Program-made: the position numbers and the translations under genes
Source: Desulfobacteraceae bacterium
Lineage (GTDB): Bacteria > Desulfobacterota > DSM-4660 > Desulfatiglandales > B25-G16
Direction of reading: 5' to 3'
Assembly: GCA_030615565.1 (NCBI GenBank)
Contig: JAUWZC010000001.1
Location: 1-37,272 of the forward strand
Length of the DNA stretch: 37,272 nucleotides
The notes under the pieces: generated by a model
The model's database searches: none
What the model was told of the DNA's origin: nothing
What the model saw: only the letters and a program-made list of their open reading frames with translations
Shown here: positions 1 through 37,272 of the stretch, piece after piece
Layout: every line of letters begins with the position of its first letter
How positions within the stretch are numbered: position 1 is the stretch's first letter

Positions 1-34
1 TGCAGGATTTTTTCCGAGAAAGGAGGCACGGCTA

Positions 35-130
35 GGAGAGGTACCGAAGTGGTCGTAACGGGGTCGACTCGAAATCGATTTGTCTCGTTAAGAGCGAGGC
101 ACGTGGGTTCGAATCCCACCCTCTCCGCCA
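35..130 (+). tRNA. tRNA-Ser (anticodon CGA), class II with long variable arm, CCA encoded
   Basis: The acceptor 5' GGAGAGG pairs with CCTCTCC, followed by discriminator G and CCA at 128-130. The anticodon stem is GTCGA/TCGAT with loop CTCGAAA (CGA at 70-72). A long variable arm and the T-loop GGTTCGAATCC are present. Confidence 0.9.
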
Positions 131-132
131 GG

Positions 133-165
133 AAATTTAACCCCCGATAAATCGGGGCTAAATTT
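133..165. repeat. Palindromic hairpin directly trailing tRNA-Ser (AAATTTAACCCCCGAT-AA-ATCGGGGCTAAATTT)
   Basis: A near-perfect inverted repeat starts 3 nt after the CCA. The same element recurs at 458-490, and a shortened version (GAAATCT-AAT-AGATTTC) sits at about 288-304. It may act as a terminator or processing hairpin. Confidence 0.6.
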
Positions 166-246
166 CACAATTAGCTTATGGCTGTAAGCCTTTTGGAATA
201 ATTAAATACAACTACAGATTCTTATTTCTAAAATATAACAAATAAT

Positions 247-358
247 GCTATATGCCAAAGGCTAAAGGCCAAATGTATTCCGCCAGGAAATCTAATAGAT
301 TTCACAAGTAGCTTATAGCTAAAGGCTAAAAGCCAAATGTATTCCGCATAAGCGGAAT
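247..358. repeat. tRNA-less copy of the tRNA-Ser repeat unit (upstream flank fused to CCGCCA plus downstream flank)
   Basis: GCTATATGCCAAAGGCTAAAGGCCAAATGTATTCCGCC runs straight into CCGCCAGGAAAT..TTTCACAAGTAGCTTATAGCTAAAGG. This is the sequence that precedes and follows an intact tRNA-Ser, but the tRNA body is missing. Confidence 0.6.
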
Positions 359-361
359 TAT

Positions 362-455
<94 letters not shown>

Positions 456-457
456 GG

Positions 458-490
458 AAATTTAACCCCCGATAAATCGGGGTTAAATTT
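458..490. repeat. Second copy of the tRNA-trailing palindromic hairpin
   Basis: AAATTTAACCCCCGAT-AA-ATCGGGGTTAAATTT, in the same position relative to the CCA as 133-165. Confidence 0.6.
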
Positions 491-576
491 CACAGTTAGC
501 TTATAGCTAAAGGTTTTTGATACTTTTAGATAATTTAACAGACTATTATTAGTTTGCTCCAGGCGGAAAAAATAAA

Positions 577-660
577 GCTATATGCCAAAGGCTAAAGGCC
601 AAAAGTATTTCGCTTTTGCGAAATCATGGAGAAATGGAGTGGTGGATAAATGGTACATAT
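577..660 (+). pseudogene. Third copy of the tRNA upstream flank followed by a degenerate tRNA-Ser 5' fragment
   Basis: GCTATATGCCAAAGGCTAAAGGCCAAAAGTATTTCGCTTTTGCGAAATCATGGAGAAATGGAGTGGTGG parallels 311-380 (..ATTCCGCATAAGCGGAATTATGGAGAGATGTCCGAGTTGG). No cloverleaf can be completed. Confidence 0.4.
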
Positions 661-709
661 AAAACAAGCGCAATACTCCAGCACTCCAATAATCCAATAA
701 TAATTCATT

Positions 710-2278
710 ATGCCTTACGAAGTTTTTGCCAGAAAATGGAGACCTCAGATATTTGAAGAGGTTATAGGTCAGGAACACATAACAGGGACTCTTAAGAATG
801 CCTTGGTATCTGATCGATTAGCTCATGCTTATCTATTCAGTGGCACACGTGGTGTAGGGAAGACATCGGTTGCCCGAATCTTTGCAAAGGCCCTTAATTG
901 TCGAGATAGGCAGGAGGGAAATCCCTGCAACAAATGCAATTTATGTATTGAGATAACCAATGGTTCTTCTGTTGATGTCCAGGAGATTGACGGTGCATCA
1001 AACAGGGGAATTGATGAGATACGAAATCTTCGAGAAAATATAAGGTACCTCCCTTCTAGTGGCACTTATAGAATATATATCATAGATGAGGTTCATATGC
1101 TGACCCTCCCTGCATTTAATGCATTGCTAAAAACACTGGAAGAACCGCCAGAGCATGTCAAATTCATGTTTGCTACAACAGAACCCCATAAGATACCGGT
1201 AACTATACTATCACGATGTCAAAGATTTGATTTTAAAAGGATACCCCTAATAAAAATAGAAGAGCAGATTAAAAGGATAGTTCAAAAAGAGGGGATAAAG
1301 ATAAGCGATACAAGTATTTCTATTCTATCAAGGGAGGCTGAAGGCAGTATGCGGGATGCAGAAAGTCTTCTCGATCAGGTTGTCTCCTTTGCCGGACCCA
1401 ATGTTGAGGATGAGCAGATAATGGAAGTCCTCGGAATAATAGATAGGGCTCTTATCTATAAGACATCACAGGCTATAATCGATGGCAACAGCAAACTATG
1501 TCTGGATATAATTGATGAGATATATAATTACGGCTACGAGATTAAAGAATTTTACAGAGAAATAATGGTACAATTTCGAAATTTAATCGTTTCTCTCGTA
1601 TCTCAAGACCCTTCTCAAACTATGGATTTACCTGATAACGAGTTGAAAGAAACAAAAAGACAGGCAAAAGAGGCAGGTCTGGAAAGGCTTCTTCAATCAC
1701 TGAACTTCCTGATCAATAGGGAAGTAGATCTTCGCTATACAAATAATCCAAGGATTGCACTGGAGGCAATTTTACTTAAGCTTTCAGGACTTAAAGAATA
1801 TCTTTCATTTGATGAGTTAATAAAGAAGATAGAAGATATAGAAAAACGACTCAGTAAATCTACTCAAATAGTCCATAATAAAAACCTGGAAACAACTGTA
1901 GTCAAAGAAAAATATCCAGATAAAAAAACCTTTCCAGATGATGGTAAGAAATGGAGTGAATTTTTGCGCTACCTAAATACTAAGAATAAGGCAATGGCCA
2001 ATGTACTAAAGAAATGGAAATCTTATGCTCTTACTCCAGACAGCCTGGAATTACCATATGGAGAAGGATCATTTACAGGAGGCTATTTTGAAGACCCTGA
2101 GCACTCTGAGCAGTTGATTGCCTATGCCCAGAATTTTTTTCAATCAAACTTTAAGGTTGTATTTATAAAGCAGAATGAGCCCAAGGATTTAAATAAAAGC
2201 TCAAAGGAAGATAGATTGCCTAGCCAGGTAAAGGATATAATCGATGTATTTGAAGGCAGGATAGAAAGCTTAGATTGA
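710..2278 (+). CDS. dnaX: DNA polymerase III subunit gamma/tau
   Basis: 522-aa ORF with N-terminal FARKWRPQIFEEVIGQEH, Walker A GTRGVGKTS, zinc module CRDRQEGNPCNKCNLC, Walker B YIIDEVHML and SRC motif LSRCQRF. Confidence 0.95.
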   Translation: MPYEVFARKWRPQIFEEVIGQEHITGTLKNALVSDRLAHAYLFSGTRGVGKTSVARIFAKALNCRDRQEGNPCNKCNLCIEITNGSSVDVQEIDGASNRGIDEIRNLRENIRYLPSSGTYRIYIIDEVHMLTLPAFNALLKTLEEPPEHVKFMFATTEPHKIPVTILSRCQRFDFKRIPLIKIEEQIKRIVQKEGIKISDTSISILSREAEGSMRDAESLLDQVVSFAGPNVEDEQIMEVLGIIDRALIYKTSQAIIDGNSKLCLDIIDEIYNYGYEIKEFYREIMVQFRNLIVSLVSQDPSQTMDLPDNELKETKRQAKEAGLERLLQSLNFLINREVDLRYTNNPRIALEAILLKLSGLKEYLSFDELIKKIEDIEKRLSKSTQIVHNKNLETTVVKEKYPDKKTFPDDGKKWSEFLRYLNTKNKAMANVLKKWKSYALTPDSLELPYGEGSFTGGYFEDPEHSEQLIAYAQNFFQSNFKVVFIKQNEPKDLNKSSKEDRLPSQVKDIIDVFEGRIESLD

Positions 2279-2355
2279 GATACAAAGAAAGTTAAAAATG
2301 GGCTAAAAGCTAAGATTATTTAATTTATTATCTTTAGGCGCTTTAGGTACTTAAA

Positions 2356-3609
2356 ATGCACTACTTCGTTTATAAAAATGATGATCTTTACTGTGAGAAT
2401 GTGCCAATAGCAGATATAGCAGAGCAGATTGGAACACCTTTCTATCTTTACTCCTATGCCACAATAACAAGGCATTTCCGGGTTTTTGGAGATGCTTTCA
2501 ATGACTTGGACCACCTCACCTGCTTTTCTGTAAAATCCAACTCTAGTCTTGCTATACTTAGAATTTTTGCCTTACACGGGGGAGGAGCAGATGTCGTTTC
2601 AGGCGGGGAACTATTTCGAGCTCTGAGAGCAGGGATTGCACCTGATAAAATCGTATATTCAGGCGTTGGAAAGACACTAGAAGAAATGAAATTAGCACTT
2701 AATTCAAATATTCTTATGTTTAATGTAGAATCAGACCAGGAATTGCAACTCCTGAATATAACAGCTAAAGATATGGGTTGTAAGGCAACAATAGCCATAC
2801 GTATAAATCCTGAAGTGGAACCAAAAACGCATCCTTATCTTGCTACTGGGCACAGCGAAAATAAGTTTGGCATACCACTAAAGGACTCTTTAAACACATA
2901 CGAATCAGCCAAGCAGTTGGAAAATATCGATGTAAAAGGCATATCTTGTCATATAGGGAGCCAGCTTACAGATATTGATCCCTTTTTAGAGGCCTTAAGA
3001 AAATTAAAAGACATTTTAAAAGAATTAACAAAAATGGCATTCGATATTAAGTTCCTTAACCTGGGAGGCGGTCTCGGGATAACCTATAGTAATGAAAAAC
3101 CACCTCATCCTTTAGAATATGCAAAGGCATTAAAGGAGATAATAAGAAAAGATAACATCACCCTTATCCTTGAACCTGGCAGGGTTATTATTGGTAACGC
3201 TGGCATTCTGGTCACAAGAGTCCTCTATACTAAATCAACGAAAAATAAGAGGTTTATTATTGTGGATGCTGGGATGAATGACTTAATCAGGCCTACCCTC
3301 TATAATTCTTTTCATGCCATACAGCCGGTAAAAATGACTCACTCGGAAATGTTAGTAGCTGATTTAGTAGGTCCTGTTTGTGAAACTGGGGACTTCTTTG
3401 TTAAAGATAAGAAAATGCCACCATTTAAATCAGGAGATTTAGTAGCTATAATGAGTGCAGGGGCCTACAGTTTTTCTATGGCCTCAAACTACAATTCTCG
3501 CCCCAGGCCTGCAGAGGTGATGGTTAAAGGAAAATTATTTTCCTTAATCAGGTCAAGAGAAACATATAATGATCTTATCCATGGAGAGGTGTTTCCCAAA
3601 TTTCTTTAA
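2356..3609 (+). CDS. lysA: Diaminopimelate decarboxylase
   Basis: 417-aa ORF with PLP-lysine region FSVKSNS, GGGLGI, EPGRVIIG and GPVCETGD, typical of the Orn/DAP/Arg decarboxylase fold. It is clustered with dapB and dapL. Confidence 0.92.
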   Translation: MHYFVYKNDDLYCENVPIADIAEQIGTPFYLYSYATITRHFRVFGDAFNDLDHLTCFSVKSNSSLAILRIFALHGGGADVVSGGELFRALRAGIAPDKIVYSGVGKTLEEMKLALNSNILMFNVESDQELQLLNITAKDMGCKATIAIRINPEVEPKTHPYLATGHSENKFGIPLKDSLNTYESAKQLENIDVKGISCHIGSQLTDIDPFLEALRKLKDILKELTKMAFDIKFLNLGGGLGITYSNEKPPHPLEYAKALKEIIRKDNITLILEPGRVIIGNAGILVTRVLYTKSTKNKRFIIVDAGMNDLIRPTLYNSFHAIQPVKMTHSEMLVADLVGPVCETGDFFVKDKKMPPFKSGDLVAIMSAGAYSFSMASNYNSRPRPAEVMVKGKLFSLIRSRETYNDLIHGEVFPKFL

Positions 3610-3645
3610 AAAAATAATATTTTAATTTTGAAATAGGAGAAAAAA

Positions 3646-4464
3646 ATGATAAAGGCTGTTGTTGCCGGTGCTGCCGGTAGGATGGGTGGAAGAATCATTC
3701 ACATGATTCAAAAAAGCGAAGAGATAGCCTTATTGGGTGCCTTTGAGAAACCAGATCACCCTGAAAACAATAAGGACGTAGGGGAGATTGTTGGTCTTGG
3801 AAAGATGGGCATTGACCTTAAAGCTGATATCAGCGATGTAATGAAAGATGCGGATGTATTAATTGATTTTACTACACCAGAAAGCACCTTACATAATATC
3901 CGTTTTATTGCCAAGAGCGGTCAGGCAATGGTGATTGGTACTACGGGTATAACTGGGGAAAAGGAAAAAGAGCTAAAGCACCTTGCTCGAAAAATAAGAT
4001 GTGTTTGGTCTCCCAATATGAGCGTAGGGGTTAATGTGTTATTCAAAGTAGTTGGAGATCTATCTATGATTCTCAGTAAAGACTATGACATGGAGGTAGT
4101 TGAAGCCCATCACAGGCTAAAAAAAGATGCCCCAAGCGGCACAGCAATGCATCTTGCTAAAATTCTGGCTGATACAACCGGTAGAAATCTCGAGACAGAT
4201 GCTGTCTATGAAAGAAAGGGTTTTATTGGTGTCAGGACTGAAAAAGAGATTGGCATTCAATCTATAAGGGCTGGTGATATAGTAGGGGAGCATACGGTTA
4301 TTTTTGCTGGAACAGGAGAAAGGATTGAGATTACTCACAGGGCACATAGCAGGGATAATTTTGCAAAGGGTGCATTGCTTGCAGCTACATGGGTTGTTAA
4401 GCAATCGAATGGTCTATATGATATGCAAGATGTATTGGGATTGAGAGAGAAGAAAAATGTTTAA
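3646..4464 (+). CDS. dapB: 4-hydroxy-tetrahydrodipicolinate reductase
   Basis: 272-aa ORF with nucleotide-binding VVAGAAGRMGG and the DapB signature EAHHRLKKDAPSGTA. An AGGAG RBS lies upstream. Confidence 0.95.
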   Translation: MIKAVVAGAAGRMGGRIIHMIQKSEEIALLGAFEKPDHPENNKDVGEIVGLGKMGIDLKADISDVMKDADVLIDFTTPESTLHNIRFIAKSGQAMVIGTTGITGEKEKELKHLARKIRCVWSPNMSVGVNVLFKVVGDLSMILSKDYDMEVVEAHHRLKKDAPSGTAMHLAKILADTTGRNLETDAVYERKGFIGVRTEKEIGIQSIRAGDIVGEHTVIFAGTGERIEITHRAHSRDNFAKGALLAATWVVKQSNGLYDMQDVLGLREKKNV

Positions 4465-5620
4465 ACTTGCTGAAAGAATTAAACAGTTACCCCCTTACCT
4501 ATTCAAAGAGATTGACCAAAAGAAGAAAGAGATAGCAGCAAAGGGGGTGGATATAATCGACCTTGGTATAGGTGACCCTGATCTCCCTACCCCACCTAAA
4601 ATTGTAGAGGCCATGGTACAGGCTGTACGAGATCCGGCCAATCATCATTACCCCTCCTACTCTGGGATGGATGATTTTAAGACCGCCATTGCAAAATGGT
4701 ACGAAGATAGATTTTCAGTCAAACTTGATCCAGAAACTGAGGTAATTGCCCTGATAGGCGCAAAAGAAGGGATAGCCCATATTGCCCTGGCATTTATAAA
4801 CCCAGGTGATCTTGCTCTCATTCCTGCCCCTGCTTACCCAGTGTATAATAGTGGTACCCTTTTTGCGGGTGGAAGGCCATATCTCTTACCCCTTCTTAAA
4901 GAGAATAATTACCTGCCAGATCTTGCCTCCATTCCAGAAGAAGCCACCAGAACGGCCAAAATGATATGGCTCAATTATCCCAACAACCCAACAGCAGCCG
5001 TGGCTGATAGGGATTTTTTTGAAGCTGTTGTCAAATTTGCACATAAATATCAAATAATAGTATGCCACGATCTTACCTATAGCGAAATCGCCTTTGATGA
5101 ATACAAACCTATGAGTCTGCTTGAAATAAACGGAGCCAGAGATATAGGTATAGAATTTCATTCCCTATCAAAATCATTTAACATGACTGGATGGAGGATC
5201 GGCTTTGCCGTGGGAAGCAGGGAAGCCATTAAGGGATTAGGTTCAATAAAAAGTAATATTGACTCCGGCCTTTTCCAGGCTATTCAAGTAGCTGGTATAG
5301 AGGCCCTCAAAGCAAACAAAGAAAATATTTTAGAGATAAAGAAAACCTATGCCAGAAGAAGAGATATTATGGTCAAGGGATTGAGGGATTCCGGTTTCAA
5401 GGTAAATCCACCGAGGGCAACATTTTATCTTTGGGTCCCAGTACCTAATTCCTATACATCAGTGAATCTAGCAACAAGGCTACTACAGGAGGCTGGTGTG
5501 GTAGTAACGCCAGGTAATGGATTTGGTTATCCTGGCGAAGGCTATATAAGGCTGGCATTGACAAAGGATGAGAGCCGCCTCTTAGAGGCCACTGAAAGGA
5601 TAAAAAGTATTGGACTTTAA
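4457..5620 (+). CDS. dapL: LL-diaminopimelate aminotransferase (class I PLP aminotransferase)
   Basis: 387-aa ORF with N-terminal LPPYLFKEID, the PLP-lysine motif SLSKSFNMTGWRIG and NYPNNPT. It overlaps the dapB stop by 8 nt. Confidence 0.85.
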   Translation: MFKLAERIKQLPPYLFKEIDQKKKEIAAKGVDIIDLGIGDPDLPTPPKIVEAMVQAVRDPANHHYPSYSGMDDFKTAIAKWYEDRFSVKLDPETEVIALIGAKEGIAHIALAFINPGDLALIPAPAYPVYNSGTLFAGGRPYLLPLLKENNYLPDLASIPEEATRTAKMIWLNYPNNPTAAVADRDFFEAVVKFAHKYQIIVCHDLTYSEIAFDEYKPMSLLEINGARDIGIEFHSLSKSFNMTGWRIGFAVGSREAIKGLGSIKSNIDSGLFQAIQVAGIEALKANKENILEIKKTYARRRDIMVKGLRDSGFKVNPPRATFYLWVPVPNSYTSVNLATRLLQEAGVVVTPGNGFGYPGEGYIRLALTKDESRLLEATERIKSIGL

Positions 5621-5628
5621 TCAGTCAA

Positions 5629-5912
5629 GTGGCCCTTTAATGGTTGGCAAAACTGGGGAAGATTTCGGTTAAGTAAAACGGTTACGGTTGCGCAACTCGT
5701 ATCGGTTTTCGTATAGCGTTTATTGACGAAGTCAATACTGTTTCAGGCAAAGTTGGACAAAATTAAGCCAGCGCAAGGAGAACCGCAAACGCGTGACGGT
5801 AGACGAAACGAGACTTCGACGAGCTCAGTCGAGTCGCAGCGCAACCGAATAACTAATGACAGATGCCTCAAACAAGGATATGGCTAACATTATAAACAAA
5901 AAGGGGGCCACC
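5629..5912. other. G+C-rich structured intergenic element bounded by inverted repeats (candidate ncRNA or MITE-like insertion)
   Basis: There is no ORF of 60 aa or more. Terminal GTGGCCCTTT (5630-5639) is complementary to AAAGGGGGCCAC (5900-5911). A nested long-range stem pairs CGGTTGCGC (5685-5693) with GCGCAACCG (5839-5847). Internal hairpins are TATTGAC-GAA-GTCAATA (5721-5737) and GACTTCGAC-GAGCTCA-GTCGAGTC (5812-5835). By hand count, 5681-5850 is about 49% G+C against about 40% in the flanks. Confidence 0.45.
5848..5861 (-). repeat. Heptamer repeat pair TGTCATT-AGTTATT (read on minus strand)
   Basis: The plus strand reads AATAACTAATGACA. This is the same (T/A)GTCATT family as 13606-13633 and 29453-29540. 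Confidence 0.5.
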
Positions 5913-5923
5913 ACCTAACAATC

Positions 5924-6433
5924 ATGGACAGCACCATAGCATATATCGGTATAGGGTCAAACCTGGGGGATAAGTCCTTCAATTGCAGGTATTCTATAGA
6001 TAAAATAAACCAATTACCAGGATGCCATGTGAGTGCAGTTTCAGCAATATTCAAAACAGAGCCAGTAGGTGTTACTGGACAGCCCTGGTATGCAAACTGT
6101 GTTGTTGAGCTTTCAACTACTCAAGTCCCATCTCAATTATTAAAGGGGCTTTTATCAGTAGAATCTGATATGGGTAGAATAAGAAAAAAAAGCTGGGAGG
6201 CCAGAATAATTGACCTGGACATACTTCTGTTTGGTCAAGAGATAATAGAATCTAATAATCTGATAATCCCCCATCCATTGCTGCACAAAAGGCGGTTTGT
6301 ATTAGAACCTCTAGTCCAATTAGCACCTGACCGCGTACATCCTGTTTTTAAATTAACCATAAGGGAGCTGTTGAATAAATTACCAATCCCGCCATGCGGC
6401 GGGACTGTCGAAGTACTAAAGGAGGAATCATGA
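5924..6433 (+). CDS. folK: 2-amino-4-hydroxy-6-hydroxymethyldihydropteridine pyrophosphokinase (HPPK)
   Basis: 169-aa ORF with [17 protein letters not shown] and the W[12 protein letters not shown] signature typical of HPPK. Confidence 0.9.
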
Positions 6434-7071
6434 AATTTTTTATTGACACGGCAAATATCCAAGAAATAACAAAGGCCAATCAATTAGGTGTATTAGATGG
6501 TGTAACTACCAACCCTACACTGGTAGCAAAAGAGGGAAGAAGATTTGAAGAATTAATTAAAGAAATATGCAATATAGTAAATGGCCCAGTCAGTGCAGAG
6601 GTAACAAGTGTTCGAGCAGAGGGCATGGTTAAAGAGGCACGACACTTGGCAAAATTTGCTGATAATATAGTAGTAAAAATCCCCATGATAACTGAAGGGA
6701 TTAAGGCCACCAAAATACTATCAAAGGAAAATATCAACATCAATGTAACACTGGTATTTTCACCCTTACAGGCGCTGATAGCAGCCAAAGCAGGTGCTAG
6801 CTTTGTTAGTCCCTTTATTGGTAGGCTGGATGATATAAGTAGCGTCGGTATGGGAATAGTAGAGGATATAGTAACCATATATGAGAATTATGGATTTGAA
6901 ACAGAGGTTATTGTGGCAAGCATCCGCAATCCTATCCATGTTTTAGATGCAGCCTTGATTGGAGCACATATTGCCACAATCCCTTTCAAGGTGCTCATCC
7001 AATTAACCGAACATCCTCTCACCAAGATCGGGTTAGATAAATTTTTAGCGGATTGGAAGAAAATGGGGTAA
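6430..7071 (+). CDS. tal: Transaldolase / fructose-6-phosphate aldolase family (short type 3B)
   Basis: The product starts [13 protein letters not shown] and contains GVTTNPTL and VVKIPMI (Schiff-base Lys region). GGAGGA at 6421-6426 serves as RBS. The ATG overlaps the folK stop (ATGA). The longer ORF from 6394 would overlap folK by 40 nt. Confidence 0.9.
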
Positions 7072-7075
7072 ATAA

Positions 7076-7663
7076 ATGTCTCTCTGCAAATTGGTCTTAC
7101 CTGTTACACTTATTGTTATACTTTTTTCCACCTCTTCTTTAAAATATGCAGGGGCAGATATCTATCGATTCAAGGATGAAAACGGGGTCTGGCATTTCAC
7201 CAACATTCGATCAGACACACGCTATCGTCTTTATATAAAGACAGGAAGATTAAGGGGAAAGCAATATATTACAAATTATGATACTATAATTCAGAGGGCA
7301 GCAAAACAATTCGGTGTGGACTCCCACCTTATAAAGGCCATTATCATGACGGAATCATCTTTCGATCCCAATGCGATCTCTAAAAGTGGGGCTCAAGGCC
7401 TGATGCAACTGATGCCACCCACTGCAAACGATATGGAGGTAAATAATCCCTTTGATCCAGAAGAAAATATTTTTGGCGGTACAAGATATCTTAGCTTACT
7501 TCTCAAAAAGTTTAAACAGGATAAAAAATTAGCTATAGCTGCCTATAATATTGGTCCTTCAGTTGTGTCTAACCACAATTCTGTCCCTCTTATACCTCAG
7601 ACCAGGCGCTTCGTTGAGAAGGTTATGAGATATTATAGGGAATTTAAAAAACATGGGAATTAA
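7076..7663 (+). CDS. Exported lytic transglycosylase (DUF4124-like N-terminal region plus SLT domain)
   Basis: 195-aa ORF with a signal-peptide-like N-terminus, IYRFKDENGVWHFTN, the catalytic ESSFDPNAIS motif, GAQGLMQLMP and AAYNIGP. Confidence 0.8.
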   Translation: MSLCKLVLPVTLIVILFSTSSLKYAGADIYRFKDENGVWHFTNIRSDTRYRLYIKTGRLRGKQYITNYDTIIQRAAKQFGVDSHLIKAIIMTESSFDPNAISKSGAQGLMQLMPPTANDMEVNNPFDPEENIFGGTRYLSLLLKKFKQDKKLAIAAYNIGPSVVSNHNSVPLIPQTRRFVEKVMRYYREFKKHGN

Positions 7664-7674
7664 GGCCTTTAATT

Positions 7675-8232
7675 ATGAAAAAAAATCAAGGCCAAATAAA
7701 TAATCTGCCAAATACTCTAAGTGTTATTAGGCTGGTTTTAATTCCGGTAATTGTTATATGCCTGTATTTTCCTGGAAGATTGGGGAGTTTCTTAGCTGCT
7801 CTCTTTTTCGGGCTGGCCGCTATAACAGATCTTCTGGATGGTTTCTATGCCCGGAGACACAAAAAAATTACCTCACTGGGCAAATTTCTTGATCCCTTAG
7901 CCGACAAATTACTGATCTCGGCAACTATGATCATGCTCATAACCCTGAACAGGATCCCTGTCTGGGTTGTTATTTTAATTATTGCAAGGGAAATGGCAGT
8001 AACAGGGTTAAGGGGTATTGCTGTGGTAGAAGGTATAGTTATTGAGGCAAGTTCCCTTGGAAAATACAAAACAATATTTCAGTTAGTTTCCCTCATATGT
8101 CTCTCACTGCACTACGAGTATTTAGGAGTCGATTTCCATATAGTTGGAATGACCTTTCTTTGGGTTGCTTTGATACTAACTATGTGGTCTGGATGGTCAT
8201 ACTTTCGAATGACCAAAAAGATACTATCCTAA
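7675..8232 (+). CDS. pgsA: CDP-diacylglycerol--glycerol-3-phosphate 3-phosphatidyltransferase
   Basis: 185-aa polytopic membrane ORF carrying the CDP-alcohol phosphotransferase motif DLLDGFYARRHKKITSLGKFLDPLADK. Confidence 0.92.
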   Translation: MKKNQGQINNLPNTLSVIRLVLIPVIVICLYFPGRLGSFLAALFFGLAAITDLLDGFYARRHKKITSLGKFLDPLADKLLISATMIMLITLNRIPVWVVILIIAREMAVTGLRGIAVVEGIVIEASSLGKYKTIFQLVSLICLSLHYEYLGVDFHIVGMTFLWVALILTMWSGWSYFRMTKKILS

Positions 8233-8280
8233 AAAACCTTGACATTTTTTTTAAGAAGTAGTAGGGAATTTTAAAAAATA

Positions 8281-8356
8281 GCGGGAATAGCTCAGTTGGT
8301 AGAGCATCACGTTGCCAACGTGACGGTCGCCGGTTCAAGCCCGGTTTCCCGCTCCA
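8281..8356 (+). tRNA. tRNA-Gly (anticodon GCC), CCA encoded
   Basis: The acceptor GCGGGAA pairs with TTCCCGC. The D-loop is AGCTCAGTTGGTAGAGC. The anticodon stem is TCACG/CGTGA with loop TTGCCAA. The T-loop is GGTTCAAGCCC. Confidence 0.92.
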
Positions 8357-8362
8357 AAAAAG

Positions 8363-8438
8363 GGCGGCATAGCCAAGTGGCTAAGGCAGCGGTCTGCAAA
8401 ACCGTTTTACACCGGTTCGAATCCGGTTGCCGCCTCCA
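8363..8438 (+). tRNA. tRNA-Cys (anticodon GCA), CCA encoded
   Basis: The acceptor GGCGGCA pairs with TGCCGCC. The anticodon loop is CTGCAAA and the T-loop is GGTTCGAATCC. It lies 6 nt after tRNA-Gly. Confidence 0.9.
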
Positions 8439-8459
8439 ATAAAAACTAGAATACAATTT

Positions 8460-9368
8460 ATGGCCTCTAAAAAATCCACCATCTTATTCCTTCCGAGAGG
8501 ATCAAACACAGTAAGAAAAATTAATGTCTCTCGTAGCGTAACCTCCATTATTGTCTTTCTTATCTTTATGATGGTTCTCGGTGTCAGCTGGCTTATTAAT
8601 GATTACAGAAAGATAAAAACCCAAATACCAGAATTAAATTATCTAAAAAAAGAAAACGAAATTCAAAAGACCCAAATCATTGCCTTAAGTAAAAAGATTA
8701 ATAAAATCAATCAAAACATGGTCAAGCTTCAAGAATTTGAGCGTAAGCTAAGGGTCATGACCAACTTAGAGCCATCTGAGAAACAAGATCAATTATTTGC
8801 GATTGGGGGCTCAAATATTATTACCCTTAAATCAAATTATCAGCTGGAGGAAGTCCATAAGGGGTTAATTCAACAAATGCATAAATCTTTGGAAGACTTA
8901 CAAACAAGGACAGCTATAGCCTCCATATCCCAAACAGAATTAAATGATTTTTTAAAAGAACAGAAATCTATTCTGGCTTGCACACCATCTATCAGGCCAA
9001 CAGATGGCTGGTTTTCTTCTGGATTTGGTTACAGGATCTCTCCCTTTACAAATCAAAGGGAATTTCACAAAGGAATCGACATAGCAACCAGGATCGGGGT
9101 ACCTGTAATTGCCCCAGCCGATGGATTAGTTGTATTTGTGGGTAGAGAAGGTAACTTCGGAAAGATGATTTCTATTAATCATGGATATAATTTAAAAACA
9201 AGGTACGGACATCTGAATAAATTCCGAATAAAAAAAGGGCAACATGTTAAAAGAGGTCAAATTATAGGAGAGGTTGGAAAAAGTGGCCGATGCACAGGTC
9301 CTCACCTCCACTATGAAGTACTTCTCAATGGTGTCCCTGTAAACCCCCTCCGTTACATACTAAACTGA
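8460..9368 (+). CDS. M23 family metallopeptidase with N-terminal TM anchor and coiled coil (EnvC/LytM-like)
   Basis: The start is moved to MASKKSTILF because the 8427 start lies inside tRNA-Cys. The M23 metal ligands HKGIDIA (HxxxD) and GPHLHYEV (HxH) are intact. Confidence 0.85.
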   Translation: MASKKSTILFLPRGSNTVRKINVSRSVTSIIVFLIFMMVLGVSWLINDYRKIKTQIPELNYLKKENEIQKTQIIALSKKINKINQNMVKLQEFERKLRVMTNLEPSEKQDQLFAIGGSNIITLKSNYQLEEVHKGLIQQMHKSLEDLQTRTAIASISQTELNDFLKEQKSILACTPSIRPTDGWFSSGFGYRISPFTNQREFHKGIDIATRIGVPVIAPADGLVVFVGREGNFGKMISINHGYNLKTRYGHLNKFRIKKGQHVKRGQIIGEVGKSGRCTGPHLHYEVLLNGVPVNPLRYILN

Positions 9369-9447
9369 TTTGCACCTAACCAATTTTATTCTATTCTTCA
9401 ACCGATCTATTTTTTAATCCTGCCATTTAATTTTACTATATCTATCT

Positions 9448-9476
9448 TTGCAAAAATACAATTTATCGTGTAAAAT
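9448..9476 (+). promoter_or_regulatory. Candidate sigma70-type promoter upstream of secA
   Basis: TTGCAA (9448-9453), a 17-nt spacer, then TAAAAT (9471-9476), about 90 nt upstream of the secA ATG. This is a pattern match only. Confidence 0.3.
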
Positions 9477-9567
9477 TCAACAAATTACATAACAGATTTA
9501 ATTGCTACTTGAATTTTTGGATATAAAAGTTTAATCAGAAGTAAAGACGATTATAAGGAAATTTTTT

Positions 9568-12402
9568 ATGTTAGGTAAGCTTTTCAAAAAGATTATTGGA
9601 AGCAAAAACGAAAGAGAGCTTAAGAAACTTGCGCCAATAGTAGAAAAGATTAATGAATTTGAACCCCACTTTAAAGGCCTCAGTGACACTCAAATTAGGA
9701 ATAAGACAGGGGAATTTAAGGATAGGATAGCAAAGGGCGAATCCCTGGATGATATCTTGCCTGAGGCCTATGCCGCTGTCAGAGAGGTCTCAGTAAGGGT
9801 CTTAGGTATGAGACATTTTGATGTACAACTCTTAGGAGGCATTGTCCTTCATCTTGGCAAAATAGCAGAGATGAAAACAGGGGAAGGTAAGACCCTGGCT
9901 GCTACCCTCCCACTATATTTAAATGGCCTTTTAGAAAATGGTAGCCACCTGGTTACAGTGAACGATTATCTTGCAAAAAGAGACGCCGAGTGGATGGGTG
10001 GAATATATCGGTCCCTCGGGATGTCTGTGGGTGTTATTGTGCATGATATGGATGATCAGAAAAGAAAGATTGCCTATAACTCTGATATAACCTATGGCAC
10101 CAACAATGAATTCGGCTTTGATTACCTCAGGGACAATATGAAGTACTCATTTGAAGACTGTGTACAGAGGGACCTCCACTTTTCCATTGTAGATGAAGTA
10201 GATAGCATTCTCATTGATGAAGCTAGAACGCCCTTGATAATCTCAGGTCCCATCGAGCGCGGTGAAGACCCCTTTTATGCTACAGTAAAGCCTTCAATCA
10301 TGAAGCTTAAGGAGCACCAGGATAGGGTAATTCGAACCATTCTTAATAAATCAGAAGCATTGATGAGGGAAGCTAAAGATGATGATAAAGTAATTGAATT
10401 GCTCCTTCAGGTTAAGAGAGGTAGCCCAAAGAATCCACGGTTCCTAGAGATCATTGCAAAGGAACCGGGATTAAAAAAAGGGATCGATAGAATGGAATCT
10501 TTCCTTAGATCCCAAAAGTCTCTCCCTGCCCTGGATGAAGAACTTTACTGCATTATCGAGGAGCAAGATCACAGTGCAAACTGGACAGATAAAGGGCTTA
10601 AACTATTATCTGGAGACCAACAAGACGACTTTATCATCCCTGACCTGAGCCAAGGGTTACAAGAAATCGATAACGATCCTCATTTGAACTTCAGGGAAAA
10701 GAAAAAAAGTAAAAGAGAATTAGAGGCAAAATACTCAGAGACATCTGAAAGAATGCATGCGACCCAGCAACTCATTAAGGCATACTGGCTTTTTAATAAG
10801 GATGTGGATTACGTGGTTAAGGATGGACAGGTAATAATTGTAGATGAATTTACCGGTAGACTTATGCCAGGCAGGAGATGGAGCGATGGATTACATCAGG
10901 CAATTGAGGCAAAGGAAGGCGTTAACGTGGCGGAGGAAAATCAAACCCTGGCGACCATAACCTTTCAAAATTATTTCAGGATGTATGAAAAACTTGCTGG
11001 AATGACCGGAACAGCCGATACAGAGGCCCCAGAATTCAAAAAGATCTATAACCTTGATGTATTTGTAATACCAACCCATAAAAAAATGATCAGGGATGAT
11101 TATTCAGATGTTATTTACAAAACCGAAAGAGAGAAATTCAAGTCGGTTGTCGAAGAAATCAAGGGACTCCATAAAAAGGGCCGCCCTGTCCTGGTTGGTA
11201 CCATATCAATCGAAAAATCAGAGATGTTGAGCAGTATGCTAAAAAAAGTTGGCATCAAACACCAGGTCTTAAATGCAAAAAATCATGAAAGAGAGGCCGA
11301 AATTGTTGCCCAAGCTGGACAAAATGGAACTGTTACCATATCCACAAATATGGCTGGTAGAGGAACTGATATAGTATTAGGAGATGGCGTGCCAGAGCTG
11401 GGTGGCCTCCATATTCTTGGCACAGCGAGGCATGAAAGCAGAAGGATTGATAATCAGTTAAGGGGACGTTCAGGTCGTCAGGGAGACCAAGGTTCATCAC
11501 GGTTTTATCTCTCTTTAGAAGATGACCTCATGAGAGTCTTCGGCTCAGAAAGGATTGCCTCGGTTATGGACAGGCTTGGCATGGAAGAGGATCAACCAAT
11601 AGAACACCAAATCATCTCGAGAGCTATTGAAGGAGCCCAGAAAAGGGTTGAAGGTATAAATTTCAACATCCGAAAAAATCTTCTTGAATATGACGATGTA
11701 ATGAACCAACAGCGAAAGGTAATATACAGCCAGAGGAGTGAAATACTAAAGGGGGAGCACCTTAAAGAAACCATTGAGGATATGATTGACGAGTTGGTAG
11801 AAGCCGCAATTTTAGATACTATTGATCCCAAAATCTTTCCTGAAGAATGGAATTTAAGCCCACTTTCAGATTATATATATAATGTATTCGGATTCTTGTT
11901 CCAATTTTCCCAAGCACAGCTAAAGGATCTAACTCAGGAAATTTTAATAGATAAATTAAAACACCAGGTTATAGATATATATGAGAAAAAAGAGCAAGAA
12001 GCCGATCCTGAATCCTTTCTTTTTCTACAAAAAATTGCCATGTTAAGGGCAGTTGATGAGCTCTGGATGGATCACCTCCTGGCTATGGACCAGCTCAAAG
12101 AGGGTATAGGCTTAAGAGGATACGGCCAGATGGATCCTCTTAAGGAATACCAGAAAGAGGGTTATAGTATGTTCATCTCAATGGTAGAAGGAATTAAAGA
12201 AAATACACTCAGAACACTTTTTAGGATTCGGGTCGCACCCCAGGAACGGCCCTCCATTGCTGTTCCCAAAAAGGAAATAGTTCTCAGTCATGGAGGCAAT
12301 GGTGGCAGTTCACCAGTCAAACGGAAAACACCTAAGGTAGGGAGAAATGATCCCTGTCCATGCGGGAGCGGGAAAAAATATAAGCGCTGCTGTGGTAGAT
12401 GA
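9568..12402 (+). CDS. secA: Preprotein translocase ATPase SecA
   Basis: 944-aa ORF with Walker [28 protein letters not shown] and [10 protein letters not shown], plus the C-terminal zinc motif [14 protein letters not shown]. Confidence 0.97.
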
Positions 12403-13592
12403 AAAAAGATAATAACTATTCAGTTCCAGGGTTTCTCGCCTCTGCCGTTTCTGCTGGCCTCAATAAAACCGGTACGTTGGATCTTTGTTTGATCTTTTCC
12501 CAAAAGAAGGCAGTAGCAGCAGGGGTATTCACAACTAATAAGGTTAAGGCTGCCCCTGTTCTGTTGAGTCAGGAAAGGATAAAAAAAGGTTTTTTAAGGG
12601 CAGTTATTGCTAATACGGGTTATGCTAATGCCTGTACTGGCACTCAAGGACTACATGATTCCATTCAAACAGCGGATATGGCTTCCAAGGAATTAGGGAT
12701 CTCTCCAGAGGAAACAGTTGTTGCCTCAACAGGGGTCATTGGAGCTTATCTTCCATGCAATCTGATAGAAAAGGCCCTTCCAAATCTGGTGAAAAATCTA
12801 TCCTCTAATGGTTTTAAATCTGTTGCTAAGGCATTAATGACTACAGACTCATTTCCAAAAATGAGTTACTTTGAAGGGCGAGCTCAGGGAAATCCCTTTC
12901 ACTTATTAGGAATTGCTAAAGGTGCAGGTATGATCATGCCGGATATGGCAACAATGCTATCTTTTCTGCTTACAGACATAAATATTGATTTCCAGACCTT
13001 ATGGCCTATCTTTCGATCAGCCGTGGAGTGCACCTTCAACCGGATCACCGTAGATGGAGAGACCAGCACCAATGATATGGTTCTAATTATGGCTAATGGG
13101 ATTGCAGGAAACAGAAGATTAACTAAGCCAGACATAAAGGAATTTGAAAGGGGCTTAACAGATGTTATGGGGGAGTTAGCTTATATGATTGCCAAGGACG
13201 GCGAGGGTGCTACCAAGACAGTTATAATTGATGTAAAGGGAGCAGCATCAAAAGATGATGCAAATACAGCCGCAAGAGTTGTTGGCAACTCTAATCTTGT
13301 CAAAACCACTATCTTTGGCCAGGATCCTAACTGGGGCCGTATCATGGCTGCCCTTGGTAGGGCTGGAATTAAGATGGAGGAAAATAAGGTTCAGATCTGG
13401 ATAGATGGGATCAAGGTAGTAGATGGCGGTCTAATGACCAGTGAAAAAGAAGAAAGAAAAGCAGCTGAAAGAATGAAAAAGGAACAAATAACAATTACTA
13501 TCCACCTGAATCAAGGAAGATGGAAAGATAGGATAATAACCTGTGATCTTACATATGATTATATAAGGATTAATGCCGGATATAGAACCTGA
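12399..13592 (+). CDS. argJ: Bifunctional ornithine acetyltransferase / N-acetylglutamate synthase
   Basis: 397-aa ORF with the autoprocessing site region [13 protein letters not shown] and a C-terminal [15 protein letters not shown]. It overlaps the secA stop (ATGA). Confidence 0.93.
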
Positions 13593-13605
13593 AGTGCCTA
13601 AGGGT

Positions 13606-13633
13606 TGTCATTAGTCATTTGTCATTAGTCATT
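13606..13633 (+). repeat. Tandem heptamer array TGTCATT-AGTCATT-TGTCATT-AGTCATT
   Basis: This is a perfect 2 x 14-nt (4 x 7-nt) tandem repeat in the argJ-epimerase spacer, ending 43 nt before the likely epimerase ATG. Confidence 0.8.
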
Positions 13634-13675
13634 AACACAACAAACTTAAGAAACTCAACAAACACAATAAACCCA

Positions 13676-14647
13676 ATGATAGATAATCAACAAACAACCT
13701 TTGTGACAGGAGCAGCTGGTTTTATTGGCTTTCACACAGCAAGATCACTGCTTGAAAAGGGTGATAGTGTAATCGGAATAGACAACCTCAATGCCTATTA
13801 CGATGTCTCATTAAAAAAGGCCAGACTGGAACAGCTAATTGCTCATCATAATTTCACTTTCTATCATAAAGATATTAACAATCTTGATGCCCTTAAAAAG
13901 ATATTCTCTAATAACCACATGGATAGGATCTGTAACTTGGCAGCCCAGGCCGGCGTGAGATACTCAATGCAAAATCCCTTTACCTATCAGGAAAGTAATA
14001 TAAAAGGCTTTCTTAACCTATTAGAGATGGCCCGACAATTCCCTGTAAACAACTTCGTTTTTGCCTCCTCATCGTCTGTTTATGGTAATAATAAAAAGCT
14101 GCCTTTTAGCGTTGAAGACAATGTTGATACCCCAATCTCCCTTTATGCAGCAACCAAAAGATCTGACGAGTTGATGGCGTTCACATACAGCCATCTTTTT
14201 AACATCCCTTTAACCGGACTCCGTTATTTCACAGTTTATGGGCCATGGGGAAGACCGGATATGGCACTTTTTATTTTTACCAGGGCCATACTGAATGAGA
14301 TGCCCATAGATATCTATAATTTTGGAAAAATGAAAAGGGATTTTACCTATGTTGATGATATTGTAGATGGAACCATCTCAGCCCTAAATAGCCCCTTTAG
14401 ATATGAAATATTTAATCTTGGTAATTCAAAGACCGTGCAACTGATGGAACTTATTAAAATTATCGAGGAAGAATTGGGGATAGAGGCAAAGAAAAACTTC
14501 CTTCCTCTTCAGCCTGGTGATGTTCCTGAAACATATGCTGATATAAAAAAGACAAAAAAGATGTTGGGTTATAATCCCAAAACTTCAATAAGAACCGGAA
14601 TTATAAAATTCCTTAATTGGTATCGCGATTATTATAAAATAGGCTAA
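13676..14647 (+). CDS. NAD-dependent nucleotide-sugar epimerase (UDP-glucuronate 4-epimerase-like SDR)
   Basis: The start is placed at MIDNQQTTFVTGAAGFIGFH because the upstream 19 codons are translated heptamer repeats. It has a GxxGxxG Rossmann motif and catalytic YAATK. Confidence 0.85.
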   Translation: MIDNQQTTFVTGAAGFIGFHTARSLLEKGDSVIGIDNLNAYYDVSLKKARLEQLIAHHNFTFYHKDINNLDALKKIFSNNHMDRICNLAAQAGVRYSMQNPFTYQESNIKGFLNLLEMARQFPVNNFVFASSSSVYGNNKKLPFSVEDNVDTPISLYAATKRSDELMAFTYSHLFNIPLTGLRYFTVYGPWGRPDMALFIFTRAILNEMPIDIYNFGKMKRDFTYVDDIVDGTISALNSPFRYEIFNLGNSKTVQLMELIKIIEEELGIEAKKNFLPLQPGDVPETYADIKKTKKMLGYNPKTSIRTGIIKFLNWYRDYYKIG

Positions 14648-14977
14648 CTAAAAAAATTATACCAATACAATAAACCCAAAACCCTTTAACTCTTTCATAT
14701 ATTACGCTTGCTCACTTAAAAAACTTTTTTATTTTCTTCTGCAAGTGTGTTATAAAGCGCTAATTTTTTTAATCCTTTGATATTGGGATTAGCGAAAAAA
14801 CCTCTAAAATTTAAAAATGCTGTAAGTTTTTAATTAAAATTAGTAAACTCTTTGTCTATTTTTCTGCTTCTTATCATTTGATTGACTTTAAAGTTTAAAG
14901 ATAGTATGTTGCTCGAAATTTATGTAAAATTCCTTGTATCTGGCTGAAACAGAGCATGTAAAGGCAAAGATATTAAA

Positions 14978-15334
14978 GTGGGAAAAGTACCCAAAATAAT
15001 TATAGTAATAGTAATAAGCCTTTTTCTTGTAGCCTTCTTTTTAGGTATATACATAACAATTGATGAAAAAATACCCAACAATGCAGTAGTTGTTGTAACA
15101 TTGGAAGATAAACTCTGTCATTCTATTCACTTTGATTATATTTGCGTTGCTCGCAAAACAGCCAAGACAATGGTCTGTTCTGAGGCAAAGGAGAAGGGTT
15201 TCAAATTAAACTCCCATTGTCAAAATCTTGGCTATTTTAGGGGTAACAGACTTTTTCTTTACCAATATATCCTCTCAAAGTTTGGGATACAATATAACAG
15301 CCGCTGGGATATGAACGGCAACTGGCTATGGTGA
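14978..15334 (+). CDS. Hypothetical single-pass membrane protein with 4 Cys in the extracytoplasmic part
   Basis: 118-aa ORF with a GTG start, an N-terminal TM helix IIIVIVISLFLVAFFLGIYI and no recognisable family. The RBS is weak and a 330-nt AT-rich spacer precedes it. Confidence 0.4.
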   Translation: MGKVPKIIIVIVISLFLVAFFLGIYITIDEKIPNNAVVVVTLEDKLCHSIHFDYICVARKTAKTMVCSEAKEKGFKLNSHCQNLGYFRGNRLFLYQYILSKFGIQYNSRWDMNGNWLW

Positions 15335-15399
15335 AGACCAAATCACCAACCCATGGCTCCTCCATGATATTATCCAATAAAAACGAATAAGATAACTTC

Positions 15400-15429
15400 T
15401 TGACTTACTTCTTATTTTTTAGTTAAAAT
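15400..15429 (+). promoter_or_regulatory. Candidate sigma70-type promoter for the PP2C / FHA-GAF-cyclase pair
   Basis: TTGACT (15400-15405), an 18-nt spacer, then TAAAAT (15424-15429), 66 nt upstream of the ATG at 15495. Confidence 0.35.
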
Positions 15430-15494
15430 CCATATCTACCAAAATATTAACCATAGTAAACCTACCAGCATCAGGGCTGAAGGGTGAGATAGTT

Positions 15495-16262
15495 ATGCAA
15501 TTTGCATTCTTTGGAACATCCGATATAGGCCGTCATCGTAAATATAACGAAGATAGTTATCTTTGTAATCCAAAAGAAAAATTATTTCTGATTGCAGACG
15601 GAATAGGTGGGCAAGCCGCTGGTGAAATAGCCAGCAAGCTTGCGATTAGAAACATAGAAGAATTTGTTGTTCGATCACATTCAGAAGATATAACCTGGCC
15701 TATACCTTACAGACAGGAGTTTACGTTAGATCAAAACAGTCTCCTTGCTGGAACCACTCTGGCCAACCGCAAGGTACGCGAGCTTGCAAATCAGAATCCT
15801 TCAATGAAAGGGATGGGGACAACCCTTGTTGGGGTCATTATTAAAGGAAATCTACTAGCTATTTTAAATATAGGAGATAGTCGATTATATAGGATTAGGG
15901 GTGGTGAGATAGAGCAAATCACCCAGGACCACACTGTGGCGGGAGAACAGGAAAAGCTGGGACTCCTGACTAAAGAAGAGGCCTCTAATCATCCCCAGAA
16001 ACATATTCTTACGAGTGCCCTTGGGATTGAAGTTATGGAAAATCTTAGAATAGACCTTTCCCTTGTTGATATACTTAAAAAAGATCTATACCTTATGTGT
16101 TCCGATGGATTGAATGATATGCTTAGTGATAAAGAAATACTGGCAATAATTAACTCTGATGAAAACAGGTCCCTTGAAAAGATTAGCCTTTCATTGATTC
16201 AACAGGCCAATCTTGCTGGGGGGCGAGACAATATAACTATTATTCTGCTATCTTTTTATTAA
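15495..16262 (+). CDS. PP2C-family Ser/Thr protein phosphatase
   Basis: 255-aa ORF with NEDSYL, ADGIGGQAAGEIAS, GMGTTLVG, GDSRLYR, CSDGLNDML and GGRDNITIILL, the canonical PPM motifs. Confidence 0.88.
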   Translation: MQFAFFGTSDIGRHRKYNEDSYLCNPKEKLFLIADGIGGQAAGEIASKLAIRNIEEFVVRSHSEDITWPIPYRQEFTLDQNSLLAGTTLANRKVRELANQNPSMKGMGTTLVGVIIKGNLLAILNIGDSRLYRIRGGEIEQITQDHTVAGEQEKLGLLTKEEASNHPQKHILTSALGIEVMENLRIDLSLVDILKKDLYLMCSDGLNDMLSDKEILAIINSDENRSLEKISLSLIQQANLAGGRDNITIILLSFY

Positions 16263-16281
16263 AAATATTTCAAAAGATGAT

Positions 16282-17934
16282 ATGCCAAGCTTAGATATCA
16301 CAACCTATGGTGGCCGAAGGTATAGCCTTCAAATCAAAAAAGAAAAAATTACCATAGGCAGAAGTCCCGACAACAATCTTATCCTTTCTGAAAAAAGCAT
16401 CTCCCGTCACCATGCTGAGATAAAAAAAATGAAAGACGGCTACCTTCTAGCCGACCTCGGAAGTTATAATGGTACAAAGGTCAATGAAAAGTCGATTCAG
16501 GGCGTCCTCCTAAAACACAACGATAAAATAAAAATCGGCCTAACAAGCCTGATCTTCCTGGCCAGAAAAAAGGATGAATTATCCCTCGAGGACCCCCTTG
16601 TCCTAACCATAGATAGTGATTATGAAAAAGAGCATAAAGAGGTACTAAAAAGCCTCTCAGATAGTGGTGCTATTGACTCTAAGGAGCTGTTAGTTTCTTT
16701 AGAAGCTATGAAAACCCCAAAAGAAGCTGCTATTTCTGCCCTTCCAGAAGAGACTCAGGCTGAATTAGAGAGAAGGAACAAGGTGCTCTTTGTGCTTTAC
16801 GAAATCAGTCGCCAGTTAAACACCATCCATGATTTTAGAGAACTCCTGAAAATAATAATGGATCTTATCTTTATGGTAATTAGTGCTGATTACGGTTTTT
16901 TGGTTCTTATTGGAGATGGAACAGAAGATCAACTCATTCCGGTGGTAGTCAAATATAGAAGCAACCAAGAAAAAAATAAGAGGAAATTAAAGGCTAGCCA
17001 AACCTTAATTCATAAAGTAATACATGGTAAAGTTGCTATATTAACATCAAACGCTATGGCCGATTCTCGATTTGATGGTGCCAAAAGCCTCTTTATCCAG
17101 AAAATCAGATCAGCTATTTGTGTGCCACTTTGGAGAAAAGACAAAATTATTGGTGTTATTCAACTCGACAGTATAAGATTTGATAACCAATTTAACCAGG
17201 ATGATCTCGAGCTACTTAAGGCCATTGGAAGTCAGATGGCCATGATAATTGAACAGGCCAGTCTTAATGAGCAGATAAGGGAAGAAGAGATAATGAGAAG
17301 CCGTCTAGAGAGATTTCACTCTCCCCAGGTAATTGAAATGATCTTAAAAGGAAGTCAAGAGACCAAAGATAACGTGATGGAGCCAAAGGATCTAACAGCC
17401 ACTATACTCTTTACAGATATTATTGACTTTACCCAGCTCGCGGAACGAATTTCTCCTCGAGAAACAAATATAGTTCTGAATCAATATTTTTCAACAATGA
17501 CAGATATTGTCTTCAGCTACGATGGCACCCTTGATAAGTATATAGGCGATGGACTGATGGCTGTTTTTGGAGCCCCAATGGAAAGAGAAGACGATGCGGA
17601 AAGGGCAATTCTGGCTGCCAAAGAAATGAAAAGCCAACTGGCAGTAATGATGACCGAAAAAGGAGGCCATAGAAAAAAATTTGATATACGGATAGGAATA
17701 AATACCGGGAGGGTGGTTGCCGGAAATATTGGTTCTCCCAAGCGGATGGACTACACCGTTATAGGAGACCCAGTCAATACTGCCTCAAGATTAGAATCAA
17801 TTGCCAAGCCGAATCAGATTCTTATAGGAGAGGAAACATACAGGGCTGTGAAAGATAAATTCAAAATAAGAAAAATTGGTCCAAAAAAGGTTAAAGGAAA
17901 AAGAGCGGATATTATGGTTTATGAAATTATTTAG
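16282..17934 (+). CDS. FHA - GAF - class III adenylate/guanylate cyclase
   Basis: 550-aa ORF. The FHA domain has ITIGRSPDNNLILSEKSISRHHAEI..GSYNGTKVN. A GAF-like central region follows. The cyclase domain has ATILFTDIIDFT, GDGLMAVFGAP, IGINTGRVVAGNIGS and YTVIGDPVNTASRLES. Confidence 0.88.
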   Translation: MPSLDITTYGGRRYSLQIKKEKITIGRSPDNNLILSEKSISRHHAEIKKMKDGYLLADLGSYNGTKVNEKSIQGVLLKHNDKIKIGLTSLIFLARKKDELSLEDPLVLTIDSDYEKEHKEVLKSLSDSGAIDSKELLVSLEAMKTPKEAAISALPEETQAELERRNKVLFVLYEISRQLNTIHDFRELLKIIMDLIFMVISADYGFLVLIGDGTEDQLIPVVVKYRSNQEKNKRKLKASQTLIHKVIHGKVAILTSNAMADSRFDGAKSLFIQKIRSAICVPLWRKDKIIGVIQLDSIRFDNQFNQDDLELLKAIGSQMAMIIEQASLNEQIREEEIMRSRLERFHSPQVIEMILKGSQETKDNVMEPKDLTATILFTDIIDFTQLAERISPRETNIVLNQYFSTMTDIVFSYDGTLDKYIGDGLMAVFGAPMEREDDAERAILAAKEMKSQLAVMMTEKGGHRKKFDIRIGINTGRVVAGNIGSPKRMDYTVIGDPVNTASRLESIAKPNQILIGEETYRAVKDKFKIRKIGPKKVKGKRADIMVYEII

Positions 17935-17962
17935 AGTCAAAAAATTTCCTTTTACTACCTGA

Positions 17963-18046
17963 TTATTCCTTCTTAAGATCCTCTATGTCCTTTTTAAGGC
18001 CTTTGACCTCTTCCTTTAGCTCACTTGTATCAAGTTCTTCATCAAA
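17963..18046 (-). repeat. Shared C-terminal tail module, copy 1 (inverted relative to 28878-28964)
   Basis: It encodes FDEELDTSELKEEVKGLKKDIEDLKKE*. By hand alignment, 64 of 81 aligned nt and 19 of 27 residues are identical to the tail of the 28698-28964 ORF. Confidence 0.8.
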
Positions 18047-19558
18047 TTTCTCTATATCTTTTTTTCGAATATAGGTAGCAATGTTTTTTCTTAATAAGGC
18101 ATATTCATCATTCATGCTTTTTAGCTTTTCCTTGGCATCTATTGCCTCTCGCTCTAATTCCTTCATTCTCAATGCAAGATCGGTTATATCTATATTGACA
18201 ACTACACATTCCTTGGATTTCCCATCGATGCTCTGAACAGGATAGACCCTTGCCAGAACATGCACGGGTTCCCCCTGAGCCGAATAATATTTCCATTCTT
18301 CTCCATTAAATGATTCCCCTTTAAAGACCCTTATTATTGTTTCTCTAAATGGTCGTCTTGTAGATTTTGAAACAAAGGTCAAAGGGTTGTTTCCAATCAT
18401 CTTAGAGGAAGGGTAACCAAAATTTTCTTCACACGCCTTATTCCAGAAGCTAATCTTACCTTTAGAGTCTATCTTATAAATAGCATTCGATGGCGATCCA
18501 ACTGCCTGGCCACGATTATCATATACGCTATAAGTTTCCCCTTGCACATTAGTAACATCCTGCATTATTTGTATAGCCCCTTTAATTGATCCATTGATGT
18601 CAAGAATCGGGGCAACTGCTACAATTGCCTGAATACCCTCTTTTATGTCAGGAAGAGGAACACCCACCTCAAAGAACCCGCTATCTGTCTTTGATACGAT
18701 TGAGCCGGAAAATTTATCTATTATAGTATCTGGGTCCTCTATCATAATATCAGCTAGACTCCGTTGCCTATCAACGCATAAAGAGGCAGGAACCTTCTTT
18801 CCAATTATTTCCTCTGTAGGTACACCTGTCATCTGCTGGCATGCACGATTCCACTGAATCACCCTATGTTCTACATCCACTACAAAGGTAGGGAGAGGAG
18901 ATTTCTCGACAAGAGTGTCAATGTAGTTCTTTGACTCTACAAGGGTCCTGGATCTGACCTGTTCTCTGTCGAGGACATCAGTCTTTTCCTTTTCATACAT
19001 GAAGGCAATTAAAAGAATAACCAAAAGGCCCGATAAATATGCGCCCAGGGAATAAATAGGTGAAATATCAGGGGGTATGAGATTTGGAAACTTGTAACCG
19101 CTCCTAAATAGATAAACTGCAACACCCGTTTCAAAAAATATTAAAGTCCCCCAGATAGTTCCCCATAGATATCCTGTAATGAAAACAGCCATAAGGATAA
19201 GGACAGCATTCCATATCCAGGATAAAAGGATTAAACCTCCTTCGCTCATTGCCCCAGTATTCCACCTAGTAATCAAAAAAGTAGCCCATAGGACAAAAAA
19301 GGCATAATTTCCAGCTACAATAAGATTTTTGGTCAGCCTTAGAAGAATCAGGGCCGAGATCGCTAATATACCGGCACCAATGGTAGTATAAAAGAGAAGA
19401 TCTGCCTTGATGTTAAAATAAAACAGGCCAAGGAAAAGGGAAAGAAGAATAAGGATACATAGAAATGTATTGAGGGATTTAAATTTCGTTATTCTTTCTA
19501 AATCCGGAGATTTTATTCCACACGTAATAAAATTGTTAAATAGAGATTTGAGGCTCAT
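17963..19558 (-). CDS. Polytopic membrane protein with two PAS domains and a C-terminal coiled coil, no recognisable output domain
   Basis: 531-aa ORF. About 6-7 hydrophobic helices occupy residues 25-190. Two PAS-like repeats follow (..VIQWNRACQQMTGVPTEEIIGK.. and ..ISFWNKACEENFGYPSSKMIGN..). A heptad-rich tail ends in DTSELKEEVKGLKKDIEDLKKE. There are no HisKA/HATPase, GGDEF, EAL or MCP motifs. Confidence 0.75.
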   Translation of the reverse strand: MSLKSLFNNFITCGIKSPDLERITKFKSLNTFLCILILLSLFLGLFYFNIKADLLFYTTIGAGILAISALILLRLTKNLIVAGNYAFFVLWATFLITRWNTGAMSEGGLILLSWIWNAVLILMAVFITGYLWGTIWGTLIFFETGVAVYLFRSGYKFPNLIPPDISPIYSLGAYLSGLLVILLIAFMYEKEKTDVLDREQVRSRTLVESKNYIDTLVEKSPLPTFVVDVEHRVIQWNRACQQMTGVPTEEIIGKKVPASLCVDRQRSLADIMIEDPDTIIDKFSGSIVSKTDSGFFEVGVPLPDIKEGIQAIVAVAPILDINGSIKGAIQIMQDVTNVQGETYSVYDNRGQAVGSPSNAIYKIDSKGKISFWNKACEENFGYPSSKMIGNNPLTFVSKSTRRPFRETIIRVFKGESFNGEEWKYYSAQGEPVHVLARVYPVQSIDGKSKECVVVNIDITDLALRMKELEREAIDAKEKLKSMNDEYALLRKNIATYIRKKDIEKFDEELDTSELKEEVKGLKKDIEDLKKE

Positions 19559-19701
19559 AATTGCTACTAAATAGGCTTGCTGATGAAAAGAGTAAAAGGG
19601 TTAATAATGAGATTCTCAAGAGACATTCCTTCATCATTAGGAACATAAACAGAAATATAACAATTTAACTTACAAATAATAAGGTAAAAACGAAAATAGT
19701 A

Positions 19702-20145
19702 TTAAAATATCGTAATCTTCCCTTCACGGTCGACAATTCCATTTATTTCCTTAACCCCGTCTTTAAAAAGGTTGAAAGAGGCCGAGATGGTAACTTGACA
19801 AAAGCCATCAGCCGTTGCTGGAAAGGTTTGAATTTGAAAGTTGAGATTGTGACCGACGGGAATAGGGACATTGAGTGCATCTTTGACATCTTGTATCTCT
19901 TGCTTGGTAGGAGGATCATTCTTAAATATATCTATACTTGTACCATCTTCTGGAAAAAATTTTTCATTCTCCAGAAAATACATGATCTCGGCATCAAGAA
20001 TCCTTTTTAGCATAAGAGCAGCCTCAGATCCATAGGCCCTCTGTTGATATATATTTAAGATTGGCATTGCTGTGGCACCTAAAATTCCCAAAATGGCAAC
20101 CACAACCATTAACTCAATAAGCGTAAAACCAGCATGTCTTCTCAT
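19702..20145 (-). CDS. Type IV pilin / pseudopilin-like protein with class III (prepilin) signal
   Basis: 147-aa ORF. MRRHAG|FTLIELMVVVAILGILGATAMP has Gly at -1, Phe at +1 and Glu at +5, followed by a hydrophobic alpha1-N helix. An AGGAG RBS lies inside the 3' end of the upstream gene. Confidence 0.8.
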   Translation of the reverse strand: MRRHAGFTLIELMVVVAILGILGATAMPILNIYQQRAYGSEAALMLKRILDAEIMYFLENEKFFPEDGTSIDIFKNDPPTKQEIQDVKDALNVPIPVGHNLNFQIQTFPATADGFCQVTISASFNLFKDGVKEINGIVDREGKITIF

Positions 20146-20150
20146 TTCAT

Positions 20151-20747
20151 TTAGGCTCCTCCGCTCGATGGCCGGGTATACTCAATACCTTTTGGTGATA
20201 GAATAACATTCATCTCCCCTGCCTTAGGATTTGCCACAGACAAGCGGTAGCCTGCCTCGGGATCCCTCTGATAAGATAATTTCTCCAAATGAAAAAGTTC
20301 ATCCTTTCTTAATGATAGATATTTAGGAACAAGATTGGATAGTTTTTCAGGGTATTTATCTCCTTCATAATGTGCATAACGCTTGATAGCCCCATCAACC
20401 ATAAACAATAGTACCCTTCCCTTTTTAGCAAAATCAATCTTTCTGGGAGGTGCAGGCTGACCACCAAAGATAATTACTCCCCACATCACCAGGATCAACA
20501 TAGATGAAATAATGACAAAATACTGAAAGGGACCCTTTTTTTTCTTTTTTTTATCTTCCTTCTCTGTAAGCTTTCCCTGCTTGTCTTTTATAGATGTACC
20601 GACTTCAGAGACAGAGTGAAGCATGGCACACTGAAAACAGTAATATTCGCCAGATCTCGACTCTTCACCGCATTCCTTGCACAGTGGCGCATTACAACTT
20701 GCACAAAAAAATTCTGCTTCCCTCTTAGGGTGATATTTACACTTCAT
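20151..20747 (-). CDS. Zinc-finger (B-box-like) / single TM / GspG-like periplasmic domain protein
   Basis: 198-aa ORF. The N-terminus CKYHPKREAEFFCASCNAPLCKEC..CFQC is followed by a KKKKKK linker and a TM helix FQYFVIISSMLILVMWGVIIFGG. The C-terminal AIKRYAHYEGDKYPEKLSNLVPKYLS resembles the T2SS major-pseudopilin globular domain. Confidence 0.6.
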   Translation of the reverse strand: MKCKYHPKREAEFFCASCNAPLCKECGEESRSGEYYCFQCAMLHSVSEVGTSIKDKQGKLTEKEDKKKKKKGPFQYFVIISSMLILVMWGVIIFGGQPAPPRKIDFAKKGRVLLFMVDGAIKRYAHYEGDKYPEKLSNLVPKYLSLRKDELFHLEKLSYQRDPEAGYRLSVANPKAGEMNVILSPKGIEYTRPSSGGA

Positions 20748-20863
20748 GAAAATTCCTCTTCTAAATAAGGCATATTTTTTATAGCTATTATTTTAAGGTA
20801 AAGGTAAGAAAAGATAAAGGAATAGTCAAGAAATAAATCTTTTTAGGTATGTTGAGCAAATTT

Positions 20864-22789
20864 TTAACTTTCAGGCTTCAAGCTATTTCCACAATAAGGA
20901 CAGGCAACCCAATCTGGCTGTACTATCCGCTTGCAAGAAGTACAGGTAGGAATTATAGGTTTTTTGCAATAGGGGCAGTCCTTGAAATCTAAGCTAACGG
21001 TTTTTCCACAATGAGGGCAAATGGTGGTCAATTCCTCCTTTTCGTGTACCGCTTTCAGTACCTCTTCTATGGTTGTTATTCCCATTTCTATCTTTTTCAT
21101 TCCACTAATCCCGAGGGTGGTCATCCCCATTGCCATGGCTGCTTCCCTCAAAGTATCGGCCGTTGCAGAGGACTGAATGAGTTCTCTTATTTTAGGACCA
21201 ATAATCATCATCTCTTCAATAGCCGTTCGCCCTCTGAAACCAGTATTATTGCAATTAGGGCACCCTGCCCCCCTGTAGAATTTAAAGGGAAGATCATTTT
21301 GATCCAGATTTAGTCTGGCCAGGGAATCTTGAGCAGGCAAATACTCCTCCCTACAATCCTCACATATGGTTCTTACCAGCCGTTGTGCAACAATTCCAAC
21401 TACAGAAGAAGCAATAAGATATGGCGGGATACCTATATCTATGAGACGAGTAACTGCCGCAGGAGCATCGTTTGTATGGAGGGTTGAAAGAACCAGATGT
21501 CCAGTCATGGAGGCCTGAACAGCTATCTCAGCCGTCTCTTCATCTCTTATCTCACCTATCATAATCACATTGGGATCCTGTCTTAAAATCGAGCGCAGAA
21601 TAAAGGGAAATGAAAGGCCAACCTTCTCGTTTATCTGTACCTGGTTGACACCAGACAACTCATATTCTACAGGATCCTCAACAGAAATGATATTTACCTC
21701 TTCCGACTTTATCTCCCGCATACATGCATAAAGGGTTGAGGTTTTTCCACTTCCTGTAGGGCCTGTAATCAAAACCATGCCCTGGGGACGATGGATAAAA
21801 TTCGTTATTATTTTCAGATTCTTCTGGCTTAATCCAAGTTGATCCACTGAGAGAAATGCTTCTTCTTTGTTCAAGATTCTTATAACAGCCTTTTCACCAT
21901 AATAAGTAGGAAGTGTCGATACTCTCAGATCTACAGATACATTTTTTGCCTTTACCTTTATCCTCCCATCCTGGGGAAGCCTCCTCTCTGCTATATTCAA
22001 ACCCGCCAATACCTTTATGCGCGAGATAATAATAGGTTGAGTCCATTTCGGGAGCTTGATAGAATCCTTTAGTACACCATCAATGCGATTTCTAACTCTT
22101 ACATGATTTTCCTGTGCCTCAATATGAACATCACTTGATCCACTCTTAATAGCATTCCTGATTATAAGATCAACCATTTTTATAAAAGGTGAATCCTTGA
22201 AAGATTCAAAATCCGCTTCTTCATCCACTTTCTTTTCTTCTTCGGGAAGAAACTCCATGAGGCCAGTATCTTCCACAAATTCATCAGCAACGTCCCTAAT
22301 TGTTCTTTCCGGATGGTAGTGTCTTTGAAGCTTGTCTATTATCTGGCTTCGTGTAGAAATAGCCGGCTGGATATTGTAACCAGTTATAAACTGGAGATCT
22401 TTCATTATATTCAGATCAAGAGGATCAGCCATGGCAACATCAAGTATATTATTTTTCATAGATAGAGGAACACATACAAACTTCTGACAAACCTCCTCAG
22501 GTAGACAGTCAATAACTTCATTTTTAATAGAATAGTCTATAAGATCAATGAAGGGAATCTTAAGTTGCATAGCCAGAGCAAAGGCCATTTCCTCTTCTGA
22601 AATGATCTTCATATCAATTAGGGCCTCGCCTAATCTTTTCCCAGTTTCCTTCTGAACCTCTAAAGCATCCTTTAGTTTATCAATAGTTAAAAGACCTGAT
22701 TCTATTAATAATTCTCCTAATTTACGTCGGGAGACAAAATTATCCTTATGTGTTTTATTCTTGGTTTGAATTGAGGCAGTATCTGCCAT
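20864..22789 (-). CDS. GspE/PilB-family type IV filament assembly ATPase with MshEN-type N-domain and C-terminal double zinc ribbon
   Basis: 641-aa ORF with Walker A GPTGSGKTS, Walker B VIMIGEIRD, His box LSTLHTND and the tetracysteine CEDC..CPNC. The N-terminus reads KLGELLIESGLLTIDKLKDALEVQ-KETGK-RLGEALIDMKIISEEEMAFALAMQ. An extra tail reads CPHC..CPYC..CTSC..CPYC. Confidence 0.92.
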   Translation of the reverse strand: MADTASIQTKNKTHKDNFVSRRKLGELLIESGLLTIDKLKDALEVQKETGKRLGEALIDMKIISEEEMAFALAMQLKIPFIDLIDYSIKNEVIDCLPEEVCQKFVCVPLSMKNNILDVAMADPLDLNIMKDLQFITGYNIQPAISTRSQIIDKLQRHYHPERTIRDVADEFVEDTGLMEFLPEEEKKVDEEADFESFKDSPFIKMVDLIIRNAIKSGSSDVHIEAQENHVRVRNRIDGVLKDSIKLPKWTQPIIISRIKVLAGLNIAERRLPQDGRIKVKAKNVSVDLRVSTLPTYYGEKAVIRILNKEEAFLSVDQLGLSQKNLKIITNFIHRPQGMVLITGPTGSGKTSTLYACMREIKSEEVNIISVEDPVEYELSGVNQVQINEKVGLSFPFILRSILRQDPNVIMIGEIRDEETAEIAVQASMTGHLVLSTLHTNDAPAAVTRLIDIGIPPYLIASSVVGIVAQRLVRTICEDCREEYLPAQDSLARLNLDQNDLPFKFYRGAGCPNCNNTGFRGRTAIEEMMIIGPKIRELIQSSATADTLREAAMAMGMTTLGISGMKKIEMGITTIEEVLKAVHEKEELTTICPHCGKTVSLDFKDCPYCKKPIIPTCTSCKRIVQPDWVACPYCGNSLKPES

Positions 22790-22909
22790 AGATCGTAGCC
22801 TTATTTGTATTTTAACCTTTAAAAAGCAATCTATCCAATTTTGTATATCATCGTTTAAACATTATTTCAACTCAATAAAAAATAATATAATCAATACCAA
22901 GGCTTTTCT

Positions 22910-22938
22910 TTGACATATAGGTATTAATTTGATATAAA
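22910..22938 (+). promoter_or_regulatory. Candidate sigma70-type promoter for the CHASE2-kinase operon
   Basis: TTGACA (22910-22915), a 17-nt spacer, then TATAAA (22933-22938), in the 267-nt AT-rich divergent spacer about 120 nt upstream of the ATG at 23057. Confidence 0.45.
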
Positions 22939-23056
22939 ATTCGATTAATTTTAAGTTGCTTAAATTATTTTTAAAAAATATATTAAGTTAGATAAATAGA
23001 ATTATGGTTACAGATTATCAACTAAAATATCCAAAATAATAATAACATTTAATTTC

Positions 23057-25573
23057 ATGAACGAAAGCGACAAAAAAACAAATTTGCTTATAGGCTCACT
23101 CATAGTGGTCATTTGTATTTACCTGTCTTTTATGAGCTTTCCCTTTTTTGAGTCACTTGAAAAGGTAATTTACGAGATCGAAATGCGGCTCGATACACCC
23201 CGTAACCCTGGTGAAAGCAAAGTAGCTATTGTAAATATTGATGATAAAAGTATCAATAAACTTGGCAAATGGCCCTGGCCAAGGCATATCATAGCTGAGA
23301 TGATCAAAATCTTAAAAAGTAATGGGGCAAAGCTTATTGGCATAGAGATGGTCTTTAGCGAAAAAGAACAAAATCTAGGCATCGAAGAGATAAAAAAACT
23401 TTACTCTAAAATCCTGAATCGAGAAAAAGTTTACACCACAGGAGAAAAACACACATGGATACTTGCTGAGTTGGAGGAGATTGAAAAACGCCTGGATAAC
23501 GATAAAGTCCTATCACAAACAGTGAAAAATACTGGAAATATAATCCTTCCAGTTATTGGCGAATTTGGAAAATATAGAACTGAATTAATAATTGCACCTG
23601 AATCATTCCTGAATATCAGCACATTGAAAAAAGATAGCATTAATATTGAAGACCAAACACCTGTCAAAGAATTAACTACTCCGTTTAATGAGCTATCAAA
23701 AAGCAGTCATGCTCTAGGACACACAAACCTATCCCCTAATAAACTAAGGGTGGGCCAAGTCCATATACCTTTTATCAATTATAGAGGACATATAATACCC
23801 TCTATGCCTTTACGTCTTGCCCTTGACTACCTAAATAAGCATCCTGAACAGGTAATAATTAAAGGGTCTGGAATTAAACTCGGAGAAGAAATTATTCCAA
23901 CCAGCAAGGGGGAAATGCTCATCAAATTTAAAGGTGGAAGACGATCCTTTCCATATTATTCATTTATAGATATCTTAAATGTTAAAAAGGTCCCAGCTGT
24001 ATTTGATGGCAAAATTGTCCTCATTGGCTTTACAGCCAAAGGAAGTGCTTCGGTTAACACACCGGTAGACCCTTATATGCCACAGGTAGAATTTATGGCC
24101 AACGTAATCGATGATTTTTTACATGGACGTTTTCTTAAACGCTCAAATGTAATGCTATATCTGGAGGTCTTTATCTTAGTGCTACTTGGACTGGCATCCT
24201 CATTCTTCCAATCCCGTTTCAGTTATTTAAACCGAACCGCATTCACAGCCGGGTTGATCTTTCTTGTCTTTTTAACCAGTGCCACCTTTTTTATATCATT
24301 TGATATATGGTTTAAAAGCATTTATATCCTTCTCTCTCTGACAACTATCTATGTTGTAATTATGGGAAAAGACTTTCTATATATTCACAAGACCGGTTTA
24401 TCAAAGGAGGCTATAGAAACTAACCGAATGCTTGGTATTAGCCTTCAAAGCCAGGGGTTGCTTGATCTGGCCTTTGAAAAATTCAGAAAATGTCCTCTCG
24501 ACGATGAACTGAGGGATGTTATCTACAATCTTGGGCTTGATTACGAACGAAAGAGAATGATTAATAAGGCTATTTCTATCTATGAATACATTAACAAGAA
24601 AGACAAAGGTTTTAGGGACTTAACTGAACGTATACCAAAATTAAAAAAGGTGATCAGTTCTCTACCATTAGGTGCCTATCAAGGAAAAAAGGAAGATAAA
24701 ATAGTTGTTTCAGATGACCTAGAAGTTAAGCCCACTGTCGGAAGATACGAAATACTAATGGAGTTGGGTCGGGGGGCAATGGGTACTGTTTACAAAGGGA
24801 GAGATCCTAAAATCAATCGCCTCTTGGCAATTAAGACAATCCGTTTCTCAGATGAATTTGAAGATGATCAGCTAAAGGAGATAAAAGAGCGCTTCTTTAC
24901 AGAGGCCGAGTTAGCAGGAAAACTCTCACACCCCGGAATCGTTGCCATACACGATATAGGAGAAGACTATGATCTTACTTATATGGCCATGGAATTCTTA
25001 GACGGGGAGGACCTAGAGAAATACTGTAAGAAAGGATCGCTCCTTCCAATTAGAAAACTACTAGATATTATAGCTGAAACAGCAGATGCCTTAGAATATG
25101 CACACAACAATGGTGTAATTCACAGGGATATAAAACCAGCAAATATAATGCTATTAAAAAATGGCAGAGTAAAGGTAACTGATTTTGGGATAGCAAAGTC
25201 AATGTCTGCCTCAAAAACCAGAAGTGGAATAATACTCGGTACACCTAACTATATGGCACCAGAACAGATTATGGGTCGCCAGATAGACGCTCGATCGGAT
25301 ATATTCTCTCTGGGTGTTGTGTTCTTTCAGCTCCTAACAGGAGATTTGCCATTCCGTGGGGACAACCTGAACAGCCTTTTTTACAAAGTTACCCAAGTTA
25401 AGCATCCCTCACCTAGTAAAATAAATCCAAAGGTTATAAAACCGTGTGAGCAGATACTTGATAAAGCATTAGCTAAAAACCCGGATCATAGATTTCAGAA
25501 GGCTAGTGATCTTGCTAAGTATTTAAGAATTTTGGCTAATAAAATTGATACCCTGAGGGTGAAAAAAAAATAA
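23057..25573 (+). CDS. CHASE2 sensor - TM - TPR-like - Hanks-type Ser/Thr protein kinase
   Basis: 838-aa ORF. After an N-terminal TM helix comes the CHASE2 hallmark VAIVNIDDKSINKLGKWPWPRH, then three TM helices around residues 365-440. The kinase motifs are GRGAMGTVYKG, AIK, HRDIKPANIML, DFGIAK and GTPNYMAPE. Confidence 0.88.
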   Translation: MNESDKKTNLLIGSLIVVICIYLSFMSFPFFESLEKVIYEIEMRLDTPRNPGESKVAIVNIDDKSINKLGKWPWPRHIIAEMIKILKSNGAKLIGIEMVFSEKEQNLGIEEIKKLYSKILNREKVYTTGEKHTWILAELEEIEKRLDNDKVLSQTVKNTGNIILPVIGEFGKYRTELIIAPESFLNISTLKKDSINIEDQTPVKELTTPFNELSKSSHALGHTNLSPNKLRVGQVHIPFINYRGHIIPSMPLRLALDYLNKHPEQVIIKGSGIKLGEEIIPTSKGEMLIKFKGGRRSFPYYSFIDILNVKKVPAVFDGKIVLIGFTAKGSASVNTPVDPYMPQVEFMANVIDDFLHGRFLKRSNVMLYLEVFILVLLGLASSFFQSRFSYLNRTAFTAGLIFLVFLTSATFFISFDIWFKSIYILLSLTTIYVVIMGKDFLYIHKTGLSKEAIETNRMLGISLQSQGLLDLAFEKFRKCPLDDELRDVIYNLGLDYERKRMINKAISIYEYINKKDKGFRDLTERIPKLKKVISSLPLGAYQGKKEDKIVVSDDLEVKPTVGRYEILMELGRGAMGTVYKGRDPKINRLLAIKTIRFSDEFEDDQLKEIKERFFTEAELAGKLSHPGIVAIHDIGEDYDLTYMAMEFLDGEDLEKYCKKGSLLPIRKLLDIIAETADALEYAHNNGVIHRDIKPANIMLLKNGRVKVTDFGIAKSMSASKTRSGIILGTPNYMAPEQIMGRQIDARSDIFSLGVVFFQLLTGDLPFRGDNLNSLFYKVTQVKHPSPSKINPKVIKPCEQILDKALAKNPDHRFQKASDLAKYLRILANKIDTLRVKKK

Positions 25574-25608
25574 AGAAAATAATAGTTGTGAAGAATTAAG
25601 GAGAAAAA

Positions 25609-26436
25609 TTGAAAATCACAGCTGCTGGACTTTCTGATGTTGGCCTTAAGAGGGAAAGTAACGAGGATTACCTTACGATAGACAATTCTACTGGATTATA
25701 TATAGTGGCTGATGGTATGGGAGGGCATCAGGCTGGAGAGGTTGCCAGCAGGGTTGCCGTACAGATAATCCAGAAAAACGTTAACAATTGGATAACTAAG
25801 AACAGTCCTATGGTTGACTTATTCGACTTTCCGGACATGACCCTGAGCCAAAGAGGTAATTATATATCAAGTAGCATAAAATTAGCTAACAGGGTTATTT
25901 ATGAAATGTCTCAAGAATATACAGAATACAAGGGCATGGGGACAACGATTGTAATCTTGGCAATAATGCCCTCTACTATAATTGCAGCTAACGTGGGCGA
26001 TAGCAGGATCTATCTTATAAGAGGAGATACAATGGAACCTCTTTCTAAGGAACATAGCATGGTAGCCGAACAGTTAGAGATGGGTCTGATATCTGAGGAA
26101 GAAGCAAAAATTTCTCCTTTAAGACATATACTTACGAGGAATCTGGGTTCAACAGGTATAGTTGATGCAGATGTTTTCGAAATTGAGCACATAAATAATG
26201 ACCGTTTTTTACTCTGCACTGATGGGCTGACAGATCTTGTATCAGACGATGAGATACTAAGCATTATCAAAAATGGAAATGACCCTGATTATATCTGTCA
26301 GCAACTCGTTTCTGAAGCTAATAAGAGGGGTGGTTATGATAATATCACTGTCTCTTTGATATGTTTAAATGAACAAAATGATGAAAAGCAGGGAATCATA
26401 AGAAGATTTGGAACCTTTTTAAAAAATAAAAAATGA
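25609..26436 (+). CDS. PP2C-family Ser/Thr protein phosphatase (second copy)
   Basis: 275-aa ORF with a TTG start 5 nt after AAGGAG. Motifs are NEDYL, ADGMGGHQAGEVAS, GMGTTIV, GDSRIYLIR, CTDGLTDLV and GGYDNITVSLI. Confidence 0.88.
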   Translation: MKITAAGLSDVGLKRESNEDYLTIDNSTGLYIVADGMGGHQAGEVASRVAVQIIQKNVNNWITKNSPMVDLFDFPDMTLSQRGNYISSSIKLANRVIYEMSQEYTEYKGMGTTIVILAIMPSTIIAANVGDSRIYLIRGDTMEPLSKEHSMVAEQLEMGLISEEEAKISPLRHILTRNLGSTGIVDADVFEIEHINNDRFLLCTDGLTDLVSDDEILSIIKNGNDPDYICQQLVSEANKRGGYDNITVSLICLNEQNDEKQGIIRRFGTFLKNKK

Positions 26437-26477
26437 GCTTATGTTTTTCTTATTAACCACAAAAAGGGGCATATGTT

Positions 26478-27200
26478 ATGGCACGGGTTATATTAGTATT
26501 TAATAAAAAAGTGATTAAAGAGTATCCTTTTGCCAAAGATAGCATGACCATCGGGCGGGATGAAGTAAATGATATTGTAATCGATAATCTGGCGGTATCC
26601 GGTCACCATGCTAGGATAGACAAAACCGGAGATACCTATATCCTTACCGACTTACAAAGTACAAACGGAACCTTTGTTAATGATAAGAAAATTACCTCTC
26701 ATAAATTGCTGCATAAGGATAAAGTAATTATTGGCAAACATCTCCTTTTCTTTGCTATGTCAAAGCAGGAACAAGCCAAAGCTAAAGATGGAGAGCTTGA
26801 TAAGACCATGATCCTTGACACAGCCAGGCAAAAGGAGCTATTAGAGAAACAGGCTGAAAAAAAGGCCATGGCTGTACCCGCTCAAAAAGGTAAACTTGGT
26901 ATCATAACCTTCATCGACGGTTCCGGTGAAGGCGAAATTCAACTGACGAAAAAACTAACCAAGATAGGCAAAGCTGAAACGTCGGAAATAAGGCTCGGTG
27001 GTGTGTTCATGCCTCCTACAGCAGCTACTATCAGTCGCAGACCAAATGGTTATGCTATTTCATCCACTGGTGGGAGAACAAAGGTAAAAGTAAATGATCA
27101 GGTGATAAAAGAAAGCCATTACCTGAAGGATTTTGATACAATTGAAATAGGATCATACAAATTCCAATTCTATAGCCAGGATAGTAAAGATGCAAAATAA
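26478..27200 (+). CDS. Double FHA-domain protein (canonical N-terminal FHA plus degenerate C-terminal FHA-like domain)
   Basis: 240-aa ORF. The N-terminal domain has MTIGRDEVNDIVIDNLAVSGHHARI..LQSTNGTFVND. The C-terminal part reads TKIGKAETSEIRL..ATISRRPNGYAISS..KVKVNDQVI. Confidence 0.8.
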   Translation: MARVILVFNKKVIKEYPFAKDSMTIGRDEVNDIVIDNLAVSGHHARIDKTGDTYILTDLQSTNGTFVNDKKITSHKLLHKDKVIIGKHLLFFAMSKQEQAKAKDGELDKTMILDTARQKELLEKQAEKKAMAVPAQKGKLGIITFIDGSGEGEIQLTKKLTKIGKAETSEIRLGGVFMPPTAATISRRPNGYAISSTGGRTKVKVNDQVIKESHYLKDFDTIEIGSYKFQFYSQDSKDAK

Positions 27201-28164
27201 AATAAGTAGAAAAAATAGAGTAAAAATAAATATACTTTATTTAATTATTGCTATCCTTCTTTCTTCCCCTTTTTATTTAGAGGCATCTGAAAGGCAATCT
27301 ATCAAGGTTAAAGCAGATGACTCGATAAGTTTCCTTAGCTTCAAAATTTATGGCAGATTCCACCCTGAAATGCTTAAACAATTCTCAAAAATTAATCCCC
27401 ATGTTAAAGATTGGAATAATCTTACTGTAGGAACAGAAATAAAATTTCTAACCGAAAAAGAAATGAATAGCATTATTCCAGAGCAAAAAAAAGAAGTGAT
27501 AATTATAACCTTTTTGAAACATCCAGTAAAAATTAAAAAGGGTGCCAAAGGTCCTCATAAAAGAGCTCTATTAAATATGATCCTTGATTCAAAAGATTGT
27601 ATAGAGGTAAGAAGTGGTGGCAGCGTAGAATTAATGATGAGCTATGGAAGGGTCATCAGGCTAAATGAGGGCTCAACCTTAAAAATTGGTACCTTAAAGA
27701 GGGATGAGAAAAAAAAATCAGTTGTAGGAAAATTCAAACTCTTTCTTGGAAGGCTCTGGGGAAAGGTATTAAAGGCTCGATCTTATAGAAAAAAAGAGAT
27801 GTACGTGTCCACGCCAACACTCGTAGCTGGTGTCAGAGGGACAGCATATGACCTAAAATTAAAGCGTGACCAGTCCACAATCATCAAGGTTTTTGAAGGA
27901 GAGGTTGAAATATATAATCCTTTACAAAAAATGCCCGAATCCGGAGTTATTAAGGATTTTAAAAAACCACATAGGGTTAAAGGCCCCCACAGAATCACCG
28001 AAAAAGAATGGAATGAGATCCTTCTCAGGCAATACCAACAAGTAATTGTTACAAAAGAGGGCATTAGCGAACCTATTATATTCGACTACGAAAAGGAAAG
28101 GCAAACTGAATGGATAAAATGGAATGAAGAGAGGGATCTAAGATTAAGTGAAAGGGAGACCTAA
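27190..28164 (+). CDS. Exported LysM-like / FecR-domain protein
   Basis: 324-aa ORF overlapping the FHA gene stop by 11 nt. It has a signal or anchor helix ILYLIIAILLSSPFYL and a LysM-like segment IKVKADDSISFLSFKIYG..NNLTVGTEIKF. The FecR-like beta region reads IRLNEGSTLKI..VAGVRGTAYDL..VFEGEVEIYN. Confidence 0.65.
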   Translation: MQNKISRKNRVKINILYLIIAILLSSPFYLEASERQSIKVKADDSISFLSFKIYGRFHPEMLKQFSKINPHVKDWNNLTVGTEIKFLTEKEMNSIIPEQKKEVIIITFLKHPVKIKKGAKGPHKRALLNMILDSKDCIEVRSGGSVELMMSYGRVIRLNEGSTLKIGTLKRDEKKKSVVGKFKLFLGRLWGKVLKARSYRKKEMYVSTPTLVAGVRGTAYDLKLKRDQSTIIKVFEGEVEIYNPLQKMPESGVIKDFKKPHRVKGPHRITEKEWNEILLRQYQQVIVTKEGISEPIIFDYEKERQTEWIKWNEERDLRLSERET

Positions 28165-28176
28165 TAAAGGCTAACT

Positions 28177-28422
28177 TTACTTCCCTGGCACACCTAAAGA
28201 TTTAAGTCTTTTATCTGTCATTTCCTTTAATCTTGTTTCTATCTGGTGTTCTGAAAAGGTCTTCTGACAGTGTGTGCATTGGTAGATTTCTTCTACGACC
28301 TCATCATATATAAGATTATCTGAAAAATTTACTCTTCGGAACTGGGTAGAAAAATTATAGATCTGAATAAAATTTTTATTCTTACATTTATCACACAAAA
28401 AATAATCCTTGATAGTATTCAT
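28177..28422 (-). CDS. Small 4-Cys zinc-ribbon protein, unknown function
   Basis: The 81-aa form starts at MNTIKDY, with a GGGGG stretch a few nt upstream as a possible RBS. It has two CxxC pairs (CDKC and CTHC) about 45 residues apart. The track's TTG start at 28434 is the alternative. Confidence 0.5.
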   Translation of the reverse strand: MNTIKDYFLCDKCKNKNFIQIYNFSTQFRRVNFSDNLIYDEVVEEIYQCTHCQKTFSEHQIETRLKEMTDKRLKSLGVPGK

Positions 28423-28697
28423 TAGTGCCCCCAAAAAAGCATCTCTCTCTTGCGATCAGGTAAATTCTCTTACCCAATTTAGTCTACTTTGTCAAAGAAA
28501 ATATGGTTAATGGTCTTCTCTAATTGACAATTATAGAAAAAATTTATCTTTATTTGTGTTTATTGAATTAACTTTAGCTCACTTTGAAATTTAGGGATTA
28601 AAAATATAATTATCTTCTTGAATGATGATTTTTCTTGTGTTAAAAGGAACAAAATTAACATCCTTTTAATAATAAGACAAAGGTTAAGGAGGGAAAA

Positions 28698-28964
28698 ATG
28701 GCGGCTTTAATTGGTGGCTTGGTATCTTTGGTTTTGGGGGTTATAGGAATTATTATCTTTTGGGGATATTTTGTTAAGGCCTTAGCAGCTGGAATACCTG
28801 CTCTACTTATCTTGGGTGGTGCCTTAGCCACATATCTTGGCATTGAAGAATGGAAAGATAAAAAAAGTGCCCAGAATTTCACCGAAGAACCTGATACAAG
28901 CAAGCTAAAGGAAGAGGTAGAAAGTCTGAAAAAAGAGGTAGAGGATCTTAAAAAAGAAGAATAA
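28698..28964 (+). CDS. Small two-TM hairpin membrane protein with charged coiled-coil tail
   Basis: 88-aa ORF with a GGAGGG RBS (28689-28694). It has two Gly/Ala-rich helices (LIGGLVSLVLGVIGIIIFWGYF and AAGIPALLILGGALATYLGI) and the tail EEPDTSKLKEEVESLKKEVEDLKKEE. Confidence 0.6.
   Translation: MAALIGGLVSLVLGVIGIIIFWGYFVKALAAGIPALLILGGALATYLGIEEWKDKKSAQNFTEEPDTSKLKEEVESLKKEVEDLKKEE
28878..28964 (+). repeat. Shared C-terminal tail module, copy 2 (inverted relative to 17963-18046)
   Basis: It encodes FTEEPDTSKLKEEVESLKKEVEDLKKEE*. It contains the 15-nt identical run GCTAAAGGAAGAGGT and a second run, GAAGAAC-(C/T)-TGATACAAG, identical to copy 1 except at that one position. Confidence 0.8.
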
Positions 28965-29006
28965 TTTGATTCCTCATTTAAGATATATTGGAATCAGTTT
29001 AAATCT

Positions 29007-29426
29007 TCAACTCTTGAAAATCTCCAATTCATTAAAAAAGTAAGCAATCTCAAATGCAGCACTTTGGGGGCTATCTGATCCATGAACAACATTTTTTTCA
29101 ATATTTGTTGCATAATCATGTCTAATAGTGCCTTTAGCGGCCTCCTTATGGTTGGTAGCCCCCATTAATTTCCTATAGACATTAATAGCATCTTTACCCT
29201 CCAAGACCATGGCCACACACGGTCCGGAAGACATGAAATCAGTAACACTTTCATAAAATGGTTTGCCAGCATGTACTCTGTAAAAACCTTTAGCCTGCTC
29301 TTTTGTCATCCAGATCATTTTAACAGCTAGAATACTTAGGTCTTCTTTTTCTAATCGCCTGATTATCTCACCTATAAAACCTCTGGCCACACCATCTGGT
29401 TTAATTATAGCTAATGTCCTTTCCAT
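29007..29426 (-). CDS. ndk: Nucleoside diphosphate kinase
   Basis: The start is placed at MERTLAIIKPDG, with a GAGGAGG RBS about 8 nt upstream. The active-site region is NVVHGSDS. The longer 152-aa ORF start lacks an RBS. Confidence 0.93.
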   Translation of the reverse strand: MERTLAIIKPDGVARGFIGEIIRRLEKEDLSILAVKMIWMTKEQAKGFYRVHAGKPFYESVTDFMSSGPCVAMVLEGKDAINVYRKLMGATNHKEAAKGTIRHDYATNIEKNVVHGSDSPQSAAFEIAYFFNELEIFKS

Positions 29427-29452
29427 TCTAATATCCTCCTCACAATAATGTA

Positions 29453-29480
29453 TGTCATTTGTCAATAGGCATTTGTCACT
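29453..29480 (+). repeat. Heptamer array TGTCATT-TGTCAAT-AGGCATT-TGTCACT
   Basis: Four consecutive degenerate (T/A)GTCATT heptamers lie in the ndk / ETF-QO divergent spacer. Confidence 0.6.
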
Positions 29481-29519
29481 GGATTAAAAAAAAATAGTCA
29501 GGGAATTCCATATTTTACA

Positions 29520-29540
29520 AATGACTAATGACCAGTGACG
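29520..29540 (-). repeat. Heptamer array in inverted orientation (minus strand CGTCACT-GGTCATT-AGTCATT)
   Basis: The plus strand reads AATGACT-AATGACC-AGTGACG. GTCACTGG (29475-29482) is exactly complementary to CCAGTGAC (29532-29539). Confidence 0.6.
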
Positions 29541-29633
29541 TACCTATAATTCAGCCTGACCCCACATATCTCATAAATAAAAGATCAGTCAAGCAAAAAG
29601 CTGTATACTGTCAGATACAATACTAAAATTGTC

Positions 29634-29663
29634 TTGCAGCATATTTGGGTACTGTGCTATAAA
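29634..29663 (+). promoter_or_regulatory. Candidate extended -10 promoter for the ETF-QO gene
   Basis: TTGCAG (29634-29639), an 18-nt spacer ending in TGC, then TATAAA (29658-29663), so the context is TGcTATAAA. It lies about 70 nt upstream of the start at 29732. Confidence 0.35.
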
Positions 29664-29731
29664 ATCATTTCCAAATTTGGGTTAGTAGAAAATCGCAGCA
29701 AATTCAACATATCAATAAGGAGGATTGAATA

Positions 29732-31435
29732 GTGGAAGAAGAAAGAGAAATTATGGAAGTAGACGTACTCTTTGTAGGTGGTGGTATTGCCAGTCTGAGT
29801 GGTGCCTTTCATCTCTCGAATCTCATAAAGGAACACAATAATAAGGTGGAGCAAGAAGGAAAAGGGGAAAGGTTTGATGAAATAATGATTGCACTGCTCG
29901 AAAAAGGTACCGATATAGGCTCCCATAGTATTTCTGGGGCTATTATGGATCCTGTTGCCCTCAAAGAGCTTATCCCTGACTTTCTGGAAAAAGGTGCACC
30001 ACTTGAAGGTGAGATTAAAAAAGAGGAGGTCTCCCTGTTAACCAAGAAAGGTCGAATTAAGTCTCCTATAACACCTCCTCCTCTCAATAACCATGGGAAT
30101 TATATTGTCTCACTTTCAAAGGTGACTAACTGGCTCGGTAATTTGGTCGAGGAAAATGGCGTTGATATCTTCCCTGGATTCGCAGGAACAGAGATACTCT
30201 ATGAAGGCAACAGAGTTATTGGAGTGAGGACAGGTGACAAAGGAATAGATCCAGATGGTAATAAGAAAGCAAACTTTGAACCAGGAATTGATTTACATGC
30301 CAAGGTCACTGTGTTTGGGGAAGGCACAAGAGGGAGCCTAACCAAGGGCCTTATAAAAAAATTGAACTTAGACAAAGGCAAAAGTCCACAGACCTATGTA
30401 GTTGGAGTAAAAGAGGTTTGGGAAATTCCAGAGGAAAGATTTGAGCCAGGACAAGTTTTCCATAGCATGGGTTACCCCCTTAAAACTAACACATATGGCG
30501 GAGGTTTCATCTACGGAATGAAAAATAACATGGTCTCAATTGGCCTTTTGACTGGACTGGACTGTGAAGACCCATTCCTGGATCCCCATCTTGAATTTCA
30601 AAAGTTCAAACTCCATCCTTTCGTTGCTGAGATATTAAAAGACAGCAAACTTGTCCAATATGGAGCAAAAACAGCTCCAGTTGGAGGATACTTTTCTATT
30701 CCAAAAATAGCATTTGATGGAGGAGTTATTATTGGAGATTCAGCCAGCCTATTTATCAGCCAAAAGATCAAAGGGATTCACATTGCTATGAAATCAGGTA
30801 TGCTTGCCGCTGAAACGATCTTGGAGGCACTTTTAAAAAATGATTTCTCTTCTGCCCAGCTTGAGCGATACCAAACATCCCTCTATAAAAGCTACATAGG
30901 CAAAGAACTTTACAAGATAAGGAATTTTCATCAAGCATTCCAGAGGGGTTTATGGATAGGCCTCATTAAAACTGGATTTCAATATATCTTGGGAGGTAGA
31001 ATTTTGAAGGGAAGGCTTCCTACAGAGCCCGATTTTGTCCATCAAAAAAAGATAATCGATTTCTATGGAACTACCCCCCCTACAGATGAACAAAAAGGGA
31101 TAATCAAATTCGATGGAAAGAAAACCTTTGATAAAGAATCTGATGTGTATTATTCAGGAACAATCCATGAAGAACAACAGCCGGCACACCTCAAGATACC
31201 TGATCTGAATATCTGCTATACTAAATGCAGAGAAGAATACCAGAACCCATGCCTTAGCTTTTGTCCTGCTAATGTCTATGAAATGGAAATTGATGAGGAG
31301 ACAGGTAAACCAAGGATGAAATTAAATTTTTCTAACTGCGTCCATTGTAAGACCTGCGATATAAAAGATCCCTATGAAAATATCACATGGGTAACACCTG
31401 AAGGCGGAGGAGGTCCAAAATACACTGTTATGTAG
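29732..31435 (+). CDS. Electron-transfer flavoprotein:quinone oxidoreductase (ETF dehydrogenase)
   Basis: 567-aa ORF with a GTG start 7 nt after AGGAGG. It has the FAD motif DVLFVGGGIASLS and the C-terminal ferredoxin-like region CPANVYE..NCVHCKTCDIKDP..WVTPEGGGGPKY. Confidence 0.9.
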   Translation: MEEEREIMEVDVLFVGGGIASLSGAFHLSNLIKEHNNKVEQEGKGERFDEIMIALLEKGTDIGSHSISGAIMDPVALKELIPDFLEKGAPLEGEIKKEEVSLLTKKGRIKSPITPPPLNNHGNYIVSLSKVTNWLGNLVEENGVDIFPGFAGTEILYEGNRVIGVRTGDKGIDPDGNKKANFEPGIDLHAKVTVFGEGTRGSLTKGLIKKLNLDKGKSPQTYVVGVKEVWEIPEERFEPGQVFHSMGYPLKTNTYGGGFIYGMKNNMVSIGLLTGLDCEDPFLDPHLEFQKFKLHPFVAEILKDSKLVQYGAKTAPVGGYFSIPKIAFDGGVIIGDSASLFISQKIKGIHIAMKSGMLAAETILEALLKNDFSSAQLERYQTSLYKSYIGKELYKIRNFHQAFQRGLWIGLIKTGFQYILGGRILKGRLPTEPDFVHQKKIIDFYGTTPPTDEQKGIIKFDGKKTFDKESDVYYSGTIHEEQQPAHLKIPDLNICYTKCREEYQNPCLSFCPANVYEMEIDEETGKPRMKLNFSNCVHCKTCDIKDPYENITWVTPEGGGGPKYTVM

Positions 31436-31474
31436 AAACGTAACGGGACCTCAATAACAAACTCCGATTTTGCC

Positions 31475-31504
31475 TTGACACATCATTGTTTTCTTATCTA
31501 TAGT
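31475..31504 (+). promoter_or_regulatory. Candidate sigma70-type promoter followed by a palindrome (possible operator) ahead of the FAD/FeS dehydrogenase
   Basis: TTGACA (31475-31480), an 18-nt spacer, then TATAGT (31499-31504). The palindrome ATAGCTA-AAAAG-TAGCTAT at 31511-31529 lies just downstream. Confidence 0.35.
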
Positions 31505-31558
31505 TACTTTATAGCTAAAAAGTAGCTATATTTTTAACATAATTTGAGAGGTACAGTC

Positions 31559-34156
31559 ATGGATATAGTTAGCGAAATTTCGAAGATTGTAGGCGAAGAA
31601 AATGTATTTTCTGATCCCGTGGAATGTATATGCAATTCTCGTGATATGTCAGTCCATGTAGGAGTACCTGATGTTGTGGTTTACGCCCAAACCACAGAGC
31701 AGATATCTGCTATTATGAAATTAGCCAATCAGGAAAAAACTCCCGTTACAATCCAGGGATCTGGCACAAGCGTAACCGGTGCATCTCTACCAGTAGAAGG
31801 CGGCATACTCCTGGATGTCCATCGGATGAACAAGATTCTGGAAATCAATAAGGACAATTTTTATGCAAGGGTGGAACCTGGGGTTATCTGTATGGATCTA
31901 AACAGGGCCCTGGGTAAAGAAAATCTTATGTTTCCCCCTAACCCTGGCAGCGAGCTTATTGCATCAATAGGTGGCATGATGTCTACCAATTCAAGCGGGC
32001 ACAGGGCAGTTAAATATGGCACAGCCAGGGACTATATAAAATCTCTCAAAGTCGTTCTGGCTGATGGAACTATCATTGATACTGGTTTTAAAACCCCCAA
32101 ATCATCCATGGGCTATGATCTGAACCATGTCTTTGCAAGCTCAGAAGGGACACTTGGTGTCATTACAGAGATTACCGTTAAGATTCAACCTCGTCCTGAA
32201 TACTCTGCCCTTGCCCTGGCAATCTTCCATGACCTGGACGCCGCTGGAAAAGCGGTTACCGATATAATAACCTCGGGGATACAACTCACTGCATGTGAGA
32301 TACTGGACAAATATTCTCTCAAAATTGTGGAAGATGTTATTGGCAAGGATGTAAGCAAGATAGAAGCCATGCTGATCATTGAGTCAGATGGTGTCAAAGA
32401 AACGGTAATCAGGGATATGGAAAGGATTAAAGAGGTATGTAAAAAATACAATGTGGAAGAGTTCACCTGGAGTGATGACCCAGCCAAGGCTGGCGAAATA
32501 ATGGAGGCACGGGGAAAACTGGTCCCAACACTGTCAAGAATCAAACCTGGCAATAGACTTGTTCCCATATCAGAAGATCTCGGTATCCCCCCAACAAAAA
32601 TCCCTGAAACAATCAAAAAGGCACAAGCTATAGCAGATAAATATAACTTACTCCTTACTACCTTTGGCCATATAGGAGATGGGAATGTCCATACAACCTT
32701 TGTAACTGATATGAGAAGCCAGGATGACTGGGACAGGCTGAAACCGGCTGCTGATGAACTTGCTGAAATTGCCCTTGAGATGGGAGGCACCATTACCGCT
32801 GAACACGGAACCGGTCTTGCCAGGGCACCATACATAGAAAAACAACTGGGCCCAGCATTGGAGGTTATGAGGTCTATAAAGAAAGCCCTTGATCCTAACG
32901 GTATACTGAATCCAGGCAAAATGGGATTGGACAAAAAGAAACACGACATCTACGACCATTTTGCCTTCAAACCACTTTTAGAGCATCCAGAGGGTCTCAA
33001 CTCCTTTGGTTTTGATGTGGACAATGAGATCCTTGCTTGCATAAACTGTGCATTTTGCCGCTTAGGATGCCCTACCTATGACGTCACCCAATTAGAGTCA
33101 AGGAATGCCAGGGGCAGGACCATTTTGGCATTCAACCTAATGACCGGGACAATTAAGCCCTCCAAGGAATTGGCAGAATCATTTTATACATGTACTACCT
33201 GTAATGCCTGTACATATTTCTGTCCTGCTCTGATTAAGGTAGATGAGATTATTCAAAAAGGCCGTGAAAAGCTCTTTGCCTCTGGTGTTGCTCCTGAACC
33301 GGTTATGGCACTGAGAGATAGCATCCTGAATACAGATAATGTCTATGCCGCTACAAAGGAAGACAGAATCGCCATCTATCCATCATCTATAAAGAAAAAG
33401 GTAGAAACAGGTGAGCTAAAGAAAAAGGCAGACACCCTCCTGTTTATGGGTTGTGTCTCAAGTTATTTAGATATGAAAATAATCCCAAGCCTTTTTAAAA
33501 TCATGGATGCCGCTGATATAGATTACACAATGCTTGGAGTTGAAGAGATCTGCTGCGGATTTCCATTACACCTGATGGGGGATCAGGAAAAATTTGAGCA
33601 AACTGCCAGAAGCCTCATTGATCGTATTAAGGAAACCGGGGCAAAAGAGCTGATAACTCCCTGTGCCGGTTGTTATAAAACATTCACAAAATATTATCCT
33701 GAGGCAGGGGATTTAGCATTGGAAGTCTTTCATTCTATTCACTATATTCCCAAACTTATAAAGGAGAAAAAGATAGAATTGGGTGGTGATCTTGGTAAAA
33801 AAGTCACCTACCATGATCCATGCGATCTGGGCCGGACTTTTCAAATATTCGAGGGCCCACGGGATATACTAAAGGCCATCCCTGATATTGATTTCGTTGA
33901 GATGTCCAGAAACCGCTTGAAGGCCAGGTGCTGTGGAGGCGGTGGAAGTGTCATGGCCCTGGAACCAGAGCTCGCAGCAGATATGGCAGCAATCAGGGTA
34001 AAAGATGCTGTGGACGTAAATGCAGAGATAATAGTGTCTGGTTGTTCAGCATGCAAGGATAACCTCAGGAAAGGGATAAAGACCATCCCCAAAGAGGAAA
34101 GACCAAAAATCAGGGTAATGGATATTACTGAGATAGTAGCCAATTCTATTGTTTAG
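31559..34156 (+). CDS. FAD-linked oxidase fused to a 4Fe-4S / CCG-domain (GlcF/HdrD-like) module; putative D-lactate/2-hydroxyacid dehydrogenase of the fused Dld-II type
   Basis: The start is at MDIVSEI, with ATG 7 nt after GAGAGG. The FAD_binding_4-like N-terminus reads TPVTIQGSGTSVTGAS. It is followed by CINCAFCRLGCP and CTTCNACTYFCP, then two CCG repeats (..CCGFP.. and ..HDPCDLGR..CCGGGG). Confidence 0.85.
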   Translation: MDIVSEISKIVGEENVFSDPVECICNSRDMSVHVGVPDVVVYAQTTEQISAIMKLANQEKTPVTIQGSGTSVTGASLPVEGGILLDVHRMNKILEINKDNFYARVEPGVICMDLNRALGKENLMFPPNPGSELIASIGGMMSTNSSGHRAVKYGTARDYIKSLKVVLADGTIIDTGFKTPKSSMGYDLNHVFASSEGTLGVITEITVKIQPRPEYSALALAIFHDLDAAGKAVTDIITSGIQLTACEILDKYSLKIVEDVIGKDVSKIEAMLIIESDGVKETVIRDMERIKEVCKKYNVEEFTWSDDPAKAGEIMEARGKLVPTLSRIKPGNRLVPISEDLGIPPTKIPETIKKAQAIADKYNLLLTTFGHIGDGNVHTTFVTDMRSQDDWDRLKPAADELAEIALEMGGTITAEHGTGLARAPYIEKQLGPALEVMRSIKKALDPNGILNPGKMGLDKKKHDIYDHFAFKPLLEHPEGLNSFGFDVDNEILACINCAFCRLGCPTYDVTQLESRNARGRTILAFNLMTGTIKPSKELAESFYTCTTCNACTYFCPALIKVDEIIQKGREKLFASGVAPEPVMALRDSILNTDNVYAATKEDRIAIYPSSIKKKVETGELKKKADTLLFMGCVSSYLDMKIIPSLFKIMDAADIDYTMLGVEEICCGFPLHLMGDQEKFEQTARSLIDRIKETGAKELITPCAGCYKTFTKYYPEAGDLALEVFHSIHYIPKLIKEKKIELGGDLGKKVTYHDPCDLGRTFQIFEGPRDILKAIPDIDFVEMSRNRLKARCCGGGGSVMALEPELAADMAAIRVKDAVDVNAEIIVSGCSACKDNLRKGIKTIPKEERPKIRVMDITEIVANSIV

Positions 34157-34185
34157 TGTTTATTGTATCTATTTTGTAACTACTC

Positions 34186-34324
34186 AGGTTCAGAGTTCCG
34201 GGGTTCACGCCTGCTCGCCGGACGGCAGGCGGGGTTCAAGGGTAGAAGACGATGAACATACCTGCCAGCCGTCTGGCAGGAGGGTATGAGGAGCGGAAAG
34301 CGACAAACTTTGAACCCTGAACCT
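34186..34324. repeat. G+C-rich REP/MITE-like intergenic element with terminal inverted repeats and two internal hairpins
   Basis: AGGTTCAGAGTTC (34186-34198) matches the reverse complement of GAACCCTGAACCT (34312-34324) at 12 of 13 positions. Internal hairpins are CGCCTGC-N10-GCAGGCG and CCTGCCAG-CCGT-CTGGCAGG (34261-34280). By hand count, 34191-34330 is about 59% G+C. Confidence 0.6.
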
Positions 34325-34423
34325 TGAACCAGACAACCTGGATAGTTACTCTATTTTTTCTATTTAGTTTAAAGGATTTTTCACTTAAAGAACTCGAGAA
34401 ACTATTAGATAAGGAGGATAAAA

Positions 34424-36004
34424 ATGACAACCAGTAAATGGATGCATGCAGGAACCGTTGTCAAGATGAACGCCATCAATTATCCAGATAAATTAGGGTG
34501 GCAAGATAAAAATAATGAATATAACTTTAAGGAATGGAACGAGAGGGCCTGTAGGGTTGCTAATGGACTGTCAGGCTTAGGTATTGGTTTTCAGGAGAGA
34601 TTTGCCGTATTAGCATTTAACCGTGGTGAGTGGATGGACATATATGCCGGATGTGCTAAGGGGGGGCAAATCATAGTTCCATTAATGTTTCGCCTGGCGC
34701 CACCGGATGTTGAGTACATTGTCAATCACTCAGAATGTAAGGCCTTTATTGTTGAGAAGCCTTTCGTAGAGATGATAGATAGCATAAAAGATAAACTCCC
34801 CGTTCCTAAGGATGCCTATATCTATTTGGGAGAAGATCCTGTTCCAGATGGCTACATTAGCTATGAAGATTGGCTAAAACAGTCATCACCGGAAGAACCT
34901 GATATAATTGTAGATGGAGATGACACCTGGACCTTTATGTATACATCAGGAACAACAGGAAGACCCAAAGGTGTAATAAAAACGCATGAGAGCTATCATG
35001 CCCAATATCTACTGAATAATATAAACCAGGGTGTCAGGCCTACTGATAAGGTGATGCTGGTGATGCCAATGTGTCATGTGAATTCCATATTTTATTCCTT
35101 CCCCTATACCATGCTGAGTGCTCCAGTGTTTGTTTATAATATGGTTAGCTTTGACCCTGAGGACCTACTTAAAACAATTGAGAAATACAAGATCACCTTT
35201 ACCTCCCTGGTACCCACACATTATATCATGATGCTCGGTCTCCCGGATGAGGTTAAAAACAATATAGATGTATCTTCCATGCGGCAGTTATTAATATCCT
35301 CTGCTCCAGCCAGAAAAGATCTCAAGCTAGCGATCATGGATTACTTTAAAAATGCAGAGCTTTGGGAGGCATATGGCACAACAGAGGGCGGTCTGGTAAC
35401 CCTCTTAAGGCCAGAATATCAGTTCGAAAAACTTGGCTCTATTGGCAAGGAAATCTATGGCACAGACAGAATTAAGCTACTTGATGATAACAGAAATCCT
35501 GTACCAGATGGTGATGTAGGTGAGGTTTTTTACAGAACTCCCATGATCTTTAAAGAGTACTGGAAAGAGCCGGAGAAGACCAAAGAGGCATTTGAAGGGG
35601 AATGGTCTTCAGCTGGAGATATGGCCAAAAGGGATAAAGATGGATTCTATATCCTGGTAGACAGAAAGGCAAACATGATCATAACTGGTGGGGAAAATGT
35701 ATTTCCATCTGAGGTAGAAGGTGCAGTGGGAGCCCATCCTTCTGTTAAGGATATCGCAGTAATAGGCGTTCCTGATGAAAAATGGGGCGAGGCAATAAAG
35801 GCAATTGTTATTTTGCATGATAATTATGAGCCAAGTGATGAGCTTGCAAAGGAGATAATGGATTTTACCAAGGGTAAGATTGCAGGTTTCAAAAGACCAA
35901 AAACTGTTGATTTCATTAAGGAAGAAGAGATGCCAAGGACAGGAACTGGTAAGATTTTACACAGGATCCTGAGGGAGAAATATGGCAAGTGGAGTGATGC
36001 CTAA
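34424..36004 (+). CDS. AMP-dependent acyl-CoA synthetase/ligase
   Basis: 526-aa ORF with an AAGGAGG RBS. It has the AMP-binding motif MYTSGTTGRPKGV, plus YGTTEG, SAGDMAKRDKDGFYILVDRKANMIITGGENV and GKILHR. Confidence 0.88.
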   Translation: MTTSKWMHAGTVVKMNAINYPDKLGWQDKNNEYNFKEWNERACRVANGLSGLGIGFQERFAVLAFNRGEWMDIYAGCAKGGQIIVPLMFRLAPPDVEYIVNHSECKAFIVEKPFVEMIDSIKDKLPVPKDAYIYLGEDPVPDGYISYEDWLKQSSPEEPDIIVDGDDTWTFMYTSGTTGRPKGVIKTHESYHAQYLLNNINQGVRPTDKVMLVMPMCHVNSIFYSFPYTMLSAPVFVYNMVSFDPEDLLKTIEKYKITFTSLVPTHYIMMLGLPDEVKNNIDVSSMRQLLISSAPARKDLKLAIMDYFKNAELWEAYGTTEGGLVTLLRPEYQFEKLGSIGKEIYGTDRIKLLDDNRNPVPDGDVGEVFYRTPMIFKEYWKEPEKTKEAFEGEWSSAGDMAKRDKDGFYILVDRKANMIITGGENVFPSEVEGAVGAHPSVKDIAVIGVPDEKWGEAIKAIVILHDNYEPSDELAKEIMDFTKGKIAGFKRPKTVDFIKEEEMPRTGTGKILHRILREKYGKWSDA

Positions 36005-36060
36005 AAACATAGTAGTAAGTAGGCAGTAAACACAACAAACCCAATTGGAGGAAAAAGAAC

Positions 36061-37257
36061 ATGTTGACAAAAGCATTTATACCTTACAAGGGCTACTATT
36101 CAACCCCATTTTGCCGCTGGCAGGGGACTATGGCTAACGAAAATTCTATCAAATTAGGAGCAACAACAGCCAACAGGTGGCTCACAAAAAATAATTTTGA
36201 CCCTACCATACTCGACTATATGTATTTTGGGATAACCATAGCACAGCACCACCTCTTTTATAGCCATACCTGGGCAGCAGCCATGGTAGTGAATGGCGCC
36301 AAGGATTTGCCGGCTCTCATGGTTAATCAGGCATGCACAACCTCAACAACCTGTATCCATCTTGCTGCCGTAAATATAGAACTCGGAACTTATGAGACAG
36401 GATTTGCCCTTATGACAGATCGCACATCCAATGGCCCCCACACTATCTGGCCACAGCCTCTTGGTCCAGGCGCAGAGGTGGAGTCAGAAAACTGGATGAT
36501 GGACAATTTTAATAGTGATCCATGGGCAAAGCAAAAAATGATCCAGACAGGTGAAAATGTAGCCAGAGACCTAGGGACCACAAGGGAAGAGTGTGATGCT
36601 GTCACCTTACGGAGATATGAACAATACCAGGATGCCCTGGCCAATGATAGGGCCTTTCAGAAAAGGTACATGTTTCCTCCAGAGGTCAGAGTCTCCAGAA
36701 AGAAGACTGTTTTAGTGGAAGAAGATGAGGGCATTACACCAACTTCAGCCGAAGGTTTGGCCAAACTCAAACCAGTTGAACCAGGAGGTGTCCATACCTT
36801 TGGGGCACAGACATTTCCTGCAGATGGAAACTGCGGTGTTATAGTGACCACTCGGGATAAGGCCAAAGAGCTAAGTGCAGATCCAAATGTTGAGATCCAG
36901 ATTGTCTCATACGGTTTCTCAAGGGCCAAAAAGGGGTATATGGCTCAGGCCCCTGTTCCTGCCGCAGAGATGGCACTTAAAGATGCAGGGATAAAAGTAG
37001 GGGATCTCAAGGCTGCCAAGACCCATCAACCCTTTGCCATAAATGACATCTATATGGCTGCCAAGATGGGCATGGATGTTAATTGGATGAACAATTATGG
37101 TAATTCTATGATATATGGGCACCCTCAAGCTCCTACTGCTGGAAGGATAATTATTGAGTTATTGGAAGAGGTCGTTATGCTGGGCGGTGGGTATGGTCTC
37201 TGGACCGGTTGCGCCGCAGGTGATACAGGAGCAGCCCTAGTATTTAAAATAGGCTAG
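36061..37257 (+). CDS. Thiolase-family acetyl-CoA C-acyltransferase (divergent)
   Basis: 398-aa ORF with a GGAGG RBS. The nucleophile region is VNQACTTS, with GHPQAPTAG and a C-terminal TGCAAGDTGAALVF in place of the usual CxGGGxG. Confidence 0.8.
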   Translation: MLTKAFIPYKGYYSTPFCRWQGTMANENSIKLGATTANRWLTKNNFDPTILDYMYFGITIAQHHLFYSHTWAAAMVVNGAKDLPALMVNQACTTSTTCIHLAAVNIELGTYETGFALMTDRTSNGPHTIWPQPLGPGAEVESENWMMDNFNSDPWAKQKMIQTGENVARDLGTTREECDAVTLRRYEQYQDALANDRAFQKRYMFPPEVRVSRKKTVLVEEDEGITPTSAEGLAKLKPVEPGGVHTFGAQTFPADGNCGVIVTTRDKAKELSADPNVEIQIVSYGFSRAKKGYMAQAPVPAAEMALKDAGIKVGDLKAAKTHQPFAINDIYMAAKMGMDVNWMNNYGNSMIYGHPQAPTAGRIIIELLEEVVMLGGGYGLWTGCAAGDTGAALVFKIG

Positions 37258-37272
37258 TCAAAGTTATAAGTG

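Follow-up and report, generated by a model that had tools for sequence, protein, structure and literature searches.

In the Pseudomonas H1-T6SS, the PpkA–PppA–Fha1 system joins a Hanks kinase that spans the membrane to a PP2C and an FHA protein, and post-translational gating of assembly has been proposed for it. In cyanobacteria, the FHA-containing adenylate cyclase Cya1 makes cAMP and affects type IV pilus-dependent motility. This motility is also affected by the Ser/Thr kinases SpkA and SpkB of Synechocystis, and cyanobacteria are known to possess the CHASE2-kinase architecture (PMC2176072). In Sulfolobus, a machine of the type IV filament superfamily is under the control of a network that combines kinases of the Hanks type with a Ser/Thr phosphatase and an FHA reader (PMC6509490, PMC5300886, PMC7472852); the genes of this Arn network lie outside the filament locus (PMC4858521). 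As for the assembly ATPases, c-di-GMP is bound by those of the MshEN type (PMC5013675), and PilB is able to serve as a c-di-GMP-responsive switch (PMC6957770, PMC5544727).

Here we analyse a 37-kb stretch of DNA (the window) in which the first-pass annotation had marked a signalling-dense island at 15495–28964; the open reading frames were found at the coordinates given for them. The features of the locus are:

14978–15334, plus strand: o118, a 118-aa core gene product (TM helix at the N-terminus; small alpha/beta domain)
15495–16262, plus strand: PP2C phosphatase a, accessory (Pfam PP2C, 2.1e-13)
16282–17934, plus strand: FHA-GAF-class III adenylate cyclase, near-core (Pfam FHA 7e-20, GAF, Guanylate_cyc 8.5e-35)
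17963–19558, minus strand: multi-TM (5–6 helices) protein with two PAS domains and a coiled coil, core (Pfam PAS twice)
19702–20145, minus strand: prepilin (Pfam N_methyl 8.4e-10; NCBIfam GFxxxE domain; class III leader MRRHAG/FTLIE, predicted cleavage at the slash)
20151–20747, minus strand: B-box/TM protein (Pfam zf-B_box 1.3e-6), 5 bp upstream of the prepilin
20864–22789, minus strand: assembly ATPase, PilB/GspE family (Pfam T2SSE 3e-132, MshEN 2.1e-23, DZR 4.3e-8)
22910–22938, plus strand: sigma-70-like promoter TTGACA-N17-TATAAA, facing the kinase inside a 267-bp divergent intergenic region
23057–25573, plus strand: periplasmic CHASE2, TM and Hanks-type Ser/Thr kinase, core (Pfam CHASE2 4.8e-47, Pkinase 4.6e-58)
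25609–26436, plus strand: PP2C phosphatase b, accessory, clade-specific (Pfam PP2C, 1.6e-18)
26478–27200, plus strand: FHA-FHA protein, accessory (Pfam FHA 3e-26, two stretches)
27190–28164, plus strand: membrane-anchored or exported FecR-domain protein, rare (Pfam FecR 8.3e-11; 5/38 and 11/42 loci)
28177–28434, minus strand: 85-aa zinc-ribbon-like protein with two CxxC pairs, in close-clade loci only (sub-threshold family matches only)
28698–28964, plus strand: 88-aa protein, TM hairpin plus coiled-coil tail, accessory, close clade only (weakly MamI-like; NCBIfam 37.7 bits, cut-off 80)

Pfam and NCBIfam bear out nearly all the domains that had been called in the island, i.e. two PP2Cs, a single CHASE2-bearing Hanks kinase, a cyclase joined to FHA and GAF, a PAS-PAS membrane protein, a prepilin and an MshEN ATPase with a c-di-GMP receptor motif (62.3 bits with the curated NCBIfam model, cut-off 38). 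Where three to four FHA domains had been counted, three are found and no fourth. The supposed LysM/FecR protein has its FecR domain but no LysM at E ≤ 10, and the supposed Zn-finger/GspG-like protein has a B-box zinc finger, while the likeness to GspG lacks statistical support. The extent drawn for the island also needs correction, as its left end misses o118 and its right part, 25609–28964, is clade-specific rather than core.

The window shares a Hanks kinase, a phosphatase and an FHA protein with the Sulfolobus archaellum network of ArnA (FHA), ArnB (vWA), the kinases ArnC and ArnD, and PP2A. However, the Arn network is archaeal and modulates the levels and expression of ArlB and ArlX, which are parts of the archaellum, whereas the window cluster has no vWA partner and has FHA fused to an adenylate cyclase. 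The earlier statement that no described system has such a composition thus overlooked a known network (PMC6509490, PMC5300886), but one that differs in composition. As in the H1-T6SS, kinase, PP2C and FHA genes stand beside an envelope machine; here, however, the machine is not a T6SS, the sensor domain is CHASE2, and neither PP2C nor the stand-alone FHA protein is a conserved part of the cluster. With cyanobacterial motility signalling the window has in common a Ser/Thr kinase, a cAMP cyclase and the CHASE2-kinase architecture, but the cyanobacterial genes are scattered, and no ATPase and pilin of their own are clustered with them in a conserved way.

To define the conserved unit, we sampled related loci with the B-box gene as anchor (69 GTDB species representatives) and with the CHASE2 half of the kinase as anchor (80 metagenome loci). 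The same arrangement appears in these two reciprocal samplings, and the density of signalling genes is not due to chance. The core order is CHASE2 Ser/Thr kinase / PilB-like ATPase – B-box/TM protein – prepilin – 6TM-PAS / (FHA-GAF-adenylate cyclase) – o118. Around the B-box gene, the pilin was present in 59/59 loci, o118 in 36/37, the ATPase in 55/60, the PAS protein in 48/52, the kinase in 42/46 and the cyclase in 36/45; around the kinase, the counts were 63/65 for the ATPase, 39/43 for the B-box protein, 34/38 for the pilin, 26/29 for the PAS protein, 21/24 for the cyclase and 18/21 for o118. Synteny of signalling genes with the ATPase triad in other genomes had been set beforehand as the test of the first-pass annotation, and that of the kinase, usually with the FHA-cyclase, is kept in at least 60 species-level genomes while the housekeeping flanks differ by group (SecA/ArgJ..NDK/ETF-QO; GroES/EL and an epimerase; FolD/DUF62; Mpl/PCMT). 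Nor does the kinase co-vary with unrelated neighbours, the ATPase gene being adjacent in 63/65 kinase-anchored loci. The overall interpretation is partly supported: signalling genes are syntenic with filament genes, but the kinase/PP2C/FHA triad as drawn is not a conserved unit. PP2C a occurs on its side of the cluster in 16/44 loci, PP2C b in 11/43 and 34/60, and FHA-FHA in 11/40 and 31/54. Both PP2Cs are missing from most loci, and the kinase occurs in ~20% of loci without an FHA-cyclase detectable with the window's FHA proteins as queries. The clade-specific accessories comprise both PP2Cs, FHA-FHA, FecR, the 85-aa zinc-ribbon ORF and the TM hairpin, and occur at frequencies from 5/38 to 34/60.

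The kinase gene is divergent from the ATPase operon. VAIK, HRD and DFG are retained in 43/43 orthologues, and the CHASE2 receptor kinase, with predicted TM helices at residues 10–28, 365–383 and 395–413, is catalytically intact by its motifs. Of 104 distinct intergenic regions, 91 have the promoter element, as TTGACA-N16-18-TAnnnW, on the strand that reads towards the kinase, at a median of 120 nt from the kinase start, compared to 2 of 104 for the opposite strand. On the other side of the ATPase operon, o118 and, in ~80% of genomes, the cyclase gene are convergent with it, the cyclase gene facing the PAS gene; the FHA domain of the cyclase keeps GR..SxxH in 36/36 sequences, the Lys of K.IGD in 35/36 and D.T..GD.VN.A.R in 27/36. 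The PAS gene closes the ATPase operon, and its product has TM segments within residues 32–186 that match no family, and carries no enzymatic output domain. PilS senses the pilin PilA within the membrane; the PAS protein resembles the PilS N-terminus in having ~6 TM helices followed by PAS, but lacks the histidine kinase module. The o118 family has only 166 members, all 63–92% identical, and no Pfam or NCBIfam matches; the best fold matches of its AF2 model (pLDDT 86) are to the N-Ada zinc domain and are not significant (E = 0.72).

The ATPase belongs to the same family as MshE of Vibrio cholerae, PilF of Thermus and PilB of Chloracidobacterium and Myxococcus. PDB matches to PilF/PilB have E = 1e-158 to 1e-143 and end near residue 584, the best being PilF (7.7e-158) and Geobacter PilB (~1e-146). 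Unlike these proteins, it scores below the NCBIfam equivalog cut-offs for both PilB (609.8 bits, cut-off 675.65) and GspE (582.8 bits, cut-off 630.25), and it adds a C-terminal double zinc ribbon at about residues 585–641 that is absent from PilB, GspE and PilF. Its gene also differs from theirs in having no PilC, PilD or PilMNOPQ genes alongside. Walker A is kept in 56/58 orthologues, the tetra-Cys in 58/58 and the four CxxC of the tail in 56/58; judging by these motifs, the catalytic core is intact. Like MshE, PilF and PilB, the ATPase has at its N-terminus the tandem 24-residue MshEN motif with a 5-residue spacer (defined in PMC5013675), which is present in 51/58 orthologues. In contrast to those ATPases, Lys replaces the key Arg of motif 1 in 35/51 orthologues and the conserved Gly of motif 2 is missing in 44/51; for this reason, binding of c-di-GMP by the N-terminus is likely, but not assured.

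The locus has a sole prepilin, whose motif is kept in 55/56 orthologues. It is the fastest-evolving core gene (39–67% identity compared to 66–91% for the ATPase), as expected of an exposed subunit. The B-box protein represents a new, hitherto undescribed family of membrane-anchored prepilin partners, in which a Lys-rich linker and one TM helix connect a cytoplasmic B-box zinc finger to a periplasmic part made of a helix and a four-strand domain (AF2 model, pLDDT 72). GspL/PilN-type bitopic adaptors, which link ATPase and pseudopilin, are built on a similar plan, with a single TM helix between a cytoplasmic and a periplasmic domain; no sequence or fold likeness of the B-box or PAS protein to such adaptors or to PilS was detected. 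For the ectodomain, a pilin-like fold finds no significant support: the best Foldseek match has E = 0.5, GspG has E = 1.1, and hhalign gives 5.9%. The family has 542 homologues, with 311 matches among 50%-identity representatives, and its gene always adjoins a prepilin-type gene. The spacing is 5 bp in the window and a 4-bp overlap or a gap of 2–26 bp elsewhere, and the prepilin is translationally coupled to the B-box gene. The pair recurs in six distant loci that have neither ATPase nor kinase, and as a second copy or tandem duplicate (L015, L068, L103), and the partner prepilins are homologous to that of the window past the generic N-terminal helix. The anchored protein and the prepilin are the oldest unit of the cluster. 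In one relative, P0324, the head has been swapped: Pfam finds FHA and cNMP_binding, followed by a TM helix and the C-domain of the B-box family. P0324 is 46% identical to one B-box family member (E = 1e-23), matches the window's family with 97.6% probability (hhalign, E = 2.7e-12) and is followed 26 bp downstream by a prepilin. Since its head is FHA and cNMP-binding rather than B-box, phospho-threonine and cyclic-nucleotide input are tied independently to the pilin module, which supports the link proposed in the first-pass annotation.

T2SSF/PilC, peptidase A24, secretin, alignment proteins and minor pilins were all absent from the 37-kb window and from ±10 kb of related loci. Filament assembly therefore rests on genes outside the locus, and a platform protein and a prepilin peptidase may be encoded elsewhere in the genome. 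We infer that the locus encodes a type IV filament module into which Ser/Thr-kinase control is built, and with moderate confidence regard the locus as a conserved, lineage-specific "signal-gated pilin module"; the earlier wording "gates assembly" and "reduced filament" is likewise inferred. In such a module, the prepilin would first be cleaved by a peptidase encoded elsewhere, and the ATPase would power its polymerisation into a type IV filament or pseudopilus on a platform that the canonical type IV machinery of the cell would probably lend. The B-box protein would use its TM helix and ectodomain to bind the pilin within the membrane, and its zinc-finger head would couple the pilin to the cytoplasmic side (ATPase or regulators). 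Three inputs would set the activity of this module: c-di-GMP acting on the N-terminus of the ATPase; a cue from the periplasm sensed via CHASE2 and written as phospho-threonine; and cAMP from the cyclase, whose FHA domain would dock on the phosphorylated kinase or a substrate. The PP2Cs, where present, would reset the switch. The cluster thus suggests a new on/off switching mode for a pilus-like filament.

The missing platform could also be read differently, with the B-box protein, 6TM-PAS and o118 standing in for PilC/PilMNO, so that seven genes and a shared peptidase would make up a type IV filament apparatus of a new, minimal class. Ser/Thr phosphorylation across the membrane would then gate its assembly directly. 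No platform gene was found in any of the ~150 loci, three membrane proteins of no known family are conserved with the ATPase as tightly as the pilin, and the double-zinc-ribbon tail could be a docking site for a partner outside the canonical set, for example the zinc-finger head. Nevertheless, to our knowledge all characterised type IV filament systems need a platform of the PilC/GspF/TadBC/FlaJ type, absence from a locus is not absence from a genome, and the B-box/prepilin pair without a dedicated ATPase in other lineages is better explained as a plug-in to existing machinery; we consider this self-contained machine improbable. A signalling device that builds no filament is an unlikely alternative. 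The pilin pool and its anchored partner would form a periplasmic or membrane sensor, and the PilB-like ATPase a c-di-GMP-responsive signaller, with cAMP and/or phospho-threonine on distant targets as output. The sensors (CHASE2, two PAS, GAF, MshEN, FHA) outnumber the structural genes, the PAS protein with ~6 TM helices and no enzymatic output recalls PilS, and the anchored protein has as its cytoplasmic head a signalling module that can be swapped; Myxococcus PilB is documented to signal independently of pilus assembly (PMC5544727). Against such a device, the ATPase keeps all its catalytic motifs, the pilin keeps its cleavable leader and evolves fast like an exposed subunit, and the core encodes no cNMP receptor or transcription factor.

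The genes could instead be mere neighbours, with a kinase, PP2C, FHA and FecR operon and an independent FHA-cyclase lying beside the pilin/ATPase operon by inherited order. Full clusters are confined to one order-level clade of uncultured, Desulfatiglandales-like relatives of sulfate reducers (all 69 genome matches are MAGs, with no cultured carrier among them), so that shared descent could account for part of the conservation, and close relatives share unrelated housekeeping flanks as well. Carriers of the cluster include the complete genomes CP070704.1, CP070673.1 and CP070657.1. There are also exceptions, as L024 has the ATPase without the kinase, L127 and L104 the kinase without the ATPase, and L031, L057 and L059 the B-box/prepilin pair without the ATPase. 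However, the flanks were replaced several times while the divergent kinase–ATPase pair was kept (B-box-to-kinase adjacency in 42/46 B-box-anchored loci and kinase-to-ATPase adjacency in 63/65 kinase-anchored loci), the shared intergenic region holds a conserved promoter, and in the head-swap relative the pilin partner itself carries FHA and cNMP-binding domains; we give this explanation little credence. An anti-phage island, either of a kinase type (PD-T4-6/Mad6-like) or a Pycsar-like cyclase system, is very improbable. The PADLOC PD-T4-6 and mad6 models match the kinase and PycC models the catalytic domain of the cyclase, but these matches span generic catalytic domains only. The ATPase has only two weak P-loop-only matches (E ~1e-4 to 1e-5), the B-box, pilin, PAS, o118, FHA-FHA and FecR proteins have none, and neither a Pycsar effector nor any other partner known from defence systems is present. 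Furthermore, the cluster lies between housekeeping genes in a stable chromosomal context of uniform composition.

Finally, two of the accessory proteins show further features. The first domain of the FHA-FHA protein is canonical, and the second is degenerate, lacking GR/SxxH/NG by eye and weak in precomputed matches. The tail of the 88-aa hairpin protein is common to the PAS protein in some genomes.

The island lies among genes that are all housekeeping in the 37-kb window, with DnaX, a LysA-type decarboxylase, DapB, an aminotransferase, HPPK, transaldolase, SLT, a CDP-alcohol transferase, an M23 peptidase, SecA, ArgJ and an epimerase on one side, and NDK, ETF-QO, a FAD oxidase/CCG protein, an acyl-CoA ligase and a thiolase on the other. 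The G+C content of the window is ~38–44% and the island shows no compositional break. Pfam agrees with the domains that the first-pass annotation had read at its ORF boundaries, namely two PP2Cs, FHA-GAF-cyclase, PAS-PAS, prepilin, B-box/TM, MshEN-T2SSE, CHASE2-Hanks, FHA-FHA and FecR. The 'three to four' FHA domains it counted are three and not four, the third being, by eye, without the canonical pThr-binding residues, and the LysM domain it placed in the FecR protein was not recovered, as residues 1–136 have no profile match even at E ≤ 10 and FecR is the sole domain found by Pfam. The genes of the island and one regulatory element are as follows.

14978–15334, plus strand: o118, a 118-residue protein
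15495–16262, plus strand: first PP2C phosphatase (PP2Ca)
16282–17934, plus strand: FHA-GAF-cyclase
17963–19558, minus strand: PAS protein
19702–20145, minus strand: prepilin
20151–20747, minus strand: B-box protein, the anchored partner of the prepilin
20864–22789, minus strand: ATPase
22910–22938, plus strand: sigma-70-like promoter element, ~120 nt upstream of the kinase start
23057–25573, plus strand: CHASE2-Hanks kinase
25609–26436, plus strand: second PP2C phosphatase (PP2Cb)
26478–27200, plus strand: FHA-FHA protein
27190–28164, plus strand: FecR protein
after the FecR gene: 85-aa ORF with two CxxC pairs
28698–28964, plus strand: 88-aa ORF with a TM hairpin and a coiled-coil tail

The close relatives L001–L005 keep the entire island, but they are uninformative because the housekeeping flanks SecA/ArgJ and ETF-QO are kept as well. 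We sampled more widely with the B-box protein as anchor, taking one genome per GTDB species, which gave 69 loci at 54–88% identity; every carrier is a MAG from an uncultured organism, with the label Desulfatiglandales, Desulfobacteraceae or 'Deltaproteobacteria'. As this sampling was anchored on the B-box protein, a second was anchored on the CHASE2 half of the kinase in metagenome contigs, giving 80 loci at 51–98% identity, not all of them independent. Genes were scored by tblastn and ORF clustering, and the sampling is confined to one order-level clade.

Occurrence of the window's genes at related loci (loci with the gene/loci whose contig extends far enough; B-box-anchored, then kinase-anchored)
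Core: pilin, 59/59, 34/38
Core: o118, 36/37, 18/21
Core: ATPase, 55/60, 63/65
Core: PAS protein, 48/52, 26/29
Core: kinase, 42/46, anchor
Core: B-box protein, anchor, 39/43
FHA-GAF-cyclase, 36/45, 21/24
PP2Ca, 16/44, –
PP2Cb, 11/43, 34/60
FHA-FHA, 11/40, 31/54
FecR, 5/38, 11/42

Divergent genomes carry other housekeeping flanks (GroES/GroEL and an epimerase, FolD and DUF62, or Mpl and PCMT), so the core persists across several context changes. The synteny of the signalling genes with the ATPase, B-box and pilin genes, on which the first-pass hypothesis depended, is thus conserved despite changed flanks (kinase 42/46, cyclase 36/45), and the kinase operon does not travel with unrelated neighbours instead, since the ATPase gene adjoins it in 63 of the 65 kinase-anchored loci. 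The genes that form the conserved unit are kinase / ATPase – B-box – pilin – PAS / (cyclase) – o118; the island's right-hand third is accessory and clade-specific. The exceptions comprise three loci with the B-box/prepilin pair and the PAS gene without the ATPase (L031, L057 and L059), two with the kinase without the ATPase (L104 and L127) and two with kinase and ATPase without the pair (L131 and L140). The complete MAG chromosomes CP070704.1, CP070673.1 and CP070657.1 carry the cluster. Of these, CP070673.1 (L024) has ATPase–B-box–pilin–PAS–cyclase–PP2C–o118 and the SecA/ArgJ flank but no kinase upstream of the ATPase, which makes it a naturally occurring variant to compare. Our literature search found no described system of this composition, and we regard the cluster as real and conserved, a variant of a type IV filament-related module that has not been described before and has a receptor Ser/Thr kinase embedded in it.

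Generic scans of the island remained at chance level against shuffled sequences (promoters 59 versus 48 ± 7, terminators 11 versus 12 ± 3) and are uninformative on operon structure. The divergent intergenic region between the ATPase and kinase genes, 267 bp in the window, carries TTGACA-N16-18-TAnnnW on the kinase-facing strand in 91 of 104 distinct intergenic sequences, compared with 2/104 on the opposite strand. CRP-like sites (≤2 mismatches) occur in 14 of these 104 regions and sigma-54 sites in 0 and 1 of 104, neither being conserved, and control by cAMP-CRP or sigma-54 at this region is unsupported by the site counts.

The ATPase belongs to the PilB/GspE family (Pfam T2SSE, 3e-132) and scores just below the NCBIfam equivalog cut-offs for both PilB (609.8 versus 675.65) and GspE (582.8 versus 630.25); an exact-sequence look-up of the window protein returned no record. 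The closest solved structures in the PDB are Thermus PilF and Geobacter PilB, whose alignments end near residue 584, so that the ~57-residue C-terminal double zinc ribbon is an addition. Among 58 orthologues, Walker A is intact in 56, the tetra-Cys motif in all 58 and the four CxxC of the tail in 56. The N-terminus exceeds the curated NCBIfam cut-off for the c-di-GMP motif (62.3 versus 38 bits), and scoring against the published MshEN definition (PMC5013675) found two 24-residue motifs with a 5-residue spacer in 51/58 orthologues when the motif was relaxed. In 35/51, the Arg that opens motif 1 is replaced by Lys, and just 7/51 retain the motif 2 Gly; because of these substitutions, the predicted binding of c-di-GMP is graded as likely rather than proven.

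The kinase (Pfam Pkinase, 4.6e-58) keeps VAIK, HRD and DFG in all 43 orthologues, of which 41 also retain the Gly loop, and is predicted to be catalytically competent; by hydropathy, CHASE2 is periplasmic and lies between TM1 and TM2-3. The cyclase (Guanylate_cyc, 8.5e-35 in Pfam) reads FTDIIDFT, KYIGDG and DYTVIGDPVNTASR in the window and carries a canonical FHA domain together with the Lys/Asp pair that adenylate cyclases typically have. Its orthologues keep K.IGD in 35/36 and D..GD.VN.A.R in 27/36, and 31/36 retain the metal motif. Of the candidate FHA readers for the kinase, the cyclase is present in 36/45 and 21/24 loci and FHA-FHA in 11/40 and 31/54; no FHA gene was matched in ~20% of loci with the window's FHA proteins as queries. 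PP2C genes are not conserved with the kinase: the window has two, but they occur in part of the clade only (16/44 and 11/43; 34/60).

The prepilin has a class III signal peptide (MRRHAG/FTLIE; Pfam N_methyl, 8.4e-10), with the motif present in 55/56 orthologues. Its partner, the B-box protein, lacks such a leader, its place being taken by a B-box followed by a linker and a TM helix; by hydropathy the head is cytoplasmic, and a KKKKKK stretch precedes the single TM helix. We found 542 homologues of this protein, and a profile search recovered 311 relatives among 1.84 billion cluster representatives, dozens of them full-length at far below 50% identity; the short homologues from that search are fragments, none with a prepilin leader. 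At six distant loci from other lineages (e.g. Syntrophobacterales), the B-box gene adjoins a prepilin-type gene in 6/6, frequently with a 4-bp overlap, and no ATPase or kinase gene lies within 10 kb. The partner prepilins are homologous to the window prepilin up to about residue 70, past the generic N-terminal helix. Two full-cluster genomes have an orphan second copy of the pair (L015, alongside the cluster L016, and L068, alongside L022), and the pair is tandemly duplicated at L103 (5908–7560). From these sequences, the B-box gene and its prepilin appear to form an older, smaller unit than the full cluster. Small single-domain signalling proteins lie near some distant pairs, all within 2–8 kb, with two PilZ proteins at L077 (5605–8032) and a cNMP-binding and an FHA protein at L160 (2364–4780), which may be coincidence or a shared signalling theme.

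The cytoplasmic head of this family is exchangeable. In P0324, a relative of the B-box protein, the TM helix and C-domain are retained and FHA and cNMP-binding domains (Pfam) stand in place of the B-box. P0324 is 46% identical to a B-box family member (E = 1e-23), matches the window's family at 97.6% probability in hhalign (E = 2.7e-12), and a context look-up places a prepilin 26 bp downstream of its gene. By a domain-fusion argument, a pilin partner elsewhere would read phospho-threonine and cyclic nucleotide directly; in the window's cluster, these two signals are encoded by separate genes. We found no description of the B-box/prepilin pairing in the literature, and the anchored partners constitute a new family of pilin-partner proteins.

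In the AF2 model of the B-box protein (pLDDT 72), a disordered Lys-rich linker joins the zinc-finger head to a TM helix, after which comes an ectodomain with a long helix and then a four-stranded antiparallel sheet, which is a pilin topology. Foldseek against the PDB yielded no significant hit, the best having E = 0.5 and PilX ranking 40th at E = 2.2. A profile search reached GspG (5wda) at E = 1.1 among PDB sequences, and hhalign to the neighbouring pilin family gave 5.9%. These two weak alignments share the same register, with the TM helix on pilin alpha-1 and 'Y...G.YP' on the alpha-beta loop. The ectodomain had no Pfam match to T2SSG at E ≤ 10. The 'GspG-like' label of the first-pass annotation thus found no statistical support by Foldseek, PDB profile search, hhalign or lenient Pfam, and a 'pilin-like' ectodomain is a lead from the model and not a result.

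The o118 gene lies to the left of where the first-pass annotation began the island, and it is present in 36/37 loci, a linkage as tight as that of the pilin. Its AF2 model, a confident one (pLDDT 86), has a TM helix and a small alpha/beta domain whose best PDB fold matches, the zinc-binding N-terminal domain of Ada (N-Ada), are non-significant (Foldseek E = 0.72), and its family of 166 members lies entirely inside the clade. Neither o118 nor the TM region of the PAS protein matches a Pfam family at E ≤ 10. At seven divergent loci (L049, L051, L052, L055, L067, L020 and L035), a protein of ~270 aa, whose N-terminus forms a zinc ribbon (CPKCG...CPKC) and whose tail is long and acidic, is encoded next to o118, downstream of it. 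Zinc-ribbon proteins recur around the cluster, including the ATPase tail, the B-box protein and the 85-aa ORF.

Several parts of a filament machine were not found. A platform protein (PilC/GspF, Pfam T2SSF) is absent from the window, from L001–L006 ± 10 kb and from the conserved ORF families of the 69 loci. In the window and related loci, there is no prepilin peptidase (PilD, Peptidase_A24), so this enzyme must come in trans. The secretin and PilMNOP families are missing from the window and its conserved neighbours, as are minor pilins, the prepilin being single.

The composition, intact motifs, conserved linkage, pairing of anchored protein with prepilin and exchangeable cytoplasmic head, all obtained computationally, are best explained by a kinase-controlled type IV filament module that borrows parts encoded elsewhere, for which we judge the chances to be about even. 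A single prepilin, matured by a peptidase encoded elsewhere, would be polymerised by the PilB-type ATPase, and the platform would probably come from elsewhere likewise. The anchored B-box protein would hold or present the pilin in the membrane and couple it to the cytoplasmic side. The ATPase N-terminus would receive c-di-GMP input, CHASE2 would sense a periplasmic cue that is written as phospho-threonine, the cyclase would make cAMP and be recruited or activated via its own FHA domain, and the PP2Cs, where encoded, would undo the phosphorylation. The proposal that a phospho-threonine/FHA switch gates a reduced filament is borne out as far as kinase, cyclase and c-di-GMP motif are linked to the module; PP2C, FHA-FHA and FecR turned out to be accessory, and gating of assembly is what we infer.

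It is doubtful that the cluster encodes a complex for signalling only, a reading that draws on the documented role of PilB as a signalling protein (PMC5544727). Quite unlikely, in our estimate, is that the seven core genes form a self-contained new class of platform-less type IV filament machine. The PilB-type motor with its zinc-ribbon tail would then act on a single pilin via the bitopic zinc-finger partner and the 6TM-PAS protein, which would replace PilC/PilMNO, and assembly would be gated directly by the periplasm-sensing receptor Ser/Thr kinase, c-di-GMP and cAMP; more broadly, the anchored partners, with either a B-box or an FHA and cNMP-binding head, would be general inside-out pilin regulators. 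With the core linked at both anchors, we consider it very unlikely that these genes are uncoupled neighbours. A defence island (Pycsar or kinase-type) is extremely improbable and was rejected, because the PADLOC matches are confined to generic catalytic domains, with no effector or partner match.

Type IV filaments underlie adhesion and motility as well as DNA uptake, secretion and extracellular electron transfer. In bacteria, the post-translational controls known for them are chiefly c-di-GMP and partner proteins. A conserved cluster in which a dedicated motor and pilin are surrounded by a receptor Ser/Thr kinase and an FHA-adenylate cyclase would extend these controls to phospho-signalling of a eukaryote-like kind. 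The pilin partners define a new, widespread family, the cytoplasmic head of which can give way to other domains that read signals. The carriers, relatives of sediment sulfate reducers, are abundant, uncultured and experimentally inaccessible; their surface structures are relevant to syntrophy and to attachment to minerals or hydrocarbons. The window motor groups with the c-di-GMP-binding ATPases PilB, MshE and PilF (PMC5013675, PMC6957770, PMC11731258), but differs from them by its novel tail and in having no cognate platform. In the Sulfolobus Arn network, a kinase, a phosphatase and FHA proteins control a type IV filament machine (PMC6509490, PMC5300886, PMC7472852); these regulators act on component levels and expression and are encoded outside the filament locus, never within it (PMC4858521). 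The CHASE2-kinase architecture and Ser/Thr kinases in pilus motility are already known from cyanobacteria (PMC2176072). The analogy drawn earlier with PpkA-PppA-Fha1 of the T6SS holds for the logic, which is alike, and for nothing beyond it.

Residues 1–66 of the 88-aa protein resemble the magnetosome protein MamI (E = 1.4e-9), at 37.7 bits against an NCBIfam cut-off of 80; with this score and no further mam genes across the window, we rejected its assignment as MamI. A near-identical C-terminal peptide of ~24 residues (DTSxLKEEVxxLKKxxEDLKKE) ends both the PAS protein (17963–18040) and this MamI-like protein (28890–28964). It is invariably present on the small protein and occurs on the PAS protein in some close-clade genomes only, the PAS protein elsewhere ending ...IRKK without it, and may be a docking or coiled-coil peptide. 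Rfam and tRNA scans found nothing within the island. Four tRNA genes lie on the plus strand of the window, Ser-CGA (35–130), Ser-GGA (362–455), Gly-GCC (8281–8356) and Cys-GCA (8363–8438), and the TTG start that was listed mechanically for the M23 peptidase ORF (8427) overlaps the last of these, so that the true start is probably further downstream.

Follow-up and report, generated by a model that had tools for sequence, protein, structure and literature searches.

Why do two otherwise unrelated genes, which face outward from the two ends of an 11-kb block of signalling genes, finish in nearly the same sequence? For the window (the whole stretch of DNA analysed here, 37,272 nt), a sequence-only reading had described this likeness as an inverted repeat bounding the block, and had offered three explanations for it: a portable interaction or sorting tail, gene conversion, or inverted repeats that allow inversion of the block or mark the borders of an acquired module. 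Only the first of these fits the data. We read the shared ending as a portable coiled-coil tail that may serve in oligomerisation or docking; this reading is based on protein sequence comparison and a structural model, and we give it a probability of roughly 0.7.

The inverted repeat and the two genes that form it

The inverted repeat between the 3' ends of the two genes was recovered as the sequence-only reading had described it. In the repeat search of the window, the longest inverted repeat was a pair of 103-nt arms at positions 17962-18064 and 28860-28962, which match at 78 of 103 nucleotides (76% complementary); the runner-up was about threefold shorter (35 nt). The blastn score of one arm against the other was 85.6 bits, compared with 31.2 +/- 2.3 (maximum, 38) in 40 first-order Markov surrogates of the window. 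The left arm (minus strand) consists of the last 33 codons and the stop codon of a PAS sensor gene (KKDIEKFDEELDTSELKEEVKGLKKDIEDLKKE, then stop), and the right arm (plus strand) consists of the last 34 codons of a small membrane protein gene and the first base of its stop codon (KKSAQNFTEEPDTSKLKEEVESLKKEVEDLKKEE). Both arms are wholly coding, both are 3' gene ends that face outward, as had been stated, and the likeness ends at the stop codons. The longest exact run common to the arms is 16 nt (AGCTAAAGGAAGAGGT), not the 15 nt given before.

The PAS sensor gene (17963-19558, minus strand; 531 aa, from the ORF list) has Pfam matches to PAS, PAS_9 and PAS_4 and ends in FDEELDTSELKEEVKGLKKDIEDLKKE. 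Its product comprises an N-terminal multi-pass membrane domain, two PAS domains, a coiled-coil stretch and the C-terminal tail; 262 homologues were found, and the orthologues are 500-534 aa in length. The small gene (28698-28964, plus strand; 88 aa) is an ORF for a MamI-like membrane protein with two transmembrane (TM) segments, which ends in FTEEPDTSKLKEEVESLKKEVEDLKKEE. There are 287 homologues of this protein (identity, 76-91% among the 120 listed), and the neighbours of the gene are a zinc-ribbon gene, FecR, FHA, PP2C, kinase, ndk and ETF-QO. In the AlphaFold2 monomer model of the small protein, a predicted helix at residues 2-62 is followed by a break at 63-67 (at EEPDT) and a separate helix at 68-87 (pLDDT, ~80-85).

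The two tails are identical at 20 of 27 residues and 64 of 81 nucleotides; the nucleotide count of the sequence-only reading was correct, and its residue count (19 of 27) was wrong. Apart from the tails, the two proteins are unrelated in the pairwise BLASTP comparison, in agreement with the earlier description, and the match between them scored 45.1 bits (E = 3e-11) with compositional adjustment. The ungapped BLOSUM62 score of the whole tail was 101, compared with 27.9 +/- 5.2 (maximum, 60) in 20,000 composition-preserving shuffles of the tail, and that of the K/E zipper part alone was 73, compared with 24.3 +/- 4.8 in shuffles. Taken by itself, the zipper part looks like many (DVSxLKx)n heptad-repeat proteins, which is the point in favour of a chance likeness between two low-complexity, K/E-rich endings. 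However, this explanation carries next to no weight: none of the 20,000 shuffles reached the observed score; both tails have the F-x-EEPDTS linker, which is not repetitive, and both are C-terminal; and the whole tail occurs in only two families (1.84 billion representatives searched; best 150 of 262 inspected). The tails are homologous.

This distribution was obtained with a tail profile whose input sequences included both window ORFs. When the profile was run on the six-frame translation of the window, only the two ORFs matched (56.9 and 48.4 bits; next best, 3.4). When it was run on the representative proteins, the full-length C-terminal tail was found, among the best 150 of the 262 significant representatives, only in P0164 (PAS) and in P0070 and P0343 (small family), the remaining matches among these 150 being multi-copy heptad repeats. 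In about 80 related loci, a score of at least 12 bits for the tail profile was seen only in PAS and small-protein ORFs. The possibility, raised with the original description, that the tail is a common K/E ending of many unrelated proteins thus does not apply to the whole tail, which is restricted to two families. As a separate observation, the zipper portion alone resembles the (DVSxLKx)n heptad-repeat class, which is widespread.

The two DNA-level explanations can be weighed on the same material. If the arms were inverted repeats that allow the 11-kb block to invert, or that mark the ends of an acquired module, the one point in favour would be geometry, that is, the longest inverted repeat of the window with its arms at the outward-facing ends of the block of signalling genes. 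We find this hardly credible. The arms are fully coding with a likeness that stops at the stop codons; the same block stands in the same orientation in relatives in which the PAS tail, and with it the left arm, is absent (L001, L012, L013, L015 and L087); the conserved neighbourhood runs past both arms, with PP2C and FHA-GAF-cyclase genes on the left and NDK and ETF-QO genes on the right; and in none of the 11 loci holding both genes is the block inverted. Pfam scans of the ORFs of the block and its surroundings revealed no integrase, invertase, transposase or recombinase, and the GC content is flat (0.34-0.41 inside the block, 0.35-0.44 outside). RecA-dependent exchange usually needs ~20-30 nt of identity, which is more than the longest exact run of 16 nt. 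Recent or ongoing gene conversion, which would keep the two 3' ends alike, could be argued from this 16-nt run and from the fact that identical residues use the same codon slightly more often (13 of 20) than is expected from codon usage (9.07 +/- 2.12), but it is very unlikely. Synonymous sites between the two window copies are saturated (dS, 1.28; dN, 0.13), and at these values and codon counts the nucleotides of the arms are not conserved beyond the need of coding. The PAS tail of the window matches its own small-protein tail at 64 of 81 nucleotides and those of other genomes at 61-69 of 81 (L012, 69; L013, 67); the other loci with both genes give no clear same-genome excess, the own pair being the highest in its row only in L025 (52, compared with 43-50); and the two tails of L006 are alike at just 46 of 81 nucleotides. 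Because of the tail-less relatives that possess the block, the saturated dS, the lack of a same-genome excess, the shortness of the exact run, the absence of a recombinase and the flat GC content, neither gene conversion nor an invertible or acquired module is supported. The repeat has no function at the level of DNA, and it is probably a by-product of protein coding, in which two genes with diverging ends finish in homologous copies of one module.

The tail as a putative short coiled coil

In this tail of about 30 residues, an acidic, proline-containing linker (F-x-EEPDTS) leads into three LKxEVxx heptads, in which d is Leu, a is Val/Ile, e is Lys and g is Glu. The PAS version of this linker or helix-start motif, FDEELDTSE (18020-18046, minus strand), aligns with FTEEPDTSK of the small protein (28878-28904, plus strand), which coincides with the predicted helix break. 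The zipper part of the PAS tail is LKEEVKG LKKDIED LKKE (17966-18019, minus strand), where the translation and the heptad conservation give d = L, a = V/I, e = K and g = E/D; that of the small protein is, by translation, LKEEVES LKKEVED LKKEE (28905-28961, plus strand), and it is near-invariant in 115 of the 120 listed family members. Each tail contains about three or more heptads in an unbroken row, and the a and d residues are hydrophobic (d = L, a = V/I).

The 115 small proteins that match the zipper pattern are essentially invariant in d = L/I, e = K, g = E and a = V. In these sequences, the entropy is about 0 at a, e, g and two of the three d positions, and the middle d position is Leu in 77 and Ile in 38 (H = 0.92). 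The b and c positions vary (entropy, 0.9-2.0), and the first f position is variable (H = 1.38), the other two being near-invariant Lys. In the 16 PAS tails that match the pattern, d = L, e = K/R, g = E/D and a = V/I/M/L; the heptad pattern of this set is partly circular, because the regular expression used for some of the conservation analysis already demands L, K/R, E/D and V/I at a, d, e and g. Conservation is focused on the interface positions a, d, e and g, as in a parallel leucine zipper. The best PDB profile matches of the tail were the designed coiled coils CC-Di and CC-pIL, the GpsB C-terminus and the NaChBac C-terminal coiled coil, and residues 68-87 of the small protein are alpha-helical in the AlphaFold2 monomer model. 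From its sequence pattern and this model, the tail is probably a short coiled coil of the leucine-zipper type, probably parallel. Three heptads are little length for a stable isolated zipper, which counts against the preferred explanation.

Gain and loss of the tail in the PAS family

In the PAS tree, the tail is confined to one clade, which is the clade with the linked small gene. Within it the tail is always present in subclade C, never present in B1 and B2, and intact, degenerate or truncated in A; this patchy distribution is unlike that of the small-protein tail, which is near-invariant. For intact PAS tails dN/dS was ~0.1-0.4, whereas for the degenerate tails (L005 and L032) it was at least 1, the preceding 103 codons staying at ~0.2. 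Between the PAS genes of the window and L003, dN was 0.14 in the tail (dS saturated) and 0.20 in the preceding 103 codons. The L009 tail was disrupted by a CGA-to-TGA nonsense change and a deletion, and a KEDVK remnant can be read past the stop. In some lineages the PAS tail is probably maintained by purifying selection, and elsewhere it has been eroded or deleted. The best-conserved PAS tail is that of L003, yet this locus has no small gene within 10 kb. No co-variation of the two tails is visible, because the PAS tail of clade C2 has diverged (FQEEMVVRELRDEINNLKKEIADLKNA) and the small-protein tail of the same genome has not. The evolutionary pattern, as read from the sequences, suggests that the tail is an old module.

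By parsimony, one gain with at least two losses was not separated from two independent gains in clades A and C. Two acquisitions, with separate copying of the tail from the nearby small gene into the PAS genes of clades A and C, are no costlier on the neighbour-joining tree than one gain and two losses, and the clade A tail agrees with small-protein tails at 17-21 of 27 residues and with clade C1 PAS tails at 17-19 of 27. We nevertheless regard this history as rather unlikely. The junction and the spacing are the same in both clades (YIR, six residues, then F), and the third a position is often Ile in the PAS tails of both clades, whereas all 115 small proteins scored have Val there. In addition, losses are seen directly in clade A; since both a nonsense mutation with a deletion and neutral decay are observed within this clade, the tail is evidently lost easily.

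Function of the tail and comparison with known systems

The portable interaction tail is consistent with the heptad pattern, the predicted separate helix, the coiled-coil relatives in the PDB and the restriction to two families. The ~30-residue module is a fixed and strongly constrained part of the small MamI-like two-TM protein. The PAS sensor, whose gene is ~10 kb away, probably received it at its C-terminus in a single event, or possibly in two, in the lineage where the small gene joined the same signalling neighbourhood; the transfer would have run from the small gene to the PAS gene. Both tails may lie in the cytoplasm, where, by the most likely mechanism, the tail would form a coiled coil that oligomerises the small protein, and the tail-bearing PAS sensor would self-associate through its tail or dock onto the zipper of the small protein.

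More specific functions are less probable than the portable tail as such. The shared tail may mainly tie the PAS sensor to the small MamI-like protein by a heterodimeric zipper, a tentative proposal from the sequences: the two genes share a conserved signalling neighbourhood; only in the clade with the linked small gene did the PAS tail arise; this tail is degenerate in L005, where the small gene is out of its usual place; and the charges at e (K) and g (E/D) follow an identical pattern in the two tails, which would make hetero-pairing electrostatically as favourable as homo-pairing. However, many PAS orthologues lost the tail while the small-protein tail was unchanged, the PAS tail is degenerate in L032 despite an adjacent small gene and intact in L003 without one, and clade C2 has no compensatory changes. 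The small-protein tail is near-invariant even where the PAS sensor lacks the tail (L001, L012, L013, L015 and L087), and therefore it must have a function independent of the PAS sensor. We consider it improbable that the tail is instead a phospho-threonine docking motif (PDTSxL, with Leu at pT+3), written by the CHASE2 Ser/Thr kinase and read by the FHA proteins encoded in the block. FHA domains prefer pTxxL/I, and each of the two window tails has a Thr followed by Leu at +3. One Ser/Thr kinase and one FHA protein are encoded in the block; together with the PP2C and FHA-GAF-cyclase genes on the left, just outside the left arm, this gives the neighbourhood a total of two PP2C phosphatases and two FHA proteins. 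However, the position is Thr in 90 and Ala in 25 of the 115 small-protein tails, and Val in nine, Ile in six and Thr in one of the 16 intact PAS tails, those with Val/Ile (15 of 16) being outside the close relatives of the window; Thr is thus not the constraint common to both families.

A broader form of the portable tail, possible but doubtful, is that the zipper is a modular docking tag: the MamI-like two-TM protein would oligomerise by its tail into a membrane platform, and the PAS sensor, as part of the Ser/Thr-kinase, FHA, cyclase and MshE-ATPase signalling neighbourhood of this uncultured Desulfatiglandales / Desulfobacteraceae lineage, would have captured the same tag to plug into it. 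If so, the sensor would become uncoupled in some lineages through repeated tag loss, and the locus would be a natural case in which membrane signalling complexes are rewired by exchange of a 30-residue coiled-coil tail between neighbouring genes.

The locus resembles invertible segments bounded by inverted repeats, and composite mobile elements, in that two inverted copies flank a multi-gene block; it differs from them in its lack of a recombinase, in its coding arms, which are conserved only as amino-acid sequence, and in that the arms coincide with no inversion or presence/absence polymorphism. The two-TM hairpin of the small protein and the next ~15 residues align with positions 1-66 of the 69-position profile of MamI, a magnetosome membrane protein. 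However, the zipper reaches past the end of that profile, and the score with NCBIfam NF040963 (37.7 bits) is far under the equivalog cutoff of 80, which leaves the protein below the family cutoff. Precomputed matches to PF26391 (MamI) exist for many relatives ("MamI (weak)" in L006), and the Pfam scan gave no such match for the window protein. The small gene lies between the signalling block and ndk / ETF-QO, outside any magnetosome gene cluster, and no mam genes (mamB, mamM, mamK, mamQ etc.) were found in the window or the related loci.

With the (D/E)VSxLKx heptad-repeat proteins, which were the top matches in the profile search, the likeness is limited to the repeat unit, into which the three heptads of the tail fit; their repeats are 3-10 tandem copies in mid-protein, not C-terminal and without the F-x-EEPDTS linker. 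The C-terminal bundle of NaChBac-type sodium channels (6vwx/6vxo, positions 244-267 of 274) and GpsB (6gqa) likewise have a short C-terminal helix past a flexible neck, which in those proteins holds the subunits together; the matches are weak, with E = 0.002-0.05 for a search the size of the PDB, and these are unrelated proteins, whose tails form tetramers or trimers specific to them. In comparison with short parallel leucine zippers (GCN4 / bZIP, CC-Di and E/K coils), the tail differs from bZIP proteins in having no basic DNA-binding region and in being placed on membrane proteins after a conserved acidic, Pro-containing linker, and its matches (4dzm (CC-Di), 4dzn (CC-pIL), 5u59 and 3v86 as the top PDB profile matches; Pfam bZIP_1, E = 0.1-0.4) are weak, being due to the heptad pattern rather than to common descent. 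It agrees with these zippers in Leu at d, beta-branched Val/Ile at a, Lys at e, Glu at g and a length of ~2.5-3 heptads.

The inverted repeat and the shared C-terminal tail

The longest inverted repeat found in the window by the repeat search has its arms at 17962-18064 and 28860-28962 (103 nt, 76% complementary); the second longest is 35 nt. The left arm lies at the 3' end of the PAS gene (17963-19558, minus strand; C-terminal end ...KKDIEKFDEELDTSELKEEVKGLKKDIEDLKKE*), which encodes a 531-aa membrane protein: the N-terminal domain crosses the membrane several times and has no match in Pfam, and it is followed by two PAS domains, a stretch of coiled coil and the tail. The right arm lies at the 3' end of the small gene (28698-28964, plus strand; C-terminal end ...KKSAQNFTEEPDTSKLKEEVESLKKEVEDLKKEE*), which encodes an 88-aa two-TM hairpin protein. 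Retranslation of the two genes confirmed both C-terminal sequences as given in the sequence-only reading, and its count of 64 identical nucleotides of 81 was reproduced; the identical residues number 20 of 27 rather than 19, and the longest exact run is 16 nt rather than 15 nt. As had also been stated, the rest of the two proteins is unrelated, since BLASTP shows no relation beyond the tail.

The tail match exceeds chance and K/E low complexity. The inverted repeat scored 85.6 bits with blastn, 40 Markov surrogates made from the window giving 31.2 ± 2.3 and at most 38, and the ungapped BLOSUM62 score of the two tails was 101 versus 27.9 ± 5.2 in 20,000 composition-preserving shuffles; shuffled K/E-rich sequence thus did not score as well (maximum, 60). 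The K/E zipper part by itself scored 73 (24.3 ± 4.8 in shuffles), and BLASTP with compositional adjustment gave 45.1 bits for the PAS protein versus the small protein. The feature is therefore real and statistically robust, and its explanation is an ordinary one, a shared coiled-coil tail. Note that, across a gap of 6 residues, the BLASTP alignment continues upstream as far as ATY(I/L) (NIATYI------RKK versus ALATYLGIEEWKDKK; 18047-18100, minus strand, versus 28815-28877, plus strand); this extension is probably a coincidence, because NIATYIRKK is also conserved in the tail-less PAS orthologues.

Distribution, gain and loss of the tail

The tail was searched with an HMM whose alignment included both window ORFs. 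In the six-frame translation of the window, only the PAS and small ORFs matched (56.9 and 48.4 bits; next, 3.4 bits), and no third carrier family was found in about 80 related loci, where only ORFs of these two families reached at least 12 bits. Exhaustive hmmsearch of 1.84 billion representative proteins gave 262 matches at E <= 0.001. Among the best 150 of the 262, a single full-length C-terminal match was seen only in P0164 (PAS family representative) and in P0070 and P0343 (small family representatives), and the remaining matches had 2-9 tandem (D/E)VSxLKx heptads, corresponding to the zipper part only. Therefore, the whole tail is specific to two families, the repeat unit being generic, and among these best 150 the complete tail did not turn out to be the common K/E ending on many unrelated proteins that the sequence-only reading had allowed for. 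The top matches to the zipper profile were a large and diverse set of proteins of 100-350 aa (P0241-P0388) with 3-10 tandem (D/E)VSxLKx heptads (e.g., DVSGLKQ repeated).

The tail is universal among the inspected small-family members; in the PAS family it is derived, patchy and frequently lost. At least 287 relatives of the small protein were detected (E <= 0.01), and the 120 relatives listed share 76-91% identity and nearly all finish with EEPDTSxLKEEVxSLKKEVEDLKKEE. P0343, the most distant relative of the small protein, is on a contig of only 587 nt. In the plus-strand frame of the small gene, dN is much lower than dS across genomes. An 82-aa antisense ORF overlapping the gene (28655-28903, minus strand) is probably an artefact, the complement of this conserved coding frame. 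The promoter/terminator scan around the small gene gave nothing above the shuffled expectation.

The PAS orthologues show three states: in some the tail is intact (531-534 aa), in others it is degenerate or truncated, and the rest (about 500 aa) have none, finishing at YIRKK plus 1-4 residues. In a neighbour-joining tree of PAS bodies from 65 loci (tail excluded), the tail was limited to one clade, within which it occurs throughout subclade C and nowhere in B1 or B2, A (the subclade of the window) being mixed. The outgroup clades (40-51% identity) are all without the tail; within 10 kb, they also do not have the neighbourhood half made up of the PP2C, FHA, zinc-ribbon and small genes. Two separate gains, in A and in C, would be an alternative account of this distribution; however, the spacing from YIR to the tail Phe is six residues in both subclades, which favours a single origin of the PAS tail. 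Intact PAS tails are under long-term purifying selection: their dN/dS is about 0.1-0.4, and across the deep A-C split, where dS is saturated, dN of the tail (0.14) is lower than that of the preceding region (0.20).

Loss was traced in several loci. In L009, a CGA-to-TGA nonsense change after FDEGSDTGE is followed by an in-frame KEDVK remnant past the stop and then by a deletion, which extends to the convergent cyclase gene (L009, about 1900-2000). The same loss was noted in P0125, P0126 and P0199. In the PAS tails of the close relative L005 (degenerate tail, FDAEPDTSEKKEDLKALKKDKGDRTWE; dN/dS above 1) and of L032, heptad Leu and Ile residues are replaced, and dN/dS of the tail is at least 1, that of the preceding 103 codons being near 0.2. 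L005 (1-1250, 11500-11596) has an HD-domain gene beside the zinc-ribbon gene, in place of the small gene and ndk, but the link between tail decay and absence of the small gene is not clean, because the tail of L032 decays with the small gene adjacent. The best-conserved PAS tail is in L003 (complete genome CP070673.1), with no small gene within 10 kb.

The gene neighbourhood and DNA-level explanations

In the window (GC, 39%), the signalling neighbourhood is surrounded by the housekeeping genes dnaX, lysA, dapB, secA, argJ, ndk and ETF-QO, and the nearest public loci are from Desulfatiglandales and Desulfobacteraceae MAGs. According to Pfam and the related loci, the PAS gene belongs to a five-gene core with a prepilin-type gene, a B-box zinc-finger membrane protein, a GspE/MshE-type ATPase (MshEN domain and C-terminal double zinc ribbon) and a divergently transcribed CHASE2 Ser/Thr kinase (core genes alongside the PAS gene: 19702-22789, minus strand, and 23057-25573, plus strand). 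The PAS gene always travels with the other four, and the core is retained in the majority of the clades covered; the PP2C-FHA-FecR-zinc-ribbon-small-gene half is limited to the super-clade that bears the tail. The 118-aa ORF at 14978-15334 (plus strand) matches no Pfam family and has a TM segment at its N-terminus. It is conserved (49-85% identity) beside the PP2C/cyclase genes in nearly every related locus, those of the distant outgroup clades among them, and seems to belong, as yet without a name, to the core of the neighbourhood. At the start of the window (35-613), two tRNA-Ser genes (cga and gga) precede an 82-nt direct repeat including a GC-rich hairpin (102-183 and 427-508), and three copies of a 47-nt repeat (237-283, 301-347 and 567-613) were also observed.

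The sequence-only reading had offered gene conversion, inversion or the border of an acquired module, and an interaction tail as explanations. If gene conversion had homogenised the two copies, they would be expected to resemble each other most within a genome, but codon identity, the cross-genome nucleotide matrix and dN/dS were all negative. The window PAS tail matches its own small-protein tail at 64 of 81 nt and the small tails of ten other genomes at 61-69 of 81; the other two-gene loci show no clear same-genome excess, only the own pair of L025 leading its row, with a margin of 2 nt. Of the 20 identical residues, 13 have the same codon (9.1 ± 2.1 expected), and dS between the two window copies is 1.28. 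The nucleotide identity of the tails is thus a product of amino-acid conservation at K, E and D codons. As for inversion or a module border, five loci whose PAS gene is without the tail (L001, L012, L013, L015 and L087) keep the gene order and orientation of the window, as do the tail-bearing L004, L006, L024-L026 and L032. The conserved order (SecA-ArgJ-epimerase-o118-PP2C-cyclase, then PAS-pilin-B-box-ATPase, then kinase-PP2C-FHA-(FecR)-zinc ribbon-small, then NDK-ETF-QO) continues beyond both arms. No synteny break at the arms was found in the related loci, no recombinase among the window ORFs, and no GC shift across the block. A block bounded by inverted repeats is therefore wrong, given the tail-less relatives that keep the order, the lack of a recombinase and a longest exact run of 16 nt, and a false lead on mobility or inversion is removed. 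A striking DNA feature bracketing a gene block can stem entirely from protein-level constraint on a short coiled-coil module, the residues of which are mostly from two-codon families.

The coiled-coil pattern and comparison with known systems

The 3' ends of the two neighbouring genes encode homologous copies of one short module, and the constraint on it is at the protein level, with a coiled-coil pattern; of the three earlier explanations, only the interaction tail survives. The tail consists of a linker, F-x-E-E-P-D-T-S-x, and three LKxEVxx heptads. If Leu is placed at d, Val/Ile/Met falls at a, Lys/Arg at e and Glu/Asp at g. These four positions are essentially invariant in 115 small-protein tails, in which b, c and only the first f are variable; Lys is near-invariant at the remaining two f positions. 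The 16 intact PAS tails show the same conservation, which is partly pre-imposed by the heptad pattern used for selection, mainly in this small set. A shared FHA/phospho-threonine motif as the constraint is unlikely and was set aside, because the Thr is not conserved (Ala in 25 of the 115 small tails; Val or Ile in most PAS tails).

In the AlphaFold2 model of the small protein (52-sequence alignment; mean pLDDT, 81), residues 2-62 are helical, the helix is interrupted at 63-67 (EEPDT), and residues 68-87 form a separate helix. The tail may form a cytoplasmic parallel coiled coil. The e/g pattern is identical in both tails, so that homo- and hetero-pairing would be equally compatible. Since the small-protein tail is invariant where the PAS tail is gone, its primary role is probably independent of the latter, and would most simply be self-association. 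The PAS gene may have acquired its copy of the module from the small gene when the two became neighbours, and the module could serve the sensor as an added dimerisation clamp or as a dock onto the small protein. Should the tails pair, they would offer a clear natural example of a shared tag that couples a sensor to a small membrane scaffold, with the tail-less and decayed variants as built-in controls; as matters stand, the sharing of the tail is an ordinary case of domain sharing.

Leu at d, a beta-branched residue at a, and Glu (g)/Lys (e) are the classic pattern of a parallel leucine zipper. Pfam scanning of the tail alone gave only sub-threshold matches to bZIP_1 and similar families, and the best matches of the tail profile to solved structures, all weak, included designed coiled coils (CC-Di 4dzm, CC-pIL 4dzn, 5u59 and 3v86), the GpsB C-terminus and the NaChBac C-terminal bundle. 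The literature search gave nothing relevant on MamI homologues that have coiled-coil tails or come from bacteria other than magnetotactic ones. The small protein matches NCBIfam MamI (NF040963) over positions 1-66 of 69 with 37.7 bits, well under the cutoff of 80, and precomputed Pfam matches to MamI (PF26391) exist on its relatives; however, the small gene is located outside a magnetosome cluster, and the MamI profile ends before the zipper begins. The C-terminal tail defined here (F-x-EEPDTS and three LKxEVxx heptads) is compact and very well conserved. It is specific to a small MamI-like membrane protein that is widespread, outside magnetosome clusters, in uncultured sulfate-reducer-related lineages, and it is carried also by one clade of the neighbouring PAS sensor.

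Follow-up and report, generated by a model that had tools for sequence, protein, structure and literature searches.

A Conserved ATPase–Adaptor–Pilin Module in Uncultured Desulfobacterota: A Candidate Signal-Gated Branch of a Type IVa-Like Pilus System

Gene Organization of the Locus

The stretch of DNA analyzed here (the window; 37,272 nt) carries three co-oriented minus-strand genes, found at the coordinates given by the initial annotation. They encode a 641 aa PilB/MshE-type extension ATPase (20864..22789; Pfam, NCBIfam, and PDB matches), a 198 aa bitopic protein with a B-box zinc finger and a single transmembrane (TM) helix, termed the adaptor (20151..20747; Pfam, alignment, and AF2 models), and a 147 aa class III (type IV) prepilin (19702..20145; Pfam N_methyl, GspG model, and alignment). 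The adaptor stop codon lies at 20153–20151 and the pilin ATG at 20145, so that the intergenic gap is 5 nt, as annotated. The Shine–Dalgarno sequence of the pilin gene (GGAGGAG, 20156..20162, minus strand) is located within the last codons of the adaptor gene, which likewise agrees with the earlier placement of this site inside the preceding gene.

The earlier description of an operon with nothing else in it does not hold. The operon exceeds three genes because the co-oriented, conserved gene for a polytopic PAS membrane protein (17963..19558, minus strand) follows the pilin gene on its 3′ side. This protein has about 5–6 TM segments in residues 30–190 and two PAS domains; it ends in a charged C-terminal tail and has no kinase output domain. 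A CHASE2 kinase, an FHA-GAF-cyclase, and a 118 aa protein are also co-conserved with the triad.

Ser/Thr signaling genes occupy both flanks, as had been noted. The plus-strand gene for the CHASE2-sensor Ser/Thr protein kinase (23057..25573) is divergent from the ATPase gene and is followed downstream by plus-strand genes for a PP2C phosphatase (25609–26436), an FHA protein (26478–27200), and a FecR-domain protein (27190–28164), all four assigned by Pfam. On the other side, the plus-strand gene for an FHA-GAF-class III nucleotidyl cyclase (16282..17934; Pfam) is convergent with the PAS membrane protein gene, and lies near plus-strand genes for a second PP2C phosphatase (15495..16262) and for the 118 aa membrane protein (14978..15334), which has an N-terminal TM segment and 4 Cys and had no match in Pfam/NCBIfam family searches.

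The ATPase

Pfam identifies T2SSE (3e-132, 441 bits), MshEN (2e-23), and a C-terminal double zinc ribbon (DZR; 4e-08, residues 591–634) in the ATPase, consistent with its initial assignment to the GspE/PilB type. The scores on the NCBIfam PilB equivalog (609.8 bits) and GspE equivalog (582.8 bits) are under the respective cut-offs of 675.65 and 630.25, and the protein is best regarded as a diverged paralogue, with no called PilB or GspE orthology. Because it reaches 610 bits on the PilB model and 490–530 bits against solved PilB/PilF structures in the PDB (PilF, 7.7e-158; PilB, 6e-146), it is classed as a PilB-type motor. Walker A (GPTGSGKT), the Asp box (VEDPVE), Walker B (VIMIGEIRD), the His box (TGHLVLSTLHT), the tetracysteine C..C...C..C, and all 8 DZR cysteines are kept in 51 orthologues. 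The ATPase would therewith be a fully competent extension motor of the PilB/MshE type.

The N-terminal region is predicted to bind c-di-GMP: residues 23–75 match the c-di-GMP motif NF053729 (62.3 bits; cut-off 38) and consist of the tandem 24-residue RLGxxLLxxGLLxxxxLxxALxxQ motifs of MshEN, which are kept in the orthologues (n = 51). Similarity to PilB, Thermus PilF, and MshE is full-length over residues 19–584 (E 1e-146 to 1e-158), the T2SSE core, the tetracysteine Zn site, and the N-terminal MshEN motifs being common to all. In contrast to these proteins, the ATPase of the module has an additional C-terminal double zinc ribbon, conserved in all orthologues, and its gene is not beside pilC, pilD, or pilT.

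The Pilin and Its Coupling to the Adaptor

The protein described earlier as a single class III signal pilin is recovered as such (N_methyl 8e-10; 38.3 bits against 21.2). It has a short basic leader (MRRHAG|FTLIEL; mature start given as MRRHAG|FTLIELMVVVAILGIL), G−1, F/M+1, E+5, and a hydrophobic α1N helix. G−1, F1, T2, and E5 are invariant, and G14 and P22 conserved, among 40 homologues. Glu5, Gly14, and Pro22 of pilins matter for polymerization and not for membrane insertion. The protein is therefore predicted to retain every residue needed for cleavage and polymerization. The GspG model aligns to residues 6–88 (E 4.7e-10), and the 147 aa sequence contains no disulfide pair.

In 50 of 57 loci, the distance from the adaptor stop to the pilin start is −4 to +5 nt; the two genes are translationally coupled and form the tightest unit of the module. 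Adaptor–pilin pairs also occur in unrelated contexts with no ATPase, and three pair-only copies (L013, L062, and L063) are second copies in genomes that have the full module. The dN of the pilin is 3–6 times that of its neighbors, with dS raised too, a fast evolution of the kind expected for a surface-exposed subunit.

The Adaptor

The adaptor matches zf-B_box (PF00643) with 28.9 bits (cut-off 24.1), and its Zn ligands C3, H6, C15, C18, C23, C26, C37, and C40 are invariant in 55 sequences, with cross-brace spacing. Residues 1–40 are predicted to form a cytoplasmic B-box zinc finger, which is followed by a helix, a poly-Lys run, one TM segment (residues 74–95, around the only hydrophobic stretch, at 77–95), and an outer domain; its description as a zinc-finger membrane protein is thus borne out. 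The predicted periplasmic domain (residues 105–192) is an alpha plus 4-strand beta domain of a family that has no Pfam model (pLDDT of AF2 models, 74–76). The family is previously undescribed and has only 51 cluster representatives among 1.84e9 proteins.

The outer domain had been called GspG-like, a nature that is weakly supported. In a library-wide search, the profile of the family does extend to proteins that carry T2SSG (E 6e-5 and 7e-4). The adaptor itself has no Pfam T2SSG match even at E ≤ 1, the pilins that head its Foldseek list are not significant (E 0.3–0.7; TM at most 0.44), and hhalign aligns the adaptor family with that of the partner pilin in register over 89 columns, at E 0.05. 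Resemblances to the T2SS pseudopilin GspG include a helix motif of the A-x-x-x-Y-A-x-x-x-G-x-Y-P-x-x-L-x-x-L-x-P-x-Y-L type, a secondary structure of one long helix and then 4 strands, and a spacing of 60 residues from the TM start to YP, compared with 59 in the neighboring pilin. A true pseudopilin GspG was rejected, as the adaptor lacks a class III signal peptide and its TM segment starts PFQYFVII, with no Glu (no E5). Unlike GspG, the adaptor has a cytoplasmic domain of roughly 70 aa at the leader position and therefore would not be extruded into a filament.

In its overall plan (predicted cytoplasmic N-domain, one TM segment, and periplasmic domain), and in the location of its gene between those of the ATPase and the pilin, the adaptor resembles GspL, BfpC/TcpR, and PilM–PilN, whose role in linking cytoplasm to periplasm is plausibly analogous. 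However, it has no sequence similarity to GspL or GspM (phmmer with E. coli queries, 0 matches in any locus), its head is a B-box zinc finger rather than an actin-like domain, and its periplasmic domain looks pilin-like rather than ferredoxin-like.

Conservation of the Module

The triad is a conserved module in about 50 species-level genomes of uncultured, sulfate-reducer-type Desulfobacterota. Among 61 loci of species-level genomes retrieved via the adaptor, the pilin gene is directly downstream of the adaptor gene in 54 of 56 and the ATPase gene directly upstream in 46 of 52; the full module is also present in two of three loci retrieved independently via the pilin. The triad is hence conserved as a unit, a point on which the initial annotation had made its proposal depend. 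It occurs in complete genomes as well (CP070704.1, CP070673.1, and CP070657.1).

Conservation extends to the surrounding genes. In 42/46 loci, a gene for the PAS membrane protein lies downstream of the pilin gene; the CHASE2 kinase is kept at the same position in 36/42, and the FHA-GAF-cyclase and the 118 aa protein are present in 30/41 and 33/34, respectively. The second PP2C is present in many loci and absent in some, and the PP2C, FHA, and FecR genes (25609..28164) are conserved only in closer relatives. The order across the 61 loci is CHASE2-STK / ATPase–adaptor–pilin–PAS membrane protein / FHA-GAF-cyclase–(PP2C)–118 aa protein. The chromosomal position is fixed, with SecA–ArgJ–epimerase on one side and NDK–ETF-QO on the other. 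All module genes have dN/dS of 0.10–0.37, which indicates purifying selection on every one of them, and their reading frames are uninterrupted in about 50 species. The order of the module persists despite changing outer flanks.

Absence of Platform, Peptidase, and Secretin Genes

No platform, prepilin peptidase, alignment proteins, or secretin is visible in the 37 kb, as first reported. Pfam was run on 29 of the 31 ORFs of ≥110 aa in the window (the other two are antisense inside annotated genes) and revealed no gene for T2SSF, Peptidase_A24, secretin, or PilMNO/GspLM. With E. coli K-12 HofC, GspF, GspO, GspD, GspC, GspL, GspM, and GspH–K as phmmer queries, 0 matches were obtained among window ORFs of ≥60 aa. 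Platform, prepilin peptidase, and secretin genes are likewise absent within 10 kb in about 85 loci: HofC and GspF had 0 phmmer matches in 66 loci plus the window, and T2SSF had no match in 9 further loci and is missing from the Pfam lists of 10 more. The possibility that these genes normally sit in complete T4P/T2SS loci, raised at the outset, is answered by the same set, as 0 of about 85 loci are of this kind.

Many systems keep pilB and pilC adjacent. Type IV filaments are described as requiring four core proteins (Pelicic, 2023, PMC10191384), and the generic TFF model requires an ATPase, a platform, and a pilin (Denise et al., PMC6668835). Different systems often use a common prepilin peptidase, and T4aP genes are distributed among multiple loci (Denise et al., PMC6668835). 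The Com pilus, a minimal type IV filament (PMC10191384), is similar to the module in having a small gene set around one ATPase and pilin(s). However, the platform ComGB is still a product of the Com locus itself, and the gene for the peptidase ComC is either there or at another site, whereas neither a platform nor a peptidase gene is present within 10 kb of the module.

Exchange of Signaling Domains in Distant Relatives

Related clades have other arrangements of the same parts. Type B combines RR-GGDEF with a MshEN-T2SSE ATPase, a B-box adaptor, and a pilin; type C has a MshEN-T2SSE-cNMP ATPase, GAF, an adaptor, and a pilin; and a further type has an FHA-cNMP(-PilZ)-TM adaptor and a pilin. The adaptor head is either a B-box or FHA plus cNMP (plus PilZ), with a nearby ATPase that bears other signal domains. 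Type B and C adaptors carry B-boxes, the ATPases of both types are without DZR, and the PAS membrane protein is absent from both. The C-terminal extension of the ATPase differs between clades and may be a double Zn ribbon, a domain for cNMP binding, or a stretch of about 250 aa that resembles no known sequence.

The grouping of genes for a Hanks-type kinase, PP2C, and FHA proteins around that of a secretion or filament ATPase is reminiscent of PpkA–Fha1–PppA of the T6SS. FimX–PilZ–PilB of Xanthomonas provides second-messenger control of a related nanomachine, and ArnA/ArnB of Sulfolobus control the archaellum. The Tad-like Kil system of M. xanthus has an FHA-fused ATPase (PMC8460266). The attachment of c-di-GMP/cNMP modules to machine components is common to the present module and to control of the T6SS, Kil, FimX, or Arn type; the difference is that here signaling domains sit on, or swap onto, the membrane protein that partners the pilin.

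Interpretation of the Module

The reading to which we give somewhat better than even odds treats the module as a signal-gated branch of a type IVa-like pilus system, one that is not autonomous. Its own contribution would be a motor, a new bitopic adaptor, and a fast-evolving pilin, and the peptidase and probably the platform would come from other loci. Since the module never adjoins the other parts of a pilus machine, it probably makes use of those encoded at other sites of the genome. For the prepilin peptidase, at least one core part supplied in trans, we infer this because the cleavage site of the pilin is invariant, yet no locus has a peptidase gene within 10 kb. The pilin would first be cut by this peptidase. 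The adaptor, with its TM helix and its probably pilin-like periplasmic domain beside the pilin in the inner membrane, would then hold or present the pilin and link it to signals of the cytoplasm: the CHASE2 kinase, PP2C, and FHA would convey phospho-Thr, the FHA-GAF-cyclase a cyclic nucleotide, and the ATPase c-di-GMP. Finally, the ATPase would drive pilin incorporation via a PilC-type platform borrowed from another locus, as would be any outer-membrane conduit.

Two features count against borrowed parts: absence of a platform within 10 kb in so many loci of several deep clades is unusual, and the clade-specific extensions of the ATPase could indicate a different coupling partner. Both would suit an autonomous, platform-less minimal filament or piston, in which the place of PilC/GspF is taken by the bitopic adaptor, perhaps jointly with the polytopic PAS membrane protein; the zinc finger of the adaptor would bind the ATPase hexamer, and the TM/pilin-like domain of the adaptor would hand force directly to the pilin. 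Besides the lack of a T2SSF homologue, which extends over at least three deep clades, and the unusual ATPase C-termini, this reading is favored by the co-conserved polytopic membrane protein in the operon and by the adaptor itself. Processed pilins have no cytoplasmic part, which is the reason that a platform is needed (Pelicic, PMC10191384); the adaptor, unlike a processed pilin, has one that could touch the ATPase. Such an engine is nevertheless quite unlikely. The peptidase must come from elsewhere regardless, pair-only copies and loci such as L004 and L030 have no adjacent ATPase, a protein with one TM helix does not resemble the trimeric platform with its three TM segments and two domains, and the ATPase is a near-canonical PilB. 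The B-box head shows no specific co-occurrence with the DZR extension, the B-box adaptors of types B and C being paired with ATPases that lack DZR, and the PAS membrane protein is missing from both types. The more specific version, a self-sufficient engine in which the uncleaved pilin-like adaptor is a permanent basal subunit whose zinc finger or FHA/cNMP/PilZ head sits on the PilB-type hexamer and relays ATPase movements and second-messenger or phospho-Thr signals straight to the first pilin, is held to be similarly improbable. The initial suggestion that the zinc-finger membrane protein replaces the platform thus finds no evidence, and its alternative, borrowing from a distant locus, is better supported because adaptor–pilin pairs exist without an ATPase and the peptidase is required in trans.

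It is unlikely, too, that the module makes no filament and is a membrane signaling device, with the pilin and adaptor as an inner-membrane sensor/transducer and the ATPase mainly as a c-di-GMP-binding regulator that feeds the Ser/Thr-kinase and cyclic-nucleotide network. The dense and conserved signaling context and the classic signal-binding modules on the adaptor heads of relatives (FHA, cNMP-binding, and PilZ) would fit such a device, and a signaling role of a PilB has a precedent (PMC5544727). For PilB of M. xanthus, regulation of this kind has been proposed in EPS control. However, all catalytic motifs of the ATPase are invariant, the pilin keeps E5, G14, and P22, and its rapid divergence suggests surface exposure. 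FHA, cNMP-binding, and PilZ are moreover input domains, for which reason inside-to-outside control is favored. Far less probably, the module is what decay has left of a T4P/T2SS locus, or it belongs to an anti-phage defense island that contains a T2SSE ATPase by chance. Core T4F genes are indeed missing from the locus, and PADLOC matches the kinase (PD-T4-6) and the cyclase (PycC); but these are generic kinase and cyclase domains, the ATPase has only marginal P-loop matches in PADLOC, and the adaptor, pilin, PAS protein, and 118 aa protein have no meaningful match. Selection on every gene, the widely intact ORFs, and a position fixed between housekeeping genes rather than in a variable island contradict both forms of this explanation.

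Significance

The adaptor represents a previously undescribed type of partner: its gene is translationally coupled to that of a pilin, and the membrane protein bears interchangeable cytoplasmic heads that read signals. At the least, this is a new way to bring one particular pilin under the control of a Ser/Thr kinase, cyclic nucleotides, and c-di-GMP, in Desulfobacterota that are abundant in sediments and uncultured. Censuses of type IV systems based on the generic TFF model probably miss such modules, because a locus that has no platform fails that model (PMC6668835). Of the four core type IV filament proteins, the platform is the least understood. If these genomes prove to lack a platform, the rule of four core proteins would be overturned, and the module would provide a minimal system for how an ATPase moves a pilin.

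Gene Content and Organization of the Locus

The window comes from the chromosome of an uncultured, Desulfatiglandales-like member of the Desulfobacterota, and the housekeeping genes dnaX, lysA, dapB, secA, argJ, ndk, and ETF-QO lie around the triad region. ORF and Pfam evidence confirms the three minus-strand genes of the initial annotation, which encode an ATPase (20864–22789; 641 aa, with MshEN, T2SSE, and a C-terminal double zinc ribbon in Pfam), a zinc-finger membrane protein, here called the adaptor (20151–20747; 198 aa, with a B-box above the Pfam threshold), and a class III prepilin (19702–20145; 147 aa, leader MRRHAG/FTLIEL). A gap of 5 nt separates the adaptor stop codon from the pilin ATG, and a GGAGGAG ribosome-binding site for the pilin lies inside the last codons of the adaptor gene. 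On its flanks, the triad has genes for PP2C, FHA, GAF-cyclase, and CHASE2-kinase proteins, in agreement with the Ser/Thr phospho-signaling genes noted there previously. The proposal of a three-gene operon with nothing else holds in that the three genes form a conserved unit, but the unit is larger: the gene for a polytopic PAS membrane protein (17963–19558, minus strand) is co-oriented with the triad and, judged by position, would belong to the same transcription unit. A 118-aa protein (14978–15334, plus strand) has an N-terminal TM segment, four Cys residues, and no family match.

The C-terminus of the PAS membrane protein (17963–18040) and an 88-aa membrane protein encoded 9 kb apart from it (28698–28964, plus strand) carry nearly the same 24-residue tail, (E)EPDTSxLKEEVxxLKKxxEDLKKE, which is kept in orthologs of both proteins. 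Its D-T-S-x-L motif could be a putative phospho-Thr/FHA docking site for the neighboring kinase and FHA proteins; the Thr is replaced by Ile in some orthologs.

The sigma-54 promoter pattern is absent from the intergenic regions concerned, and its count does not exceed chance; a scan for sigma-70 promoters and terminators did not exceed shuffled expectation. An Rfam scan for c-di-GMP or other riboswitches returned only four tRNAs: two tRNA-Ser genes at 35–455, and tRNA-Gly and tRNA-Cys in tandem near an M23 peptidase ORF (8427–9368), whose listed TTG start overlaps tRNA-Cys (8363–8438) and whose true start is probably further downstream.

Conservation of the Module

The adaptor has 542 homologs at E ≤ 1e-3, and all of those with a named source are from Desulfobacterota MAGs; a scan with one genome per species yielded 61 loci. 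Carriers of the module include three complete MAG chromosomes (CP070704.1, CP070673.1, and CP070657.1). Mapping of the window proteins onto these loci gave the order of a divergent CHASE2-kinase gene, the ATPase, adaptor, pilin, and PAS membrane protein genes, and then, convergently, the genes for the FHA-GAF-cyclase, in some cases PP2C, and the 118-aa protein, an order that stays fixed where the outer housekeeping flanks differ. In counts restricted to loci whose sequence reaches far enough on the side concerned, the pilin gene lies directly downstream of the adaptor gene in 54 of 56 loci and the ATPase gene directly upstream in 46 of 52; the CHASE2 kinase (36/42), PAS membrane protein (42/46), FHA-GAF-cyclase (30/41), and 118-aa protein (33/34) are similarly retained. 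The dN/dS ratios of all module genes are 0.10–0.37, which indicates purifying selection, and the conserved order together with this selection marks the triad as a real conserved unit. The conservation across related genomes on which the initial annotation had made its idea depend is therefore found.

Loci found independently via pilin homologs contain the full module in two of three cases, and the third is an orphan pilin, apparently on a mobile element. At L086, a numbered locus of another genome or metagenome, a lone pilin homolog (7001–7444; 57% identical) occurs without adaptor or ATPase beside a type I restriction-modification system and genes for a LexA-like repressor, DnaB helicase, and HTH_17 proteins, surroundings that are probably a mobile element. 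Two loci in MAGs labeled Anaerolineales (L027) and Bacteroidales (L065) carry a Desulfobacterota-type module with 62–65% identity on contigs of 1.4–1.8x coverage, and these are probably mis-binned contigs rather than the module in other phyla.

ATPase and Pilin

The ATPase and the pilin can be assigned by sequence to known families. The ATPase matches solved structures over nearly its full length (Thermus PilF, 7.7e-158; Geobacter and Myxococcus PilB, about 1e-146), falls just short of the cut-off of the NCBIfam PilB equivalog with 610 bits, and passes the cut-off of the NCBIfam model for the MshE-type c-di-GMP motif. Walker A, Walker B, the Asp box, the His box, the tetracysteine site, and both MshEN motifs are kept in 51 orthologs, and so is the full set of eight cysteines in the C-terminal double zinc ribbon. 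These features mark the protein as a PilB-type extension motor.

Monophyly of the module ATPases from three clades, namely that of the window and types B and C described below, was rejected, because the window ATPase scores higher against canonical PilB/PilF (490–530 bits) than against module ATPases of the other clades (438–457 bits); this leaves either repeated recruitment of PilB paralogs or an ancient divergence. That the double zinc ribbon of the ATPase goes specifically with a B-box in the adaptor is likewise unsupported, as the adaptors of types B and C have B-boxes and their ATPases are without the ribbon.

G-1, F1, T2, and E5 do not vary among 40 pilin homologs, G14 and P22 are also conserved, and the NCBIfam GspG model aligns with the pilin through residue 88. 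Since the cleavage site is invariant, a prepilin peptidase is required, and since none is encoded near any locus, it must come in trans. Pilin E5 is needed for assembly and not for cleavage, and its invariance thus argues that the pilin polymerizes. In comparisons of close relatives, the pilin gene has a dN of 0.24–0.36, which is 3–6 times that of neighboring genes (0.04–0.15), and its dS is also raised (0.8–1.6, as against mostly 0.4–0.6 in the neighbors; dS of the adaptor gene is up to 1.0 in two comparisons). Such a pattern points to allelic replacement, or to diversifying selection, of the pilin gene alone. An allelic replacement pattern is typical of exposed pilins.

The Zinc-Finger Adaptor

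Eight zinc ligands are invariant in the adaptor alignment, and the single TM segment (residues 77–95) follows a poly-lysine run, so that the finger is predicted to lie in the cytoplasm and the final 100 or so residues in the periplasm. The linker of the adaptor contains a conserved SVSEVGTS stretch. The AlphaFold2 model, of moderate confidence (pLDDT 74–76), consists of the B-box, a cytoplasmic helix, the TM helix, one long helix, and then four β strands. The adaptor is without a class III signal peptide and without E5, and with its folded cytoplasmic head would be unable to leave the membrane.

The initial annotation had called the outer domain GspG-like. A profile of the TM and periplasmic parts retrieves just 51 proteins from 1.84 billion representatives, and the weakest of these include Pfam T2SSG proteins, matched via an A-x-x-x-Y-A-x-x-x-G-x-Y-P-x-x-L-x-x-L-x-P-x-Y-L helix. 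Pfam T2SSG itself does not match the adaptor, and Foldseek searches of PDB with the full-length and TM-plus-periplasmic models gave nothing significant (top hits Thermus PilA5 and Neisseria PilX, E 0.3–0.7). With hhalign, closely related adaptor and pilin alignments gave no match, and diverse alignments of the adaptor and its partner pilin family gave E 0.05 over 89 in-register columns. A pseudopilin-like origin of the outer domain is plausible. A sequence search of PDB with the adaptor family found only weak TRIM-type B-box matches and none for the periplasmic domain; Pfam at E ≤ 1 returned no families for this domain, for the membrane part of the PAS protein, or for the 118-aa protein. The adaptor family is small, and its outer domain has no counterpart in Pfam, NCBIfam, or PDB.

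Six other proteins (numbered P0272, P0281, P0283, P0286, P0290, and P0291) contain 2–5 tandem GspG-like motifs (ALExYAxDNxGxYPxxLxxLxPxYL), which in P0272 are fused to an N-terminal Ser/Thr kinase domain.

The Adaptor–Pilin Pair in Distant Clades

The adaptor–pilin pair is the evolutionary core of the module. In 50 of 57 loci, the pilin start lies −4 to +5 nt from the adaptor stop, and pairs without an ATPase occur in unrelated contexts: three are additional copies, each in a genome with a full module (L013/L014 in CP070704.1, L062/L011, and L063/L021), and the second pairs L013, L062, and L063 lie in unrelated housekeeping contexts (SelB/AFOR, SMC/LysM, and MauE/rhodanese). The head of the adaptor is exchanged among distant relatives: P0266 has FHA and cNMP-binding domains before the TM segment and outer domain instead of a B-box, and P0275 has a PilZ domain in addition. 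A prepilin gene directly follows the adaptor gene in metagenome loci of both the FHA/cNMP-headed (L070–L073) and the B-box-headed (L074–L076) kinds. At L069, where the relative of the adaptor likewise has FHA and cNMP-binding domains in place of the B-box, a soluble FHA-cNMP paralog is encoded divergently upstream.

In two further clades, the triad is put together with other signaling components. Type B loci encode TPR and RR-GGDEF proteins, an MshEN-T2SSE ATPase of 870–885 aa, a B-box adaptor, a pilin (MKKG/FTIIEV), and an RR-TPR protein. In type C loci, the ATPase is of MshEN-T2SSE-cNMP-binding architecture, a GAF protein is encoded along with the B-box adaptor and the pilin, and there is another ATPase of this kind in the vicinity. 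PilB-like ATPases of this cNMP-binding architecture are found at L080 (6529–8784 and 14766–17012) and L084 (5309–7558), and two such paralogs lie one on either side of a single adaptor–pilin pair. What the clades have in common is a motor resembling PilB, a bitopic adaptor, and a single pilin. At the loci examined, these always come with phospho-Thr, cyclic-nucleotide, and c-di-GMP modules, either fused or encoded alongside, and platform and peptidase genes are always absent.

Core Filament Genes and Interpretation of the Module

In the 37 kb of the window, Pfam scans and phmmer found neither a platform nor a prepilin peptidase, and no secretin, alignment protein, or pilin other than the one described, which bears out the corresponding absences in the initial annotation. 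Queries with E. coli K-12 HofC, GspF, GspO, GspD, GspC, GspL, GspM, and GspH–K gave 0 matches among all ORFs of 60 aa or more from 66 loci (flanks up to 10 kb) and the window, and HofB/GspE and PpdD/GspG found one ATPase and one pilin per locus, respectively. Nine metagenome loci of distant relatives gave the same picture, as did ten further loci with precomputed Pfam lists.

According to a review of type IV filament assembly, every system has a pilin, a peptidase, an ATPase, and a platform (PMC10191384), and the generic model used to detect TFF calls for an ATPase, a platform, and a pilin (PMC6668835), so a locus like this one would not fit it. An autonomous engine that works without a platform would agree with the lack of a neighboring platform gene, and is quite improbable given the near full-length likeness of the ATPase to PilB. 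A membrane device that serves signaling only, with which the constant presence of signaling modules is compatible, is unlikely; nothing in the conserved ATPase motifs suggests a degenerate or purely regulatory enzyme, and pilin E5 is invariant. The initial annotation had asked whether the triad genes normally sit inside complete T4P or T2SS loci; none among the loci examined do, which leaves its proposal unrefuted on this point, and with the module order so widely kept, a fragment or a defence island is highly improbable.

The closest functional analogs of the adaptor are GspL, BfpC, and PilM–N, which are alike in topology but unlike it in sequence. Searches of the open-access literature, a limited corpus, on B-box plus pilin, CHASE2/FHA plus PilB, and bitopic pilin-like proteins turned up no description of the module.

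We somewhat favor the reading that the module is a branch of a type IVa-like pilus system that is signal-gated and non-autonomous. This reading builds on the observed parts, their conservation and coupling, the swapping of adaptor heads, and the absence of neighboring core genes. Peptidase sharing between systems and a multi-locus T4aP layout are documented (PMC6668835), and FHA/kinase control of related machines has precedents in the M. xanthus Kil system and T6SS (PMC8460266). In such a branch, a PilD encoded elsewhere would cleave the pilin, which may pair with the adaptor in the inner membrane via the TM segment and periplasmic domain of the latter. The ATPase, presumably c-di-GMP-responsive, would use a PilC-type platform encoded at another locus to load the pilin, and through its head the adaptor would link the pilin either with the motor or with signals in the cytoplasm.

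Follow-up and report, generated by a model that had tools for sequence, protein, structure and literature searches.

A bitopic B-box zinc finger protein with a pseudopilin-like head, encoded beside a prepilin gene in Desulfobacterota: a probable accessory of a small pilus-like machine

What use could a bacterium have for a pseudopilin-like head that carries no prepilin signal and is held in the membrane behind a zinc finger? The question is raised by one gene of the window, by which we mean the whole 37,272-nucleotide stretch of DNA analysed here (Desulfobacteraceae bacterium, GenBank assembly GCA_030615565.1, contig JAUWZC010000001.1, positions 1 to 37,272). The initial annotation had described in it an open reading frame with a zinc finger, a KKKKKK run and one transmembrane (TM) helix, and all three are present in the 198-residue protein, hereafter the B-box protein. 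The AF2 model of the full protein has a pLDDT of 87.4. The gene and its likely Shine-Dalgarno sequence, the latter inferred from sequence, are placed as follows.

20151..20747, minus strand: whole open reading frame (198 amino acids plus stop codon), encoding a bitopic protein with B-box, TM helix and pseudopilin-like head.
20755..20760, minus strand: AAGAGG, likely Shine-Dalgarno sequence of the B-box protein gene, 7 nt 5' of the ATG.

This is not a chance open reading frame, since the family counts 542 clusters at 90% identity (E down to 1e-126) and 161 representatives at 50% identity. A phmmer search with the window protein alone retrieved full-length relatives that are only 20-30% identical (E 1e-19 to 1e-6); a locus scan with the same single protein returned only close relatives, from MAGs. 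All 542 clusters come from Desulfobacterota MAGs, and the hosts of the family are uncultured marine relatives of sulfate-reducers. Literature searches found no description of an architecture made of B-box, TM helix and pseudopilin head, and NCBIfam gave only a spurious TcaA match on the window protein (E 0.04). In the databases, members of the family go by no other names than 'B-box zinc finger protein' or 'hypothetical', and the finger is missing altogether from many of the database gene calls. A role as a defence system was considered and rejected, as PADLOC had no match for the B-box protein or for the pilin encoded next to it.

The cytoplasmic part of the protein consists of two segments.

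20622..20747, minus strand: residues 1-42, two-zinc B-box-type finger (Pfam zf-B_box, ligand conservation, AF2).
20532..20621, minus strand: residues 43-72, charged helix on the cytoplasmic side, with the K66-K71 run at its end (AF2, sequence).

The finger had been called B-box-like on account of a C-x2-H-x8-C-x2-C-x4-C-x2-C-x10-C-x2-C pattern. This pattern matches the ligand positions of the window protein exactly (C3, H6, C15, C18, C23, C26, C37 and C40), and Pfam agrees with the name: PF00643 (zf-B_box) matches residues 2-28 with 28.9 bits (E 1.3e-6, gathering score 24.1), a match that spans only the first six ligands. The same family is matched by 67 of the 69 members that we aligned (E up to 1). 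In this alignment, which extends down to about 20% identity, C15, C18, C37 and C40 are invariant, and conservation reaches at least 90% for C3, H6, C23 and C26. Zinc binding is predicted from sequence, and AF2 models the finger (residues 1-40) with a pLDDT of 96-97. The best matches of the finger in a sequence search of the PDB are the B-boxes of TRIM and Midline proteins (TRIM21, MID1, TRIM63). Like these eukaryotic domains it has eight conserved Cys/His ligands, and, like the B-box of TRIM proteins with its coiled coil, it is followed by a helix, which AF2 places at residues 38-64 with lower confidence (pLDDT 57-84). Yet, in contrast with eukaryotic B-boxes, its last ligand pair is a C-x2-C after a 10-residue spacer, and unlike TRIM proteins the window protein is bacterial, membrane-anchored and devoid of RING or SPRY partners. 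When the full model was submitted to Foldseek, the top matches were zinc fingers (Rim2, Slp4, GATA), all with E of at least 0.8. N-termini resembling a B-box are also found in front of unrelated membrane proteins, e.g. a polysaccharide deacetylase. Hence, the finger may be a generic module for oligomerisation or localisation, and not a binder of the ATPase.

How is the protein placed in the membrane? The next two segments bear on this question.

20460..20531, minus strand: residues 73-96, single transmembrane helix (hydropathy, AF2).
20421..20459, minus strand: residues 97-109, flexible linker rich in Pro and Lys, from the TM helix to the head (AF2).

The sole hydrophobic stretch lies at residues 74-96 (Kyte-Doolittle 19-mer maximum of 2.57) and AF2 models the helix at residues 73-95. 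The KKKKKK run occupies residues 66-71, and the N-side flank of the helix holds 7 K/R within 15 residues. A cytoplasmic N-terminus and a periplasmic C-terminus had been proposed, and the aligned members speak for this orientation: 66 of 69 obey the positive-inside rule, and K+R in the flanks of the helix averages 5.65 N-terminally and 1.51 C-terminally. Six of the 69 have Cys pairs or triplets in the C-terminal domain, which fits a periplasmic location. It is well supported that the B-box protein is a bitopic inner-membrane protein, N-in/C-out, and that its lysine-rich run is a stop-transfer stretch.

The initial annotation was also right about the missing prepilin signal, as Pfam N_methyl matches the neighbouring pilin and not the B-box protein. 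The residues before the TM helix read KKKG-PFQYF, with no Glu at +5, behind a 72-residue folded leader. The AF2 model contains no continuous alpha-1 helix of the kind whose hydrophobic N-half serves true pilins as membrane anchor and fibre core: the TM helix at 73-95 and the head helix at 110-127 are split by the Pro-rich linker, for which no secondary structure is predicted (pLDDT 71-78). In all these respects the protein is unlike GspG, since it has neither class III signal, nor N-methylation motif, nor Glu5, carries a folded cytoplasmic N-domain of 72 residues, and has a TM helix that does not run on into the head helix. That it is not a fibre subunit, i.e. not a polymerising pilin, is well supported, because the class III signal peptide, Glu5 and the continuity of the two helices are all lacking and because the folded cytoplasmic domain would retain the protein in the membrane.

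If the protein does not polymerise, is its head related to pilins at all? The domain in question is the last of the protein.

20172..20420, minus strand: residues 110-192, periplasmic head (AF2 domain model, transitive homology).

Modelled alone, the head reaches a pLDDT of 86.6 and a pTM of 0.78. It runs from a helix (110-127) through 'YP' (132-133), a short helix (136-139) and another helix (148-156) to four strands, and this helix-loop-four-strand order is compatible with a pilin head. As in GspG/PulG, it opens with a helix bearing A-L-x-x-Y-x-x-x-x-G-x-YP, followed by beta strands; the long alpha-beta loop of GspG is absent, and in the window clade a short helix takes the place of its DPWG loop. 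The resemblance to major pseudopilins had been proposed on the basis of residues 120-145 and 159-171. This claim stands as a transitive link through sister heads and fails as a direct match. Pfam T2SSG (PF08334) has no match on the window protein at E up to 1, is absent among the 25 families listed for the 69 scanned members, and left the window locus without a match when the genome was searched in six frames. The close family aligned directly to GspG has an hhalign probability of 0.2%, and a direct hhalign match of the window family to GspG covers only 26-30 columns. The fold searches that had been suggested as a check found no pilin match either (best E of 0.8 and 0.2, for models with a pLDDT of 87). 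With the domain-only model, Foldseek returned no pilin among the top 50 PDB matches (best E 0.2) and nothing significant in BFVD; with the full model, PilX came only at rank 35 (E 2.8, TMt 0.38). The HMMER profiles A1 and A2 matched only B-box and RING structures in the PDB, apart from one GspG at E 0.11, whose match covers the TM helix and the head helix. A head-only profile search of a large protein collection recovered no prepilins; its matches were all truncated gene calls belonging to the same family.

The picture changes when heads of sister architectures are used as intermediates. Besides the B-box form, the head occurs in one architecture with PATAN and in another with a short anchor. 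The profile of these heads, A3, is matched by the close family with an hhalign probability of 97% (P 1e-10) and by the window head with 38.6 bits. In the PDB, the eight best matches of A3 are all GspG structures, with E from 2.5e-4 (3fu1) to 0.025, and GspG structures are its only significant matches. Against 29 GspG heads, A3 reaches 96% (P 2.4e-9); the sister groups give 89-96% over 50-57 columns, through the 'P-x-DP-x-G-x-Y-x-Y' strand that sister heads share with GspG. Reversed and shuffled controls stay at or below 1.9%. Four sister heads match Pfam T2SSG below its threshold, with E of 9e-4 (19.7 bits for a cut-off of 21), 0.045, 0.059 and 0.083. The GspG alignments stop after the Y-x-Y strand, short of the C-terminal calcium-binding loop. 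Profile alignment also shifts one register of the original reading: 'RDPEAGY', which had been taken for the 'DPWG-x-Y' motif, aligns with the following GspG beta-turn, 'SPGDKGT', and the GspG 'Y-x-Y' strand aligns with L-S-Y159 of the window protein.

One might argue that the resemblance is incidental, i.e. that this is an unrelated small alpha/beta domain sharing only the helical A-L-x-x-Y-x-x-x-x-G-x-YP motif with GspG, with a function, say that of a chaperone or in remodelling the envelope, that involves no pilin-type contacts. The Foldseek results without pilin, the lack of a direct T2SSG match and the shortness of the direct alignment to GspG all go in this direction. But this would be at odds with the length and probability of the sister-group match, with the low scores of the controls, with the fact that GspG is all that the sister profile significantly finds in the PDB, and with the linkage of a prepilin gene in every locus examined. 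We regard an incidental resemblance as very improbable. The evolutionary link of the head to GspG-type heads is supported by the sequence comparisons as real, though only through intermediates, and it is well supported that the periplasmic domain, of about 90 residues, is related, if strongly diverged, to the globular heads of GspG-type major pseudopilins.

A relationship to pseudopilins opens the way to another interpretation, in which the protein would be the last subunit at the base of the fibre, stopping its elongation and anchoring a short periplasmic or surface fibre. Such a terminal pseudo-subunit would make sense of a head of pseudopilin descent attached to a cytoplasmic domain that cannot be extracted from the membrane. 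Most distant members also have a polar residue in the TM helix (N or E, alignment position 88 or 90) that could pair with the alpha-1N of a pilin. However, the window clade has M and G at these positions, a flexible linker of 13 residues separates the TM helix from the head helix, there is neither Glu5 nor a pilin-like alpha-1N sequence, and the head is unlike that of the cognate pilin. A terminal subunit is therefore, in our view, hardly to be expected.

The neighbouring genes and their signals are placed as follows.

19702..20145, minus strand: cognate prepilin of 147 amino acids with a GFTLIE class III signal (Pfam N_methyl E 8.4e-10).
20156..20162, minus strand: GGAGGAG, Shine-Dalgarno sequence of the pilin gene, inside the last codons of the B-box open reading frame (sequence).
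20864..22789, minus strand: MshE/PilB-like ATPase of 641 amino acids, with an MshEN c-di-GMP-type N-domain, T2SSE and a C-terminal double zinc ribbon (Pfam, NCBIfam).
17963..19558, minus strand: polytopic membrane protein containing two PAS domains, encoded downstream in the same orientation (Pfam PAS).

Only 5 nt separate the stop codon of the B-box gene from the ATG of the pilin gene, which suggests translational coupling; across 17 related loci this distance ranges from -13 to +20 nt. The gene that comes next after the B-box gene encodes a prepilin in 9/9 and 17/17 loci with room to check, and also in loci L054 and L055, and this adjacency holds among lineages that are only about 24-32% identical. 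Since its gene always directly precedes the pilin gene, the B-box protein probably serves a small pilus-like machine as an accessory part not described before. We rejected the idea that the head is a recent duplicate of the neighbouring pilin, as BLASTP gives no alignment between them and hhalign 0.5%. An MshEN-T2SSE ATPase is encoded directly upstream in 7/9 and 14/16 loci, so that the B-box gene, like that of GspG, adjoins genes for a GspE-family ATPase and a prepilin. In the remaining loci (2/9 and 2/16) there is no adjacent ATPase, and contact with it may thus not be obligatory. The initial annotation had suggested that the protein could link the ATPase, which carries extra zinc ribbons, to the base of the fibre. 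For the ribbons this has to be given up: distant modules pair the B-box protein with MshEN-T2SSE ATPases that have no double ribbon, and the ribbon cannot therefore be its conserved partner. A link to the ATPase itself is plausible.

Other neighbours recall signal transduction. The window encodes, besides the PAS membrane protein, a CHASE2 Ser/Thr kinase, two PP2C phosphatases, FHA proteins and an FHA-GAF cyclase, and distant modules adjoin an 8xPAS hybrid histidine kinase and a response regulator. One might thus speculate that the protein is a transmembrane sensor or regulator, whose head monitors how much cognate pilin the membrane contains or what state the fibre is in and whose B-box signals to cytoplasmic proteins, much as zinc-finger anti-sigma factors do or as PilS senses PilA, with no direct role in assembly. 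Its layout, a cytoplasmic zinc finger, a single TM helix and a periplasmic domain, would suit such a function, as would these signalling genes around the module and the family genes without adjoining ATPase. Yet, zf-HC2, the family of zinc-finger anti-sigma factors, which have an H-x3-C-x2-C motif and an ECF sigma factor gene beside their own, is not matched by the window protein in the Pfam search, and the genes around it include kinase, phosphatases, FHA, PAS and cyclase genes and no sigma factor gene. The signalling neighbours also vary beyond the close clade, to which the synteny of the PAS membrane protein gene is confined, whereas tight, apparently translational coupling to the pilin and an adjacent ATPase, kept across distant lineages, are rather what one expects from structural partners in an operon. 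A role as sensor or regulator of this kind deserves consideration, but we find it unlikely.

One of the sister architectures bears on the cytoplasmic partners. In it, the TM and head module is fused to a PATAN/DUF4388 domain and a GspE_N-like segment, and binding of PATAN to the N-terminal domain of PilB1, an ATPase for pilus extension, has been demonstrated (bioRxiv 10.1101/2021.06.11.447907). This suggests that the cytoplasmic partners of the head module address the motor. ATPase-binding PATAN proteins of the Synechocystis PixE and PatA type share this domain with that sister architecture, whereas in the window protein its place is taken by a B-box. Unlike the window protein, regulators of the PatA type are soluble, being response regulators that lack a periplasmic domain. 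Another parallel is offered by GspL of type II secretion systems (T2SS) and PilM/PilN of type IVa pili (T4aP), with which the window protein shares a bitopic N-in/C-out topology and a gene lying between those for the ATPase and the pilin. By analogy with them, a bridge from the motor to the periplasmic pilin is plausible. The domains themselves differ, with a zinc finger in place of an actin-like fold on the cytoplasmic side and a pilin-like domain in place of a ferredoxin-like one in the periplasm, and the Pfam families GspL, PilN and PilO have no match in the window protein at E up to 1. In Geobacter, also of the Desulfobacterota, PilA-C (Spc) is the head-only partner of the truncated pilin PilA-N; its gene follows that of the truncated pilin and the protein becomes part of the fibre. 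Like the window protein, it is a separate protein of pilin-head type without prepilin signal, encoded beside a pilin gene. Unlike it, PilA-C has no zinc finger, its gene order is the reverse, and the pilin next to it lacks the head that the pilin of the window possesses.

Taking these elements together, we give about an even chance to the reading that we prefer, in which the B-box protein would be a membrane-anchored adaptor or regulator docking pilins in a small type IV filament module. Such a module would consist of an MshEN-type ATPase, one prepilin and the B-box protein as their dedicated accessory. The periplasmic head would dock the cognate pilin, or else the nascent fibre at its base, through contacts of the pilin-head type, while in the cytoplasm the B-box and its helix would form oligomers or make contact with the ATPase. 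The supply of pilin might in this way be coupled to the motor, a role comparable in function to that of GspL or PilM/PilN adaptors, without homology. A bolder proposal is that the B-box protein replaces both the PilC/GspF platform and the GspL/M-type adaptors, making a self-sufficient, c-di-GMP-gated machine of three genes. It would have the broader implication that tethered, non-polymerising pseudopilin heads are a general means of coupling cytoplasmic modules (B-box, PATAN) to pilins. In nine loci, there is indeed no gene for a platform protein within 10 kb of the B-box gene. Nevertheless, a genome free of platform genes was rejected, as T2SSF genes are found elsewhere in the genome of the window and in five other carrier genomes. 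We do not favour the replacement of the platform, and hold it to be quite improbable, because platform genes occur elsewhere in every genome examined. One of these five other genomes is a complete chromosome.

To our knowledge, pilins are handled in every type IV filament system described so far by a polytopic platform protein together with adaptors of the GspL/M or PilM/N/O type, and we know of no pilin-fold domains in them other than those of cleavable, polymerising subunits. The B-box family has a head of pseudopilin descent as a permanent, membrane-tethered module, joined to a cytoplasmic zinc finger, or to PATAN in its sisters, and it exposes a gap in current annotation. If the head does dock pilins, these proteins would form a new class among those that assist or regulate pili, and the three genes of the module would offer a simple system in which to study how a motor ATPase is coupled to the extraction of pilins.

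The elements that the initial annotation had listed for the window protein, namely a zinc finger, a lysine run, a transmembrane (TM) helix and a C-terminal head, were all borne out in its translation. The zinc ligands (C3, H6, C15, C18, C23, C26, C37 and C40) have the spacing described there, the lysine run is K66-K71, there is only one hydrophobic stretch (74-96) and the quoted C-terminal segments are present. The features read at this locus are:

20151-20747, minus strand: ORF of the window protein, 198 aa, from reading of the translation
7 nt 5' of its ATG: AAGAGG, likely Shine-Dalgarno of the window-protein gene, read from the sequence
Within the last codons of the ORF: GGAGGAG, Shine-Dalgarno of the prepilin gene, read from the sequence

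The family comprises 542 clusters at 90% identity in the protein collection (E down to 1e-126), nearly all of 196-200 aa and from Desulfobacterales or Desulfatiglandales MAGs, which databases name 'hypothetical' or 'B-box zinc finger protein'. When 1.84 billion representatives were searched exhaustively with phmmer, 161 matched, dozens of them full-length (~195 aa) at 20-32% identity, and close relatives among species-representative genomes are all in uncultured Desulfobacteraceae, Desulfatiglandales or 'Deltaproteobacteria' MAGs. Across the alignment of 69 family members, the eight zinc ligands as well as P133, L136 and Y159 show little or no variation. DNA nearly identical to the locus was found in at least 20 DNA runs, most of which sampled marine or other sediments; no RNA run contains it. 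Many public gene calls of the family (P0272-P0325) are 150-159 aa long, a length consistent with translation from the internal Met42; calls started there would lose the B-box, and the architecture is thus hidden in part of the databases.

The finger scores 28.9 bits against Pfam zf-B_box (gathering score 24.1), a profile matched by 67 of the 69 family members, and its best sequence matches among solved structures are the B-boxes of TRIM21, MID1, TRIM63 and TRIM54 (E 0.008-0.1). The AF2 model places residues 1-40 at pLDDT 96-97, followed by a helix at 38-64. At the level of sequence, the window protein is thus a member of the B-box family. Other membrane proteins (at loci L076, L078, L079, L069, L072, L073 and L083) match the B-box part of the family profile with their N-termini as well. 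That at L078 continues with a TM helix and a polysaccharide deacetylase (PF01522, E 4e-32), and others are small, multi-TM proteins. Hence, the finger appears to be a cytoplasmic module that is common among membrane proteins of the phylum.

The AF2 model has a single TM helix at residues 73-95 (hydropathy maximum 2.57). In the family alignment, the 15 residues before this helix hold on average 5.65 Lys or Arg, against 1.51 after it, and the N-terminal side is the more positive in 66 of the 69 members. A cytoplasmic N-terminus is also favoured by the folded, Cys-rich zinc domain, which lacks a signal peptide. Together, these findings predict a C-terminal domain outside the cytoplasm, in agreement with the periplasmic location first proposed. 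Within the helix, residues 88-90 are M-W-G in the window's clade (window 20478-20486), and positions 88 and 90 are polar in most distant members (N in 27/69 and E in 7/69 at position 90; E in 11/69 at position 88); these positions may be an intramembrane contact site.

As the initial annotation had noted, a prepilin signal is missing: the window protein has neither a class III signal peptide nor Glu5, and what stands in place of a leader is a folded domain of 72 residues. The junction K-K-G-P-F-Q-Y-F (residues 70-77, window 20517-20540) superficially resembles a prepilin cleavage site (G|F). The resemblance stops there: the +1 residue is Pro, Glu is missing at +5, and distant members do not conserve the junction. 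In the AF2 model the TM helix does not run on into the head helix, the two being joined by a Pro-rich unstructured linker (97-109, pLDDT 71-78). None of the three defining pilin features that we examined was found, and the protein should thus be described as carrying a pseudopilin-derived domain and not be filed as a pseudopilin.

The origin of this domain, proposed to be GspG-like, is the delicate point. Pfam T2SSG matches neither the window protein nor the locus in a six-frame genome search. HMMER family profiles found no pilin in the PDB, except for one GspG match at E 0.11 that spans the TM helix and the head helix. Models were good (pLDDT 87.4 for the full protein; 86.6, with pTM 0.78, for the head alone), but the Foldseek search that the initial annotation had called for gave nothing significant with either (best E 0.8 and 0.2, respectively), PilX coming only at rank 35, and a BFVD search with the head model gave nothing. 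With hhalign, the family head profile matches 29 GspG heads of the same phylum locally, over 26-30 columns covering the head helix and the Y-x-x-x-x-G-x-YP motif (P 4e-6 to 2e-4, probability 45-87%). The window's close family, compared directly with GspG, gives 0.2%.

Yet, the link can be made through sister architectures. Searching 401 genomes of the phylum with the family alignment, we found the TM helix and head also without the B-box, in two forms. One, of 131-138 aa, has no more than a short N-terminal tail; the other, of 360-480 aa, combines a PATAN/DUF4388 domain with a GspE_N-like segment. The latter (L071, L074, L077, L080, L081 and L084, in genomes G033, G315, G399, G141, G289 and G072) match DUF4388 at E 1e-28 to 1e-33, each with a single TM helix and the GspG-like head (T2SSG E 9e-4 to 0.083); they seem to form a membrane-anchored branch of the PATAN family that has not been described. 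The short-anchor proteins (L067 in G082:C6 and L068 in G394:C1) have one TM helix, the same head and no prepilin motif; one of them matches T2SSG at E 0.059. Four sister heads match T2SSG below the Pfam threshold (E 9e-4, i.e. 19.7 bits for a cut-off of 21, then 0.045, 0.059 and 0.083). We built a profile of 16 such heads, taken from six PATAN-type, two short-anchor and eight distant B-box proteins, excluding true prepilins and the window's close clade. Its top eight matches in the whole PDB are all GspG/PulG/EpsG structures (3fu1 2.5e-4, 4lw9 3.8e-4, 3gn9 5e-4, 1t92 4.4e-3), with no other match below E 0.8. It aligns with GspG heads at 96% (P 2.4e-9, 53 columns including the P-x-DP-x-G-x-Y-x-Y strand) and with the window's close family at 97% (P 1e-10, 75 of ~90 columns); by itself, the window head reaches 38.6 bits with this profile, and reversed or column-shuffled GspG profiles reach at most 1.9%. 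An incidental resemblance to GspG, which the failed direct comparisons would allow, is thus improbable given this chain of matches. Judged from profile comparisons, the head very probably descends from a GspG-type head, of which the window's clade is the most diverged branch. The residue register first proposed against GspG was slightly off: Y159 in 'LSY' is the Y-x-Y strand and 'RDPEAG' the next turn. Comparison of both heads ruled out that the head is a copy of that of the neighbouring pilin.

Upstream of the window-protein gene is that of an MshEN-T2SSE ATPase, which ends in a double zinc ribbon, and downstream that of a 147-aa prepilin, followed by that of a PAS membrane protein. The stop codon of the window-protein gene is 5 nt before the prepilin ATG. 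Among genomes of the phylum, the prepilin gene is directly downstream in 9/9 loci and the ATPase directly upstream in 7/9; among species-representative MAGs, a prepilin follows in all 17 loci with room (gaps -13 to +20 nt) and the ATPase precedes in 14/16. This order is kept in members at only 24-32% identity. The neighbourhoods fetched for the nine loci (up to ~10 kb each side) hold no T2SSF platform and no A24 peptidase. Other contigs of the window's genome carry a prepilin peptidase, three platform proteins and six GspE-family ATPases, and on a complete 2.5-Mb chromosome that bears the module two platform genes lie far away, so that the platform may conceivably act in trans.

Several features of these loci vary. 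Signalling genes flank the module (window 15495-28164: a CHASE2 Ser/Thr kinase, two PP2C phosphatases, FHA proteins, a FecR-domain protein and an FHA-GAF class III cyclase), a synteny confined to the close clade. In one distant subfamily (L091, L093, L094, L095 and L055), the pilin-like partner has 374-397 aa, with an N_methyl motif and a 3-keto-disaccharide-hydrolase/lectin-like domain. At L093 and L094 the module adjoins a giant PAS-rich protein, in L093 an 8xPAS hybrid histidine kinase of 1756 aa, and at L055 a response-regulator gene lies upstream of the ATPase. The zinc ribbon of the ATPase (window 20864-20990, minus strand) is a conserved feature of the close clade, where C-P-Y-C is the end of 14 of the 16 genes upstream; the ATPases of distant modules (L093, L095 and L055) are MshEN and T2SSE only.

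The architecture, its topology, the descent of the head from pseudopilins, the strict linkage to a prepilin gene and the frequent linkage to an MshEN-type ATPase are shown or well supported. B-boxes oligomerise in TRIM proteins. By analogy, the B-box and its helix might oligomerise here, or touch the ATPase, while the head would use pilin-type head contacts to bind the cognate pilin or the base of the fibre. The window protein would thereby be a coupling element like GspL or PilN, or a regulator. The PATAN sister architecture indirectly supports this role, since the target of PATAN in PilB1 is the N-terminal part (10.1101/2021.06.11.447907). A specific contact with the ATPase has three points against it: B-box-like N-termini also occur on unrelated membrane proteins, the ATPase is not adjacent in a minority of loci, and its zinc ribbon is not conserved. 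One might instead see a trans-membrane sensor, a less likely but serious reading, or an anchor terminating the fibre, which we regard as distinctly unlikely.

We found no paper on an architecture joining a B-box, a TM helix and a pseudopilin head, and databases recognise only the B-box in this family, in line with the initial impression that it is unfamiliar from described filament systems. Pseudopilin-derived domains and B-box fingers are already known as kinds. What seems new is their union in a form that stays tethered to the membrane, does not polymerise and has not been described; hundreds of sequence clusters conserve it, and two sister architectures accompany it.
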